DNA of 64,000 nt, from the IMG/VR virus record IMGVR_UViG_3300030451_006341, positions 32,001 to 96,000 of that record; one strand, written 5' to 3'. Below, one piece after another: positions 1-64,000 of this stretch. The stretch is from a virus. Both the position numbers and the translations under genes were made by a program. The notes under the pieces were generated by a model. That model was given only the letters and a program-made list of their open reading frames with translations, had not been told where the DNA came from and did no database searches. The stretch's first letter is position 1; every line of letters starts with the position of its first letter.

Positions 1-1120
1 CATGAGCAAACATAGTCATAACTTGAGTCTCAGTGTGTCCGTCAAAAGACATATCAAATGAAGCGCTCCTAAATGTAGAAACTGTATTAGTTGACCCTGT
101 GCTATCATGCATACCCGCACCATAATAAATCCATCTTGGCTTATCAGAAGTTGTAGAATCACCTATAAAACCAAAGTCTTGAGTATTGAGAGACCAGCTA
201 CCAGTCAACAAGACAATGCCTTCATCGTACAATGCTACTCCAGCAACTGAGCCTGTGCCTGTAGAGCCTGGTGGTCCAACTTGCACCAACTCTCCATTTT
301 GTTTATAGTCTTTTAGTTCACCCACCATTGAGCCACTAATGTAAAATCTTAAGGAAATTGAACCAGGATTAATTTTTGTGCCGTAAAATATTGATGGAAT
401 AGAAATTAAATTTAAAGTTTGTTCATTTTTATTTCCAAGCGAAGACGAAACTACATGTGCTCTACTTCTATATCCATAGTAATTTAATCGATTTCTTAAT
501 GCTACGTAATGAGCATTATACCTACCATCAGACGCCGATGGGTGAGTAATATATTCACGAGATACACTGGCTGATAACGGATAAACGGCAGTTAAAACAT
601 CGCCATATTTAAACGCCGTTGAGTAATCAACACTAGTTACTGTTTTCCATGATGAGCGGGCACCGTTTTTAGTAATGTATGGATAGATGATACCCAAATC
701 TTGAACAAAATCAATGGGAGTACCTAAAGAATCATAAAAATCTTTTCTATTTGAATAAGTTGTGACGTTTACAAAGTCGCCGTCTTTTTCAGCATTTAAG
801 CCTGTAAAGCTACCAACTATTCTATCAGTTTGTAAGTACGGTCTATCAATGTTATATTCATATAAACTTACATGACCTGAACCTATGTTTCTTACATTTT
901 TAAAAGTATTAGTGTTTGTTACCGTGGCGCCTTTATTAAACTCTGCAGCATCTGGTGGCACTTGTGGAATATTTACGTTACCAGCTACATTACGAACACC
1001 GTCTTGCTCTGGCACATTGTTATAGTAAACTTTTCCTTCATGCACATAAAAGCTTACTTTTGGAAAAGATCTTACAGTATTTGTAAAGAAATCATTTTTT
1101 CCAAATTTCCTAAAAGACAT
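1..1120 (-). CDS. Virion structural protein, partial (runs off the window edge); paralog of 1151-2227; missing from the ORF track
   Basis: ATG at 1120 with GGAG SD at 1128-1131. Translated by hand at both ends in the same frame: MSFRKFGKNDFFTNTV... and ...SASFDMSFDGHTETQVMTMFAH. Segments GSVAGVALYDEG and SFDGHTETQVMTMFAH parallel GVIFYQAG and SFNNTTEINSKIYFCR in 1151-2227. Confidence 0.8.
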   Translation of the reverse strand, partial: MSFRKFGKNDFFTNTVRSFPKVSFYVHEGKVYYNNVPEQDGVRNVAGNVNIPQVPPDAAEFNKGATVTNTNTFKNVRNIGSGHVSLYEYNIDRPYLQTDRIVGSFTGLNAEKDGDFVNVTTYSNRKDFYDSLGTPIDFVQDLGIIYPYITKNGARSSWKTVTSVDYSTAFKYGDVLTAVYPLSASVSREYITHPSASDGRYNAHYVALRNRLNYYGYRSRAHVVSSSLGNKNEQTLNLISIPSIFYGTKINPGSISLRFYISGSMVGELKDYKQNGELVQVGPPGSTGTGSVAGVALYDEGIVLLTGSWSLNTQDFGFIGDSTTSDKPRWIYYGAGMHDSTGSTNTVSTFRSASFDMSFDGHTETQVMTMFAH

Positions 1121-1136
1121 ACACTATCTCCAGTAT

Positions 1137-1143
1137 TAATTAG
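1137..1143 (-). promoter_or_regulatory. Candidate late promoter motif CTAATTA
   Basis: 16 nt upstream of ATG 1120 and just upstream of the SD; one of 8 positionally conserved copies. Confidence 0.5.
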
Positions 1144-1150
1144 CACAATA

Positions 1151-2227
1151 CTAATAATCTAGTCTAACACGGAGTATCAATTCGTTGCTTGGATCTTTCT
1201 TGAGTGGTTCTGATAGTTTTGCAGTTGCCAATAATTCATTAGCCGCACTGTAAAGGCCAACTGTTGTAATATATGAAACAGGTGGATCAGTTGCTACTTC
1301 TTTTACAACAATTTTTGAACCACTTAGGTATGTTGGATTGGAGCTATAATTATACTTATTGTGTGGCACACGACAGAAATAAATCTTAGAGTTGATTTCA
1401 GTTGTATTGTTGAATGATAAGTTTTGAATTCTGTGCCTAAATGCATCACATGCGCCGCTTATTGATGATGACGCTAAAGTTTGCAACGCAGTTCTATCAG
1501 AATCAGTAGCAGATAAGCCATATACTGAACCACTTTGAAAATCAGATACACCACCAAAAACTGATGAGCTAAGAACCGCGATTCCTGCTTGATAGAATAT
1601 AACTCCGTGGGATACTGTGTGGCCTCCCGTACTGCTAGACAGAATTAATTCTCCATAATCTCCACCAACTGTGTTAGTAGTACCAGCAGTTGCGGATGAG
1701 GAAATATCAAAAAGTGTTCTAGTACCTGCAAATGGGGCAGCGTGTGAGCCTGTACCTAGTGTAATACTAAACGATCCTTTTTTGATTTGATCTTTTGTTA
1801 ATAATCTTGAAAAATTTATGAAGAAACAATTTAACATAGAGCCAGTTGAGTCTAACGTTAAATCATTTTCAAATTTTCTAACACCATCGGTAGTTGAGCC
1901 CGTGTACCCTAATAGTGTTTGAGCAAACTGATTATAAAGATTGATTTTTTTAGAGTTTTGCGTAGTGCTAGAACCTGAAAGTGTGCTTGTTTCATCAAAC
2001 CCAATTGTTAAATCAAAAATATGGTTGGCCGATGAGCTTAAATATGGGTAGTCATAAACAGACTGAAACATTCCGTGAGAATAATTCTTTATATTTTCAT
2101 CATTCGGAAAAGTTCCATACGTTCCACTAACAATGGTTCCAGTCAAAGGAATTACTTCGTGCAAAAGCGTTCTTGTTGTTGTGATGTCTGAATTAATGTC
2201 TAAATTTTCATAATTTTTTACGGGCAT
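1151..2227 (-). CDS. Virion structural (baseplate/tail-fibre attachment) protein
   Basis: 358 aa with GGAG SD. C-terminal YITTVGLYSAANELLATAKLSEPLKK..LRVRLDY resembles the C-half of the P2 gpH/DUF3751 tail-collar domain. Lies in the baseplate module. Confidence 0.6.
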   Translation of the reverse strand: MPVKNYENLDINSDITTTRTLLHEVIPLTGTIVSGTYGTFPNDENIKNYSHGMFQSVYDYPYLSSSANHIFDLTIGFDETSTLSGSSTTQNSKKINLYNQFAQTLLGYTGSTTDGVRKFENDLTLDSTGSMLNCFFINFSRLLTKDQIKKGSFSITLGTGSHAAPFAGTRTLFDISSSATAGTTNTVGGDYGELILSSSTGGHTVSHGVIFYQAGIAVLSSSVFGGVSDFQSGSVYGLSATDSDRTALQTLASSSISGACDAFRHRIQNLSFNNTTEINSKIYFCRVPHNKYNYSSNPTYLSGSKIVVKEVATDPPVSYITTVGLYSAANELLATAKLSEPLKKDPSNELILRVRLDY

Positions 2228-2242
2228 TTATTTTCTCCAATT

Positions 2243-3256
2243 TTAGCCGCTGGCATATCTAATAAGTCTTATTGGTAATTGAGTTACTACAGTAGAATTG
2301 TTTCCAATTACATTTATAGTGGTATCAATATAATCATACAAAACGCCGTCACCATAAACATTTTGTGATACTTTACCACTTCTATTGTATTCTTCTGGCC
2401 TTGTTGCTGTCGATATGCTTCTTAGTGAATCAATAATGTTAACATTAAAGCACGCAAAAACACCTCGGGGGCCACTGATTATTGAATGATCTATACGATC
2501 AACCGTTGGTGCATATAATAGATTTTGAGCAGTTGTAATCATATAGTTGCTATAGTTAACAAGCCCAGCAGATACACCACCTGCTGGCACTGTTGTTTCT
2601 GAATTAAATGCAGGAATTGTAGATTCAGTTGATGTTGCACCTGCAGAAAAAGTTCTACGATCAATGTGCATACCGTTAAAAAATCTGTTGTCCGCTTGCA
2701 CAGTCATAGTAGTGTCGATTAAATCATTTCCAACTAAATATGTATTTCTATTTGTAGAATTAGCTGCTAACTCAGTTGTATCAAGACCAGTTTCAAGGTA
2801 AATAACTTTTGCATCATCGCCAGTAGAAAGAGCATTTGCTTTGCCAATAAATTTGCTTGCGGTACCGCCACCTAAAGAAGTGAGTAATTTTGTAGCTGTT
2901 TCAGCGTTAACAGCAAATGTTAAAACTCCATCTCTTGGCGTAACACAATGTGTAATTTTTGTATTTAATCTAATATCTGGCATATATAAAAGGTCGCGTC
3001 TTGTGATTGATAAAAGACCATAATTGATGGCAGAGTTTTGAGCGGTAACAGCTTCAAAAACTGGTGTTTGTAAAATTTCTAAATCGTAATATGCAGATCC
3101 TGATGCATGTTCCTTGTTGTATAGCCTGTAATCAATCTCGTCATCACCTAAAGCAAATTTAACGATATTAAAATTACCGTTTGCCATTCTACGGCGGCCT
3201 ACTTCTGTCAAAACTGCATCAAGTATTATGTCGCCAGAGTTATCTAAAAAAGCCAT
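2243..3256 (-). CDS. Virion structural protein, paralog of 3318-4334
   Basis: 337 aa; N-terminal DAVLTEVGRRRMANGNFNIVKFALGDDEIDY; GAGG SD. Confidence 0.65.
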   Translation of the reverse strand: MAFLDNSGDIILDAVLTEVGRRRMANGNFNIVKFALGDDEIDYRLYNKEHASGSAYYDLEILQTPVFEAVTAQNSAINYGLLSITRRDLLYMPDIRLNTKITHCVTPRDGVLTFAVNAETATKLLTSLGGGTASKFIGKANALSTGDDAKVIYLETGLDTTELAANSTNRNTYLVGNDLIDTTMTVQADNRFFNGMHIDRRTFSAGATSTESTIPAFNSETTVPAGGVSAGLVNYSNYMITTAQNLLYAPTVDRIDHSIISGPRGVFACFNVNIIDSLRSISTATRPEEYNRSGKVSQNVYGDGVLYDYIDTTINVIGNNSTVVTQLPIRLIRYASG

Positions 3257-3276
3257 TTAATTTCCTCTCTCTTTCA

Positions 3277-3283
3277 TAAATAG
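3277..3283 (-). promoter_or_regulatory. Candidate late promoter motif CTATTTA
   Basis: AACTATTTA in the intergenic gap, 20 nt upstream of ATG 3256. Confidence 0.55.
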
Positions 3284-3317
3284 TTTGTTTTTTGTTTGTC
3301 GACACCATAAAATATAA

Positions 3318-4334
3318 TTACCCTTCAACATATCTTACAATCCTAAGTGGTATCGAAAGTCTATAATTTGTTGAAAGTCCTTGTATGTAAATAGTTGTAT
3401 CAATAAAATCGTATAAATTACCACTACCAAACAAGTCATTACTTGTATTACCTAAAAAAGAATACCTATGATTTCCATCACCAGTTGGTTCGTTTAACAA
3501 TTCAGGTATTAGCTCAAAATTTAAACCAGCTATTGAAGCACGAGGGCCATCAAATGCAGAATATTTTTCACTGTGAGCAGCACTGGAGTACTGATATATT
3601 TTATTGTCGGTCATAGTTATTTTATACACTTCATAAGTGTCGTCTATCTTAGGTAATGATATTTTAATAGCTTTTTGTAGTGGGCCAAAATTTTGTTTTA
3701 AATTATTATTTGCGTCGTTTTTAAAAATTGAATTTGATGGAGACACTAATAAATTTTTAATTAGTTTTGAATCAGCATACGCCAAAACATATTTGTCATA
3801 TAACCCTAAATTTAAAATATAAGTATTTTTGTTTTCTACAGTGGGCACAAGTTCTGCCGCTACAAACTCTGAGGGTATTTCAATTCCTGATTCTATTAAA
3901 ATTTTATTTTGTTCATAGTTGGCTTGATTAAGAATTTTATTTGAATCCTGTAAGTCTTCCTTTAATTTTCTTGTCGTAGTCTTGTTTACGGACAAATAAT
4001 AATATCCATCGCTATGTTGTTTTACTGACGAATCTACCTTGTCATTAGTTTTTAATATTGGTATGTATAAAATATCTGGTCTTCTCAAATTTAAAAGTCC
4101 GTGTGTTATATTAGCTTCCTGCGAACCAAATGCTTCCAAAACAGGCGGCAATAATGAATCATCAATTGTAGCACTACTTGTGCCCGAAGCTTTTGTTACA
4201 AATTCATAATTAATTTCGTCGTCACCAAGGGCAAACTTGACAACTTTAAATTTTCCTTGAGCCATGTATTTTCTACCTAGATCAGTTAAAGCTGCGTCAA
4301 TTATAATCCCGCCTGCGCTATCTTGAAATGCCAT
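3318..4334 (-). CDS. Virion structural protein, paralog of 2243-3256
   Basis: 338 aa; shares the N-terminal DAALTDLGR..KFALGDDEINY and C-terminal LYDFIDTTIY..IPLRIVRY with the neighbouring gene. Confidence 0.65.
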   Translation of the reverse strand: MAFQDSAGGIIIDAALTDLGRKYMAQGKFKVVKFALGDDEINYEFVTKASGTSSATIDDSLLPPVLEAFGSQEANITHGLLNLRRPDILYIPILKTNDKVDSSVKQHSDGYYYLSVNKTTTRKLKEDLQDSNKILNQANYEQNKILIESGIEIPSEFVAAELVPTVENKNTYILNLGLYDKYVLAYADSKLIKNLLVSPSNSIFKNDANNNLKQNFGPLQKAIKISLPKIDDTYEVYKITMTDNKIYQYSSAAHSEKYSAFDGPRASIAGLNFELIPELLNEPTGDGNHRYSFLGNTSNDLFGSGNLYDFIDTTIYIQGLSTNYRLSIPLRIVRYVEG

Positions 4335-4359
4335 ATTGTTTTACCCTAAAATATACTTA

Positions 4360-7300
4360 TTAAGTTTCTCTTGTTGATTCGTTTCCTAAATTATATTTAA
4401 TATTTAAATCAATTTTTTTACCTGTTTTTTTAGATGTTAACCTAAATTTAAACTTTTTACCCCATATTAATTCCTTTGCAGTGCCTACTGGAATTTGGGC
4501 ATCGTCGTATAATCGTTCAATATCTATGCCTGTTGTGCCTGATTGGCCTGGGATTTCAGTATGTCTAGGATTGGGTGTAATTTGAATTAATTTTTTGAAA
4601 TCAATTGATATTTGTTTTGGATTATATTGCACTAAATCTGTTTCAAACATTGTGTCAAAAACAGCATACTTGTAGCCACCATCATCAACCAGTTCAGCAA
4701 CTTGTATAGGAGATACATAACCTGTTACACCATTTGCATTAACAAACTTAAACAAGTAATAATATTTTTTATTTGTTTTTACAGCTTCTTCATAGAAACA
4801 GTTTGTATAATTGTAATCATAATCATATTCTACACTTAATTGTTTTTGAAAAACTAGATTATTATCAAAATCTTTTAAAGTTTGTGGTTTATAATCTATT
4901 CTATAAACGTTTACTGTTGTTATTGGAGATATTGAGTAATCATAAATCATTTGCTGCTCAAGCATGCTATTTGAAGATAAATAATTTGATTTATTCAATT
5001 CCTCAGCTGGTGTAATTGGTGTTGGATATAACCCATATTTACTGTTTACATCTTGAAATTTTTTTTGTGATTCTGAATTCAATGAAGGTGACTCTTGGTT
5101 AATATAAAACCCTATAATGTTTGAGTTATCTTTTCTTTGATAAGGACTAACATCGCAAGCAACAGGTGGATGATCTAAAACTTTAAATGAATGTGTGCTC
5201 AGTGGTACTTGTATTATTTTTAATCCTGGTTCAACTTCGTAATGAAAATCGGCTAAATATTTATTTGCTGCTTTGATTGTTGCATTTGTTACATATTGAC
5301 TTATCAATGATTTGTCAACCAAATCATAGGTTGTTCCTACGGGTGGTGAACCAGTGGATGCCCAAGAAGCCCAAATTCCACTTCTAATAGAATAAGTTTC
5401 ATTTATTTTTGCCCAATCTTTATATAAATTCATTAGTGCTCTATCGTCTGTCATAACGCTGCTCTCAATAGTTCCATATTCTTCTGAGAATAGAGTATTT
5501 AAAGCTGCATAAGCGGCGGTACGGCCTGCTCCTTCTAATAAATTGTGCCCTGTTAAGTCATATACCCAATCTATAAATGCTACACCAGCATTGGTATATA
5601 CACCTGATTCTACAAATGGATAAACAACTGGACTTTCTAAAGAGGCAAGTATATTAGTTTGTGTGTCCATCAGTTGACTTGTTGGTTCGCCACTTTCAGG
5701 ATCAGTAAACTGAACACAATAAATCTCTGGACTACCTGGAACAGCAGCATCTACTGTAAGAGATGTTATAATTTCATCACTACCTACCAAATTTGTTCTT
5801 CCAATTAATTTACCTATTCGTAAATTAGAATATTTTTGTTTAATACCAGGGACAACCATGTATGCATACAAAGAATAAGTATATTCTTCACCATATTTTA
5901 CTTGAGTATCATAATATGTAAACACATCACCATCTTTTGATAGGCCATTTTCATAATTATTAAAAAGATAAATATCTTGTATTTTTCGGCGCGCTGTAAC
6001 TGATTCGCCTACAGGTGGACCTCCCACTTTTTCAATTCTATACGCTATTACTTCTGGTTCTGTGGTTAAAGTATCATCAAAAATTTGATCAGTTATTCTT
6101 ACAAAATTTGTAGCTTCTGCAACAGTGGATGTGTTAAAGTTATATTTTAAATCAAAAAAACTATTAATATTTGAAACAGATTTTTCTAATGCCCTAAGTG
6201 CGTTTTGTGTTTTGTTATATCTATATGCAGCCACAGGGTTTCTAGAAAAATTTATTTCATTCATATTAGAATTTATCACAAACTCGTCAAATTCTTCTTG
6301 TACAGTATTATTTTTCATAATATCAAATAGCATTCCAAAAAAATCCACTGAATTTGAGTTTTGTTCAAATGATTGTGTAATTTGTGTAATTGTGCTGAGT
6401 TCAGAATCTGTTTCATAAAATTCGCTTTGATTAACAAATTCAATAGTTTGAGTCTGACCTCCCATTGAGCCACCCACAAAAGAACCTCTCAAGTATGACA
6501 GTACTTCTTCTTGTAAATTATTATCAGAAATTATTTTTGTGTAACTGTCTTTTGTAGAATCTGCTGCGCTTGTAGCAGATGTTGGGTGAACAGGAAAACT
6601 AATTCTACCGTACATTGGATAACGAATAATTCTTGGGTCATCTTCAGATTCTTCTTGGAATTCGGCTATTACATCTCTCAAAGCAAGTCCTGTAAAGTAC
6701 AAATTTTTTGTTTTATCTTCAATATAATCAGAAGTAGCTTCACTTACATCATTTTTTACAAATGAGTTTTTCAAATAATTTCTTAAATATAGTGCTCTAT
6801 CTTTGTGATTGCCGTCACCAGTTCTATCAGTAGCGCCAATTTTAATTGATAAAATATATGGTGGTGGCGATTTAGTGAGTTGTTCATCTTTTGGAGCATG
6901 TGGATTTTTTATAAACGTGTCCACATTTTCTCTAGAAACAAACGCCTCAAGTTCTGGTCTTACATTTTCGGCAAATTCAGTTTCGTCACCATCTGTTGAA
7001 AGTGCATACACTTCATTAAAATATATATTTGGTAATTGTTTTTCCTCTAAATTGGCAATGTGCTCTTGATAAGTACGTAAATAGCTGTTGTATTTATAGC
7101 CTATATCGTAACTGTTTAAGTCTGGCTTGGATATGCCCGCATTTTCAGCCGCTAATTCTATTTTATTCTTTTCTAATTGATAGTAATATGTATCATATTT
7201 GTGGCCATACGTATCATATACTCCATCAGTAAAAATTTTTTCATATTGTTCAGGACCGTACTGACCTCCTAAAATAATACTTTTCCATTCATCACTATTT

Positions 7301-7653
7301 TTTATTTCGCTATCTTTACCAATAATTCTAACAGGGTATCGATATCTTTTAATAGGACCAGTTGAAGAAGTGGTTATCATATCAGCGTTTAATTGTATAT
7401 ATTTTACTTTATATGGCGTGGTAAGTTCATAGGCATCAACATCATTTAATTTTCCAGCATGAGCTGTATCAACTTTTTTGACCCTTAAATATGTTCCTAT
7501 TGATGGAGGTTCATCGCCAATAGTAATCCCTGGATCGAAGCTAGAACGATAAGTGCCTCCTACCAATCTTCTAAAAGTATCAGCAGAACCAGTAAAAAAG
7601 TTTTTATCCAATTTAAATACTTTTATATTTTTTGTAAAATCTGAAGTTGACAT
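4360..7653 (-). CDS. Large hypothetical protein, probably virion-associated
   Basis: 1097-aa ORF packed within the structural module; no recognisable catalytic motif. Confidence 0.5.
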   Translation of the reverse strand: MSTSDFTKNIKVFKLDKNFFTGSADTFRRLVGGTYRSSFDPGITIGDEPPSIGTYLRVKKVDTAHAGKLNDVDAYELTTPYKVKYIQLNADMITTSSTGPIKRYRYPVRIIGKDSEIKNSDEWKSIILGGQYGPEQYEKIFTDGVYDTYGHKYDTYYYQLEKNKIELAAENAGISKPDLNSYDIGYKYNSYLRTYQEHIANLEEKQLPNIYFNEVYALSTDGDETEFAENVRPELEAFVSRENVDTFIKNPHAPKDEQLTKSPPPYILSIKIGATDRTGDGNHKDRALYLRNYLKNSFVKNDVSEATSDYIEDKTKNLYFTGLALRDVIAEFQEESEDDPRIIRYPMYGRISFPVHPTSATSAADSTKDSYTKIISDNNLQEEVLSYLRGSFVGGSMGGQTQTIEFVNQSEFYETDSELSTITQITQSFEQNSNSVDFFGMLFDIMKNNTVQEEFDEFVINSNMNEINFSRNPVAAYRYNKTQNALRALEKSVSNINSFFDLKYNFNTSTVAEATNFVRITDQIFDDTLTTEPEVIAYRIEKVGGPPVGESVTARRKIQDIYLFNNYENGLSKDGDVFTYYDTQVKYGEEYTYSLYAYMVVPGIKQKYSNLRIGKLIGRTNLVGSDEIITSLTVDAAVPGSPEIYCVQFTDPESGEPTSQLMDTQTNILASLESPVVYPFVESGVYTNAGVAFIDWVYDLTGHNLLEGAGRTAAYAALNTLFSEEYGTIESSVMTDDRALMNLYKDWAKINETYSIRSGIWASWASTGSPPVGTTYDLVDKSLISQYVTNATIKAANKYLADFHYEVEPGLKIIQVPLSTHSFKVLDHPPVACDVSPYQRKDNSNIIGFYINQESPSLNSESQKKFQDVNSKYGLYPTPITPAEELNKSNYLSSNSMLEQQMIYDYSISPITTVNVYRIDYKPQTLKDFDNNLVFQKQLSVEYDYDYNYTNCFYEEAVKTNKKYYYLFKFVNANGVTGYVSPIQVAELVDDGGYKYAVFDTMFETDLVQYNPKQISIDFKKLIQITPNPRHTEIPGQSGTTGIDIERLYDDAQIPVGTAKELIWGKKFKFRLTSKKTGKKIDLNIKYNLGNESTRET

Positions 7654-7655
7654 GT

Positions 7656-8327
7656 TTAATAAGTAGTGCTGGTAATAGTTGTTGTGAGTGTTGTATCAAT
7701 ATTAAGGTTTGTGGTTCCAGTGGTTGACGTTTCATCTTGCAGAGTTTCAAAAGTTCCCAAATCTTTATCAACTCTAATTACATTTGGGATATTTTCTCTT
7801 GTGGTGATAGTCATAGCTAAATCGCTTGTATAAGTTTTTATTTTTGTATCAATAACATGATCTAAATGTGACACTCCCGTTGGTGTAGTTGGTATACTTG
7901 AATATTCTAAACCACCAAATTTATATTGCAGTGCTTTTTTTTCTCTATCATCATAATCGATATTAGAACTTTTTCCCATACCTGAAGTAGCGGGGCCAGT
8001 ATAAGACGTGGCCGAACTAATACTAATGTCAGGACCCTCATCGAAATACAATGGGACTGTAGCACCGTGTCTATCTGAATAGTCTCCATCTCCAAAAGAT
8101 ATATCTGAATCAAGCGTAAAGGTTGTTTTACCAATACCCACAGTTAGTTGGTCAATACTCACATCAGCACGTTCATACGAAAATTCAGCATCTAAAATAT
8201 CGGTTGAATCTAACCCAGCAGTATAATCAAATTGCATATCATCAGCAACAACAAACCCGTGGTCATCAAATGTGCTTGATGTACTAAGACCCGTTAAAAA
8301 TTTTATAATTTTATCAGATGGTTCCAT
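7656..8327 (-). CDS. Hypothetical acidic, Thr-rich protein
   Basis: 223 aa; AAGG SD; tightly packed; Thr-rich tail ending in Tyr. Confidence 0.55.
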   Translation of the reverse strand: MEPSDKIIKFLTGLSTSSTFDDHGFVVADDMQFDYTAGLDSTDILDAEFSYERADVSIDQLTVGIGKTTFTLDSDISFGDGDYSDRHGATVPLYFDEGPDISISSATSYTGPATSGMGKSSNIDYDDREKKALQYKFGGLEYSSIPTTPTGVSHLDHVIDTKIKTYTSDLAMTITTRENIPNVIRVDKDLGTFETLQDETSTTGTTNLNIDTTLTTTITSTTY

Positions 8328-8332
8328 TTAAC

Positions 8333-8932
8333 TTAAATTCCTTTAAATGCTCTTATTGTTGGTACACCAGGAACAACAAAATTTAAACTTATAATTTTAC
8401 TAACAACGTTGGTGCAATTAGTGTAATTTTTAACAGCTTTAATTTGTTGGTTAATTTTTTGATTATCCAGTGGTATTTCAGGGTCTAAATTGAAAATTGA
8501 GTCTTCAGTATTTTTAAAAACATTATTGATTTGTATTGTTTCGTTTTTTAAGTTTTTAAAAAAATTAGCGTCAAATTTGTTAGGATTATCAACAACTTCA
8601 GTATCAGTTTGATCATTAACTAAACTGTAGTGTGGGTTTTTTAAAACATCATCATTTATTAGCGAGCAACCCATTAAAGACAAAATTTCAGTTGCCATTG
8701 CATTGTTAGATGGCATATTTGAAGGTAGTATAATTTGCATTTCTCGGGCTTGTAGTGTAAGAGTTCTAATATTCGCTGAAGTCCTTGTAGGTGAATTAAT
8801 AATGTAGCCAGAAATATTCAAATTTGATAAAGAATTTAAAAAAGCTCTAGATTTGCTTGTACCTAAACCTCCAGCTGGAATTCTTTTTGTAGTTCTTTTG
8901 TGTACTCCAGGTGTGAATGAAATTCTACCCAT
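8333..8932 (-). CDS. Hypothetical protein
   Basis: 199 aa; AAGGA SD; late-type motif upstream. Confidence 0.6.
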   Translation of the reverse strand: MGRISFTPGVHKRTTKRIPAGGLGTSKSRAFLNSLSNLNISGYIINSPTRTSANIRTLTLQAREMQIILPSNMPSNNAMATEILSLMGCSLINDDVLKNPHYSLVNDQTDTEVVDNPNKFDANFFKNLKNETIQINNVFKNTEDSIFNLDPEIPLDNQKINQQIKAVKNYTNCTNVVSKIISLNFVVPGVPTIRAFKGI

Positions 8933-8954
8933 AATATGTTTCCTTTTATATATG

Positions 8955-8961
8955 TAATTAG
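8955..8961 (-). promoter_or_regulatory. Candidate late promoter motif CTAATTA
   Basis: Intergenic, 22 nt upstream of ATG 8932. Confidence 0.5.
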
Positions 8962-8986
8962 ATAGTAAAAAAATTTGTTATAGCAA

Positions 8987-11900
8987 TTATGAAACGATGT
9001 CGGTAAGGGTAGTGCCAGTGCTGGTTATATCAGGGTCTGTTGCTAAATCAAGAACATCAGTTCCCTGTTGAATAGTAGCTGCACCACTAGCAAATTCATA
9101 AACACCAGTAAACATTTTCAACCTTTGGGGATAGATATCTGCAACTTTAGCCATGTTACTTGGCAAGCCACCGACGGTGGTAAACCCATATTCGTCAACA
9201 TTTTGTATAAAAGAATTTCTATTTTGTACTATATCTTCGAAAATGTGCTGCTTAAGGGATAACCCATCATCAAGGGTGAAAGTTGAAATCTCTGCAAATG
9301 TAAATCCCGTCGAATTATTACCATAACTAACATAGTTTTGCGTTCTTTTTGCCATTATACAATATGTAGCTAATACAACTCCAACTAAATTATCACACAA
9401 TGTTCTATAATCTAAATAAAGGTCGCCAGAATCTTTTACACCTGCATCGATAAGATCGGCTGAGACCGCGGAGTACTCACGCGTTGCATCAATGGCATTT
9501 ACATCCCTAATTTTATTAATCACTGTCATCCCGCTTCTTTCAGATGCGGTTTCGTAACGTTTCAAAATGATATTGCCAAAATCTTGTTGTACTTTTCTTT
9601 TAACTGATATTATGTATTCAAGTGCTATTCCTTCTGGGCTGTATCTGCCAGGTGATTCAGCCATTAAATCTGATGAGACAGTGGCTTGTTGAACTGTCAT
9701 TAATGAATGTTTGTGAATCATATCAATTTGTTCAGACGTCGAAAGAAAAGCATCGTAAACAATAGCCTCAACTTCAATGTGATGTATAACTCTCTCAACT
9801 ATATATTTGGCTACTGTTGTGCCAAGAATTTTATTATATGAATCATGATAACCATCACCCATAATAATGGCACTGTAAAACGTTGCATCATAATATCCAG
9901 ATAAATATGAACTCACATCGCTATAACTAAGGCCCCCATAGTCATCAGCTCCCGAACTAATCGAATCAAGCATTGTGCGTAATGCGCCACTATTATAATT
10001 GTACATAGCAAAATATTGTCGATGTAAAGAACCATCGAAGATCACGATCCCTGCTGCGCTAGAATATGTATAGTCTGGTATGTGACCTTCAACACAATAG
10101 TAAGACACAAGATATCTTGAAAATTTCCAAATTTGACTTACACAATCACTCATTATATCCAAGCCTTCTGGCATGCCATCTGAAATTGTATTAACAAAAT
10201 TAATTGGTTCTGGTATTTGATTAAACATTTCACACTGCAATGTTGTTTCTGAGCCATCTCCATTACCATTGTGAAATCTACGAGTTTCAACACGGCCTGC
10301 TAACTCGCTAATATTAGTAAACTCAGAAAATCCACCCAAAACCATTCTTTGCATAATTGACGTGCCAGAATCAATCCCGCCAAAACTGGAACCTGGAAAT
10401 TGCGTTTCTATCAAATCTCTTACTTTAGCATCAAAAGCTAAAAGGCCTGTTAATGTTCCATTTGTGGGGGCTATTTTTTCACTTTCGCGCAGTGCTTCGT
10501 CAAACATCAAAGCAGTGTTTCCACCGTATACGTCAAAAATCATATCAATTTGCATGTGATATAAAATACACATTTGAAACCATGGAGCAGATGTTGGGTC
10601 ATCCTCATAATCAGCTATAATTTTAGTAATAAAAAATTCATTAAATTTTTGATCATATGAATTATAGTTACAATCTTCAATAGCAGCATCAACATATCTT
10701 TTAAAATTTTCATTATAGTAATCCATAAATCGTTTTACTATTGCAGCAACAACTTGACCAGTTTTATCTTCGACCATCACTTGATGTTGCAAAAATGAAT
10801 ATGGAAATTCAACTTCTGTTAAAAGGTCAGTTTCAATATATGGGCCTGCGACTTCTTGGTGTTCAAAACAAAAAAGCCTATATCCAGTGTCATCAGAAGT
10901 AGCATAAAATCTATCTGCTGAATTTGAGTAGCCAGAAAGTTCTGCTGAAGGGAATTGAAAAGCTCTATTAGTTAGGTATGTATACTGTGTTCCAGTTTGA
11001 TCTATTATATCACGACCCAATTCCAAGGCTGCTAAACCTCCAATATCTGTTGGATCTGTGACGGTACCAACATTATATTCAGGCTGATATTGTGTAACAT
11101 TGAACTGCATTGAACGACCACCAATCCCGCTAGTTCCCATAGAATCAAAATCAACTATTGGGTCAAAAGCAAGAAAAGATGTTTCTTCAGCTACAACATG
11201 ATTAGAAACTACATGTGTGCCGTCAGAATTAAAAACACATTGTATTCTTCCTACATTTTCTAATCTCTCATCCGATGGCGTAACACCAACTCGCCCACTA
11301 GCAGGTGTAAATTCTTTTGAAAGTTTTCTTAAGCTGTTGCGTTTTTGATGATATCTTCGAACAGATGCATCTGTTACTTTGTACGTATGGCTAAAAATTG
11401 CAGGTCCAAAATAATTTTCAACATTACTAATCTTATAAGCGTACGATGCCATTGATGTTTGTTTTAAAGCTTTTTCATAATCAAACCACCAATAACCACC
11501 TAAATAAGCATTTGTTTCAGTAATTTGAGCAACAGAACCAGCACTTGTAGCATATTCTAATTTCATAAAAAGCTCAATAGCAATCGACAATGAATATAAC
11601 ACACAAAGAATACTATTTGGATTGGTTAGTGCGTAGTACATTTGGGATCTCCTAACTGGGCCTGTGCTTCCAGGGCCAGAAGATGCAGGATCCACAAGGG
11701 CATTCCCAGTGGTAACTTCGCCAACGATACTGTAATAATTTTCCCATGCTTCGGAAGCTCTCTCTGAAAATTTATTAGCAAGTGTGACCACTACTTTTTT
11801 TATGGAAGTGGATGCGCTGCCACGCGATCCCTCGGTAACAACATCATCAAGTGCATCAGCGAGTTTATTATATATTGAGCCTGCTTCTTCTTTAGCTAAA

Positions 11901-13957
11901 ACTCCATCGAATCCCTGGCCGCCAAGACGAACAGTAACCCTATCAACCTCATCATTGTCACCATAAGGATTTGTTTCTATCTCACCTTTATGCTTTAATA
12001 CTGCTGCTGGGTACCAGTAACTTTTATTATCACCCGTGTATACTAAATCTGTAGCAGCAATGCTGGTTAAATCATCAATTAATTGTTGAAAAGCAACTAC
12101 TCCTGAAGGTACAGAACCGTAAGTTCTGAAAGTCCTGTCACCAACGTAGCTTTCTGCTAATGCTGCCGCAAGTTGCTCGATATATGAATCGTGGCTGCTG
12201 GTCCATCCTGTTGTTCTTGAATCTCTGAAAGAAGTTCCAACGGCTTCTGTAGCGCCTTCTGCGCGGAATCCAGATTGCACTACATATTTGGCAATTACCT
12301 CACGACAGGCAGCCGCGGCTGCAACTGAATCAGTCCAGTCCGCAGAAAGATTAAAATCATAAAACTCAGATGCACTAATACCAAAAGTGGACAATAATTC
12401 AGCTAAATCATCCCCAACTGGGTATTTTTCTATTTTGTTTGGATCCGTAAAGCAGTGATATGCAGCTGGTAAGTGTTTGTCGTCTGACGCATTAGCAATC
12501 ACATAATTATTATTTTTATCTGGCAAACGAAACATAAGAGAACCTGCCGCAGTTGAAAATATATCAAGTTCTACTGGGTATGTAAATGAAGTCTTAGAAA
12601 TTAAATCTACAACAATTCTGTTTAAATTAACTGATTTGACAACTTGAGTTCCTCTTTTAACAGCATTATTTGTATTATACAGTGCTAATTGAAATCTTTC
12701 ATAAAAAGCGCCTGTGGCAGTTGTAGTGCTTATTTGTGGAAAAGTTTTTTCATAAAGTCTTAGTTTTGGCAATAAATCAATTTTTTGCGAGCTTCTGAAC
12801 AAAATTATTTTTAAATTGTCAATTGCGTCCCTAAGTGTTGATACTTCAGATGTATCAACACCAGGATATCCTGTAGAGATATCATAAGACATAGGTACTG
12901 ATGAGTCGGCAGAATTTAAGGCGGCTTCGGCGCCGTTTATTAAATTATTAAAAACATCAATAACATCTTCTCTCTTAATACCTTCATCAGTATAGTATAA
13001 AGAATCAATTGCTTGTAAAATATCGCCTGGGGAGTAAATTTCTCCAGAATCTACTAATTTAAAAACAGGTCTTGCTACTGATTCTAAGGAGCCATTATTT
13101 GAAACGGTTTCGTATGTAACATCTGAAATCTGTTTTGTATAAAACTCTTTCATTGTTTTATTTGTATAAGCTCTATCTGGACATGAGCTAGGGTCAAAAC
13201 ACGCATAATTGGTGTAAAAGTCTGTTTCTAAATCTAATGATGTAGTAAACGATAACATATGAAATTTTGCAAAATCTAACATTGCTTCCACGTATAGATA
13301 ATTTCCACCAGAAATCTCCGCTGATGGATCATATACGTCATAATCATCATTTGCTATCGAAAACGTTTGTTTTAATCTGCATCTTATAATTTCGTTTCCA
13401 AAATTATCATATAATACATCATAGCCTTCAAAAGCATCGTCTGCTAATGTATAAAATAAGGCGTCAAAATCAGTTTCCGTTTTAGGTACATAAATACGAT
13501 TTGTTCCATCTATATGGCTGAAAGAATGAAACCCGCTTGTTGTTTCATTGCGAACTTGTGACAGATTACAAAATCTCATAATTTCAAAAATATTGCTTGA
13601 GTCTTGTTTTAATACATTTTCTATATCTAATCCATTGCCATTGCCGTCATAATTAAAAATATTATTAAAATTTTCTACACCCTCTTCAGTTAAACTATAA
13701 TCGTCAGTGACGCCTATAATTCCAGGAATGTACGGTGTAACAGAATCAGGTATTAAAATATTAACAAGATACAATTCAGAAAGTGTATCTCTGACATAAT
13801 CTATGAATGAATCTTCTGTAGTGTTTTCAGGTTTCAAAAAATAACATGAAGACATAACAGTAACTTCTGTTGTCATTACTTGTATTTCATCCATATATGC
13901 AGTTGGTAAATTTTTACCAAACTTTGCTACTTTATTTCCGTTTATGTTTATAGACAT
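8987..13957 (-). CDS. Large acidic hypothetical protein, probably virion-associated
   Basis: 1656-aa ORF overlapping the upstream gene by 10 nt; structural context. Confidence 0.55.
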   Translation of the reverse strand: MSININGNKVAKFGKNLPTAYMDEIQVMTTEVTVMSSCYFLKPENTTEDSFIDYVRDTLSELYLVNILIPDSVTPYIPGIIGVTDDYSLTEEGVENFNNIFNYDGNGNGLDIENVLKQDSSNIFEIMRFCNLSQVRNETTSGFHSFSHIDGTNRIYVPKTETDFDALFYTLADDAFEGYDVLYDNFGNEIIRCRLKQTFSIANDDYDVYDPSAEISGGNYLYVEAMLDFAKFHMLSFTTSLDLETDFYTNYACFDPSSCPDRAYTNKTMKEFYTKQISDVTYETVSNNGSLESVARPVFKLVDSGEIYSPGDILQAIDSLYYTDEGIKREDVIDVFNNLINGAEAALNSADSSVPMSYDISTGYPGVDTSEVSTLRDAIDNLKIILFRSSQKIDLLPKLRLYEKTFPQISTTTATGAFYERFQLALYNTNNAVKRGTQVVKSVNLNRIVVDLISKTSFTYPVELDIFSTAAGSLMFRLPDKNNNYVIANASDDKHLPAAYHCFTDPNKIEKYPVGDDLAELLSTFGISASEFYDFNLSADWTDSVAAAAACREVIAKYVVQSGFRAEGATEAVGTSFRDSRTTGWTSSHDSYIEQLAAALAESYVGDRTFRTYGSVPSGVVAFQQLIDDLTSIAATDLVYTGDNKSYWYPAAVLKHKGEIETNPYGDNDEVDRVTVRLGGQGFDGVLAKEEAGSIYNKLADALDDVVTEGSRGSASTSIKKVVVTLANKFSERASEAWENYYSIVGEVTTGNALVDPASSGPGSTGPVRRSQMYYALTNPNSILCVLYSLSIAIELFMKLEYATSAGSVAQITETNAYLGGYWWFDYEKALKQTSMASYAYKISNVENYFGPAIFSHTYKVTDASVRRYHQKRNSLRKLSKEFTPASGRVGVTPSDERLENVGRIQCVFNSDGTHVVSNHVVAEETSFLAFDPIVDFDSMGTSGIGGRSMQFNVTQYQPEYNVGTVTDPTDIGGLAALELGRDIIDQTGTQYTYLTNRAFQFPSAELSGYSNSADRFYATSDDTGYRLFCFEHQEVAGPYIETDLLTEVEFPYSFLQHQVMVEDKTGQVVAAIVKRFMDYYNENFKRYVDAAIEDCNYNSYDQKFNEFFITKIIADYEDDPTSAPWFQMCILYHMQIDMIFDVYGGNTALMFDEALRESEKIAPTNGTLTGLLAFDAKVRDLIETQFPGSSFGGIDSGTSIMQRMVLGGFSEFTNISELAGRVETRRFHNGNGDGSETTLQCEMFNQIPEPINFVNTISDGMPEGLDIMSDCVSQIWKFSRYLVSYYCVEGHIPDYTYSSAAGIVIFDGSLHRQYFAMYNYNSGALRTMLDSISSGADDYGGLSYSDVSSYLSGYYDATFYSAIIMGDGYHDSYNKILGTTVAKYIVERVIHHIEVEAIVYDAFLSTSEQIDMIHKHSLMTVQQATVSSDLMAESPGRYSPEGIALEYIISVKRKVQQDFGNIILKRYETASERSGMTVINKIRDVNAIDATREYSAVSADLIDAGVKDSGDLYLDYRTLCDNLVGVVLATYCIMAKRTQNYVSYGNNSTGFTFAEISTFTLDDGLSLKQHIFEDIVQNRNSFIQNVDEYGFTTVGGLPSNMAKVADIYPQRLKMFTGVYEFASGAATIQQGTDVLDLATDPDITSTGTTLTDIVS

Positions 13958-15012
13958 ATTTCAGGCTCCGTCACTGGTCCATAAATATCATAGTACGAAA
14001 TATCAATATCACTTTCTTCGCACTCAAAATCAATATCTATGTAATAACTATCTTTATTAAAAATTTCTATACCCTTGCAGGCAGCTTGCTTATCAACCAT
14101 ATGATCAGCTTGAATATTAAAATAATATTCTACGTTATTTGTAGTTGGTTCCACGTAAGGATTATCTAAATTATTTAAATAATTTTCAGTAATATTTGAA
14201 CCGTTAAGAGCTTTAAAGTCTTTTACAAAATCTTTACGATGTAATATATCTTCTAATCCTTCTTGTGAGCCTGTAATTTCAAAAATTTCTACTTCAAAGT
14301 TTTTATTCAAAAGTATAGTATTTAGTTCTTCGGCATAAATTACTAAATCATCTCTCTCTAAACTTAGATATCGCTCGTCGTCAAGAATTATTAAATTTGC
14401 AAAATCGTTTTCAATATTAAACAGATCAGGACGGGTAAATTCCAATTCTTTTGTTGAACCAATTTTTAAATTATAATTTAATTCTATGTTAATTTGAGGA
14501 ATTTGTATATCAAATTTAGTCCCAAGTGTGCCTGAAGGTATGTTATTTTGTGAACTTGATATTTGACCTTGTAAAGTTACCACCTTCCAAGCAGGAATAT
14601 TTTGTGTGTCACCTTCTAGAAAAGCATCACCAATCATTTGTTCAAATCTGAAAATATCTTTTCTTGGAATATTTTTAGTTGGTGTTTGTATATTATAAAA
14701 TGTTATTTCTCTATCTGAATATCCATCGGATTCCGTATATTCATAACCAGTGTCATCGTGTGTTGGTTCAGTAACTTTTTCTATTTCTTCAAACAGTATT
14801 TGGCCTTCGAGATATTGGGTTTCATTTTTAATCCGATTAATAATGTTATTTTGTGTTTCAACAATATTAATATATGAGCCGTCGTATATAATATTATCAT
14901 CAAAAAAAGCATAGTATATTGGTCTTAACGTGCCTTGTGACAGCATATGTTTACCGTATGATGTAAGCTTAAAATCATACACTTGTTGTTTTTTGTCTAA
15001 AAACTTACCCAT
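13948..15012 (-). CDS. Virion structural protein, distant paralog of 2243-3256 and 3318-4334
   Basis: 354 aa; N-terminal DFKLTSYGKHMLSQG..YYAFFDDNIIYD matches the D-x-x-LT-x-x-G...F/ADD-x-I-x-Y pattern; TAATG coupling with the upstream gene. Confidence 0.6.
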   Translation of the reverse strand: MGKFLDKKQQVYDFKLTSYGKHMLSQGTLRPIYYAFFDDNIIYDGSYINIVETQNNIINRIKNETQYLEGQILFEEIEKVTEPTHDDTGYEYTESDGYSDREITFYNIQTPTKNIPRKDIFRFEQMIGDAFLEGDTQNIPAWKVVTLQGQISSSQNNIPSGTLGTKFDIQIPQINIELNYNLKIGSTKELEFTRPDLFNIENDFANLIILDDERYLSLERDDLVIYAEELNTILLNKNFEVEIFEITGSQEGLEDILHRKDFVKDFKALNGSNITENYLNNLDNPYVEPTTNNVEYYFNIQADHMVDKQAACKGIEIFNKDSYYIDIDFECEESDIDISYYDIYGPVTEPEICL

Positions 15013-18000
15013 TAATATTGGCCTCCTGTTCCTTGACCACCACCAGTTTGTCCTGTGTTGCCGCCAGTTTGTCCTGTGTTGCCGCCAGTTTGTCCTGTAT
15101 TGGGGCCGCGGCGCCTAGTTGTATCCGCATATCGTGTTCGAACTTGATTATCTGCATCACTAGAGCGGGCAAATTGTTGTCTATCATTTGCAAATTGTTG
15201 TGCCATAGTTTGTTCTTGGTTTTGTTGCTCAGGATTTGAATATTTAATATCGACATTTAATTTAATCATTTCAACAAATGACATATAGTCGTATGGCCAA
15301 TTATGTCTAAGTTTATAATTAGAATCATTTCCTTCTTGTAAATTAAACTGAGACTGGTTCATGTTATCGTTATTATAGCTAGGCGTCTTAGTACTTCCTT
15401 TAGCCTGCTCGTCCACATAATCCCAGTAATCTTCTTGTCCTTTTTGTTTAACTTTAAAAATCATCCATCTTAAATGTTCGTTATTTTCTAGAATTCTTTC
15501 AGATAATATTTCATTGTCAGCTAATACGTGAGCAACAGATTCATGTTGATATGAAATTTTTTCATAATCTCTAGGTGCTAAGTTTTGCCAAATATACGAT
15601 AAGTCGTCACGATCAAGTTCATATTTAAACTCGAATATATACATAACAAATGGATCAACTGCTGAGTCGGGATTATTAATAAAATCAAACTGTGGTGGTA
15701 AAATGTATCTTTGCATTTTTTGTAGCTGTTTGCTAATGCTAGGTCCTGCTGCCACAAATGAGTCACCTGCTGCTGAATTAATTGCTTCTTTTTTAGCTGC
15801 ATCATATCTTTCTTTTGGAATTGATATAAACCTTTTATTTACAGAAGAACGCACACTTGGGGTATTGCCAGTTTGAGATGTACTTTCAATTATATATGGA
15901 ATTGCTACAATAGCCTCCCGCACGACTGTTTTAGTCTTAAGTTGCCCCAATTTAATTTTTTCGCTTTTGTTAAAGCCAACTAAATCTGCTAGTGATTTAA
16001 CTTTCTTATTGAGTGCCAATGAATTACCGATTGTGGGGCCTGGATTCTGGCCAGAATATGGGACACCCGCATTATACGAAGACGAATACTCTAAAACCTC
16101 GTAATGATAGCGAAGCCAAGGTCTTGGAATATCCTCAATTGACAAAAATATACCTTCTTTTTGTTTTGGTAGTCTTCCAAATTGATGCCATATTCCCTTG
16201 GCGACCTGTTCACCACCAAATGAGCTTGGATATGTTATTTGAGAGCCAGTAATATCAGCAAAGTTCATCATTGGAGTTTCGAATTTAGGTCTAATTACCC
16301 AGCGTTGGCCAACAGATTGACCTGGCCTTTCAGATTGCAAATTACCAAACTGATCAGTTTCAGTAAACGGAACCTTTTCAATCCCAAAAATATTTAAAGA
16401 TGCACTTAATTGCATACTGGCATCATTGATACTTTTTCCACTGTATGGTGCTATCGGACCATTGTTAGGGTTTAGTCTTTCAAATATAAGTGCTCTAGTT
16501 TGACGACCATCTTCCTGGCCATTAACATCTGGAATTCGCCCTGGATCAAATCTTCTGAATACTGTTTGTGTTTCGGAAATAATATCTTCAATTTTATATT
16601 CTTTATCTGCTCTTGGTCTAAAAATCAAATCGCACCAAGCTTCGCCATTATAATAAGGAGGCGTATATGCTGGGTTAAATCCAGAAAACGAATCCATTGA
16701 ACCACTGTAGGTAGCTGAAGAACTAAGAAGATCTTCACTTGTGCTAGGATTACCGCCTTGACCCGTATATGGCCTTCCTGCTAAATTTGGACCAAAAGCG
16801 GACGGTCTACTATACATTGTAAAAGTTTCTCTAAATGGTGTACCGACTTGACCTGTAGCACTAGTTCCCGAATTAGCATAGCGCGGATCTTGTGGTATAG
16901 GGAAAAAGCCTCCCGAAATAAAATCATCTGCAGGTTGAAACGGTCTTCCACCATTTGGTGTAAAAGAACTTGAAACCCCAGAACCGCTAAAACTTAAGCC
17001 AAAGCCATCAATTTCATGTGCATATGTTCTAAGGCCCTCAGTTGAACGGTTCATTTTAAGCCTCATCATGTAAACTTCTGAGCCATCAAACACAAACGAA
17101 TCAGTTTTTACACTTGATTTTAAACTAGCAAATTTTGAATTTTTAAGGAAGAACGATGGGACAGCGCCGAAAAAGTTTCTTGCCATTTGTGGATACACTG
17201 AATCGTCGACGTTGACTGTAAAAGAAGCTGTAACGTTATCACTTAAACGTGTCCTTGGGTTTGCTTCCATATCATAAAATGCTTTCCCACCCAAGTGCTT
17301 TACAGGCTCAAGCAGTGTTTCAAAAGGTAATCTTTCGTCAAAGAAGGAAGAAGTGTTTGTTAATATATCTTTAACAGGAATGCCAGGTCTAAAAGTTACT
17401 GCCCATGCTGATGATGATGCATTAGCGCCATAAGCTGGATTAGATGAATATGCATCTGCGTTAAAGTTTTGACGTGAAAATTTCTCTGGATATGTTATGA
17501 TAGGAAAATCTACAGCCATGCCTGATTTAATAGTATTGTAAAGAATCCCAGGAGAAAAAATGGTTTGTGCTAGCGGCCTATAAATGCTTGAAATAGCAGA
17601 TCCTGTTGCTGGATTAAAACCTTCGCCGCCCGCTAAAGGACCTTCAGAGCTTGTACCTGCTGAAAACGGAACGCCGTTAAAAATACCACCAAAGTTTTCT
17701 TGATACGAATCTTTAAATTGTTCCACTAAGTTAACTGTTCTTTGTGCAGGGTAAAAACCTTTGTATGGATTAAATCTAATCGCACCAGTACATGTCAACC
17801 TAATTTCTGTAGCGTTTAATAAACTTTCTCGTTTTATTTTTAGAAAATCTTTTAAAAATTCAGAGTTTGAATAACTAATATAAAAAGAGCCATCATTTTT
17901 TGTATCAGCCCCAGGAACATGTGGGATTTCAAGCTCTAGCTCTTGAAAGGGGTTATCTTTTTCATTGTCACGAATATATTTGGTTACGTTTTCACTAATT

Positions 18001-21000
18001 CTATATTCAGGAATTACTGAAAATCCTTTTGCCATTAATTTCAAATCAAAATTATAATCGTCGTAGTCATTAAACCATGGTTTTGACGGTCTTGAAATGA
18101 ACTCTAATTCACCTGCTGCATTTTTTTGATAATATCCTGCATTTGCTGCAGCATCCCAGTTTGCCGCTCCACCGCCTAATGAAGCGCTTCCTAAAATGTT
18201 TGATGCGTTAAATGCGCTAGACATTTCGGTTGGTAAAATATTACTTGAACTTTGATAAGCATAATGAGATCTGACCCCGTATGGAGAAACAATTGATGTT
18301 GGAATTTCACAATCATGTGGACGTGCTAACAATGGGGCAGTTGTTCTGTATATTTGTCCTTGCAGCAACAATTCTGAAATGTCTGCGTACTCATCCAAGT
18401 CCAAGTTTAGATAGTAGCTATATTCATTTTGTAATTGCCCAGCAGATGAACTATTAAAAACAGCTTCTGCGTTGTTTTGAGTATCAACAAAACCAGTGTT
18501 TCTGTCAACAAAATTAGTTGGCCCATCTAATGTCCATGCACTTTGTGAGCAGTAATATCCTAAAGCATTTGTAGAAACATAAGCACCTAATGGTGCACCA
18601 GTTATTTCATTTGCACCTGGTGTATTTAATGTGGCATTAATTTCATTTCTTTCTTGTCTGTTGTCTCTCCAAAACCTATTATTGTAGGTTGGCTTACTGT
18701 AGCATCTATTTATAAACTCATTTCTTATCGCGGGAAACAATTGTTGTGTTTGTATAATCCAATTTAGTTTATGATCTATGGAACTACCAACACTAACAAC
18801 GTTTTCAAATGGTGTAGCAAACGATAAAGCACTTGGAGACAAAACATTGTTCATTGTGAGAGTGTTAAAATATATATTTTCATTTTCATGAGTTGCTTTT
18901 ACAACATAAATGTTTCGATTTATATCTTCAAAATTAACAATATTTGGCATCCCTCTGTTAGAAACAGGTGGCATTTCATAAGTTACCAAATTATCAGGAT
19001 TGCCATCCTTATCAACAATAGTTAAGGTATTGGTAGCTCTTTGGTTTCTAATAATTGGGTTATCTGCCTGTCTTAACTGTTTCCAGGATGGGTAACCATA
19101 TTGATAACCTCTCTTGAACATAAGATTATTAAATATTAAGGGCTCGGATGCGGTGCTAGGTTCAACTTCTATTAATCCTCCAGGATAATTAATATAACTT
19201 GTTAGCGCTGCGCCATCATACCCTAATGTGCTCGTTGAAGCTGTAAAGGGTTCGTTAATGTTTAAGTTTAAATCTCTAACTTGCGGCAAAAATCCAGATG
19301 TTGCAAAATTAAAATCACCAAACCTTCTTCCAGCGGATGTTGGTATTGCAGAACCAGCTTCACTTGCGCTTAAAAAGTCATATACAGGTATGTATTCGTT
19401 TCCAGTGCGACCAAGTACTGATACCTTTGTTAAGAAATCTTTGGGTGCATAACCGACCCAATTATTGTCATCAACTATTGATGCTGTAATCCACGCATAC
19501 TGCTTAGAACTTCTTGGAATTTGATGTTGTACATAATAGTTATCATAAACTTTGTCATCTGAGTATCCTGTTATAATTTCATATGTATATTGAGCAGCCG
19601 TGTTGCCAGTTAGATAGTTTAATGATGATGTTCCTATTGCTAAATTATTTCCAGATTCTGCTGTGAGATAAGCAAATGAAAGCTCTTCTGATCCTGCGCC
19701 GCTATCTAAAGCAGGTGCTACGTTTGCTACTCTTGCGTTTGTAGAGTCTATTGCGGCAGCCGAGCCTGAGCCTGCGGTAATGTCTTCAGGTGCATCGCCC
19801 ATTCGAAACCAAGCTAATAGTGAACCTGTGGCTGGGGCACCTGAAGCTGTTAAATTTAGTGGACGTCCAGAATTATATAACGTTGTCACTTCGGTGCTTG
19901 AAAGTGTTTTCTTGTATAATGAAGTTTCATCCGCAAATCCATTAAACTCGCGTTTTTGTGCAGCACCGCTTCCAGTTGAATTTATTGAACCAAAAAATGC
20001 AACAGGTTTAGCAAAAGTGTCTGCATATCCTCTGAATCCTACAAAATCAGAACTAGTTTGAAAAAGTTCTTGATTTGGCTTGGCCGTTCCGTTACTAATT
20101 ATTGTTTCAGTTCCATCTACAAATAGTTTAACTATAATGCCATCTGTATTTAATCTGCCGTGTGAGCCTGAGAAAGTAAATACAAAATGATGCCAATTGC
20201 CATCATCAATTACAGGTAAATCATTGACGCTTTGTAAATATTGCCTTGTACTACTTACACCCGCTCCGTCTGTAGATGCAAAATAAAATTGAGCCTGGCG
20301 ATTATCAGGTCTAATATAAAGTCTTTGAAGAGGCTTATTTAAAACTGTGTTATAGCCAAAATCAAAAATAGCTTGCATTACATTAAGTTGCCCAACAAAT
20401 TTAATCCATGAAGAAAAACTATAATTAACTGCCTTATCAGAACCTCCATAGGTTTCTGCCCAGGCTGCATCGAAAATTCTTTGCGATCTAGGTGAAGCAT
20501 CATCAATTGTTTTACCTAAATACATGATATTATCATCAATAGAACTATGGTTTAGTTTTTGCCAAAAAAGAGCTTTTTCATTTAAAAGTGTAGGCGCACC
20601 ACCTGGAATGTCTCTTCTTTCTTCGCCATATACAATTTTATTTCTGCGTAAATTATTTCTGTGAACCTTATGATATCCTGGTAACTCATCATAGGTGGCT
20701 CCTGTTTGATCAACAGGTACATGGAGCGAGTCTCGACCAAATCTACCTGTGTGACGTGCAAGGTGCGAATAAAGGCCATAGTCTTCGCCATGAATATCAA
20801 ATACTTGAATATTTGTAGTATCACCATTAACAGCTGGCGTAGAAAGTGTACCTGATGGTCCTTGAGATGGCCGAAGCACTGATAGATTGCGATAACTTAT
20901 AGAGTTGTATACCGAAAACTCACTTGATTTAAAATCTTGATAGCCGCGGGACATAACTTCAATGCCGCCAGGACTAGAAAATCTAGATATTATAACAGAT

Positions 21001-24000
21001 TTATTTGAAGAGCCGCTTAAATACGCAGTAGAATACTCTGATACATTTTGAGAATGCTCGTTTTTTGTTCTATGAATATCTAAAAAGCTTCTTATGGAAG
21101 TAGCTGATTTTGCTTGTTCATTAAAAGCTTCAGGAGGAAGACTAGGTTGATTGTCAACAAATCTTCTGGGATTTTCAAATGCACCAACAGTTTGTATGTA
21201 TTCATACGTATCAGTATAATTTCCAAGTGCTTTTATGCCTGGTCTAATTTTAATATTCTTAATGTTGACAGGACGTTTAGCAACCATGTCCCTATAGTAA
21301 ACAGCTTTTCTATATGGCTTATATGGATACGCATCGGGCCCACAGACATGTGAAACATCAATTGGGTAGTCTGGGCCTACCAAGCCAATAGACCCAGATG
21401 GTATTGTTTCAGTGCACGTTCCAACAACTATTCGCCATGCTTCTGGTCTTGTAAAATTACTATCAGTACCAGTATTAAGTTTAACATGTCTAGATTGATG
21501 ACCACCAACATTTTCATCTGTAAACGGACCTTGTATTGGTCTTTCTAAATCATTACCGTAAACATCATTATGTAAATTTGTGATTTGTAAGCTTGCACCT
21601 GTTAACCTGTTGTTTAGTAACACTTGGTGGCCAGATGTCACTGTTGTTTCATAAATACTAAATGGAAATGCTAAAGAAGATTTGAGGTTGTAATAACCTA
21701 ATCCTTCATCATATTCACGACCGCTTAAAACTTTAAAATGTCTTTTGGTTTTAACAGTTTCTGGTTTTGGATCATTATTGGTTTTGATTGCAGTTAGGTC
21801 GCTCACAAACGCAAGCAAAACATTTAAAGGAACAAACCTAGTGCCACAATCAGTATTTATTGGTCCTTGTGGGGCAACAGACGAATAAGCAAAATGTATA
21901 TTTTTGTTATTATCAAAATTTGATCCGCCTTTATAAATTTTAGTTTTATTAACTTTGTATGCTCTTGTTTTTATAAAAACCCTTCTGCTATATAAATCAG
22001 GAGTATATGTTGACCCTGCTCCAAATAAAACGCCTTCAAATCTACTTAAGTGTGGATTAGATACAATAATTTTTCGATATATTTCTCTGTGTGAATCAAT
22101 TGTAGAATCGCCCGATGTAATTTCAATAGCGCTTCTCTCTGCACGATCTTTCCAATACTTTGCTCTTATTGTTGTATCACGAGGCGATTGTGGTAAAGAT
22201 GAGAAACCAACTGCATAAGGATATGATTTTTCAGTAACTCCATACATTACACCGTCTGGTGTTGGATCTTTTGTTTCAATTGTTGGGAATCTTGTTTGAT
22301 ATTTATTTCTTTCTAAGACATGGCTTTCAATTACGTTCATAACTCTATCTAAGCCATCACCAGAGGCAGGCAAGAGTTGTTTTACTATTGTTGTAATTGC
22401 ATCATCAAACCATTTATAATATTCAAAATATTTTTCTGCTTCTGTAACAGTTCCGACTTTTTGAAAAAATATATCTTGTAATTTTTCCATGTCTTTGTAT
22501 CTTTCTCGATACCTATTTACTGGTGTTCCTATTAAGTTGTTGAAATCAAGGACGCCAGCAAAAAATGTTAACATCTCAGAAGATACAGCTTCATAAATAT
22601 TCTTCTCTATTGTATACAAATAACTTGGTACAGTTTGATCAATGCCAATTACTTGATCATCTTCACTCAAAATATTAACCATATCAGTGCTAACGACTTG
22701 TTCTGGCTCAACTGTCACAAATGAATTTAATTTTCTTTTTTCAATAACTGATTCAGATGAAGCACCAAAGCCGTGACCATAACCACTATGTTGAAATCCA
22801 GAAATTTTTCCAAGCCAGCCATAATTATCTCTAATCAATGCCGAACCTGAGCTAGCATCTGAGACAACAAAATTTCCACTACTATCAGAACCAGTGACAT
22901 TATTAAAAGTCCAATCTAACGCTAAAGTACGTAAGTTTGTTAAGTCAAAGTTTTTACCTTCGTGCAGCGGAGAAATATTCTCGCTGGCATTTTTAATACC
23001 TGAATTTTCGCTACCATAATTGTGTGATAACAAATCTGAATTTTCAATGCTTTTTGCCCACGCACGACAATTCAAAATCACTACATCTGATTTGTTTATA
23101 AGTGAACCAGTAAGGTTTTCTTTTTGTGCACCAACATAAACTCTTTTGTGCTTTTCTAAAAAGCTTTCGGCAGTTGAATTAGAAATTGTTCCAGATATTT
23201 CAAATTGGTTAACTGTTGTCCCTAAAACATCATTAACGCCACGGAAAATAACTTTATAATTTTTGTCCGAATATGATGGTGCCTCATCATAAATTTTGTC
23301 TTCCCAATTAGGTTCAATTCTTACAGAAATATTCCATCTTGTATTATCATAAACAGTTGGGAAATCACTACTTGTTAAAGTTGGAATCGGGTAAGGACTA
23401 TTAGATGAAGTTAATTTAAAATAAACATTTTTTGAGTACTCTCTGTCTCTAACAGCAAACACTTGAAAGTTTGCAACATCAGATGCTAAAAACGTTGTAT
23501 CAACACCTGTTAAATTATCTGCGACTGATTCGTCTACACCATGAATACCAAAAAGTGATGAGGTTATAAAATTACGATTTATATTATCGTATCTTGTAAA
23601 ATAATTCGGGAACAAAACATCTGTTTCAAGCGTAAAACCATGAAGTTTTTCTTTTGAGTTTACAGCTGTTCCGAGTGAGCCAGAAATGTAACCAGAGGAA
23701 TCATTATTTGTGCTATCCTTTCTTTGGTAAACGTTAGCGCCAACATTTTCTGGTCTATTAAAATTAACACCATTTTTTTCAACAATTACTTGAGAGAAAT
23801 TGTTTTGTAATTCATATGTGGCGTTTACATTATAAGTTTTAAGTTTTAGCAGTTGATCATCTAAATAAAAGCATCTCATTACATTTTTGATTGCTTTTTC
23901 TGTTCCTTTAGACTTATAAATGTTTGTAAGATTATTATATAAATTTAAATAAATTGAATTTTTAATATTGTTCAAATCTGCTTGATGTAACGTAGTTTCA

Positions 24001-32400: not shown

Positions 32401-35400
32401 CCTAAAGCTTCAAAAGATCTGTACATTCTTCTACCTGTTCTGACATTATCCTCAGTGTTGTCACTGTTAAATTCGGCTTTGTTGCTCAACACACTTTCAT
32501 TATTTGAAAGCTTATACATTTGCTGCCACAAATGTTCTGCGACATAAGTTGGGAACTGACCCTCTTGTCTACTCACCCCTACTCCATCAATGTTAGTCGG
32601 GCCAAACAGGCTCGCTTCGGCTGCTTCAAGAAATGTTGGGGCGTCTTTTTCAACTTGACTAGCATAATCAACATATCTTTTTCTACTTGCAGATCTTCTT
32701 CTATGGGTGCTTAGTGCTCTCCCCTTTGTATCTGCCAAAACCATATTCATCAAGCCCCAATCATCTTGCCCAGCAAAAAGACCACCATTGCCAAGCATAT
32801 CTTTTGAATAGGCTACTTGTAGCTGCTGTAAAACTCCATCAACTAATCCTGTAGTGACAGCATTATCTAACTCATTTTCATAAGGTAAAATACCATCGTC
32901 ACAGCCAGGTGTTGATATTAAAGGAGGCAAAGCATCAGAGATTGCGTTTGCAACACCACCTTGTGTGAGTCCTGTGAGTTCTTCCAAATCTTCTAACAAA
33001 TCATTTTGCAAACCATCAAACATTGTTTGGCACTGTTCACGCGTAGCTCTACCCTCAAGCAACATACAGCGTCTATCTCTAAATGCATCTAAATCTTCAG
33101 TTGTGGCACACAGTGAAGGATTAGCTGGCAAATCATCCTCGGCTGGCAGATTGTCAATAAAATCTCTAAAGTTTGAGCGTACGCCTGCAGGCATTAAATT
33201 ACCAACATTAGTAAATAAATCGGCTAAATCTTGTTGTGTTGGAATTGCATCAGCAAATTCAGGAAACTGATTTAAAAGTATGGTGTGCCCTGCCTCTAAG
33301 AACTCAGGTGATGCGTCACCGACTGTAGCGCCGATGCATTCTTTTCTTGTAGTGGCGCTAGATAGTGCTTCGCAAAATTCTTTAATTCTTTCAGAATTTG
33401 ATAGGGCTGCACCACCAACACCAAATTTTGCAAACATGTCTGCAATTGTAGCGTCTACTTGCTCTTGTGATGCGTTTGGTCCACAAATTGACTCTTTAAC
33501 AATATTGCTGATTGTATCTCTGCCAGAGACCAAATCAGGCAATGAAGCAACTAAACTGCCAACTGTCTCCAAAGCTTTACAAATAGCATCACCAATAAGT
33601 TGGCACACTTTAACAAGAATTCTGAACAATATTCTTAACAAAACCTGCTGGATTGCAACAATTAGTGCCTCATAAAGTTTTTCTAAAATGTCTGACCACT
33701 CGGGGATCCAGCCAAATGGATTTTGCAACATTGGTAGCTGGATTTCATTAATGTTTCTGCAAAATGGTAAATCAATACTGTTTAAAAAGTCTGCAAAATT
33801 TGGATCAAACGTAGGTGGTGCTGGACAATCAAATATAGAAATAATTTTTGCAATGATTTCTGCTCCAGGAAATTGATTTAATTGATCAACAAGTGAAAGC
33901 AGATCATTGCTGTAAACTTCTATTAGCGCAATAATATATGCGTCCATTATTGAATCAGGGTTTATACCAAAATTATTATTTCCTTCGGATAGTGTTTGGC
34001 GCGCTTCATCGTATTTTTGTGCTAATGTGCGCTGATTTTTTTGAGCATATGGATTGTTTAAGGATACCTGCCTTACTTCGTTGTCATAGTTACCATAGCT
34101 TTTGGTTGCTAATTCTCTTTCTAATAATTCTTCATCTTCCCATGGTTTACTAAATGTAATCTTGCCAAATAATGGAACATTGTCATCACCCCTTTCTACA
34201 TCATCTAATCTTTGATCAGATCTAGCTGGCGGTTCTGAAAGTTTTTTCTTAACAAGCTCATCTAATTCTGCTTGCTTATCAGGTGGTAATCCCACAAAAA
34301 GAGTGCCCCAGTTATTTAATGGAAGGGCTTTCAATGCAGATTTGAGAGCAACTTTTAGGGCCTCTTCTAATGTTAAACCTTTGAATAAACACTTAATCGC
34401 ATCCATCATAAGATCAAGTAGCCCGCACAGTTTTAAGCGACCTAAACCATCACGATAGAGAGATCTGACAATTTCATCTGTTGAAGTTCCGAGCGGCAAG
34501 GATGTAGCCAACAATGCTGCACACATTTGTACAAACACCTGATCATCTGATTCTAATTGCTCAAACGCTTGAGATGTGGCCATGGCTGCAATTGATTTTG
34601 TTTCGCCAGTTTTTGGATCTTTTAGTTTATTAAAAGCAACTCTTTGTTTACCTTTTTTGTTTGTTTTATAAACAATACCCATTTGTTCTAATTCAGTATT
34701 GATATCTCCCATGGATCTTTTACAAACATTTTTATGAAATGCATAAGCAACTGCATCCCCAATACTAAAAATATCATCGACAATATCTTGACCAAGCTGT
34801 TTAGCTTCATTAGCTAAGTTATCGGTAACACAACTTAAAGCAGTTTTTAAGTTGTCATTGTCATTTTCTGGCGCTGGAAATTTTTGTTGCGTTACGACTT
34901 TTGGGTAGGTAAACTCTTGCACAAACTCTAACCACGGACGTGCCACTCTTGCGCTTAAAAATGTATCAATTTCATCAAGTCTGGAAAAGTACGCTAACGC
35001 TGTTGGATCTTTATATGCTGCTTTACTGTTTAGCGATGTTAATCTTTTTTTACCAAAAACTTTAGGTTTTTCACGACAACCAACTGTGTATATTTTAAGC
35101 TTAGTAAGCTTATATTCTGCACTAAACTCCATTGTAAACTTTGTTACATTGTTAAAGCTAAAAAGATATTTAAAATCTTTACCAGGGTTACCTAAAAATA
35201 AGTTGTAATTTCTATCGTTTAAAAAATTATCTAATTCTTTCAAGACGTCAGCCATTCTTGATGATCCAACAAAAAACCCAGGATCTCCATATCTATCAAA
35301 TTTATTATGTGCAAAAACTGCACCGCTGTCTTCAAAAAAAAGATTGCCACCTTCCACGCCAGTAAAAACACGATAATATCTTGAATAAAGATACATTGCT

Positions 35401-35939
35401 TTTCTAAGCTTCATTAACTTAGGAAAAACGTCTTTTGTGTCATAGGTAACAGTAACGGGCCCTGCTGGCTCTTTGTCCTCATCTGCTTCTGGTATTACAT
35501 CATCTTCTATTAATGCAAATTGTTCAACAGGTACCGAGTACAATAATTTTACTGGTAAACCTTCTCGGGGGCTCAAATCATATTTAGAATACTGAACATG
35601 TGTTCTAAGCATATCAATAGTTTCAGCACTAGATATTTTATTAAAGTTATCAAGCAGAGAATCTAGTGCAATTGATTCATATTGTTCAAATAATTCATCA
35701 ACATTTTCTGGTAGTGCAGTTTGCTCAGTGACAACTGTGCACTGCATTAAACAATATTTTTCGTTAAACCATGGTTCTTGTGTATCTCTTTTTTTCCAAT
35801 TAGGAACAACTGCGTTTGGATTTCTTGTGCATGGTGGACATTTATTAACCAACAAAATATCACTGGTAAAATCTTTACAAACGTCAGGAAGACCATCATT
35901 ATTTTTATCTTGATATCTTAAAAAGGGTGATTTAGCCAT
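29472..35939 (-). CDS. Large baseplate-associated hypothetical protein
   Basis: 2155 aa between the gp5-like genes and gp25; largely helical; DKNNDGLPD and DYDSDGKAD Ca-binding-like motifs; YTSGGE..EYVGYFH motif. Confidence 0.55.
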   Translation of the reverse strand: MAKSPFLRYQDKNNDGLPDVCKDFTSDILLVNKCPPCTRNPNAVVPNWKKRDTQEPWFNEKYCLMQCTVVTEQTALPENVDELFEQYESIALDSLLDNFNKISSAETIDMLRTHVQYSKYDLSPREGLPVKLLYSVPVEQFALIEDDVIPEADEDKEPAGPVTVTYDTKDVFPKLMKLRKAMYLYSRYYRVFTGVEGGNLFFEDSGAVFAHNKFDRYGDPGFFVGSSRMADVLKELDNFLNDRNYNLFLGNPGKDFKYLFSFNNVTKFTMEFSAEYKLTKLKIYTVGCREKPKVFGKKRLTSLNSKAAYKDPTALAYFSRLDEIDTFLSARVARPWLEFVQEFTYPKVVTQQKFPAPENDNDNLKTALSCVTDNLANEAKQLGQDIVDDIFSIGDAVAYAFHKNVCKRSMGDINTELEQMGIVYKTNKKGKQRVAFNKLKDPKTGETKSIAAMATSQAFEQLESDDQVFVQMCAALLATSLPLGTSTDEIVRSLYRDGLGRLKLCGLLDLMMDAIKCLFKGLTLEEALKVALKSALKALPLNNWGTLFVGLPPDKQAELDELVKKKLSEPPARSDQRLDDVERGDDNVPLFGKITFSKPWEDEELLERELATKSYGNYDNEVRQVSLNNPYAQKNQRTLAQKYDEARQTLSEGNNNFGINPDSIMDAYIIALIEVYSNDLLSLVDQLNQFPGAEIIAKIISIFDCPAPPTFDPNFADFLNSIDLPFCRNINEIQLPMLQNPFGWIPEWSDILEKLYEALIVAIQQVLLRILFRILVKVCQLIGDAICKALETVGSLVASLPDLVSGRDTISNIVKESICGPNASQEQVDATIADMFAKFGVGGAALSNSERIKEFCEALSSATTRKECIGATVGDASPEFLEAGHTILLNQFPEFADAIPTQQDLADLFTNVGNLMPAGVRSNFRDFIDNLPAEDDLPANPSLCATTEDLDAFRDRRCMLLEGRATREQCQTMFDGLQNDLLEDLEELTGLTQGGVANAISDALPPLISTPGCDDGILPYENELDNAVTTGLVDGVLQQLQVAYSKDMLGNGGLFAGQDDWGLMNMVLADTKGRALSTHRRRSASRKRYVDYASQVEKDAPTFLEAAEASLFGPTNIDGVGVSRQEGQFPTYVAEHLWQQMYKLSNNESVLSNKAEFNSDNTEDNVRTGRRMYRSFEALGYKGFFGTLNVNLLTMPDFGYNTRFTVDMDNERVVIKKGARKDKADVILSFQDNNDGLDKKDRNQKFGFGFDLKMWVSDVHSYKENSNSEKIFVNRFDDNARVAIIYKTFDRQPSDEVTKENDINPDNDFIRERKYEFLSVDNTLDSIEVVNYPHYLSTQNTLKEFIPQIYMLADLTGLEPSANIKSFHDSFLTTLLQKMLSDVCGTAKDIDGTNYPTKAAWLYGAAVDDLTEEDMEYVLKRGQSEVSPGGTPYGKARVTDYDSDGKADGDRKISNDDMILGISHMQFKGEKENRVFFLDPTTYGGSYTRPKIFIKPMDNTGWLGMIDVMFPDAGPCKPQYTDLVDFKQITDSTAESYNTMPEDQRLKGDPDCVLENPYNRILMRESKATIQSLITAACRIYASVHFVKAMATFTTFNTTIKENYSSIFSAYIVEIMEKDFKDAQGDFLEAFNTFKDEEFWYAFLEQSVQTYARLADEGRVIPPEPVLQAMYRLNDKQEKYKYPNKTRLKAAKATRRAQRLQTLKSWRYEKNLDAVQATEEDAKLILKEFVAKELTVIAETFNKNSKQYNLKPEYNDLMLYVLKNFAVGAESLDMDKEIVEKVVDLGEVDDDENLYTSGGELSLPDGTEYVGYFHKHENEDGVEIYMVGEAHSDETHEELTLFAHKVEIEIGDVDGYGSAPSTSENKPLKIEKYISINGTRYSPSEAVSIIKSNDPTKNISDVYPGTLELVKDEQDRVIGTTGQLGVRYGLQFSIRINGKNRTVTTVEMDALDLKCSQMPTIEPNSKLLYCLINMLRDDEKFKILMNYVIPVNKFTSLIAIYNDLGFLPSIGQLTVEKGDNQTDSLGDKPGLTATITEEGVVESIEGNPGWEHYKDRNRGWSIGYRTWDEWDKELLRNSRSVIKRLFKPLYNSRDFESSVKSLSKLDNGGNIYAQNLKAILSLPPGAGFLSWWDWGRLMKTSPFNGRGKLCTKNDE

Positions 35940-35948
35940 GTTATACCT

Positions 35949-37139
35949 TTATGTTGTAAACACGTTTTGGCTTACAATATATTTTGCGCCCGCGGGCGAT
36001 AAATATCCAATGTTTACAAGTTTTGAATTAATTCTTAAATGATGCACTGAGTTATTGACAAACATTTTCAAAAGCAGCGCTGTAATAGTGGCGCCCATTG
36101 CTTGGACCCCATGAAAAGGTGTTAGCGAAAATATTCTAGCAAATAATTGGAACATTTGTGCTTGTTTCTGGACACAACCCATAAGCAAGCCAATAGACTC
36201 TTGCATTTCCAATAAACAATCTGTTAAGTTTTCTCCATAAGGAACACCTTGTAAAAGCTGAACATTTTGCGGAGTGTTAAAAAGGCCGCCCCATAATTTA
36301 CGCGTGCCATCTACATTTCCAGCTATTAGTTCAATGGGTGCTGCTCTGGGTATTGTGCCGCCTAATGAATTTGTTTCAACTTGACCAGCGGCGTATGAAC
36401 GCCCAGTTACAATTTTAACTCCCTCGCTTCCAAAAACTCTTACTTTATCAGACTTTATTCCTATGGCTGCACGTGATGCGGTAGGCTTACCCATCATTGC
36501 GTTTGAGCGCCCCGACACACCTGCAACAATTCCAAAATTTAAATCAACATCTGTAAGTTGGCTAATATAAATTCTTGATGCGTCACAAAAAAAGTTAGGG
36601 TCAACAGCTTTAATTTTTCCTTTAGAAAGCTGTTCTTGTTTACAAGACATGCGACCAACAACTATATCAATTGTATTAGCTCTTGATGAACCTTTACCAC
36701 CCTTACCACTGGCTAACGTACTAGGTCTATCAAAGCCCATAATAATAGCTGCATTATTATTTTTAGATGTTAATTTAGTTTCTCCACGACCAGAAATAAA
36801 ATTTATGGTTGGAGCAAGAGGCTCACCTTGAAAAGTACCTTGGCCATCGGGATTAAGTCTGAGAGTATCATTTTTATCAAAAGGTCCTTGATTTGGATTT
36901 ATAGTTCTACCAAACCCAGCTATGTCTGATGCTTGACGAGCAGCCTCTAATCCACTAAGTTCTGATGAGTCACCTGGTGTGTTATTTAGCTTTTGAAGAA
37001 TATCAAGCTCTTTTTCTAAATCAAGGCCAGCAAAATCATTTAATGCTTCTGAGTTGCTTGTGTATTGTGAATTAGCTCTTTCTAATTCGTCGTTCAAAAA
37101 TTTAAGGTATTCTTCGTCTGTATACTTCTTTTTTGACAT
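35949..37139 (-). CDS. Baseplate hub/spike protein, gp5 C-terminal (beta-strand repeat)-like
   Basis: 396 aa; short beta-strand repeats (FISGRGE, AAIIMG, RIYISQ, AIGIKSDKVRVFGSEGVKIVTG); sits between the lysozyme gene and gp25. Confidence 0.5.
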   Translation of the reverse strand: MSKKKYTDEEYLKFLNDELERANSQYTSNSEALNDFAGLDLEKELDILQKLNNTPGDSSELSGLEAARQASDIAGFGRTINPNQGPFDKNDTLRLNPDGQGTFQGEPLAPTINFISGRGETKLTSKNNNAAIIMGFDRPSTLASGKGGKGSSRANTIDIVVGRMSCKQEQLSKGKIKAVDPNFFCDASRIYISQLTDVDLNFGIVAGVSGRSNAMMGKPTASRAAIGIKSDKVRVFGSEGVKIVTGRSYAAGQVETNSLGGTIPRAAPIELIAGNVDGTRKLWGGLFNTPQNVQLLQGVPYGENLTDCLLEMQESIGLLMGCVQKQAQMFQLFARIFSLTPFHGVQAMGATITALLLKMFVNNSVHHLRINSKLVNIGYLSPAGAKYIVSQNVFTT

Positions 37140-37155
37140 TTTTGTATTCCTGGTG

Positions 37156-37162
37156 TAAATAG
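37156..37162 (-). promoter_or_regulatory. Candidate late promoter motif CTATTTA
   Basis: AACTATTTA, 16 nt upstream of ATG 37139. Confidence 0.55.
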
Positions 37163-37184
37163 TTATTTACTAAATTATTATATT

Positions 37185-38414
37185 TTATGTCTGATTTTGT
37201 GCGTATTCTTTGCTTAATTCAGTAGCGAGTTTGCCTCTTTCAAGGCCTTTTTTTTCTTTATTGACAGGTTTTTCAAAATCTACACATATTTGATATGCCG
37301 CATCAGAGGGTGACATAATATTACTATTGTATGCAACTGCATTTGGATTTTGAACACTTGGGGGAAACAACTCTCTCATTCTTTCTGCTACATATTCAAA
37401 TTGTATATTTTCTTGAGTTATATAATTGAAAATCCTTTCTTCAGTTTCTTCATTAAACCCTTCACGATTTTCTCTCCAATCAGTAATGTTATATGCGCGT
37501 ACAACAAATTTTGCTTTATCGGTGCTTAATAACGCATTTCCTTCACCGTTAGCAGAACACAAATTTAATTGCCAGTACCCAAACGAGCAATAGTTTTTAA
37601 TTGGTTGATACTGTCTTTTGCCAATTACACTTTCAGGATCGCCAGCATTATTACTTATTAAGCTAGATTCCTCTAACGCGTTAGCGGTAAGACCCCATAA
37701 AAAATTATCTGAAAACCCAGAAAAATGTATACTACTTTTTAATTTTTCAAAAAACTCTGCGGCTGAGCTTTTTTCTTTTAATGTCCATGTTTTTTCAGGA
37801 AACGCGTACTCGCCTACACTAAGACCTGTACCAAACAATTCAGATAATTTACCACAACTACCATCTTCTTTGTACGCTGCAGTGGCTTCCGCTCTTACCA
37901 CTTGCTCAACAGAATCAAAATAACAATGTTGTAAGTCTATTGGCCCAGCATCACCTGCAGTAATATTAACACTAACAACATCGCCTATTTTTAGTGGGCT
38001 GCCGTTATAATCATATTTTGATATACAGAGAGTATGCTGGTTGATTATATTTATAAGGCCTTCGTCATCTCCAGTAAACTTTGTAGTATTACATGGATCT
38101 TCTAATAATTGATGTGGTGATAAAAATTTATTACCTACAATTCTACCCCTAAACATAATTTGCTTACCAAGATTAAAGGCTATATTTGCTGCGGCGCTTC
38201 CGACTATACTTGCAGCCCCACCAATTGCATTCATTGGAATTATATTAGAATTTATCAGTATTGGAGGTGAAACAACTTTTACAGTTAGTGTATTAACATT
38301 GCGGTAAGTATTTTTTCTTGTAATACTGTCTACAACATATGCGTCAAAATCGTCAACCTCTTGTGCAGTTGTTAGATTTACATCGGGTGAAATGTCGTAT
38401 TCGTTGATAGCCAT
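37185..38414 (-). CDS. gp5 N-terminal OB-fold-like domain fused to a phage tail lysozyme (Phage_lysozyme2-like)
   Basis: PLKIGDVVSV is OB-like. WGLTANALEESS..SFGYWQ..QFEYV..DAAYQICVDFEKP..ERGKLA fits the tail lysozyme pattern with its catalytic Glu. Confidence 0.7.
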   Translation of the reverse strand: MAINEYDISPDVNLTTAQEVDDFDAYVVDSITRKNTYRNVNTLTVKVVSPPILINSNIIPMNAIGGAASIVGSAAANIAFNLGKQIMFRGRIVGNKFLSPHQLLEDPCNTTKFTGDDEGLINIINQHTLCISKYDYNGSPLKIGDVVSVNITAGDAGPIDLQHCYFDSVEQVVRAEATAAYKEDGSCGKLSELFGTGLSVGEYAFPEKTWTLKEKSSAAEFFEKLKSSIHFSGFSDNFLWGLTANALEESSLISNNAGDPESVIGKRQYQPIKNYCSFGYWQLNLCSANGEGNALLSTDKAKFVVRAYNITDWRENREGFNEETEERIFNYITQENIQFEYVAERMRELFPPSVQNPNAVAYNSNIMSPSDAAYQICVDFEKPVNKEKKGLERGKLATELSKEYAQNQT

Positions 38415-38434
38415 AGCAATGTTCTCCTGTTAAA

Positions 38435-38441
38435 TAAATAG
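38435..38441 (-). promoter_or_regulatory. Candidate late promoter motif CTATTTA, first of the structural module
   Basis: 20 nt upstream of ATG 38414, upstream of the AGGAG SD. Confidence 0.55.
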
Positions 38442-38453
38442 GAGGCGTGCAAA

Positions 38454-38753
38454 TTATTTAATTTCCTCTGTTTGGATTAAATCAAAAAGTTGCTGTTTAT
38501 CGTGTTCAGATAATTCAACAGAATTATTTTGTTCTTTTTGCTTTAGAGAAATAATTTTTACTAATTGTTCATTGGAGCGCTGTAATGTTTCTATATGCTT
38601 AGCTGCTACTGGGCTCAAATATTTATTTTGTTCTGGTTCTTTAGCTATTTGATTAGCAACTTCATTAAGAAACTCTCTTGCAACTTTTCTGTCATTTCTA
38701 ATGTTTCCAAGGGCCTCTTGCACTAAATCATCAAGTGAATTTTTTGTACTCAT
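38454..38753 (-). CDS. Small helical protein, possible terminase small subunit (T4 gp16-like)
   Basis: 99 aa; VAAKHIETLQRSNEQLVKI follows the helical register recalled for gp16; ATGA-coupled to the sigma gene. The function call is weak. Confidence 0.4.
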   Translation of the reverse strand: MSTKNSLDDLVQEALGNIRNDRKVAREFLNEVANQIAKEPEQNKYLSPVAAKHIETLQRSNEQLVKIISLKQKEQNNSVELSEHDKQQLFDLIQTEEIK

Positions 38754-39460
38754 AGCGTTCCAGACTCCCAGTCAGTTTTAAAACAATAATATTTTTTTCT
38801 AAATTTTTTAAGAGAATTCACAATTTGTTTTGTGTTTAAGCCAGTGATTTCTCTAAGGTATAGATAAATAGCTTTTTTGTTAAATATTTCTATGTCCTCT
38901 TTAGAGTCAAACAAAATTATAATTGCTTGATATACTTTAAGATCATTATCTTTCATTTGGGACGAGTCCCATGATTTTAATTCTTCATAAAATAGTTTCC
39001 AAAATTCTTCTTCAACTCGATTACTAACATATGATTCATTGGTTGATAAAAATTCTTCTTCATAATTTTTTGATATGTTGTCAAAATCAACTTCTCTTTG
39101 GTTTCTCTTTTGTTGTCTTTTAACTTTATGAATAAACCAATTTTTTGTAATAACTGAAAAATATGAAAATGCTTTTGAGCCCTTAGCTGGATCATATTTA
39201 TCTAAAATTGTCATTAACCATATTTTACACTCATCACGCAAATAATCTATATTTGGCAAATTAGTAAACTTATACGTAAAAACAATTTTATCCACCATTT
39301 CATTAAATGCTGGTTCAATCCAACGAACATATAGCTCGGTTCTTCTTTTACTACAATTAACTTTGCAGTATTCAATTATTGCATCTTCATGATCTTGCGT
39401 AAAATAATGATTTTTATTTTTTGGCCTTCTGCCTCTACGCTTCTTTGTCTGTGTTGTCAT
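38750..39460 (-). CDS. Phage-encoded sigma factor (sigma70 region 2 / T4 gp55-like), probably for late transcription
   Basis: LDKYDPAKGSKAFSYFSVITKNWF is region-2-like; C-terminal HTH-like LREITGLNTKQIVNSL; start moved to ATG 39460. Confidence 0.7.
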   Translation of the reverse strand: MTTQTKKRRGRRPKNKNHYFTQDHEDAIIEYCKVNCSKRRTELYVRWIEPAFNEMVDKIVFTYKFTNLPNIDYLRDECKIWLMTILDKYDPAKGSKAFSYFSVITKNWFIHKVKRQQKRNQREVDFDNISKNYEEEFLSTNESYVSNRVEEEFWKLFYEELKSWDSSQMKDNDLKVYQAIIILFDSKEDIEIFNKKAIYLYLREITGLNTKQIVNSLKKFRKKYYCFKTDWESGTL

Positions 39461-39767
39461 TAATTTGTTCCGTTTCTTCCTCTGCATCAGCATATTGATA
39501 AATAAAGTCAAATGTATCCATTTGTTCATTAAACGAGCGCGCATGTTCAATAAGAGAGCCTAATGTTTCATCACCATAAAACATTTCCATCTCATAAACT
39601 GACTCTAGATGACCAGTGAAAGTATCTACCATACTACCTAAATCATTTAATTCCTGAGAAATAAATAATAATTTTGCTGCTACATTCCTAGCGTATATTA
39701 TTAATCCCATGTTTAACAAAATTGATAATGTAGCTATAGCAGATAAAATAATTTCAAGGCGACTCAT
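39435..39767 (-). CDS. Small protein with an N-terminal membrane anchor and coiled coil
   Basis: IILSAIATLSILLNMGLIIYA hydrophobic helix followed by an acidic helical region. Confidence 0.6.
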   Translation of the reverse strand: MSRLEIILSAIATLSILLNMGLIIYARNVAAKLLFISQELNDLGSMVDTFTGHLESVYEMEMFYGDETLGSLIEHARSFNEQMDTFDFIYQYADAEEETEQINDNTDKEA

Positions 39768-40014
39768 ACTCAGTACTCCGTGCTTCTTCTTTTTGTTTTT
39801 CTAAAATCTCACGATTTTTTTCAATATATTCTTTAGTTACGCTTCCAACTTTATGTTCTGTTTCCTTGCTAGACGAAGAAAAAAATTTATCAAATACTTT
39901 ATTCATACTATTTTTTGCGCCGCACTCAGAACAATCCTCAAGCGTTTCTGACATACGCAAAAATACAGTTTGTATTTGATTACAAGCTGTGCATTGGAAA
40001 CGATATCTTGGCAT
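39754..40014 (-). CDS. FmdB-family zinc-ribbon protein
   Basis: MPRYRFQCTAC...CSECG motif. Confidence 0.8.
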   Translation of the reverse strand: MPRYRFQCTACNQIQTVFLRMSETLEDCSECGAKNSMNKVFDKFFSSSSKETEHKVGSVTKEYIEKNREILEKQKEEARSTEYESP

Positions 40015-40217
40015 TATTTTACCATGTTTTCTAAATCGTCATTAGTAATCGCACTATTATCTGTAAATCTTACAGTTGGTGGATTAGTAACAACAAGACC
40101 TTGTTCACCTTCCTCTAAATCAAAACCTTTAAGTATTGGAACTATATCGATTTGATTTAAAAGTGACTCTTGTAGGGCCATCATTACTGCGCCAAGCGCT
40201 TGATTAGAAAATTTCAT
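40014..40217 (-). CDS. Hypothetical protein (67 aa)
   Basis: Start moved to ATG 40217 with AAGGAG SD; TAATG-coupled to the next gene. Confidence 0.65.
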   Translation of the reverse strand: MKFSNQALGAVMMALQESLLNQIDIVPILKGFDLEEGEQGLVVTNPPTVRFTDNSAITNDDLENMVK

Positions 40218-40218
40218 T

Positions 40219-40578
40219 TTAATCTCCTTTGTGAATACGATAGCTATCGCTATCAAAATGTTGTGTAGAAAATTCAAATAATTCAGTATCTTGTAAAGCA
40301 ATCATTTGGTGTCTAAGTCCTCTATAAACATGAAAGTTGTCACCAGCTTCTAAAATAAGTTCTTTTGCTAATTTGATATCGTCAAATTCAGAATATTTTA
40401 CTAAAATTTTACCAGACTGAATATAAAATACTTCGTCTTTTAAAATATGATAATGCCAAGAGCAGCGCTTTCCTTTAACAAAATATAAAAGCTTACCGCA
40501 ATATTCTTCATTGTTGACGATCCATTTTTCAAATCCCCAACCTTTAGGCACGAATTTCATTTTTAAAGAAGTCTCCAT
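40219..40578 (-). CDS. Cupin-fold sugar(-phosphate) isomerase (mannose-6-phosphate isomerase type II / lyxose isomerase-like)
   Basis: KGWGFE..CGKLL..SWHYH..KDEVFY..H cupin metal ligands. Confidence 0.75.
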   Translation of the reverse strand: METSLKMKFVPKGWGFEKWIVNNEEYCGKLLYFVKGKRCSWHYHILKDEVFYIQSGKILVKYSEFDDIKLAKELILEAGDNFHVYRGLRHQMIALQDTELFEFSTQHFDSDSYRIHKGD

Positions 40579-40876
40579 CTTTCATTCCTTTGTCATCAAT
40601 GTATACATCACCCGCGGGCTTACCTAAATGTAAACTATGAAATTTTACTCCCCATTCAATTAATTGTTTTCTAGTAAATTCATAAAATGCGCGATTAGCA
40701 TATCCTGCATTATTATTGCTCCTACCCATACCTCTGGCTGTTAAAAAAACAATTGTATTACCATCGTCATATAACTTATTAATCTTTTCTATTCTATCAA
40801 TATATGGTATGGCAAATCCATAGTTTCCATCAGTCAAACTGCATATTGTCCCATCAATATCAAAAACGTAAGTCAC
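40544..40876 (-). CDS. Small HAD-family phosphatase (capsule-biosynthesis EcbF/BcbF type)
   Basis: FDIDGT, TARG and GKP..YIDDK HAD motifs I-IV. Confidence 0.8.
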   Translation of the reverse strand: MTYVFDIDGTICSLTDGNYGFAIPYIDRIEKINKLYDDGNTIVFLTARGMGRSNNNAGYANRAFYEFTRKQLIEWGVKFHSLHLGKPAGDVYIDDKGMKDGDFFKNEIRA

Positions 40877-41265
40877 TTGTTGTTCTCCAGTATATTTGTA
40901 GTCGAATAATTACCTATTCTATTAAAAAACATTAATTTTTTAGCGTAGTTTTGGCCAACAACTTTTTTACCTTTCCAATCTGAACCAATAACCATTATAT
41001 CAGGATTGTTTAATTTTATTAAATTTTCTAATTGTTCTGTTGAATCAAACAACAAAACTTCATCAACATACTTAATGCTTTCAAGGGCAAATTTTCTATC
41101 TTCTTGATGATTATATGGCCTATTTGGGCCCTTGTCTTTGCTTACTTTAGAGTCTGTGTCTACTCCAACTATAAGCTTATCACCTAAAGATTTAGCATAT
41201 TTTAACATTTCAAAGTGGCCGCGGTGCAAAACATCAAAACAACCATTAGTCCATACCACACTCAT
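40873..41265 (-). CDS. rfaE2: Heptose-1-phosphate nucleotidyltransferase (RfaE/HldE domain II, cytidylyltransferase fold)
   Basis: TNGCFDVLHRGH, KGPNRP, GSDW and YSTT motifs; start moved to ATG 41265 (ATGA overlap). Confidence 0.8.
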   Translation of the reverse strand: MSVVWTNGCFDVLHRGHFEMLKYAKSLGDKLIVGVDTDSKVSKDKGPNRPYNHQEDRKFALESIKYVDEVLLFDSTEQLENLIKLNNPDIMVIGSDWKGKKVVGQNYAKKLMFFNRIGNYSTTNILENNK

Positions 41266-41993
41266 ATTGACGCAACTCCCATTTTTTGAACAACCTTGGT
41301 TGAACAATCATTAGCAAATTTAATTGATAAATCAATATTGTTAGTTTCACAAAACTTATAACACAACGCAGCTACAAATGTGTCGCCTGCTCCAGATGTA
41401 TCTTTTACTTCAACCAAAGGAACATCGTATACTTTATTTTGATATATGCACCCATTTGGTCCTTTAGTAACAATTAGGTTTTTCATTGTTTTGCTAGTCA
41501 AATATTGTTTTGTATTTTCATATTCATAGTGATTAATTTTTATAAAAGTAAATTCAGATGCCCAATCACCTATTATTTTTTTGGTGTCTAAAAAGCTAAT
41601 ACGAGAATGAACTGAAATATGTCTTAAGTCCTCTTTAGATAAAAAGCCTTTATTATAATCTGATACTACTACTGCATCATATAATTTAAAGTTAATTTCT
41701 TGAATATTACAAATACCATATTTGTCATCGTTTTCATCTAATCTCATAAACATGTGATTTGTTCTTCTATCAACAAATCTAGTTTTAGTGATGGACTTCC
41801 AATTATTGTTTGTACATATGTTTGGATTTGCGCCCAAAGACTGTAAATTTGCATATACGTTCATAGCCATCCCGCCGTTTTTAATTAATTTTATAGCATT
41901 AAAAACAGGAACAGGGGCTTCAGGACACAGCCTGTTGCACGTTCCATAGTGGAAGATATCATTACAACTTTCTCCGATAACCAAAATCTTCAT
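41262..41993 (-). CDS. rfaE1: PfkB-family heptose-7-phosphate kinase (RfaE/HldE domain I)
   Basis: RLCPEAPVPV, GGMAMNV, SDYNKG and DTSGAGDTF motifs. Confidence 0.85.
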   Translation of the reverse strand: MKILVIGESCNDIFHYGTCNRLCPEAPVPVFNAIKLIKNGGMAMNVYANLQSLGANPNICTNNNWKSITKTRFVDRRTNHMFMRLDENDDKYGICNIQEINFKLYDAVVVSDYNKGFLSKEDLRHISVHSRISFLDTKKIIGDWASEFTFIKINHYEYENTKQYLTSKTMKNLIVTKGPNGCIYQNKVYDVPLVEVKDTSGAGDTFVAALCYKFCETNNIDLSIKFANDCSTKVVQKMGVASI

Positions 41994-43003
41994 CTGCTTA
42001 GGTATCTCTTTCCACTTGAAATATTGTCACGCCAATAATTTAAAAGATCCAACATTGTTTGTTCAAAACTAATTTCAGGTTGCCAGCCAGTATGCTGTTT
42101 AAATTTATTGGTATCAGGAACTTGTAAATCAGCGTCAATAGGTCTTAATCTATCTGGATCAATTTCAACAGTAATGTCATTTCTAGTAGATAGTGATATT
42201 AAATAATCTAGCATGTCTCTGACAGAACAACTAAATGAGCCGCCTATATTATAGTATTCACCAGCAATTGGGTTTTGAGTTACCAACATATAATATGCAC
42301 GTACAGCATCTCTAACATCAGACCATGTTCTAAGTGAGTCAAGATTTCCAACTTTAATAATTGGTTCTTGCAAGCCAGCTTCAATCATTGCAATTTGTTT
42401 TGCAAACGTAGACTCGGCAAATACATCACCACGGCGGGGTCCAGTATGTGTAAACATGCGCGTTGTCATGACTGTCATGCCGTATGCTTCAGCGTAAAAA
42501 CGCCCAATTAAGTCAGTGCCAACTTTAGAAATTGCATAGGGAGAAGCAGGGTGAAACGTAATATCTTCATGAATTGGTAAAAACTCTTTTGGCACCCGAC
42601 CAAACACTTCTGAAGATGCACAAACGTGGATGATAGGATCTTGATTTAGTTTTTTAATTGCATCAAGAACTTTAGCAGTTCCTAATATGTTTGTCTCTAA
42701 TGTCTCAAGTGGCGATTCAAAGCTAGTCTTAGGATAACTTTGGGCAGCTAAATGAAATACATAATCTGGTTTTATTTTATCAAATACATGAAGCATGGAA
42801 CTTAAATCATTAATATCCCCATATTCAACAAATACTCTATCTTTTTTGTTAACTCTGTTCATGAGATGTTCAATGTTATCAGTTTTATCGTTCCATCTCA
42901 TAAGACCATAAACATCCCAATCGGTATTATTCAGCAAAAAATCAGCCAAATGTGATCCAACCATACCAGTAAAGCCAGTTATAAATGCAATTTTATTTGA
43001 CAT
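41990..43003 (-). CDS. GDP-sugar 4,6-dehydratase of the GDP-manno-heptose type (DmhA/DdahA/WcbK-like; GMD family)
   Basis: ITGFTGMVGS..ADFLL..MRW..DNI.HL..NKKDR; AAQSYPKTSF; SSEVFG; YAISK; THTGPRRGDVF; RLRPIDAD. Start moved to 43003 (AAGGTG SD). Confidence 0.85.
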   Translation of the reverse strand: MSNKIAFITGFTGMVGSHLADFLLNNTDWDVYGLMRWNDKTDNIEHLMNRVNKKDRVFVEYGDINDLSSMLHVFDKIKPDYVFHLAAQSYPKTSFESPLETLETNILGTAKVLDAIKKLNQDPIIHVCASSEVFGRVPKEFLPIHEDITFHPASPYAISKVGTDLIGRFYAEAYGMTVMTTRMFTHTGPRRGDVFAESTFAKQIAMIEAGLQEPIIKVGNLDSLRTWSDVRDAVRAYYMLVTQNPIAGEYYNIGGSFSCSVRDMLDYLISLSTRNDITVEIDPDRLRPIDADLQVPDTNKFKQHTGWQPEISFEQTMLDLLNYWRDNISSGKRYLSR

Positions 43004-43502
43004 AATCACCTTGCTCATCTCTCATTGACAACACTGGATTACTAATTGGCCACCAAAAATCCCACTCAGGATCGTTCCATTTAATTGTAAACTGTTGACC
43101 ATCTTCAAAGTGTGTGTTTTGTTTATAAAAATATACTATATCTTCAAGTGCTAAAATTGAATTACCAATTCCTGATGGTAATAAAAGCATGTTTTTATTT
43201 TGTTCACTTAGTGTAAAAGATTGCCATTTTTTGTATGTTGGCGAATCGGGACGGTTATCTGCTATTAAGGCATAGCCTGCACCTTTCAGTACTGTTACCA
43301 ATTTAGTGGTTTTCCAATCACCATGTAGTCCTCTAAGAACACCTTTTCTAGAAATTGATACATCATCTTGGATAAAAACTTCAGACGTGACATCTTTAAA
43401 ATTTTTAGAATCATATAACTCCATATATGAGCCACGATGATCTTCAAACCTATCAGGGATTATTAATTTAACACCATGTAGTTTAGTATCCAAAACTTGC
43501 AT
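42993..43502 (-). CDS. RmlC-family NDP-4-keto-sugar 3(,5)-epimerase, MlghB/DdahB-like
   Basis: FEDHRG, RGLHGDWKTTKL, DSPTY, GIGNS, YFYK and QFTIKWND motifs. Confidence 0.85.
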   Translation of the reverse strand: MQVLDTKLHGVKLIIPDRFEDHRGSYMELYDSKNFKDVTSEVFIQDDVSISRKGVLRGLHGDWKTTKLVTVLKGAGYALIADNRPDSPTYKKWQSFTLSEQNKNMLLLPSGIGNSILALEDIVYFYKQNTHFEDGQQFTIKWNDPEWDFWWPISNPVLSMRDEQGDYVK

Positions 43503-44488
43503 TAATCTTTCCGTGTAAAATAATTGTTTCTTTTTTTATACAAATCTTGATTATTTAAAAACCACTCTAAAGTTTCTTGAATGCCTTCTTGTAGGCTTGT
43601 TGAGCACTTAAAACCATGTGATTGAGCGCGAGAGGTGTCCATAAGACGACGAGCATCACCTTTTGGCTTACTGGTGTCCCATTCAATTTGTATACTAGTA
43701 TTATAACAGTTTCTAATAGATTCTGCAACATCTTTTATTGAAACACCATCACCGCTTCCTAGATTAACTGGTTCTGTTATGCCGTTTTCGACCATGTGAA
43801 TCATACCATCTGCGCAGTCTCCAGCATAAATAAAGTCTCTAATTGGTGTACCATCTCCCCAGCAAACGAGCGGTGATTCACCAGATACAATTCTGTTTAT
43901 TAACGAAGGGATAACCATAGCGTTTTCTGGATCAAAATTATCCCATTTGCCATAAACATTAGCAGGTCGCACAATTGAAATATTGTCTTTTCCATATTGG
44001 ATTTTGTATGCATCAGCTTGTAATTCGCCTATTCGTTTCGCCCATCCAGGATGCTTATCGTTATCAGATGGGAAGGTGGTCCACACATCATCTTCTTTAA
44101 AGACTTCTGCAGGATGGTAGACCCCAACAGAACTTGTATATAAATACCAGTCTACATTACAACGCATAGCTGCTTCCATCATAGCTGTGTTAAACATTAA
44201 CATTGGAACCATAAAGCTTGCTGGTCTCTCTCTGGACATTTTGGGAGAACCTTTGATGCCAATCAAATTAAAGACGTAATTTTGACCTTCGCATGCCTTT
44301 ATGCAATTTTGCAAAACAGTTAAATCTAACTTCATAAATTTAACCGAGTCGGGCAATCCCTCGGGCTCATCAAGAGATACAACAGTAACCTCACAGTTTT
44401 TTTCCAATAACTTATCAACTAAGTAGCGGCCTATCATTCCCGTACCACCAGTGACAAGAACTTTTTTATTTTCTAAATTATTAATCAT
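43502..44488 (-). CDS. NDP-4-keto-sugar reductase/epimerase, GDP-L-fucose synthase-like SDR
   Basis: VTGGTGMIG, GWAKRIGE, RPANVYG..DNF and WGDGTPIRDF motifs. Confidence 0.8.
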   Translation of the reverse strand: MINNLENKKVLVTGGTGMIGRYLVDKLLEKNCEVTVVSLDEPEGLPDSVKFMKLDLTVLQNCIKACEGQNYVFNLIGIKGSPKMSRERPASFMVPMLMFNTAMMEAAMRCNVDWYLYTSSVGVYHPAEVFKEDDVWTTFPSDNDKHPGWAKRIGELQADAYKIQYGKDNISIVRPANVYGKWDNFDPENAMVIPSLINRIVSGESPLVCWGDGTPIRDFIYAGDCADGMIHMVENGITEPVNLGSGDGVSIKDVAESIRNCYNTSIQIEWDTSKPKGDARRLMDTSRAQSHGFKCSTSLQEGIQETLEWFLNNQDLYKKRNNYFTRKD

Positions 44489-44490
44489 TT

Positions 44491-45249
44491 TTACTCCACT
44501 ATAAAATAAGATACTCTAGAAGCGTAAGGGAAACGCTTCAATGTTATATTTTCTAAACCAAAAACATCCATTAGTGCCAAAGTTTCTCCTGGTGAATCTG
44601 GATCATTCAACTCATCAAAACCAACTACGCTACCCTTAGTTAATCTTGGCTTAATTGCCTCTAAGCATTCTTTAGTTGGTTTATATAAATCAAAATCAAA
44701 GTATGCAAGGGAGACAATAGTTTCTGGGTTATCATTTAAATATTCATGAATTGTTTTTGTAGCGTCACCTTTACGTAATTCAAATTTTTTAATATGTGAC
44801 AATGGATTATCGCTTTCAATATTACCAACAATCTTGGATAAATATTGATCGTAATTTTCAGTGAGAGCTAATTCGCCTTCGACCATCATCGGTGAGTGGC
44901 CATCTTCTTCTGTGATTTCAGGAAACCCTTCAAACGTATCGAACGCTACTAGTTTTTTGTGCCTATTGAATGGCTCATATATACCACGTAACGCAGCAAA
45001 CAATGCCATATTTTGGCCCCATCTAGTTCCAAACTCCATTACTACACCATGAACATCAATTTGTTTTTGATAAATGTGGTTCATAAATAAAATTCTAGAA
45101 AGATTTTTAGAATTCAAAAACAAACCTAAATTAGATAAAACTTGCTCATGCGGAATAGGACAGTCTTGAAGAAGATCGTACATTTCGTTTCTAGCGGTTC
45201 TCTCTAAATTGTTGTCATACGTTAATATTTTTGTATTTTCGTCAGCCAT
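44491..45249 (-). CDS. TylF/MycF/NovP-family sugar O-methyltransferase
   Basis: MEFGTRWG, FDTFEGFP, YFDFDLY and GSVVGFDE motifs; start moved to ATG 45249. Confidence 0.8.
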   Translation of the reverse strand: MADENTKILTYDNNLERTARNEMYDLLQDCPIPHEQVLSNLGLFLNSKNLSRILFMNHIYQKQIDVHGVVMEFGTRWGQNMALFAALRGIYEPFNRHKKLVAFDTFEGFPEITEEDGHSPMMVEGELALTENYDQYLSKIVGNIESDNPLSHIKKFELRKGDATKTIHEYLNDNPETIVSLAYFDFDLYKPTKECLEAIKPRLTKGSVVGFDELNDPDSPGETLALMDVFGLENITLKRFPYASRVSYFIVE

Positions 45250-45260
45250 AATATATTCCT

Positions 45261-46364
45261 TTATTTTTGCCAAACTAATGCTGGTATTTTTTTGTCCCAA
45301 CCAAAGGCTATAACCCAAGCCCAAAATCTTAGTCTTCCTTCAATGAGATCAAATTGTTGATTGTTTACTTCTTTAAGTCTGATGGGCTTTAGAAATATTC
45401 CTTGTTTCATTTCTTCAGATAATTCTACAGGAGAGGGTGTCATATTCATTTTGTTTTCAATTGCCTCTTCCACTGTTTGGTATACTTTTCGATTATAGTC
45501 ATTAGACACTCTAATTTGTTTTGTATCAATATTTTTTACAGGAGTTACAAATTTTTCAGACATCAAATTAAGATCATCTTTTGTTACTTTTAAATTTGCA
45601 GCTTCTGCGTTTTGTCTAGCGCGCAATGGCTTTGATGTATTCGGTATTACCATAACATTTGGGTTGTTGATTAACCATCTTAACACTAATTGGCCAGTAG
45701 TGCAATTATATTTTTTTGACAGTTGTGTTAGAATTTTAAGCTGCTCAGTACCATTAACCATTTTTCCTTGTGCTAATGGGCTATATGCTATTAATTTTAC
45801 ATCATTTTTTTTGCAAAAAGGTAGCACATTTTTTTCTATGGAGCGTTCAAAAAAATTATATTCTACCTGTAAAGTACTAAGGCTATTATTTTTTAGTGAT
45901 AGTATAGCATTCTCAGTTTCATTTATCAAAAAGTTACTAACTCCAATTTGTTTAATTTTACCATCTAAAACTAATTTTTCCATCGCTTCCATTGTTTCGC
46001 TAATAGGAACATTTGGGTTAGGCCAGTGGACCTGGAATAAATCAATTACATCGGTCTGTAGTCTTTTTAGGCTTTGTTCAGCAGATTTTATTACGCCATT
46101 AAATGTAGTATCATTTGGCGAAACCTTTGTTGCTAAATAAACATTGTGCCTGCCTATTCGTTTTAAAATTTGACCTAAAGCAGCCTCAGATGCACCATTA
46201 CCATAAACTGGTGCTGTATCTATAAAATTAATGCCACTATCAAGAGATACTTTTATTGTCTCTTCTAAGCTATTGCCACTTTCATTTTCGGGCAAATGAA
46301 ATCCTGTGCCAAAACCAATAGCAGATATTGGTGTGTCATCATTATTTATTTTACGATATATCAT
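45261..46364 (-). CDS. Aldo-keto reductase fused to a C-terminal ParB/Sulfiredoxin-like domain
   Basis: AKR tetrad IDTAPVYG / ATK / QVHWP; C-terminus ELSEEMKQG..KPIRL..FDLIEGRLRFWA..IPALV. Confidence 0.8.
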   Translation of the reverse strand: MIYRKINNDDTPISAIGFGTGFHLPENESGNSLEETIKVSLDSGINFIDTAPVYGNGASEAALGQILKRIGRHNVYLATKVSPNDTTFNGVIKSAEQSLKRLQTDVIDLFQVHWPNPNVPISETMEAMEKLVLDGKIKQIGVSNFLINETENAILSLKNNSLSTLQVEYNFFERSIEKNVLPFCKKNDVKLIAYSPLAQGKMVNGTEQLKILTQLSKKYNCTTGQLVLRWLINNPNVMVIPNTSKPLRARQNAEAANLKVTKDDLNLMSEKFVTPVKNIDTKQIRVSNDYNRKVYQTVEEAIENKMNMTPSPVELSEEMKQGIFLKPIRLKEVNNQQFDLIEGRLRFWAWVIAFGWDKKIPALVWQK

Positions 46365-47448
46365 TGAAAACAAAAGCCTCTATTTTTTTTCTATTGCAAA
46401 TTTTCCAAGCCCAATACTTTTTAATCTCAGAAAAATAATAATCATCTAAAATTTTATATTTACCATTTTTAAAAACAGTTCTTAATGGTGGTAGTTCGAA
46501 ATTGTTTTTTAATCTTTCTGCTAAAAGCTGTGGGCTAGGAATTAAATCGTCTTTGTTGTCTATTGCTTGTTTGAAAGTAATGTAGCAACGCTCGTCAATT
46601 AATACGTCGTCAATATTTATTAAATTTTTTTTTGTACCAAACGATTGTTCTAACGTGCGACAATCATTAACCGATAAGTTTATTTTTGTAGACTTTAAAT
46701 TTTGTGCTAAGTGATCGTCATTCATTGTTCTAATAATGGAAACTACATTTTTTTGTAAAACCCAAGCTAGCATTAACTGATGGATTGTGCAATTGTGTTT
46801 TGTTGTTAGTGATAAAATTTCAGGACTAAATTTTATTTTTTTACCTTGCAAAAAAGGACTATACGCTAAAAACAAATGATTGTTTTTATTGCAAAACGGT
46901 ATGACTTTTTTAAGAGATTCTTTTTGTAACAAATTAAATTCGTTTTCTACAACAAAAAAATCATTTTTGTTTTTTTTATCAAACTCGTTAATCTCTGAGA
47001 ACACTGCATTGCCTATTCCATATGCTTTTATTTTACCTTGTTTTTTGAACTCTTTTAAGGATTCTATTAATTCTTGCACAGGAATTTCAGGATTACGCCA
47101 ATGAGATAAGTAAAAATCTATGTAATCAGTATTTAATCTTTTTAAACTGTTATTTAAAGATGCTTGTAAATCTTTTTTGTGTGAATTTCTAGCATTAAAC
47201 TTTGAACATATTATAGCCTGTTCTCGCCTGTTTCGTAGTGCTATACCCAATATTTCTTCAGAATAGCCACCACCGTAAAGCTCAGCTGTATCAAACATGT
47301 TAATGCCCATATCCATAGCTTTATGGTAAAAGTAAATTCTTTTATTTACCGTATCCTCGGTATTACTGTGCTTATTGCCTGTTTTATTAACACCTAATGC
47401 TATTTGTGAGACTTTTTTATCTAAATTTTTTAAATAGATATAATCCAT
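46351..47448 (-). CDS. Aldo-keto reductase with a degenerate ParB/Srx-like C-terminal domain
   Basis: FDTAELYG / CSK / LSHW tetrad; C-terminus PSPQLLAERLK..PPLR..YKILD..YWAW..IEAFV. Confidence 0.75.
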   Translation of the reverse strand: MDYIYLKNLDKKVSQIALGVNKTGNKHSNTEDTVNKRIYFYHKAMDMGINMFDTAELYGGGYSEEILGIALRNRREQAIICSKFNARNSHKKDLQASLNNSLKRLNTDYIDFYLSHWRNPEIPVQELIESLKEFKKQGKIKAYGIGNAVFSEINEFDKKNKNDFFVVENEFNLLQKESLKKVIPFCNKNNHLFLAYSPFLQGKKIKFSPEILSLTTKHNCTIHQLMLAWVLQKNVVSIIRTMNDDHLAQNLKSTKINLSVNDCRTLEQSFGTKKNLINIDDVLIDERCYITFKQAIDNKDDLIPSPQLLAERLKNNFELPPLRTVFKNGKYKILDDYYFSEIKKYWAWKICNRKKIEAFVFNDIS

Positions 47449-47853
47449 TTAAATACTTGGCTCCCATCCTTTTAAACCATCAGTATCAAAATTGCTCCTA
47501 ACTAAGCTTTTTTCTTTATCACCAAATTCTTCTAATAAAATATTTTTCATTCTATTACGAACACCATTAATTTGGTGAGCTAATTTTAGTAATTCATCGT
47601 ATCTTTCTTCATCATCTTGCATTTTGTCTTTAATATACCATATATGTACATTAATTTGCGACAAAACCATTAATACTCTTAATAGTCTTGAGTTTAAAAC
47701 TATTTTTTTATCTTGTATTAACATATCAATATCATGTGACAGTTTATCTATTTCTTCAGTAATGCTTTTGTTGTCATCAAAAAGCATCTCTTTTATTTGA
47801 TCTACAGCCAATCTATCTATTAGTTCAGCAGCAGGCAATACAAATTTTCTCAT
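47449..47853 (-). CDS. All-helical protein, DUF6165/DUF4254-like; paralog of 52723-53136
   Basis: ELIDRL..QIKE..HDID..QINVHIW..HQINGVRN. Confidence 0.6.
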   Translation of the reverse strand: MRKFVLPAAELIDRLAVDQIKEMLFDDNKSITEEIDKLSHDIDMLIQDKKIVLNSRLLRVLMVLSQINVHIWYIKDKMQDDEERYDELLKLAHQINGVRNRMKNILLEEFGDKEKSLVRSNFDTDGLKGWEPSI

Positions 47854-48830
47854 ATTTTAACTCCTTTTAGCCTTGCAAGTTCTGGATTATTATAAATCCA
47901 ATCAAATGTTTCTTTAATTCCTTGCTCTAATGAATATTTTTGTTTAAAGTTTAATAATTTACGGGCCCTATCCATGTTCATAATTCTAATCGGATCACCT
48001 GATGGCTTTGTTATATCCCATGTAATTTCAATGTCATCTGAATAGACCTTACAAATTGTTTCAGCGGCATCTTTTATAGAAGCCCCTGTTCCTGAGCCTA
48101 GATTTATTGGTGTACAAGCTGGCGCATTAATCATTGCTTCCAGCATCCAATACGCTACCTCTTTTGAATAAGTAAAATCTCTTATTGCTGAACCATCACC
48201 CCACACATTTAAAGGATTTTCGCCACCTAAAACTCTTGACATTAGGGATGGCAATACTTGAGCAGTAGCTGGATTAAAATCATCAAATGGTCCATATACA
48301 TTACTTGGTCTTAATATTTTTACTGCATCCCATCCATACTCTTTAAGATACGTTTCACCTTGAATTTCACCAATTCTTTTTGCTAATCCAGGAATTCTAT
48401 CATTTTGTTTTGGCATGCCATTCCATGCATTGTCTTCAAAATGTTCTGAGGCCTGTGGATATATACAAACACTGCTAACAAACATATACCCAGAGGCTTC
48501 AGATTTAAATGCTGCATCCATTAACTCTGTTTGAAACCTAAGCATAGGAACAAAATAACTTGCAACTTTTGTTTCACCAATACCAACTGAGCCTTTAATA
48601 CCAACTAAATTAAAAACATAGTCCATGCCTTTGCATACTTTTAGACAATTGGATTGCTTAGTTAAATCTAATCGCTGAAAATTTACATCTCCTAATACTA
48701 ACTTTGCATATTCAGGAGTATCCATGGACACTACTTTAATATTTGCGCCTTTTTGCTGCAGCATTTTAACTAGTGGTACACCAATTGTGCCAGTCCCACC
48801 AGCAACTAATACTTTTTTTCCAGAATACAT
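47850..48830 (-). CDS. NDP-sugar epimerase/reductase, GDP-L-fucose synthase-like SDR (close paralog of 43502-44488)
   Basis: AGGTGTIG, VFNLVGIKGS, GLAKRIGE and RPSNVYG motifs; start moved to ATG 48830. Confidence 0.8.
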   Translation of the reverse strand: MYSGKKVLVAGGTGTIGVPLVKMLQQKGANIKVVSMDTPEYAKLVLGDVNFQRLDLTKQSNCLKVCKGMDYVFNLVGIKGSVGIGETKVASYFVPMLRFQTELMDAAFKSEASGYMFVSSVCIYPQASEHFEDNAWNGMPKQNDRIPGLAKRIGEIQGETYLKEYGWDAVKILRPSNVYGPFDDFNPATAQVLPSLMSRVLGGENPLNVWGDGSAIRDFTYSKEVAYWMLEAMINAPACTPINLGSGTGASIKDAAETICKVYSDDIEITWDITKPSGDPIRIMNMDRARKLLNFKQKYSLEQGIKETFDWIYNNPELARLKGVKI

Positions 48831-48837
48831 AATTTCC

Positions 48838-49779
48838 TTAGTGTATAAAACTTTTAATTTTTTTAATAATAGAAGACTCATCTATGTTAGCAATCTTGTG
48901 TAACATCTCTCGATCTCCAAAACTAAAATAAAATTTATTTTCTAATGCAATGCTTAAAACATTTTTTGTGTGATTGTTTTCTTTTAATAAACAAAATATT
49001 TTTTCCGCGATTCCGCCGCTTTTAATATTTTCTTCAACAACTATGACGTTTTTATTCTTGGTAAATTTTAATATATCTTCTATTGGAAGAGGATTTATCC
49101 TAAAAATATCCATATGTGCTAAATTAATATTATCTTGTTCTAATGATTGTAACACATTAACAATTTTTTGTGTCATAAAACCAGATGATATTATAACATT
49201 GTTGGCTTGTCGTTCGTTAATAATTTTATGACCTATGGAGATATCATCATTATCAACATATATTCTAGGTAATTTGCCCTTTTCAATTCTAAAATACTTT
49301 GGGCCACTCTGTTTGTATGAAAGCTCTGCAAGTTTTTTGGTGCTTATATCATCTGTAACATTATAAACTTGTAAATTTGGTAAGTTTATCATTGCAGACA
49401 AATCTTGCACACCTTGATGTGTGGGCCCATCAGTACTATATGTAAACCCTGCGCCAACTCCAATTATATTTACATCTAAATTCATGGCACATAAATCTAT
49501 ATTTATTTGCTCCAAGACTCTTAAAGAAACAAAATTATTAATTGCATAAACATATACTTTTTTACCACATTTAGCCAAACCAGCAGCAACGCTTATTAAA
49601 GCTTGTTCAGCAATACCAACATTGATATATTGTTCGGGGTAGGCTTCTTCAATTTTTTTTAAGCCAAATGCACCATGATCAGCTGTGAGGATTACAGTAT
49701 TTTTATCTTTAGCAATAATATGATGTAATTCGTCAAAGAACGCATCTCTCATATCAACTATATTTTGTACATTATCCAA
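48838..49779 (-). CDS. Split transketolase, C-terminal (Pyr-binding) subunit
   Basis: MRDAF, NVGIAEQ, DGPTHQ and VVEENIKSGG motifs. Confidence 0.85.
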   Translation of the reverse strand: MDNVQNIVDMRDAFFDELHHIIAKDKNTVILTADHGAFGLKKIEEAYPEQYINVGIAEQALISVAAGLAKCGKKVYVYAINNFVSLRVLEQINIDLCAMNLDVNIIGVGAGFTYSTDGPTHQGVQDLSAMINLPNLQVYNVTDDISTKKLAELSYKQSGPKYFRIEKGKLPRIYVDNDDISIGHKIINERQANNVIISSGFMTQKIVNVLQSLEQDNINLAHMDIFRINPLPIEDILKFTKNKNVIVVEENIKSGGIAEKIFCLLKENNHTKNVLSIALENKFYFSFGDREMLHKIANIDESSIIKKIKSFIH

Positions 49780-50578
49780 TTTCTTTGAGAGCCTTTTCTA
49801 ATGTTTCATCTGTAATAGCTCCGTGGTGCCAATTACTTTGATTTTCCATAAAACTAACACCTTTACCTTTGACAGTATTTGCTATAATAGCGGTTGGTTT
49901 TGATGAATGTAAATCTGTTAAAGAGTCTGATATTTGTTGTAAATTATGGCCGTCAATATCAATAACGTTCCAACCAAATGATTTTAATCTTTTGTCTAAA
50001 GGGTCAAGTGGATGAATATGCTCGGTATTACCGTGAATACACAGTCTATTTCGGTCAATAATTGTAACTAAATTTGATAATTTAAGACGCGGAGCCAAAC
50101 TCATAGCTTCCCATATTGAGCCTTCTCCGCACTCTCCATCACCTAAAATTACATATGTTGTGTAATCTTGCCTATTCATTTTTGCTGCCAATGCAAACCC
50201 AACAGCGACACTTAATCCGTGTCCTAATGAGCCAGATATAAACTCAATACCTGGTATATTGGTGTCAGGGTGTTCACCAAGTATTCCACCTTGATTCATT
50301 TTAAACAATTCATCTTCACTAAAGAAACCCAAATCATTTAATATTACATATTGCGCGATACAAGCATGACCCTTACTAAGAATAAATCTGTTACGATTGG
50401 GGTCAGTAATATTTTTAGTGCTTATATTTAAAATATTTTTATAGTAAAGAACACTTAGAACATCAATACATGAGAAAGCACCTCCGACGTGTCCTTTCCC
50501 AACATGATTTATAACTTTAAGAATTTTTTTGCGATGTTCTTTAGTTTTTTTTTCTATTTGTTCAAAACTTAAATTCAT
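49772..50578 (-). CDS. Split transketolase, N-terminal (ThDP-binding) subunit
   Basis: GHVGGAFS, RFILSKGH, GSLGHGL, GDGECGEGSIWEA..DRN and KGKGVSFME..WH motifs. Confidence 0.9.
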   Translation of the reverse strand: MNLSFEQIEKKTKEHRKKILKVINHVGKGHVGGAFSCIDVLSVLYYKNILNISTKNITDPNRNRFILSKGHACIAQYVILNDLGFFSEDELFKMNQGGILGEHPDTNIPGIEFISGSLGHGLSVAVGFALAAKMNRQDYTTYVILGDGECGEGSIWEAMSLAPRLKLSNLVTIIDRNRLCIHGNTEHIHPLDPLDKRLKSFGWNVIDIDGHNLQQISDSLTDLHSSKPTAIIANTVKGKGVSFMENQSNWHHGAITDETLEKALKEIG

Positions 50579-51108
50579 TGATTGTAATATTCTCCATACT
50601 CAACCAATAATGTAGATTTGCTGTCTTCTCGTTCTAAGGCTTTTTTATAAGCAGGAAAAATATCTTCTTTATTTTCAAGTAAAACTACTTCAACATTCTC
50701 TAACAGATGTCTAAAAGCCTCTGTATGATCTTTTGTATGTTGTACCCCACCATTTAAAGGAACTTTAGCACCAATTGAAGTTCTTACGATAACACGCGGT
50801 TTAAATGTTCCACGAGTCATTTCTTCCATTTTATCTAAATGATTTACAAGTTGATTTACTGCTAGTAACAAAAAATCAAATCGTGGATAACAAGTGACTG
50901 GAACAAATCCTTCCATTGCTAGACCAATTGATAAGCCCATTTGTGTTTCTTCAAACACTGGGGTTTCTATCTTTCTTTCATTAGGAATCGTTTTTAGAGT
51001 ATTGTAAATAGAGTTGCCGCTATAAGCAACTGATTGGCCGATAAATATTGCTCTCGGGTCCTCTGCTAAAAATTCCATAGATTTTACTAAATGTTCTACG
51101 TACTTCAT
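50575..51108 (-). CDS. Truncated 2-oxoacid dehydrogenase E1-beta-like subunit (Pyr domain only)
   Basis: IETPVFEETQMG, RFDFLLLAVNQLVNH and GVQH motifs; 177 aa, no C-terminal domain; start moved to 51108. Confidence 0.75.
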   Translation of the reverse strand: MKYVEHLVKSMEFLAEDPRAIFIGQSVAYSGNSIYNTLKTIPNERKIETPVFEETQMGLSIGLAMEGFVPVTCYPRFDFLLLAVNQLVNHLDKMEEMTRGTFKPRVIVRTSIGAKVPLNGGVQHTKDHTEAFRHLLENVEVVLLENKEDIFPAYKKALEREDSKSTLLVEYGEYYNQ

Positions 51109-51116
51109 TTTTTCTC

Positions 51117-51758
51117 CTAAAATAAAATCCATTGGCCTGTGCCATGGTGAGGGTATCCTCTTTCATATGAATAATAAAAAACATCATTTGGAAAATGACT
51201 TTTAACACCATTCCACGTTTCACTAGTCGGAGTATTAGTGCTCATATCGTTATCTTCGATTACAAATTCTAACGGCAAATTATGTCTCCGAGAGTATTTA
51301 TAAGCTTCATGAAACCCGCCAGTTTCAGCAGTCATGTCTCCTACAAACACCCAAACTTTGCGGCCTGTGTTTTTTAATTTTTGTGCTTTAGCAGCACCTA
51401 ACGCAATTGGGATAACCCCACCTACAATTGAAGATGTATATAGTTTTGGTTTTTCACAATATACACTCATGCTTTTACCAGCTACAATGAGTTCCCATAA
51501 ATGTTCTTCAGGTACACCATGTAACAAAGAATGATAATGATTTCTCCATGATGAAAAAACCCAATCTTCTGGGTGAACATATTTAAAAATTTCTATCAGT
51601 TGTTCTTCGTTTCCTTTAGACATATGTACAGGTCCCGATATTGTAGCTTTCTCATACTCTTCTTTTACTCTTAATTCAAAATTTATAAGGTCTTGAGCTG
51701 TTAAGGAAACCTCTCTAGTTTCTTGAGTTTTAAATTTTTCGGGAATATATAAATTCAT
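51117..51758 (-). CDS. Short 2-oxoacid dehydrogenase E1-alpha-like ThDP-binding subunit
   Basis: PVHMSKGNEE, WRNHYH, SSIVGG and GDMTAETG..IEDN (variant GDG..N motif). Confidence 0.8.
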   Translation of the reverse strand: MNLYIPEKFKTQETREVSLTAQDLINFELRVKEEYEKATISGPVHMSKGNEEQLIEIFKYVHPEDWVFSSWRNHYHSLLHGVPEEHLWELIVAGKSMSVYCEKPKLYTSSIVGGVIPIALGAAKAQKLKNTGRKVWVFVGDMTAETGGFHEAYKYSRRHNLPLEFVIEDNDMSTNTPTSETWNGVKSHFPNDVFYYSYERGYPHHGTGQWILF

Positions 51759-51762
51759 TTTA

Positions 51763-52722
51763 TTATCCTATATTTTTTTTATACCACGCGATAGTCTTTT
51801 TTATGCCATCATCAATGGTTGTTTTTGGTTGCCAACCTAATTCAGCGTGTGCTTTTTCAGAATTAAGTGCCAACTTTGTATTAATACTTGGTTTAGTCAA
51901 ATCGTGTGTGATAGTAATATTTTTTCCAGAATGTTGAATAATTTTTTCAACAATTTCTTTTACTGAAAATGAATCACCATAGCCAACATTGTATAATTTA
52001 TACATATCTTTTTGTTTGTCAACCGCTGCTGATATAAAATCTACAACATCGTCAACATACAAAAGATCTCTTTCTGTTGAACCATCTCCCCATACAACAA
52101 TTTCTTCACCGTCATTTGCGTTCATAACTTTTGTAATTGTTGCACCAAACATGTGTGATTTTTCTAAATCGTATTTATCGTAGGGACCATACGTATTGCT
52201 ATGCCTAATAACAGTGTGTTTTGTGCGGCCCAAACCAGCAAAAAACTTAGACATTTTTTCTACATAAACTTTAGTCCAACCAACTCCAAAATACCTATCG
52301 TATATTCCTTCATCTAAGTAGAAATCTTCTTCTTTCACTGGGGAGCGATCTGGGTTATACATTACACCGCAACTTAAAAACAAAAAATGTTCAACACTAT
52401 GGTCATAGCAAGCTTGTAATATTATCGAATTCATAATTGCATTATCTGTAACATGCAAGTACGGTCTTTCTAAAATATCTTTTGAGCCAGATGTGTTTGC
52501 AGCTGCTTGAATAACAATATCAAATTTATTAGAACTGAACAGTTGTTCTGTTTGTTGACGATTAGTAAGATCAACATAATGAAAAACATCAAGTTCGTTA
52601 TCGGGCAAGCATCGTTTTAATCCGACACCATGGACTTCGTAGCCATCAGTTTTTTTAAAATGTTTTACAATGTTTCTACCCATAAAGCCTGTGGCACCAC
52701 AGACTAATACTTTTTTAAGCAT
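51763..52722 (-). CDS. NDP-sugar epimerase/reductase, GDP-L-fucose synthase-like SDR
   Basis: CGATGFMG, GWTKVYVE, NTYGPYD..SH and WGDGSTERD motifs. Confidence 0.8.
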   Translation of the reverse strand: MLKKVLVCGATGFMGRNIVKHFKKTDGYEVHGVGLKRCLPDNELDVFHYVDLTNRQQTEQLFSSNKFDIVIQAAANTSGSKDILERPYLHVTDNAIMNSIILQACYDHSVEHFLFLSCGVMYNPDRSPVKEEDFYLDEGIYDRYFGVGWTKVYVEKMSKFFAGLGRTKHTVIRHSNTYGPYDKYDLEKSHMFGATITKVMNANDGEEIVVWGDGSTERDLLYVDDVVDFISAAVDKQKDMYKLYNVGYGDSFSVKEIVEKIIQHSGKNITITHDLTKPSINTKLALNSEKAHAELGWQPKTTIDDGIKKTIAWYKKNIG

Positions 52723-53136
52723 TTATTTACTCCAACTAATTTCCCAATCTTTAAATTCTGCTGCTAAACAATCAATTTTGTAATCTTTGCGACCGCCAGC
52801 AACTTCTTGAATTTTATTTTTGGCTGTATTTCGAATACCGTTCAAACCATGAGTTAACTCAAGATTATTGCCGTCCTTAATGCCTTTGCGATAATTTGAT
52901 TCATTATGCCATATGTGTAAGTTCATTTGAGCTAATACAATAATTGCTCTAACAGTATCACTATCTAATATAACATTTTCTTCTTTAAGTGTCAAATCAA
53001 TATCGTGTAAAATATCAGAAATTTCACTACCATATTCATCTTTGTGTTCAGTAATAAACACTTCTTTTAGTTGAACAATTGATAGTCTATCAATTAACTC
53101 AGAGAGAGTTGGTAAATATTTTCTTTTTTCGTTCAT
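52723..53136 (-). CDS. All-helical protein, DUF6165/DUF4254-like; paralog of 47449-47853
   Basis: ELIDRL..QLKE..HDID..QMNLHIWHNE..HGLNGIRN. Confidence 0.6.
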   Translation of the reverse strand: MNEKRKYLPTLSELIDRLSIVQLKEVFITEHKDEYGSEISDILHDIDLTLKEENVILDSDTVRAIIVLAQMNLHIWHNESNYRKGIKDGNNLELTHGLNGIRNTAKNKIQEVAGGRKDYKIDCLAAEFKDWEISWSK

Positions 53137-53904
53137 TTAAATTTTTTCCTGATTATTAAAGTTGTTAATAAAGTCACTTAGGTTATTAATTTCTAGTTCT
53201 TTCATTGCTTTTCCTTTAGTGCCGTGATATGGATGTTCATCTCTTGGTAAAGCTTCTTGTTGTTCTCTTTCTTTTAAATGCTCATAATATGTTTCATCTT
53301 TGTCCATTTGGCCCCATTCAGCGTGCAAGTGTTTGATTTGTATTTTTTCAGTAAAAATAAATCTGTTACCATGACCACGATGCATTAAGCCTTTCATAAC
53401 ATCAGTAAGCCAATAATCGCCCCAATCACCATTAAAAATTGGCGCTAATAGATAGCCTGCTGCAGTTCTCCAGTTTTTGTGAACAAATGGAAATCCTGTA
53501 CTTTGGTTTGCTCCGCCAGATGTTTGCAATAAAATAATTTTGTCTGGATAAGTTTCATTAAATATCTCTAAAACTATCTTGTCCCAATCTTTTGAATTAT
53601 GCACTGCGTCGTCAGACATAATGTTAAATATTTCACCCTTAGCAGGTTTTGAGCACTGATTAATTAAATCAGAAAAAATAAACTTTTTTCTTGGCCAGAC
53701 AGTGTATTCGATATTATAAGTTGAAAACTCTTGTTGTAATTTTTTAGCCATCTCAATTGATTCGGTATCGTCGTCATCGATACCATATATAAGTTCTATG
53801 TGTTCTGGCTCGGCACATGTTTCAAAACATCTTTCTGCTACTCTTCTCATAAGTTGCATTCTTTTTCTAGTAGGACATAATACACTAATTTTAATATTAC
53901 TCAT
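53137..53904 (-). CDS. GT2-like (GT-A fold) glycosyltransferase
   Basis: ISVLCPTRKR, IDDDD, MSDDA..WD and IKHLH motifs. Confidence 0.7.
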   Translation of the reverse strand: MSNIKISVLCPTRKRMQLMRRVAERCFETCAEPEHIELIYGIDDDDTESIEMAKKLQQEFSTYNIEYTVWPRKKFIFSDLINQCSKPAKGEIFNIMSDDAVHNSKDWDKIVLEIFNETYPDKIILLQTSGGANQSTGFPFVHKNWRTAAGYLLAPIFNGDWGDYWLTDVMKGLMHRGHGNRFIFTEKIQIKHLHAEWGQMDKDETYYEHLKEREQQEALPRDEHPYHGTKGKAMKELEINNLSDFINNFNNQEKI

Positions 53905-55694
53905 TATTTCTCCAAATTATTTAAGAAATTCATTACACTGTCCATAATTTGATCCTCATTAGTTTGTTTGAATCTTTTGGCAATTTCATAATTGTTTTTA
54001 ACAGCGTTTATTCTATCATAATAATCTTTATCAGTCAAGTTAGATAATATATTATCTAATTCTTCTATGGTGTTAAAACAAATTATACCGTCTTTGTCAA
54101 AAAAATCACCAATGTTTGGGCAGCCTCTGAAAATAGGTATTGTGCCAAGTGCAAAACAATCAACTATGCCATCAGTAAAAAAGTTATCTTGTATTGTATT
54201 GTGTATTGTAATAGAAAAATAATAATCTTTTAACGCATCTGTTTTATTTTCAAATCTATTATTGAAAGCACCACCAAATAAATCAAATTTATATTTTGAA
54301 TGTAGTTTTTCGGCAACAGTAAACCTAAATCTATGGCCTTCCATCATTTTTTTGTTGGCTGCTATCAAAGACACTAATTTAGTTTTTTTGTGAATACCCC
54401 AATCTTCGTGAGCTACTCGACATTCTGCTTGTTGAATATGCATACAATTTGAATATTTATTTATCAATTCTTTATCGTGAGTTACAACTAAATCAAATTC
54501 AGAAGCATGTTCATAAGCTGCTCTATATGGATTTGGTTTTAATTCTTTAGGTTCGAGCAACCATGCTACTTTATATTTACTGTTAACTGCTCTAACAAGA
54601 TTAATGTTGGCAGCATAATCATCAACAAAAAATGTTACACCGTTATAGTTCATTTTGTTTTGAATAAATTCAACTTTTTGAGGTTTACCCCACATATCAA
54701 CACCAGTGGCTGTTATATATCCCCACAATTGTTTTGTGTGTGAAAACGTATTATCAAACAGATTGACTATCTCTTTGTCGGTTTTGTAAATATGATTATA
54801 TTCATTCCAATTTGTTGGGGAAGCTTCGTGTTCTGGCATTTTGCTTGGATGAAAATCAAATCCACCTAGCTCATCAAATAAAGGTACAGGGCCATTCCAT
54901 TGACCCCATTGTAATTTATTTTTGTCAACAAGCTTATTATCTATTAACTCTTTAATTGTTATAACATCTAAGCCAAGTATATTAATTTTATCTTCATGGT
55001 ATCTTGATATTGCGCCCTTATGTACCCATTTAGTAGGAAAATTAAGATAACTTGGATCTGCAATAGCAATAATTCTTTTATCTAATTGTGCAGACTTTAC
55101 AGTGCCTTGCACTTCAAAATCCCAAGGGCTCCAATCATTGTTTAAAAACTCTAATAAATACTCTTTTTCCCATATTGATGGCTGAGTAGAAATTCTATAG
55201 GGAGCGTTTTCTGGTATTTGCAAAAGCACAAAGTCGTTGCTTTTCTTTAAAACTTTATAACTTCTGTTTTTTGCAGCTGTATTGTTTCTGTCAAAAATAT
55301 TTATATAAGAATCCCAAGTTATATCGCATCTTCCAACATTGTGTGTTTTTGTAAATTCAAACAACATGTTTAAGGTTTGTAAATTTGGTTTTTGTGTTGG
55401 AAAAAAATCCTCTAATGAAAAAATCACATATTCATCTTCAATAGTTTTAAAATAATTGTAAAGATATCTTGTCCATTTTTTAGCACCACCTTCTTGTTTT
55501 TCTGCCAAAGACACAAATGTGAAATTTTCTGGCAGTTCAAACTCTGGGTGCATAAAACCAAGGATGACTACTTTTTGTTCTGAGCCCCAGAATTTTTTAA
55601 ATAAGTGAAAATAAATTTTTAGTATCCACAAGTTTTTATCACATATTGGAATAAAAATTGTTGGAATTTTAGTAGAAGTGCTCATATTATTCAT
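53904..55694 (-). CDS. Two-domain glycosyltransferase: N-terminal GT-A-like plus C-terminal GT10-like
   Basis: N-domain LEDFF..QPSIW..SPWDFE; C-domain KTDALKDYYFSITIHN..FFTDGIVDCFALGTIPIFRGCPNI. Confidence 0.65.
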   Translation of the reverse strand: MNNMSTSTKIPTIFIPICDKNLWILKIYFHLFKKFWGSEQKVVILGFMHPEFELPENFTFVSLAEKQEGGAKKWTRYLYNYFKTIEDEYVIFSLEDFFPTQKPNLQTLNMLFEFTKTHNVGRCDITWDSYINIFDRNNTAAKNRSYKVLKKSNDFVLLQIPENAPYRISTQPSIWEKEYLLEFLNNDWSPWDFEVQGTVKSAQLDKRIIAIADPSYLNFPTKWVHKGAISRYHEDKINILGLDVITIKELIDNKLVDKNKLQWGQWNGPVPLFDELGGFDFHPSKMPEHEASPTNWNEYNHIYKTDKEIVNLFDNTFSHTKQLWGYITATGVDMWGKPQKVEFIQNKMNYNGVTFFVDDYAANINLVRAVNSKYKVAWLLEPKELKPNPYRAAYEHASEFDLVVTHDKELINKYSNCMHIQQAECRVAHEDWGIHKKTKLVSLIAANKKMMEGHRFRFTVAEKLHSKYKFDLFGGAFNNRFENKTDALKDYYFSITIHNTIQDNFFTDGIVDCFALGTIPIFRGCPNIGDFFDKDGIICFNTIEELDNILSNLTDKDYYDRINAVKNNYEIAKRFKQTNEDQIMDSVMNFLNNLEK

Positions 55695-57279
55695 TTTTTT
55701 CTAGCAATATACCTTCATCACAAAAGTACAAATAATCTATATCTGTTTTTAAAAAGCACTTAATCGCATCTTCAGGTGTTTCAACAATTGGTTCTCTATC
55801 ATTAAAGCTAGTATTTAACAAAATTGGCACTTGTGTCATGTCTTTCCACTGTTTAAGAAAACCGTGAAACCATTTATTGTCTGTTTCTCTAACTGTTTGC
55901 AAGCGACCTGAACCATCATGATGTACGACAGCAGGAACTTTGTCAATTACTTCGGGTTTGAACTTAATTACAAATCCCATGTACGGACTTTCAATATCTC
56001 TAACAAACCAATTAGTTACGTCTTCTCTTAAAATAGCTGGAGCAAAGGGCCTATACCACTGGCGATGTTTAACTTTTTCATTTATAAGATCTTTCATTAG
56101 CGGAGACCTTGGATCAGCTAAAATACTTCTATTGCCAAGCGCCCTACGGCCAGATTCAGAGCCTCCAGAAAATACAGAAACAATTTTTTGATCATTTAAT
56201 TTAACTAAAACACCTGTATCATCAGTATCATGTGCAGTTACTTTATCATTAAAATTTTCTATGGCTGATAAAATTGCTTGACGGTCGTATAATTCTCCAA
56301 GATATGGAGATGCGTTTTTGTCCCATGTTATTCTAGGATTATCCAACTCTTGATGCCATACCCACTGAGCAGAACCAATTGCTAAACCAGCATCATATGG
56401 CACTGGACACATGTAAATATCTTCGTATATGTCTTTAAACCAATCAAACATTTTACCTGACATCACTGAATTTAATACCACACCGCCCGCTAAACAAAGA
56501 TTTTTTGATGGATATTGCTTAGCATACTTTAATATAATTGAGCGTACAATATCTTCAGTTACTTTTTGCATAGCCGCGGCAATATTAAACCTTTGTTCTT
56601 CTGACTCGCTGGCTAATTTTTGAAGTCTAGCAAAATCAAAATTTGTGTGCTGTATGTTACCCCCGTACGTTTTGAAATATTCATAATGCTCAGATGGATC
56701 TCCCATAACAGCCATAGCCATTACAGAGCCTGCTTGGTTTCCTTTTGGGTACCCTCCTGATAGTCCAAATATGTTTGTTGTGCACAGTTGCCACATAACA
56801 CCCAGATTTAATTTTTCTATAGGAATAATCATTATTGGTTTAATTTTGTTACCCTCACCTTTCCAAATAGTGAAAGTGGTGATTACAACATTACCATTTT
56901 TATCATAATCTCTACCACCACCATCAATAGTTACGATAAGTGCTTCATCAAAATTACTAGAAAAGAATGCATTTGCAGCATGAGATTCATGGTGTCCTGG
57001 TTCATAAAAAATTCCTGAATTTTGTTTTACAATACTTTGCATTTTATTGTAAGTTTCAGGATACCTATTTCTGATCCCACCGTTCCAATTATCAACACAA
57101 TGTGTAAAATGTTTAATTTCGTTATATTCAGCATACGTATCAAATAAAAACTCTAGTGAGTCGCCTAAAGGCTCTTTGACTCTCAGATATCTTTCAAGTT
57201 CTGCATGAATAGTTGGTACACCATTATCAAGTATTGCAAACGAGCAGTCGTGGCCCGAGCAAAGTCCTGCTATTTTCAT
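55687..57279 (-). CDS. O-carbamoyltransferase, NodU/CmcH/TobZ family
   Basis: GHDCS, ELERYLRVK, HHESHAA, IDGGG, AGGVVLN, GRRALGNRS, KHRQWYRPFAP and LNTSFN motifs. Confidence 0.9.
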   Translation of the reverse strand: MKIAGLCSGHDCSFAILDNGVPTIHAELERYLRVKEPLGDSLEFLFDTYAEYNEIKHFTHCVDNWNGGIRNRYPETYNKMQSIVKQNSGIFYEPGHHESHAANAFFSSNFDEALIVTIDGGGRDYDKNGNVVITTFTIWKGEGNKIKPIMIIPIEKLNLGVMWQLCTTNIFGLSGGYPKGNQAGSVMAMAVMGDPSEHYEYFKTYGGNIQHTNFDFARLQKLASESEEQRFNIAAAMQKVTEDIVRSIILKYAKQYPSKNLCLAGGVVLNSVMSGKMFDWFKDIYEDIYMCPVPYDAGLAIGSAQWVWHQELDNPRITWDKNASPYLGELYDRQAILSAIENFNDKVTAHDTDDTGVLVKLNDQKIVSVFSGGSESGRRALGNRSILADPRSPLMKDLINEKVKHRQWYRPFAPAILREDVTNWFVRDIESPYMGFVIKFKPEVIDKVPAVVHHDGSGRLQTVRETDNKWFHGFLKQWKDMTQVPILLNTSFNDREPIVETPEDAIKCFLKTDIDYLYFCDEGILLEKNE

Positions 57280-57280
57280 T

Positions 57281-58138
57281 TTAAATAACCTCCATTATTT
57301 CTTCAATAGAAAAATTTTCAACTTCATTAGATGCGGGCCCTTCTTCAAGAATTTTTTCATGTAAGTTTTCTCCTGGTTGTAGCCCAATATGCTTAACATT
57401 CAATGTTTTATTTTTTGGTAAATATTTTTTAGCCATTGCCTGTAAAAGATCTCCCATCTTCATAGATTTCATCTCAGGAACCCAAGGTTGACAACTATCT
57501 GCTTCTTGCAAACAAGAAAAGATAAGCTCTACCGCTTGATCACGAGTCCAAAAAAATCTTGTAGCATCTGCATCTGTAATAATAATTTGCTTTCCTTCAA
57601 GCAAAAGCTCTTTCCATTTACACAATACAGAGCCAGTTGAATATAAAACATTTCCATATCTTACAATTCTATATTTTGTATCAGGTTTTAATTTTTCATA
57701 TTGAAGAAATAGTCGCTCCATTAATAACTTGGTTGCCCCATAAACCCCACTTACTTGCGCGGCTTTATCAGTGCTAATACCAATTACAAAATCTAATTCG
57801 TTTATCAAAGATTCTTCTAATATATTTAAGCTTCCAATAACGTTTGTTTTAGTACACTCACGTGTAAAGGTTTCAGCTAAACCCACATGTTTTGATGCTG
57901 CTAAATGAAAGACAGCATTAACATTTTGCATTGCTTGTTTAATTTCAAATGCATCACAAACATCGCCAGTATAAATTTCTATACTTGGATGTTTTTGTTT
58001 TAAAGTAATTAACTTTCCTTCATTTCTACAAAATGCACGGACTCGACCACCTTGGTCTAGAATTTTTGCAGTTAACTGTTCTCCCAAAAACCCACTGGCA
58101 CCTGTGATAAGGTAAAGCTTATTTTCTTCTATAATCAT
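57281..58138 (-). CDS. UDP-N-acetylglucosamine 4,6-dehydratase-like (PseB/CapD, Polysacc_synt_2)
   Basis: TGASGFLG, AASKHV, STDKA, YGATK, RYGNV..STGSV and GENLHE motifs. Confidence 0.85.
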   Translation of the reverse strand: MIIEENKLYLITGASGFLGEQLTAKILDQGGRVRAFCRNEGKLITLKQKHPSIEIYTGDVCDAFEIKQAMQNVNAVFHLAASKHVGLAETFTRECTKTNVIGSLNILEESLINELDFVIGISTDKAAQVSGVYGATKLLMERLFLQYEKLKPDTKYRIVRYGNVLYSTGSVLCKWKELLLEGKQIIITDADATRFFWTRDQAVELIFSCLQEADSCQPWVPEMKSMKMGDLLQAMAKKYLPKNKTLNVKHIGLQPGENLHEKILEEGPASNEVENFSIEEIMEVI

Positions 58139-58890
58139 TATAATTTCTCCAGTCGATCATATCTTTTTAAAGAGCGAATATGTCTTTCATATTTTAATTG
58201 TAAATCTCTTTTATCTTTATGTTCATTTAATTCATTTAAATCATTCCAAATGTACAATATGTCTTTAACAAAATGAGCTTTTTCTCGACTCATTTCCAAA
58301 AGCGGATACATTAAACCTAAATCACCTGCAGCCTTAAAGTAACTGCCATCATCTATTATTATATCATCTTTATTGATTTTTTGCAACAATCCCATTTTAT
58401 AACTTCGTAAGTGCGAAGTGCACCATTTGTAGTCTCTGTAAAGATTATTTTCAATAACTTCAGGTGGAACAGGGCTTGAAAATTTACCTACTTGTTTGTT
58501 GGATAAATTAATGTAGCTACCGTATGTCATCCAACAATCAAATTTATTATAGTGGTCATTAAGAATTGAAAGAGTTTTTTTGCTATAAAAGAAATCATCC
58601 CCATCTAATATAACTATAATAGTATTTTTATCTAAATCATTGTTATGAATTGTAGCTGCTTCATATGCATTTCCTAATGGTCCTAAATTTTTAGCGTTTT
58701 TAACTATAGTAAATCTATCGTCATTGCCTACTAGTTTATTACATATTTCATACGAATTATCAGTTGAGGCGTCATCTGCTACCACGCAAGTAAAATTATT
58801 ATAGTCTTGAAGCATTACACTTTTAATACTTTTATCTACCCATTTAGAGGCATTATAAAAAGGCATAACAACCACAAACTTATTGTTCAT
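58138..58890 (-). CDS. GT2-family glycosyltransferase
   Basis: VVMPFYN, DDASTD and LDGDD motifs. Confidence 0.85.
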   Translation of the reverse strand: MNNKFVVVMPFYNASKWVDKSIKSVMLQDYNNFTCVVADDASTDNSYEICNKLVGNDDRFTIVKNAKNLGPLGNAYEAATIHNNDLDKNTIIVILDGDDFFYSKKTLSILNDHYNKFDCWMTYGSYINLSNKQVGKFSSPVPPEVIENNLYRDYKWCTSHLRSYKMGLLQKINKDDIIIDDGSYFKAAGDLGLMYPLLEMSREKAHFVKDILYIWNDLNELNEHKDKRDLQLKYERHIRSLKRYDRLEKL

Positions 58891-59728
58891 TTATTAGCTC
58901 CACAATTTTTTTAATTGTTTTTTCTTTGTTTTTTTTCATATAATCAATCAACTCATTTCCTTGTAGTGATATCCATTTTTCATGACATGCCCCTACATTT
59001 TTGTTTGTTATGGTGCTTACATTAAGCATGCGTGCTTCAACAACAACTCTAGATAATGTTTCAGGCGTTTTTGGTAAAAACATAAATTTTTTGTTTTTAC
59101 TTAATTGGCTTAAAAAATCAGTGTAAACATTTGATGATATTAATTCATATTCTAATTTTTTTTTCTCACAATAAAAAACACATTCTTTTGTATTTTTGTG
59201 CCAAGTGGTTGAATTTAAAATCGATATTTTATCTTTTTTAATTGTACTATCAGCTGCAAGTTTTGAAATAATATCTAAAGATTCATCAGACCACAAATTA
59301 CCAGAAACATTATAAACATTATTAATGCTTAAATTTTTTTCGATTATGTTTTTGTGAAACGAACTTTGACAAAATACAGATTTTGCTTTTTTATAAAATT
59401 CTTTGTGAACTATATGATGCTCAGGGGCTTTAAAATTTTTATAGGCTGCTGGGTTTCTGTTTTTAAGATACTTGTGGTCGTGTTCATAAATAATATATTT
59501 GCAATTTTGTGTTATGTACTCAAGCACGTTATAATTTAAGTTTACAAAATTAGAAATTATAATAAAATCATTTTTTTTGCAATCATAAATTGTTACAGTG
59601 TGAGATCTTTTTTTATTTATAGTATATTTTTTTTTAAATAATTGATTGCACAATTCAGCATCATTTAATTCACCGCCACCTATTATGTCAACGTCTAACA
59701 GATCAGCTATATACAATACGTTATTCAT
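58880..59728 (-). CDS. GT-B fold glycosyltransferase (GT4-like, short)
   Basis: GGGELND, YEHDHKY and PETLSRVVVEARML motifs. Confidence 0.65.
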   Translation of the reverse strand: MNNVLYIADLLDVDIIGGGELNDAELCNQLFKKKYTINKKRSHTVTIYDCKKNDFIIISNFVNLNYNVLEYITQNCKYIIYEHDHKYLKNRNPAAYKNFKAPEHHIVHKEFYKKAKSVFCQSSFHKNIIEKNLSINNVYNVSGNLWSDESLDIISKLAADSTIKKDKISILNSTTWHKNTKECVFYCEKKKLEYELISSNVYTDFLSQLSKNKKFMFLPKTPETLSRVVVEARMLNVSTITNKNVGACHEKWISLQGNELIDYMKKNKEKTIKKIVELINEQ

Positions 59729-61004
59729 TTATAATAAATTCATCAGAAAGTTCGTTTAACCATTCGTCAACGTCTTCTATAGGGCATGCATTATTATGTT
59801 GCCAACTTGTCCACGCCTCATCAAAAATTTGTACAAATTCTGCATGCATTTTTTCAGAAGCAAACCTTTCGGTAATTCCATCTACTAAAATTCTGTTTTC
59901 GTAGTTTTCATAAACCTCTCTCATCATTTTTTTAGCAGAATGCTCTCGTGGCACAGCCCACATACTGTCAGCAGTGATTACCCCTTGCCAAACTGAATCT
60001 TCTGGGACTTGTCTCATATCAAATGATATGGGGTAAAATTTATTTTTACCATTTTCATCAACAAGAAAATCAAGCTGGCCAGACCAAGCTGTTGCAATCA
60101 CAGGTAAACCACTATATGCTGCCTCAAACATGGTAAGTCCAAACCCTTCTCCATATGTTGTAGTTACAAAACAATGAATTTTTTCATGCTTGTACAGAGC
60201 ATGCATTTCTTTATCGGTCATATCGCCATGTAATAAATAAATTTTACATTTTACATCATCAAAAGAATCAACTATTTCTTTTACTCTAGCTTGTGCTACT
60301 CTTCTATCTAATAAACAGTTTTTTGATACGTTAGTCTTTACGACAAGTCCAACATTTTTGTCATCTTTAAATTCTTCAATGAACCACTTAATTGTAGAAT
60401 GGATATTTTTTCTTGTTGACCATTGATTGGTGCAAATAAAATTAAAACTAGTTTCTAAATCTAATTGTATATTTGGCAATTCATTAAAGGTTTTAACTGG
60501 ATAATTAATATATTTTATAATACCTTGGCCGACTTTGTGCACAAACTCTTCGCCTTGAACACCGTTAGTCTGTCTAGCTGCTCTATACTCGCTGTTTTCC
60601 ATCACACGTTGAGAATGTGAAGAAATAGTCATTACGCGATCCATGGAATTAATTTTTTCAATCCATTCGGGCGCCATTTTACTAGTTTCAATACCTGCAG
60701 TATATCCTACATTAATTGGGGCCATAGGCTCAAATTCCAAAGGAATAGTTACTTGTAGCGACATATCAAATTGACCACCTTGTTGAACATATGCAATAGT
60801 TGCTTCAATTCTTTCATCAATCCATTTTCTTTCTTCATCGTGCTCGCGAGACCAAGAAGTCACGCCCCATGTTATAGGCATTATATATATATCATAGAGA
60901 TCTTCTCTAGTTCTCAAAGAACGCAATGCATATCTTGCTTGTTCTCCGTATCCTGATTGTGTTAACAAAGGGCCTTTTAAAATTACTTTTCTTTTATTAC
61001 TCAT
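59721..61004 (-). CDS. GT4-family glycosyltransferase
   Basis: SGYGEQAR, RKN and GEGFGLTMFEAAYSGLPVIAT.WSG..DF motifs; start moved to 61004. Confidence 0.85.
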   Translation of the reverse strand: MSNKRKVILKGPLLTQSGYGEQARYALRSLRTREDLYDIYIMPITWGVTSWSREHDEERKWIDERIEATIAYVQQGGQFDMSLQVTIPLEFEPMAPINVGYTAGIETSKMAPEWIEKINSMDRVMTISSHSQRVMENSEYRAARQTNGVQGEEFVHKVGQGIIKYINYPVKTFNELPNIQLDLETSFNFICTNQWSTRKNIHSTIKWFIEEFKDDKNVGLVVKTNVSKNCLLDRRVAQARVKEIVDSFDDVKCKIYLLHGDMTDKEMHALYKHEKIHCFVTTTYGEGFGLTMFEAAYSGLPVIATAWSGQLDFLVDENGKNKFYPISFDMRQVPEDSVWQGVITADSMWAVPREHSAKKMMREVYENYENRILVDGITERFASEKMHAEFVQIFDEAWTSWQHNNACPIEDVDEWLNELSDEFIINE

Positions 61005-62287
61005 TTGATCTCCATTAATTGCCAACGTTTATAATCAGTTCTTTCTTCCCAAGACCCGTATTTTTCTATTGTCTGATCTATTTTGTCTACCCAGGCCTGT
61101 TCGTAATCTTCAAAATTATAGTTGGTTCTCACATGTTCAGCTCCAGATTTAGACATATTTTCATACTGTTTTTTACTACACTTCAAAGCTTTAGTTAATA
61201 CTTTATTAAAATCATTTTGACTAATTCTGTCCTCATAGATATAAGGAACCTGTAACGAGCCAATAACAGATTTACTGGCTGGTTGAATGCCCCAACCAAA
61301 CCATTGTTTACCATTAGTAACTTGTTCCTGTAGTCCACCTGTCATATTAACAATAATTGGGGTTCCACATGATAAAGATTCAAGCGTTGCCAACCCAAAG
61401 CCTTCTGCATCTGAAATATTGATAGTGTAGTCGGCAGCATTGTAGAATAATGCTAACTGTTCAGGTGACACTTTGTTAGATGAAATTAACACTTGACCTT
61501 TATCTACTCCTAAAGTTTCAATAATATATGGCAAATCTTGTCCATGCTGGTCACGAGGATCAGTATGCATCAATAATGTAGCTGCATCGTGGCCCACTTC
61601 ATCAAGCCATTCTTTAAACCACCAAATTAGTGTACCAGATTGTTTTCTTCTTGCATTTCTATTGTTCCAAAAAAAGATTTTTTTATTTGGATTTTTACAT
61701 TCTTCTTTAGATGAATCTAATATTTGTGAACGTAAATCAATAACTTTTTGTTTGTTTTCTGAATTTTTTAAATTTTTAAATATTTCACCATTTACTGCAT
61801 GAGGTAAGTAGCACGAAGATGTATCTGGTGCTATCTCTTGTAGTATTTTATGAGTGACTTTTGAAATACATACAACTTCATCAGTTGATTCATAATATGG
61901 TTTATTAAACGTTGGCGCAGGAAAGTTATCCCACACATGATAGTAAACCATTGGCACATTAGGACGAACTTCATTTTCAATTTCCCAAAGCCAGCCATAG
62001 AATCTTGGATCGGTCATAAACCATAGGAGATCTGGTTTTTCTTTTGCGAGAACTGAGCGTACTATAGCATCATTACCATAGCCATCAACTGGATGAATTA
62101 TCCAATCATCTGCCCATGGTTCTACTTTTACAGGATCATAATTATGATGTTTCATAGCACCGCCTAAGCAAATAAATTGATATCTACCAGTTTTTAAAAG
62201 TGCCTCGATCATGTATTTTGTTTGAGTTCCAACTCCCGAGGGAGAAAGTGGGTGGTCTGATAAGACCAAAATTTTCTTTTTTGTCAT
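61001..62287 (-). CDS. GT4-family glycosyltransferase
   Basis: SGVGTQ, NRNARRK and EGFGLATLESLSCGTPII..TGG motifs; start moved to 62287. Confidence 0.85.
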   Translation of the reverse strand: MTKKKILVLSDHPLSPSGVGTQTKYMIEALLKTGRYQFICLGGAMKHHNYDPVKVEPWADDWIIHPVDGYGNDAIVRSVLAKEKPDLLWFMTDPRFYGWLWEIENEVRPNVPMVYYHVWDNFPAPTFNKPYYESTDEVVCISKVTHKILQEIAPDTSSCYLPHAVNGEIFKNLKNSENKQKVIDLRSQILDSSKEECKNPNKKIFFWNNRNARRKQSGTLIWWFKEWLDEVGHDAATLLMHTDPRDQHGQDLPYIIETLGVDKGQVLISSNKVSPEQLALFYNAADYTINISDAEGFGLATLESLSCGTPIIVNMTGGLQEQVTNGKQWFGWGIQPASKSVIGSLQVPYIYEDRISQNDFNKVLTKALKCSKKQYENMSKSGAEHVRTNYNFEDYEQAWVDKIDQTIEKYGSWEERTDYKRWQLMEIK

Positions 62288-62294
62288 TAAATCC

Positions 62295-63056
62295 TCACGA
62301 ACAATGTTCGGTATTATAAAATTTACAGCCATACCCAGAGGTACAAGATAATTTGTTTTTAATATATCGTTTATTTTTAATATTGTATAGTGCTGTGTTT
62401 AAAAGCTTGAGAGCATTTTCGGTTTTTTTTGGGCCGCTTGTTACTCTAAAAAATTCTACGTGATTTTTTTTAGCCGTACGTTTAAGTAGTGCAAAGTGAG
62501 TTTCAACGTCTTTCGGGTCAATATTCATTTTTTGACAAAAGAAATGTTTATATAGTGTAAGTTGATATGTCACCATTTTGTCACTTTTTTTGCGTGAATC
62601 CCAGCCCCATGAACAAGTTTTCCAATCAAAAATGTGTACTTTACCATCGGGTGTAGCAACCACAGCATCTATATAGCCCTTAAACTGATATTCTTCATTA
62701 TCAATTGGTTCGTATAAGGGCATTTCAACGGCTAAAACTTCGTACTCTTTAAAATAATCATTTAGCGCATCATCTATTTCAGGTATAATTTTGTTTCCTT
62801 GAGCCAACATTTGATCAACAATTTTATTGTCAACTGGATCGTCCAATTCAGAAATGTTCTTTTTTAGCTCTTCCGTAAAAAAATCTTTATCTAACTCTTC
62901 ATTAAGAAGTTTTTTCTCGCAAACGGAGTGAATCGCTGATCCAAAAGCAGTATATTGGTTGCCAGTAAACCCATCAATTCCATCGACACGTGTTAACTTA
63001 TGATAGTGCGCGCAAAACTTCCAATCTTTTAACTCAGAGTAAGAGATATGTGGCAT
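62295..63056 (-). CDS. PD-(D/E)XK nuclease, Cas4/AddB-like, with a probable 4Fe-4S cluster
   Basis: ISYS..C, GSAIH, GYIDA..DWKT and QLTLY motifs; one N-terminal and three C-terminal Cys; GGAGG SD. Confidence 0.85.
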   Translation of the reverse strand: MPHISYSELKDWKFCAHYHKLTRVDGIDGFTGNQYTAFGSAIHSVCEKKLLNEELDKDFFTEELKKNISELDDPVDNKIVDQMLAQGNKIIPEIDDALNDYFKEYEVLAVEMPLYEPIDNEEYQFKGYIDAVVATPDGKVHIFDWKTCSWGWDSRKKSDKMVTYQLTLYKHFFCQKMNIDPKDVETHFALLKRTAKKNHVEFFRVTSGPKKTENALKLLNTALYNIKNKRYIKNKLSCTSGYGCKFYNTEHCS

Positions 63057-63074
63057 AATTCCTCCAGATTATAT

Positions 63075-63103
63075 ATTATAACCTGTTTATTATTATACGT
63101 CAA
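63075..63103 (-). promoter_or_regulatory. Sigma70-type promoter TTGACG-N17-TATAAT
   Basis: -35 at 63103-63098, 17-nt spacer, -10 at 63080-63075, then GGAGG SD and ATG 63056. Confidence 0.8.
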
Positions 63104-63788
63104 GGTTTTCTTCTGAATACAATTCAAATATTTTTTTATAAAGTTGTGGGCTTACTTTTTTCATGTAATTGTGCCCATCGGGATTTAGAAAAAATTCAAC
63201 AAAGCCTGTAGCGTAGTATTCTCTAAGTGATGTTGGAGCGTATGTAGTTAAAAATACCCCTGCGGCATATCCTTGAAGTTTGTCATAACCAACTTGTTTT
63301 AGCAAAAAATCATCAAATTCTTCATCGTATTCTGTATTACTAAAAAATGCTCTCGGTGCTTGGTGGCCGTGTTGCCATAATATATCATGTAAAACAAATC
63401 TTTTTCTTAAAAATTCTTCTTTTATTTTTCCATCACCGTATATGTGGTATCCATGAGGCACTTCAGTTGAATGTGCCATTTCATGAACAATATCCTCAAT
63501 CATATCATAATTGTCTTGTTGATCGTTTGTAACATGAACCATACCATCTTTATAAAAGGCATTAAAATGATTTTCTTCAAATTCTTTAAAATGACCAATA
63601 ATAATCATTTCTACATCAGAACGTAAATGTTGGGGCACTATTGATTCAACTTTTGATATTACCTTTTCAACATCAACGTCATCATTTAACAGCTGATCCT
63701 TAAAATAAACGTGTAATCCAGAAGATGTGTAAAAATCTGTCGGTATATTATTCTTCTGTTTCTGCTTGAATACTTCTAAGTGCATCAT
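63093..63788 (-). CDS. Zincin-like metallopeptidase-domain protein
   Basis: VHEMAH (HExxH) with a downstream SLREYYA third-ligand-like motif. Confidence 0.65.
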   Translation of the reverse strand: MMHLEVFKQKQKNNIPTDFYTSSGLHVYFKDQLLNDDVDVEKVISKVESIVPQHLRSDVEMIIIGHFKEFEENHFNAFYKDGMVHVTNDQQDNYDMIEDIVHEMAHSTEVPHGYHIYGDGKIKEEFLRKRFVLHDILWQHGHQAPRAFFSNTEYDEEFDDFLLKQVGYDKLQGYAAGVFLTTYAPTSLREYYATGFVEFFLNPDGHNYMKKVSPQLYKKIFELYSEENLDV

Positions 63789-64000
63789 CTAATCCTAATT
63801 GGTAACCTCTAATATAGTTTTCTTCTGCGAATGAAAATGCAAACTCAGGAAAATCTGCAGCTAAAACATCAGCAATCATTTGAACTGTTACTTCTTCTTT
63901 GTCTAACTTTGTACCTGTATAATTAATTAAAAAATCTTTAAGTTCTGATTCACCCTTTTCAGCAGTCATTGCTAAAATTGGATTTGTAACAGCTTCAGAC
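63748..64000 (-). CDS. Hypothetical protein, probably 5'-truncated by the window edge
   Basis: Frame stays open upstream of the track start (..SEAVTNPILAMTAEK..) up to position 64000. Confidence 0.55.
   Translation of the reverse strand, partial: SEAVTNPILAMTAEKGESELKDFLINYTGTKLDKEEVTVQMIADVLAADFPEFAFSFAEENYIRGYQLGLDDALRSIQAETEE

What the first reader, a model, noticed from the sequence alone, without database searches (positions are those of the whole stretch)
40219..62287. Candidate phage-encoded glycosylation system: 26-gene, all-soluble pathway for an unusual heptose or branched sugar
Seen: 26 consecutive, largely translationally coupled genes (TAATG/ATGA overlaps). They cover sugar activation (cupin, HAD, kinase, nucleotidyltransferase), two 4,6-dehydratases, an epimerase, three SDR reductases, two AKRs, two ThDP enzymes, a methyltransferase, a carbamoyltransferase and 6 GT genes (7 GT domains). 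No Wzx/Wzy, ABC exporter, undecaprenyl-phosphate priming transferase or multi-pass membrane protein is present. Established: bacterial surface-glycan loci normally need such membrane components, and some phages are known to glycosylate their virions or their DNA. Inference: the acceptor is cytoplasmic, most plausibly the virion proteins encoded immediately downstream, decorated with a methylated or carbamoylated deoxy-heptose or branched glycan. A pathway this complex would be unusual for a phage.
Basis: partly seen in the sequence, partly recalled or inferred. Interest (0 to 1): 0.88.

Follow-up and report, generated by a model that had tools for sequence, protein, structure and literature searches.

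The report
Swappable sugar-building island in marine phage
An uncultured ocean phage carries 26 soluble enzymes that build rare sugars, including a 6-deoxy-heptose, and join them into a chain; such islands are already known in large marine phages, but here three transferases inherited with the phage's own core genes point to the phage's tail fibres as the likely target, which is still unproven.

Summary
Window 40219-62332 (minus strand) has 26 tightly coupled genes. They encode nucleotide-sugar enzymes and six glycosyltransferase genes with seven GT domains. None has a membrane-spanning segment.

The contig is a real phage fragment, not a chimera. All 74 of 76 related viral contigs that extend past the flanking nuclease gene hold a sugar island in the same slot.

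The size is not unusual. P-SSM2, SynMITS9220M01, S-SCSM2R and pelagimyophages carry 22-26-gene islands, and the cyanophage cluster I scanned is also all-soluble.

New here: the first two transferases (GT4a, GT4b) are clade-core genes. They are syntenic in cultured phages of Microcystis, Flavobacterium and Rhodothermus. The compact GT-B and the cargo behind them vary, and the cargo is exchanged horizontally.

Four complete relatives lack a thymidylate-synthase-type hydroxymethylase, which argues against DNA glycosylation.

The tripeptide [ST]-G-S is 3.8-7.6 times over-represented in proteins encoded after gp6 in this phage, Mel-JY01 and immuto. It is not over-represented in T4 or GAP32.

Best reading (about 0.5): the phage glycosylates its own distal tail proteins. 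Host-surface modification remains a serious rival. No chemistry exists.

The scan has flagged look-alike islands in 95 other genomes.

The parts
63075..63103 (-). Sigma-70-like promoter candidate (TTGACG-17-TATAAT, 11 of 12) in the only sizeable gap upstream of the nuclease gene and island
   Evidence: consensus match only, and the overall promoter count does not exceed shuffles
62295..63056 (-). PD-(D/E)XK nuclease; conserved upstream border of the island
   Evidence: Pfam PF12705 E 1e-13; 67-91% identical in 76 IMG/VR loci; syntenic in Mel-JY01 and immuto
61001..62287 (-). GT4a: retaining GT4 (GT-B) transferase, clade-core anchor gene. The likely start is 62287 (428 aa); the ORF extends to 62332
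   Evidence: Pfam; 65-74% identity in relatives; invariant EX7E motif; homologues in Mel-JY01, immuto, LR756508 and RM378; more than 7,700 90%-identity clusters
59721..61025 (-). GT4b: second conserved GT4 transferase
   Evidence: Pfam; about 50% identity in 69 of 76 loci; EX7E conserved; syntenic in the isolates
58880..59728 (-). Compact GT-B glycosyltransferase (282 aa), third and semi-conserved anchor gene
   Evidence: no Pfam or PHROG hit; AF2 pLDDT 95.7; Foldseek probability 1.00 to BshA, T4 AGT, Gtf3 and PglA; 25-52% identity in most relatives
58138..58890 (-). GT2 (GT-A) glycosyltransferase
   Evidence: PF00535 E 2e-20
57281..58138 (-). PseB/FlaA1/CapD-type UDP-HexNAc 4,6-dehydratase (short form, 285 aa)
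   Evidence: PF02719 E 3e-63; PDB 2gn4 E 4e-45
55687..57279 (-). NodU/CmcH-type O-carbamoyltransferase
   Evidence: PF16861 E 3e-60 and PF02543; homologues in 136 phage records, mostly cyanophage records, also Pelagibacter phages
53904..55694 (-). Two-domain transferase: N-terminal GT-A plus C-terminal GT10-like (fucosyltransferase-type) GT-B
   Evidence: PF00852; AF2 pLDDT 91.7; VIA Z 16.5 to FUT9 (residues 307-596) and Z 14.0 to B4GALNT1 (residues 7-228)
53137..53904 (-). GT2 (GT-A) glycosyltransferase
   Evidence: PF00535 E 5e-6
52723..53136 (-). 137-aa protein of unknown function; paralogue of the 134-aa protein at 47449-47853
   Evidence: no firm family; 69-86% identical where present; atlas neighbours are viral, with DUF6165/DUF4254 as leads only
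51763..52722 (-). Extended SDR, GDP-fucose-synthase-like reductase/epimerase
50575..51758 (-). Split E1-like ThDP enzyme: alpha (213 aa) and beta (Pyr domain only, 185 aa)
   Evidence: PF00676 and PF02779; NCBIfam; PDB E1-alpha E 5e-8; the cassette recurs in 13 relatives
48838..50578 (-). Two-subunit transketolase (N and C halves)
   Evidence: PF00456 E 6e-43; PF02779 and PF02780; NCBIfam transketolase
47850..48881 (-). Extended SDR, GDP-fucose-synthase-like
47449..47853 (-). 134-aa protein of unknown function (paralogue of the 137-aa protein)
   Evidence: tblastn cross-hits of 32-37%
45261..47448 (-). Two aldo-keto reductases (365 and 370 aa), each with a C-terminal extension of about 90 aa
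   Evidence: PF00248 E 5e-54 and 2e-62, covering residues 16-273 only
44491..45324 (-). TylF/Methyltransf_24-like methyltransferase
   Evidence: weak, E 2e-5; 74% identical in L082 and L083
41990..44488 (-). 6-deoxy-heptose module: heptose 4,6-dehydratase (41990-43018), RmlC-type 3,5-epimerase (42993-43502) and GFS-like C4 reductase (43502-44488)
   Evidence: PDB 7us5 E 2e-117; 8db5 and 8dco E 4e-30; GFS E 8e-36
40219..41993 (-). Sugar-activation cassette: short PfkB kinase, HldE-domain-II-like nucleotidyltransferase, EcbF/BcbF-type mini-HAD phosphatase and cupin
   Evidence: the cassette recurs in L034, L076 and L082. In cyanophage SynMITS9220M01 the cupin is 66%, the HAD 38% and the dehydratase 53% identical
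38454..40301 (-). Conserved downstream border: 95-aa and 110-aa proteins with one N-terminal hydrophobic helix each, a Zn-ribbon protein, a basic 266-aa protein and a 99-aa protein
   Evidence: conserved in L027, L074, G1 and G3
15012..27269 (-). Candidate acceptors: 507-aa and 3566-aa proteins encoded directly after gp6, with [ST]-G-S at 9 observed vs 1.1 expected and 18 vs 4.3
   Evidence: orthologues in G1 and G3 show the same excess
2..2227 (-). Further candidate acceptors: 358-aa protein (6 vs 1.0) and the edge ORF (470 aa in the contig, 4 vs 0.7)

Best explanation
This is a phage-encoded, export-free glycan factory in a fixed genome slot between a PD-(D/E)XK nuclease gene and the baseplate module. 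It is probably transcribed early from a host-type promoter. Soluble enzymes make at least two activated sugars. One is a 6-deoxy-heptose: kinase, phosphatase and nucleotidyltransferase, then 4,6-dehydratase, 3,5-epimerase and 4-reductase. The other is a 2-acetamido-2,6-dideoxy-hexose made through a PseB-like dehydratase. Methylation, carbamoylation and ThDP/AKR chemistry of unknown order may tailor them. Seven GT domains assemble an oligosaccharide. The vertically inherited GT4a and GT4b, followed by the variable compact GT-B, start the chain on an acceptor that belongs to the phage itself. That acceptor is most likely Ser/Thr in [ST]-G-S motifs of the distal baseplate and fibre proteins. The horizontally exchanged cargo genes decide what the outer sugars are, which gives related phages different glycan 'serotypes'. 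Shown here: gene content, folds, synteny, phyletic pattern and motif statistics. Inferred: the order of steps, the nucleotide carrier, the acceptor and any benefit.
For: The cluster content is real. There is no multi-pass membrane protein among the 26 genes, nor among 589 island ORFs of 76 relatives. The multi-hydrophobic ORFs of two complete relatives match no exporter or priming-transferase family. GT4a (65-74% identity) follows the nuclease gene in all 74 loci that extend past it and GT4b (about 50%) follows it in all 72 that reach that far, while only 2 of 142 island protein clusters occur in 60 or more loci. Gene-content Jaccard is 0.07 in the island against 0.37 in the upstream flank. 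GT4a occurs in the phage collection only in Mel-JY01, immuto, LR756508 and RM378 at 27-33%, apart from weak 23% hits. These are the same phages, in nearly the same rank order, as the portal and gp6 hits. PDDEXK-GT4a-GT4b synteny holds in Mel-JY01 and immuto, and GT4a-GT4b in RM378. Their hosts are Cyanobacteria, Bacteroidota and Rhodothermota. Both GT4 proteins keep the EX7E motif and are acidic, with pI 5.8 and 5.1. A sister lineage has GT4a at 37% identity but cargo at 40-77%, so the cargo moves horizontally. Among proteins chosen by position after gp6, [ST]-G-S is 3.8x over expectation here (41 vs 10.8, p 2e-12), 7.6x in Mel-JY01 and 4.6x in immuto. It is 0.8x in T4 and 1.3x in GAP32. Permuted orders without a central G are about 1x. 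Island and other proteins are about 1x.
Against: No glycan has been measured on any virion of this clade. The motif excess is correlative and could be a structural feature of related beta-rich fibre folds. The positive phages share ancestry, so they are not independent. Soluble GT2 and GT4 enzymes routinely act on undecaprenyl-linked acceptors, and the host could supply priming and export. The window's contig is incomplete (CheckV 38%). The island sits in the early/replication neighbourhood, not among late genes. The published reading of similar islands is host O-antigen modification. The hydrophobicity scan is crude.
Confidence: 0.5

Rival explanations
1. Host-envelope remodelling. The soluble enzymes build a new O-antigen-like or core glycan on the host's lipid carrier. 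The host's own priming transferase, flippase or ABC exporter and ligase display it. This blocks superinfection or stops progeny adsorbing to debris.
For: This is the standard reading for P-SSM2-type and pelagimyophage islands. The enzyme families are those of O-antigen and capsule loci. The island is hypervariable like O-antigen loci. It is probably expressed early. Two small membrane-anchored proteins border it.
Against: GT4a and GT4b are inherited with the virion core across phages whose hosts belong to three phyla with different envelopes. No priming or export gene occurs in any of 76 islands or in two complete genomes. The first two transferases are acidic, which is unusual for enzymes working on anionic membranes (weak evidence). 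This reading does not explain the [ST]-G-S excess on fibre proteins.
Confidence: 0.25
2. DNA hypermodification. The transferases decorate modified bases of the phage genome with a complex glycan to evade restriction.
For: The island lies beside nuclease and replication genes in all relatives. The compact GT-B matches T4 alpha-glucosyltransferase among many GT-B folds. Phage DNA glycans of more than one sugar are reported (cited within).
Against: Four complete relatives (187-196 kb, CheckV 100%) have no thymidylate-synthase-family hydroxymethylase, so the usual hydroxymethyl acceptor is missing. The TET/JBP search was uninformative because its control rang nowhere. GT4a and GT4b are acidic. Seven GT domains and about 18 sugar-tailoring genes far exceed any known DNA-glycosylation system.
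Confidence: 0.07
3. The product is a free glycoconjugate or sugar-derived metabolite, or the acceptor is a non-virion protein, for example the small membrane-anchored proteins at the island border.
For: Carbamoyltransferase, AKR and ThDP enzymes also occur in secondary-metabolite sugar pathways. Iyer et al. predicted a sugar-derived metabolite for another cyanophage cluster. The border proteins are conserved at 51-76%.
Against: Seven GT domains argue for an oligosaccharide on a macromolecule. Nothing specific points to a small-molecule aglycone.
Confidence: 0.1
4. Non-functional 'stuffer' DNA or a chimeric assembly with a bacterial LPS locus.
For: Sullivan et al. 2010 raised the stuffer idea for cyanophage LPS clusters.
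Against: All 26 frames are intact and tightly coupled. Catalytic motifs are invariant. GC is uniform, 0.29-0.36 in the island against 0.31-0.39 elsewhere. Phage genes flank the island on both sides, and the same slot is filled in every one of the 76 related loci that reaches past the nuclease (74) and in two complete genomes.
Confidence: 0.03

Closest known systems
'LPS' or cell-wall-synthesis gene clusters of large marine myophages: P-SSM2 (24 genes), S-SM2, S-SSM7, SynMITS9220M01, S-SCSM1, S-SCSM2R and pelagimyophage host-recognition clusters (PMC1079782, PMC3037559, PMC7824862, PMC12801897, PMC7029224)
   Same: These are lytic marine myophages with 20-26 contiguous soluble sugar-nucleotide and GT genes, including cupin, PfkB kinase, HIGH nucleotidyltransferase and carbamoyltransferase. 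The clusters are polymorphic between relatives and their function is untested. Cassettes are directly shared: dehydratase 53%, cupin 66%, HAD 38% and carbamoyltransferase 31% identical to SynMITS9220M01.
   Different: The phage lineage differs: no psbA, and the portal is only 39% identical to Mel-JY01 and immuto. The slot is fixed between a nuclease gene and the baseplate module. The island is anchored by GT4a and GT4b, which are clade-core genes. It also holds E1-like and transketolase ThDP enzymes and AKRs with C-terminal extensions.
Mycobacteriophage virion glycosylation (Che8, Corndog, Myrna; Freeman et al. 2023, as cited)
   Same: Phage-encoded soluble GTs act in the cytoplasm on the phage's own structural proteins. 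This is the mechanism proposed here.
   Different: Those systems have a few GT or methyltransferase genes and use host sugars. Their targets are the C-termini of capsid and tail-tube proteins, and the chemistry is demonstrated. Here there are 26 genes with their own sugar pathways, the putative targets are fibre proteins, and nothing is demonstrated.
Campylobacter jejuni capsular 6-deoxy-heptose pathway (4,6-dehydratase 7us5; 3,5-epimerases 8db5, 8dco and 7m14; GFS-like reductases)
   Same: The dehydratase is a close relative (E 2e-117), and the epimerase and reductase belong to the same families.
   Different: Activation uses HldE-type (ADP-heptose-type) kinase and transferase halves, a mini-HAD and a cupin, not GmhA, HddA, GmhB and HddC. 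No SIS isomerase was found. The nucleotide carrier is unknown.
Clade-specific fibril-glycosylation gene clusters of giant viruses (Megavirinae) and chlorovirus capsid glycosylation (own knowledge, not checked here)
   Same: These use virus-encoded rare-sugar pathways and GTs, work without membrane export, decorate external virion fibres, and differ in cluster content between clades.
   Different: They are eukaryotic viruses with no shown homology of the systems, beyond a weak GT4a hit to chlorovirus B736L (E 1e-6).
T4 alpha/beta-glucosyltransferases (DNA glucosylation)
   Same: They are phage GT-B enzymes encoded among early genes.
   Different: No hydroxymethylase was found in complete relatives, and the sugar machinery here is far larger.

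Membership tests
Marine-myophage 'LPS/CWSM' sugar islands (P-SSM2 type) | At least 10 contiguous nucleotide-sugar and GT genes inside a lytic tailed-phage genome | tested here: met
   26 genes; portal, TerL, gp25 and gp6 lie on the same contig
Marine-myophage 'LPS/CWSM' sugar islands (P-SSM2 type) | Content is polymorphic between related phages | tested here: met
   142 protein clusters in 76 loci, of which 93 occur in 2 loci or fewer; Jaccard 0.07
Marine-myophage 'LPS/CWSM' sugar islands (P-SSM2 type) | Homologous cassettes shared with cyanophage clusters | tested here: met
   53%, 66%, 38% and 31% identity to SynMITS9220M01 genes; 306 nt at 73.8% identity
Marine-myophage 'LPS/CWSM' sugar islands (P-SSM2 type) | Carrier is a Kyanoviridae or pelagimyophage T4-like phage | tested here: not met
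   No psbA in 4 complete relatives; the nearest isolates are Mel-JY01, immuto and RM378
Bacterial O-antigen/capsule locus (Wzx/Wzy or ABC type) | Membrane priming phosphoglycosyl transferase | tested here: not met
   No Bac_transf or Glycos_transf_4 hit and no TM protein
Bacterial O-antigen/capsule locus (Wzx/Wzy or ABC type) | Flippase and polymerase, or an ABC exporter | tested here: not met
   None in the island, in 589 island ORFs of relatives, or recognisable in two complete relatives. The host could supply them.
Phage virion glycosylation (mycobacteriophage type) | Phage-encoded GTs | tested here: met
   Seven GT domains
Phage virion glycosylation (mycobacteriophage type) | Glycan covalently bound to virion proteins | not testable with these tools
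   Only a candidate sequon excess is available
C. jejuni-type 6-deoxy-heptose pathway | Heptose-specific 4,6-dehydratase, 3,5-epimerase and C4 reductase | tested here: met
   7us5 E 2e-117; 8db5 E 4e-30; GFS-like E 8e-36. This is sequence-level evidence; substrates were not assayed.
C. jejuni-type 6-deoxy-heptose pathway | GDP-alpha-heptose supply by GmhA, HddA, GmhB and HddC | tested here: not met
   HldE-type halves, a mini-HAD and a cupin are present instead; all are below NCBIfam equivalog cut-offs
T4-type DNA glycosylation | Hydroxymethyl-pyrimidine synthesis (ThyA-family hydroxymethylase) or TET/JBP | tested here: not met
   PF00303 is absent from 4 complete relatives while the controls rang. 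The TET/JBP search was inconclusive. The window's own contig is incomplete.

The most novel reading that the evidence does not exclude
A vertically inherited protein O-glycosylation system defines a whole phage clade: RM378, immuto, Mel-JY01 and an abundant uncultured ocean lineage. GT4a and GT4b prime [ST]-G-[ST] sequons on distal tail and fibre proteins. A horizontally swappable cargo island then diversifies the outer glycan, so virions of one of the ocean's common phage groups carry O-antigen-like 'serotypes'.
Probability: 0.4. Interest if true: 0.8.

Novelty: new member of a known kind. Interest (0 to 1): 0.55.

Why it matters
What the large sugar islands of marine phages do has been open since P-SSM2 in 2005. 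They are usually assumed to remodel the host surface. Here the first two transferases are clade-core genes shared with three cultured phages: Flavobacterium phage immuto, Microcystis phage Mel-JY01 and Rhodothermus phage RM378. A candidate sequon also marks specific fibre proteins. Together these turn the question into a direct bench test of virion glycoproteomics against host LPS profiling. If virions are glycosylated with strain-specific rare sugars, that would bear on phage adsorption, decay, grazing and recognition in the ocean. It would also change how 'LPS auxiliary metabolic genes' are annotated in viromes.

Tried and rejected
- Megablast of the island against 50,697 phage records gave only a 306-nt hit.
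- PHROGs and Pfam named almost none of the structural proteins, so the capsid and sheath are unassigned and I could not test capsid C-termini.
- Pfam on the few multi-hydrophobic ORFs of two complete relatives gave nothing. One 869-aa protein is probably a tape measure; this is a guess.
- The TET/JBP family search is uninformative because its control rang nowhere.
- PDB sequence hits of GT4a (sucrose-phosphate-synthase-like, chlorovirus B736L, BshA) and GT4b (GtfA-type O-GlcNAc transferase, E 0.003) are too weak to assign an acceptor.
- The fold matches of the 282-aa GT-B include both DNA-modifying and protein-modifying enzymes, so they do not discriminate.
- A literature search for Mel-JY01 found nothing, and the one for RM378 plus glycosyltransferase found nothing relevant.
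- The 'moraphage' paper concerns another lineage.
- Host identity is unresolved: no psbA, and the tmRNA tag gave no assignment.
- I did not run the complex predictor. I do not claim that GT4a and GT4b bind, and enzyme-substrate pairs are poor targets.
- I did not use sequencing-run or read tools, because expression alone would not identify the acceptor.
- Chimera and stuffer-DNA readings were considered and rejected.

Full report
**Observation.**
All genes of the window lie on the minus strand. From 62332 (more likely 62287, giving the 428 aa seen in homologues) down to 40219 there are 26 ORFs. Every junction is an overlap or a gap of at most 4 nt.

No NCBIfam equivalog cut-off is reached, so the names are family-level.

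Two items needed structure prediction:
- The 282-aa ORF without any family hit is a compact GT-B transferase (pLDDT 95.7; Foldseek probability 1.00 to several GT4 and GT-B enzymes).
- The 596-aa protein has an N-terminal GT-A domain and a C-terminal GT10-like GT-B domain.

No protein has a 19-residue window with Kyte-Doolittle hydropathy of 1.6 or more; the maximum is 1.48. The two small proteins just downstream (40014-40301 and 39435-39767) each have one N-terminal hydrophobic helix.

**Context.**
The window is part of a 114-kb IMG/VR viral contig. The contig carries:
- a T4-type portal and large terminase, an Mre11-Rad50 fusion and a PhoH-PIN protein;
- gp25, a gp6-like wedge protein, a tail-lysozyme-like protein and giant fibre-like ORFs.

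GC content is even across the island and its flanks. The nearest cultured phages are distant. For gp6, Microcystis phage Mel-JY01 is 32% and Flavobacterium phage immuto 30% identical. For the portal, both are 39%, the huge phage LR756508 37% and Rhodothermus phage RM378 33%. Four complete relatives of 187-196 kb lack psbA, so this is not a typical cyanomyovirus. The host is unknown.

**Comparative anatomy.**
The flanking PD-(D/E)XK nuclease recovers 76 related viral loci at 67-91% identity.
- In all 74 loci that extend past it, the nuclease gene is followed by GT4a at 65-74% identity.
- GT4b follows it, at about 50%, in all 72 that reach that far.
- The compact GT-B usually follows at 25-52%.
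- After that the gene content differs from phage to phage.

Among 589 ORFs in the first 10 kb or less of these islands there are 142 protein clusters. Only GT4a and GT4b occur in 60 or more loci, and 93 clusters occur in one or two loci. Mean pairwise Jaccard of gene content is 0.07 in the island against 0.37 in the upstream flank.

The pooled island proteins are sugar enzymes: epimerases and dehydratases, GT1, GT2 and GT11, DegT aminotransferases, NeuB, CMP-sugar synthetases and C- and O-methyltransferases. None of the 589 has three or more hydrophobic segments.

Where both borders are seen, island sizes are 7.9, 9.8, 16.8, 18.0 and, in this window, 22.1 kb.

A sister lineage (L082, L083) has GT4a at only 37% identity but cargo genes at 40-77%. 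The cargo therefore moves horizontally while the anchor is inherited. GT4a relatives form more than 7,700 90%-identity clusters in marine metagenomes, including Tara, so the lineage is abundant.

**Deep conservation.**
In 50,697 phage records, GT4a matches at 27-33% only Mel-JY01, immuto, LR756508 and RM378, apart from weak 23% hits. This is the same set as the portal and gp6 hits, in nearly the same rank order.
- PDDEXK-GT4a-GT4b synteny holds in Mel-JY01 and immuto, each followed by its own different sugar genes.
- RM378 has GT4a-GT4b with no adjacent cargo genes.

The hosts are a cyanobacterium, a flavobacterium and Rhodothermus. A transferase pair kept with the virion core across such host jumps is more easily explained by an acceptor that the phage brings along than by a host-specific surface glycan. 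This is an inference. Both proteins keep the GT4 EX7E motif and are acidic, with pI 5.8 and 5.1.

**Which sugars.**
- The GMD-like enzyme matches the C. jejuni GDP-D-glycero-D-manno-heptose 4,6-dehydratase 7us5 at E 2e-117, against 4e-47 for the best GDP-mannose 4,6-dehydratase, 1db3.
- The best hits of the RmlC-like enzyme are the C. jejuni heptose 3,5- and 3-epimerases.
- The next gene is GDP-fucose-synthase-like.

A 6-deoxy-heptose branch is therefore well supported.

Its supply side is non-canonical: a short PfkB kinase, an HldE-domain-II-like nucleotidyltransferase, an EcbF/BcbF-type mini-HAD and a cupin. No SIS isomerase was found. Whether the carrier is ADP or GDP is open. The split transketolase could supply sedoheptulose-7-phosphate and the cupin could replace GmhA; both are guesses.

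A PseB/FlaA1-like dehydratase (2gn4, E 4e-45) indicates a second branch, a 2-acetamido-2,6-dideoxy-hexose. I cannot place the E1-like pair, the two AKRs, the two remaining SDRs, the methyltransferase or the carbamoyltransferase in order.

**The acceptor.**

*DNA.* Four complete relatives lack any thymidylate-synthase-family enzyme, while the controls rang. The TET/JBP search was uninformative.

*Host envelope.* There is no priming transferase or exporter in the island, in relatives' islands, or recognisably in two complete genomes. This argument is weak. The host may supply them, and the cyanophage SynMITS9220M01 cluster is equally all-soluble.

*Virion.* I followed a companion note on [ST]-[GAS]-S and sharpened the motif to [ST]-G-S. 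Sets were chosen by position, taking every protein encoded after gp6:

| Phage | Observed vs expected | Ratio |
|---|---|---|
| This window | 41 vs 10.8 (Poisson p 2e-12) | 3.8x |
| Mel-JY01 | 45 vs 6 | 7.6x |
| immuto | 61 vs 13 | 4.6x |
| T4 baseplate and fibres | 7 vs 8 | 0.8x |
| GAP32 | 15 vs 12 | 1.3x |

- Permutations without a central G are about 1x.
- The island proteins and other non-structural proteins are about 1x.
- gp6 and the portal carry none.
- RM378 shows a weaker excess of 2.3x over all ORFs of 200 aa or more.

In the window the excess sits in the 507-aa and 3566-aa proteins after gp6, the 358-aa protein and the edge ORF. The pattern fits a sequon, but it could also be a fold feature shared by related fibre proteins.

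**Expression.**
The best sigma-70-like site (11 of 12) lies in the gap just upstream of the nuclease gene. No convincing terminator interrupts the run. This suggests early or middle co-transcription, but it rests on a consensus match only.

**Known or new.**
- Sullivan et al. 2005 and 2010 described 24 'LPS' genes in P-SSM2 and similar clusters in S-SM2 and S-SSM7.
- Iyer et al. 2021 listed the same parts in jumbo cyanophages: cupin isomerases, PfkB kinases, HIGH nucleotidyltransferases, many GT families and carbamoyltransferases. They noted their polymorphism.
- S-SCSM2R has 22 such genes with 13 GTs.
- Pelagimyophages place LPS-type genes in a hypervariable region with the tail fibres.

All of these read the clusters as host-surface modification, and none has tested it. 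The island here is another member of that kind, in a different and abundant lineage. The clade-core GT pair, the swappable cargo and the clade-specific motif are, as far as I could find, not published. They are my inferences from sequence.

The scan itself has met the same island type before: look-alike stretches in 128 windows of 95 genomes. Follow-ups reached similar conclusions. These are not independent evidence.

**Caveats.**
- The hydropathy scan is crude.
- The window's contig is incomplete.
- The motif controls are few and not phylogenetically independent.
- Enzyme names are below equivalog thresholds.
- No experiment exists for any phage of the clade.

Noticed in passing
L005:6304-6634 (contig 102203-102533, outside the window): The phage contig encodes a tmRNA with the tag peptide ANNNNHFEQRLAA, next to tRNA-Thr and two tRNA-Asn genes. 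The tag might help identify the host.
   Followed up: no
window 1-27269; L001, L109: [ST]-G-S (also S-G-[ST]) is 4-8 times over-represented in a subset of proteins encoded after gp6 in this phage, Mel-JY01 and immuto. It is not over-represented in T4 or GAP32. The 1656-aa protein (8987-13957) has none.
   Followed up: yes
window 45261-47448: Both aldo-keto reductases carry C-terminal extensions of about 90 aa beyond the Pfam AKR domain. A companion note reads them as ParB/Srx-like. I did not examine them.
   Followed up: no
L082, L083 (IMGVR_UViG_3300001450_009945 and 3300025168_014097): A sister phage lineage has GT4a at only 37% identity but shares the E1-like, transketolase, AKR, methyltransferase, SDR, dehydratase, kinase and cupin cargo at 40-77%. 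This points to cassette exchange between divergent phages.
   Followed up: partly
window 39435-40301: Two small acidic proteins with a single N-terminal hydrophobic helix (95 and 110 aa) always mark the distal island border and are 51-76% identical in relatives. Their function is unknown.
   Followed up: partly
L003:13543-15552: The portal protein is 669 aa, but homologues and the Pfam model cover only about residues 14-478. About 190 C-terminal residues are lineage-specific.
   Followed up: no
L004:4057-7179 and L005:176-1516: There is a 1040-aa Mre11-like phosphoesterase fused to a Rad50/SMC-like ATPase, and a PIN-PhoH fusion protein directly upstream of the window.
   Followed up: no
L111:44986-46137 (RM378 p124): RM378 has only GT4a and GT4b at the conserved slot. 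It is annotated with a UDP-galactopyranose-mutase-like gene about 100 kb away in the record (about 26 kb if the genome is circularly permuted), so it may make one unusual sugar after all.
   Followed up: no
whole contig: CheckV rates this 114-kb contig as 38% complete, implying about 300 kb. Its closest complete relatives are 187-196 kb. The estimate or the lineage assignment may be off.
   Followed up: no
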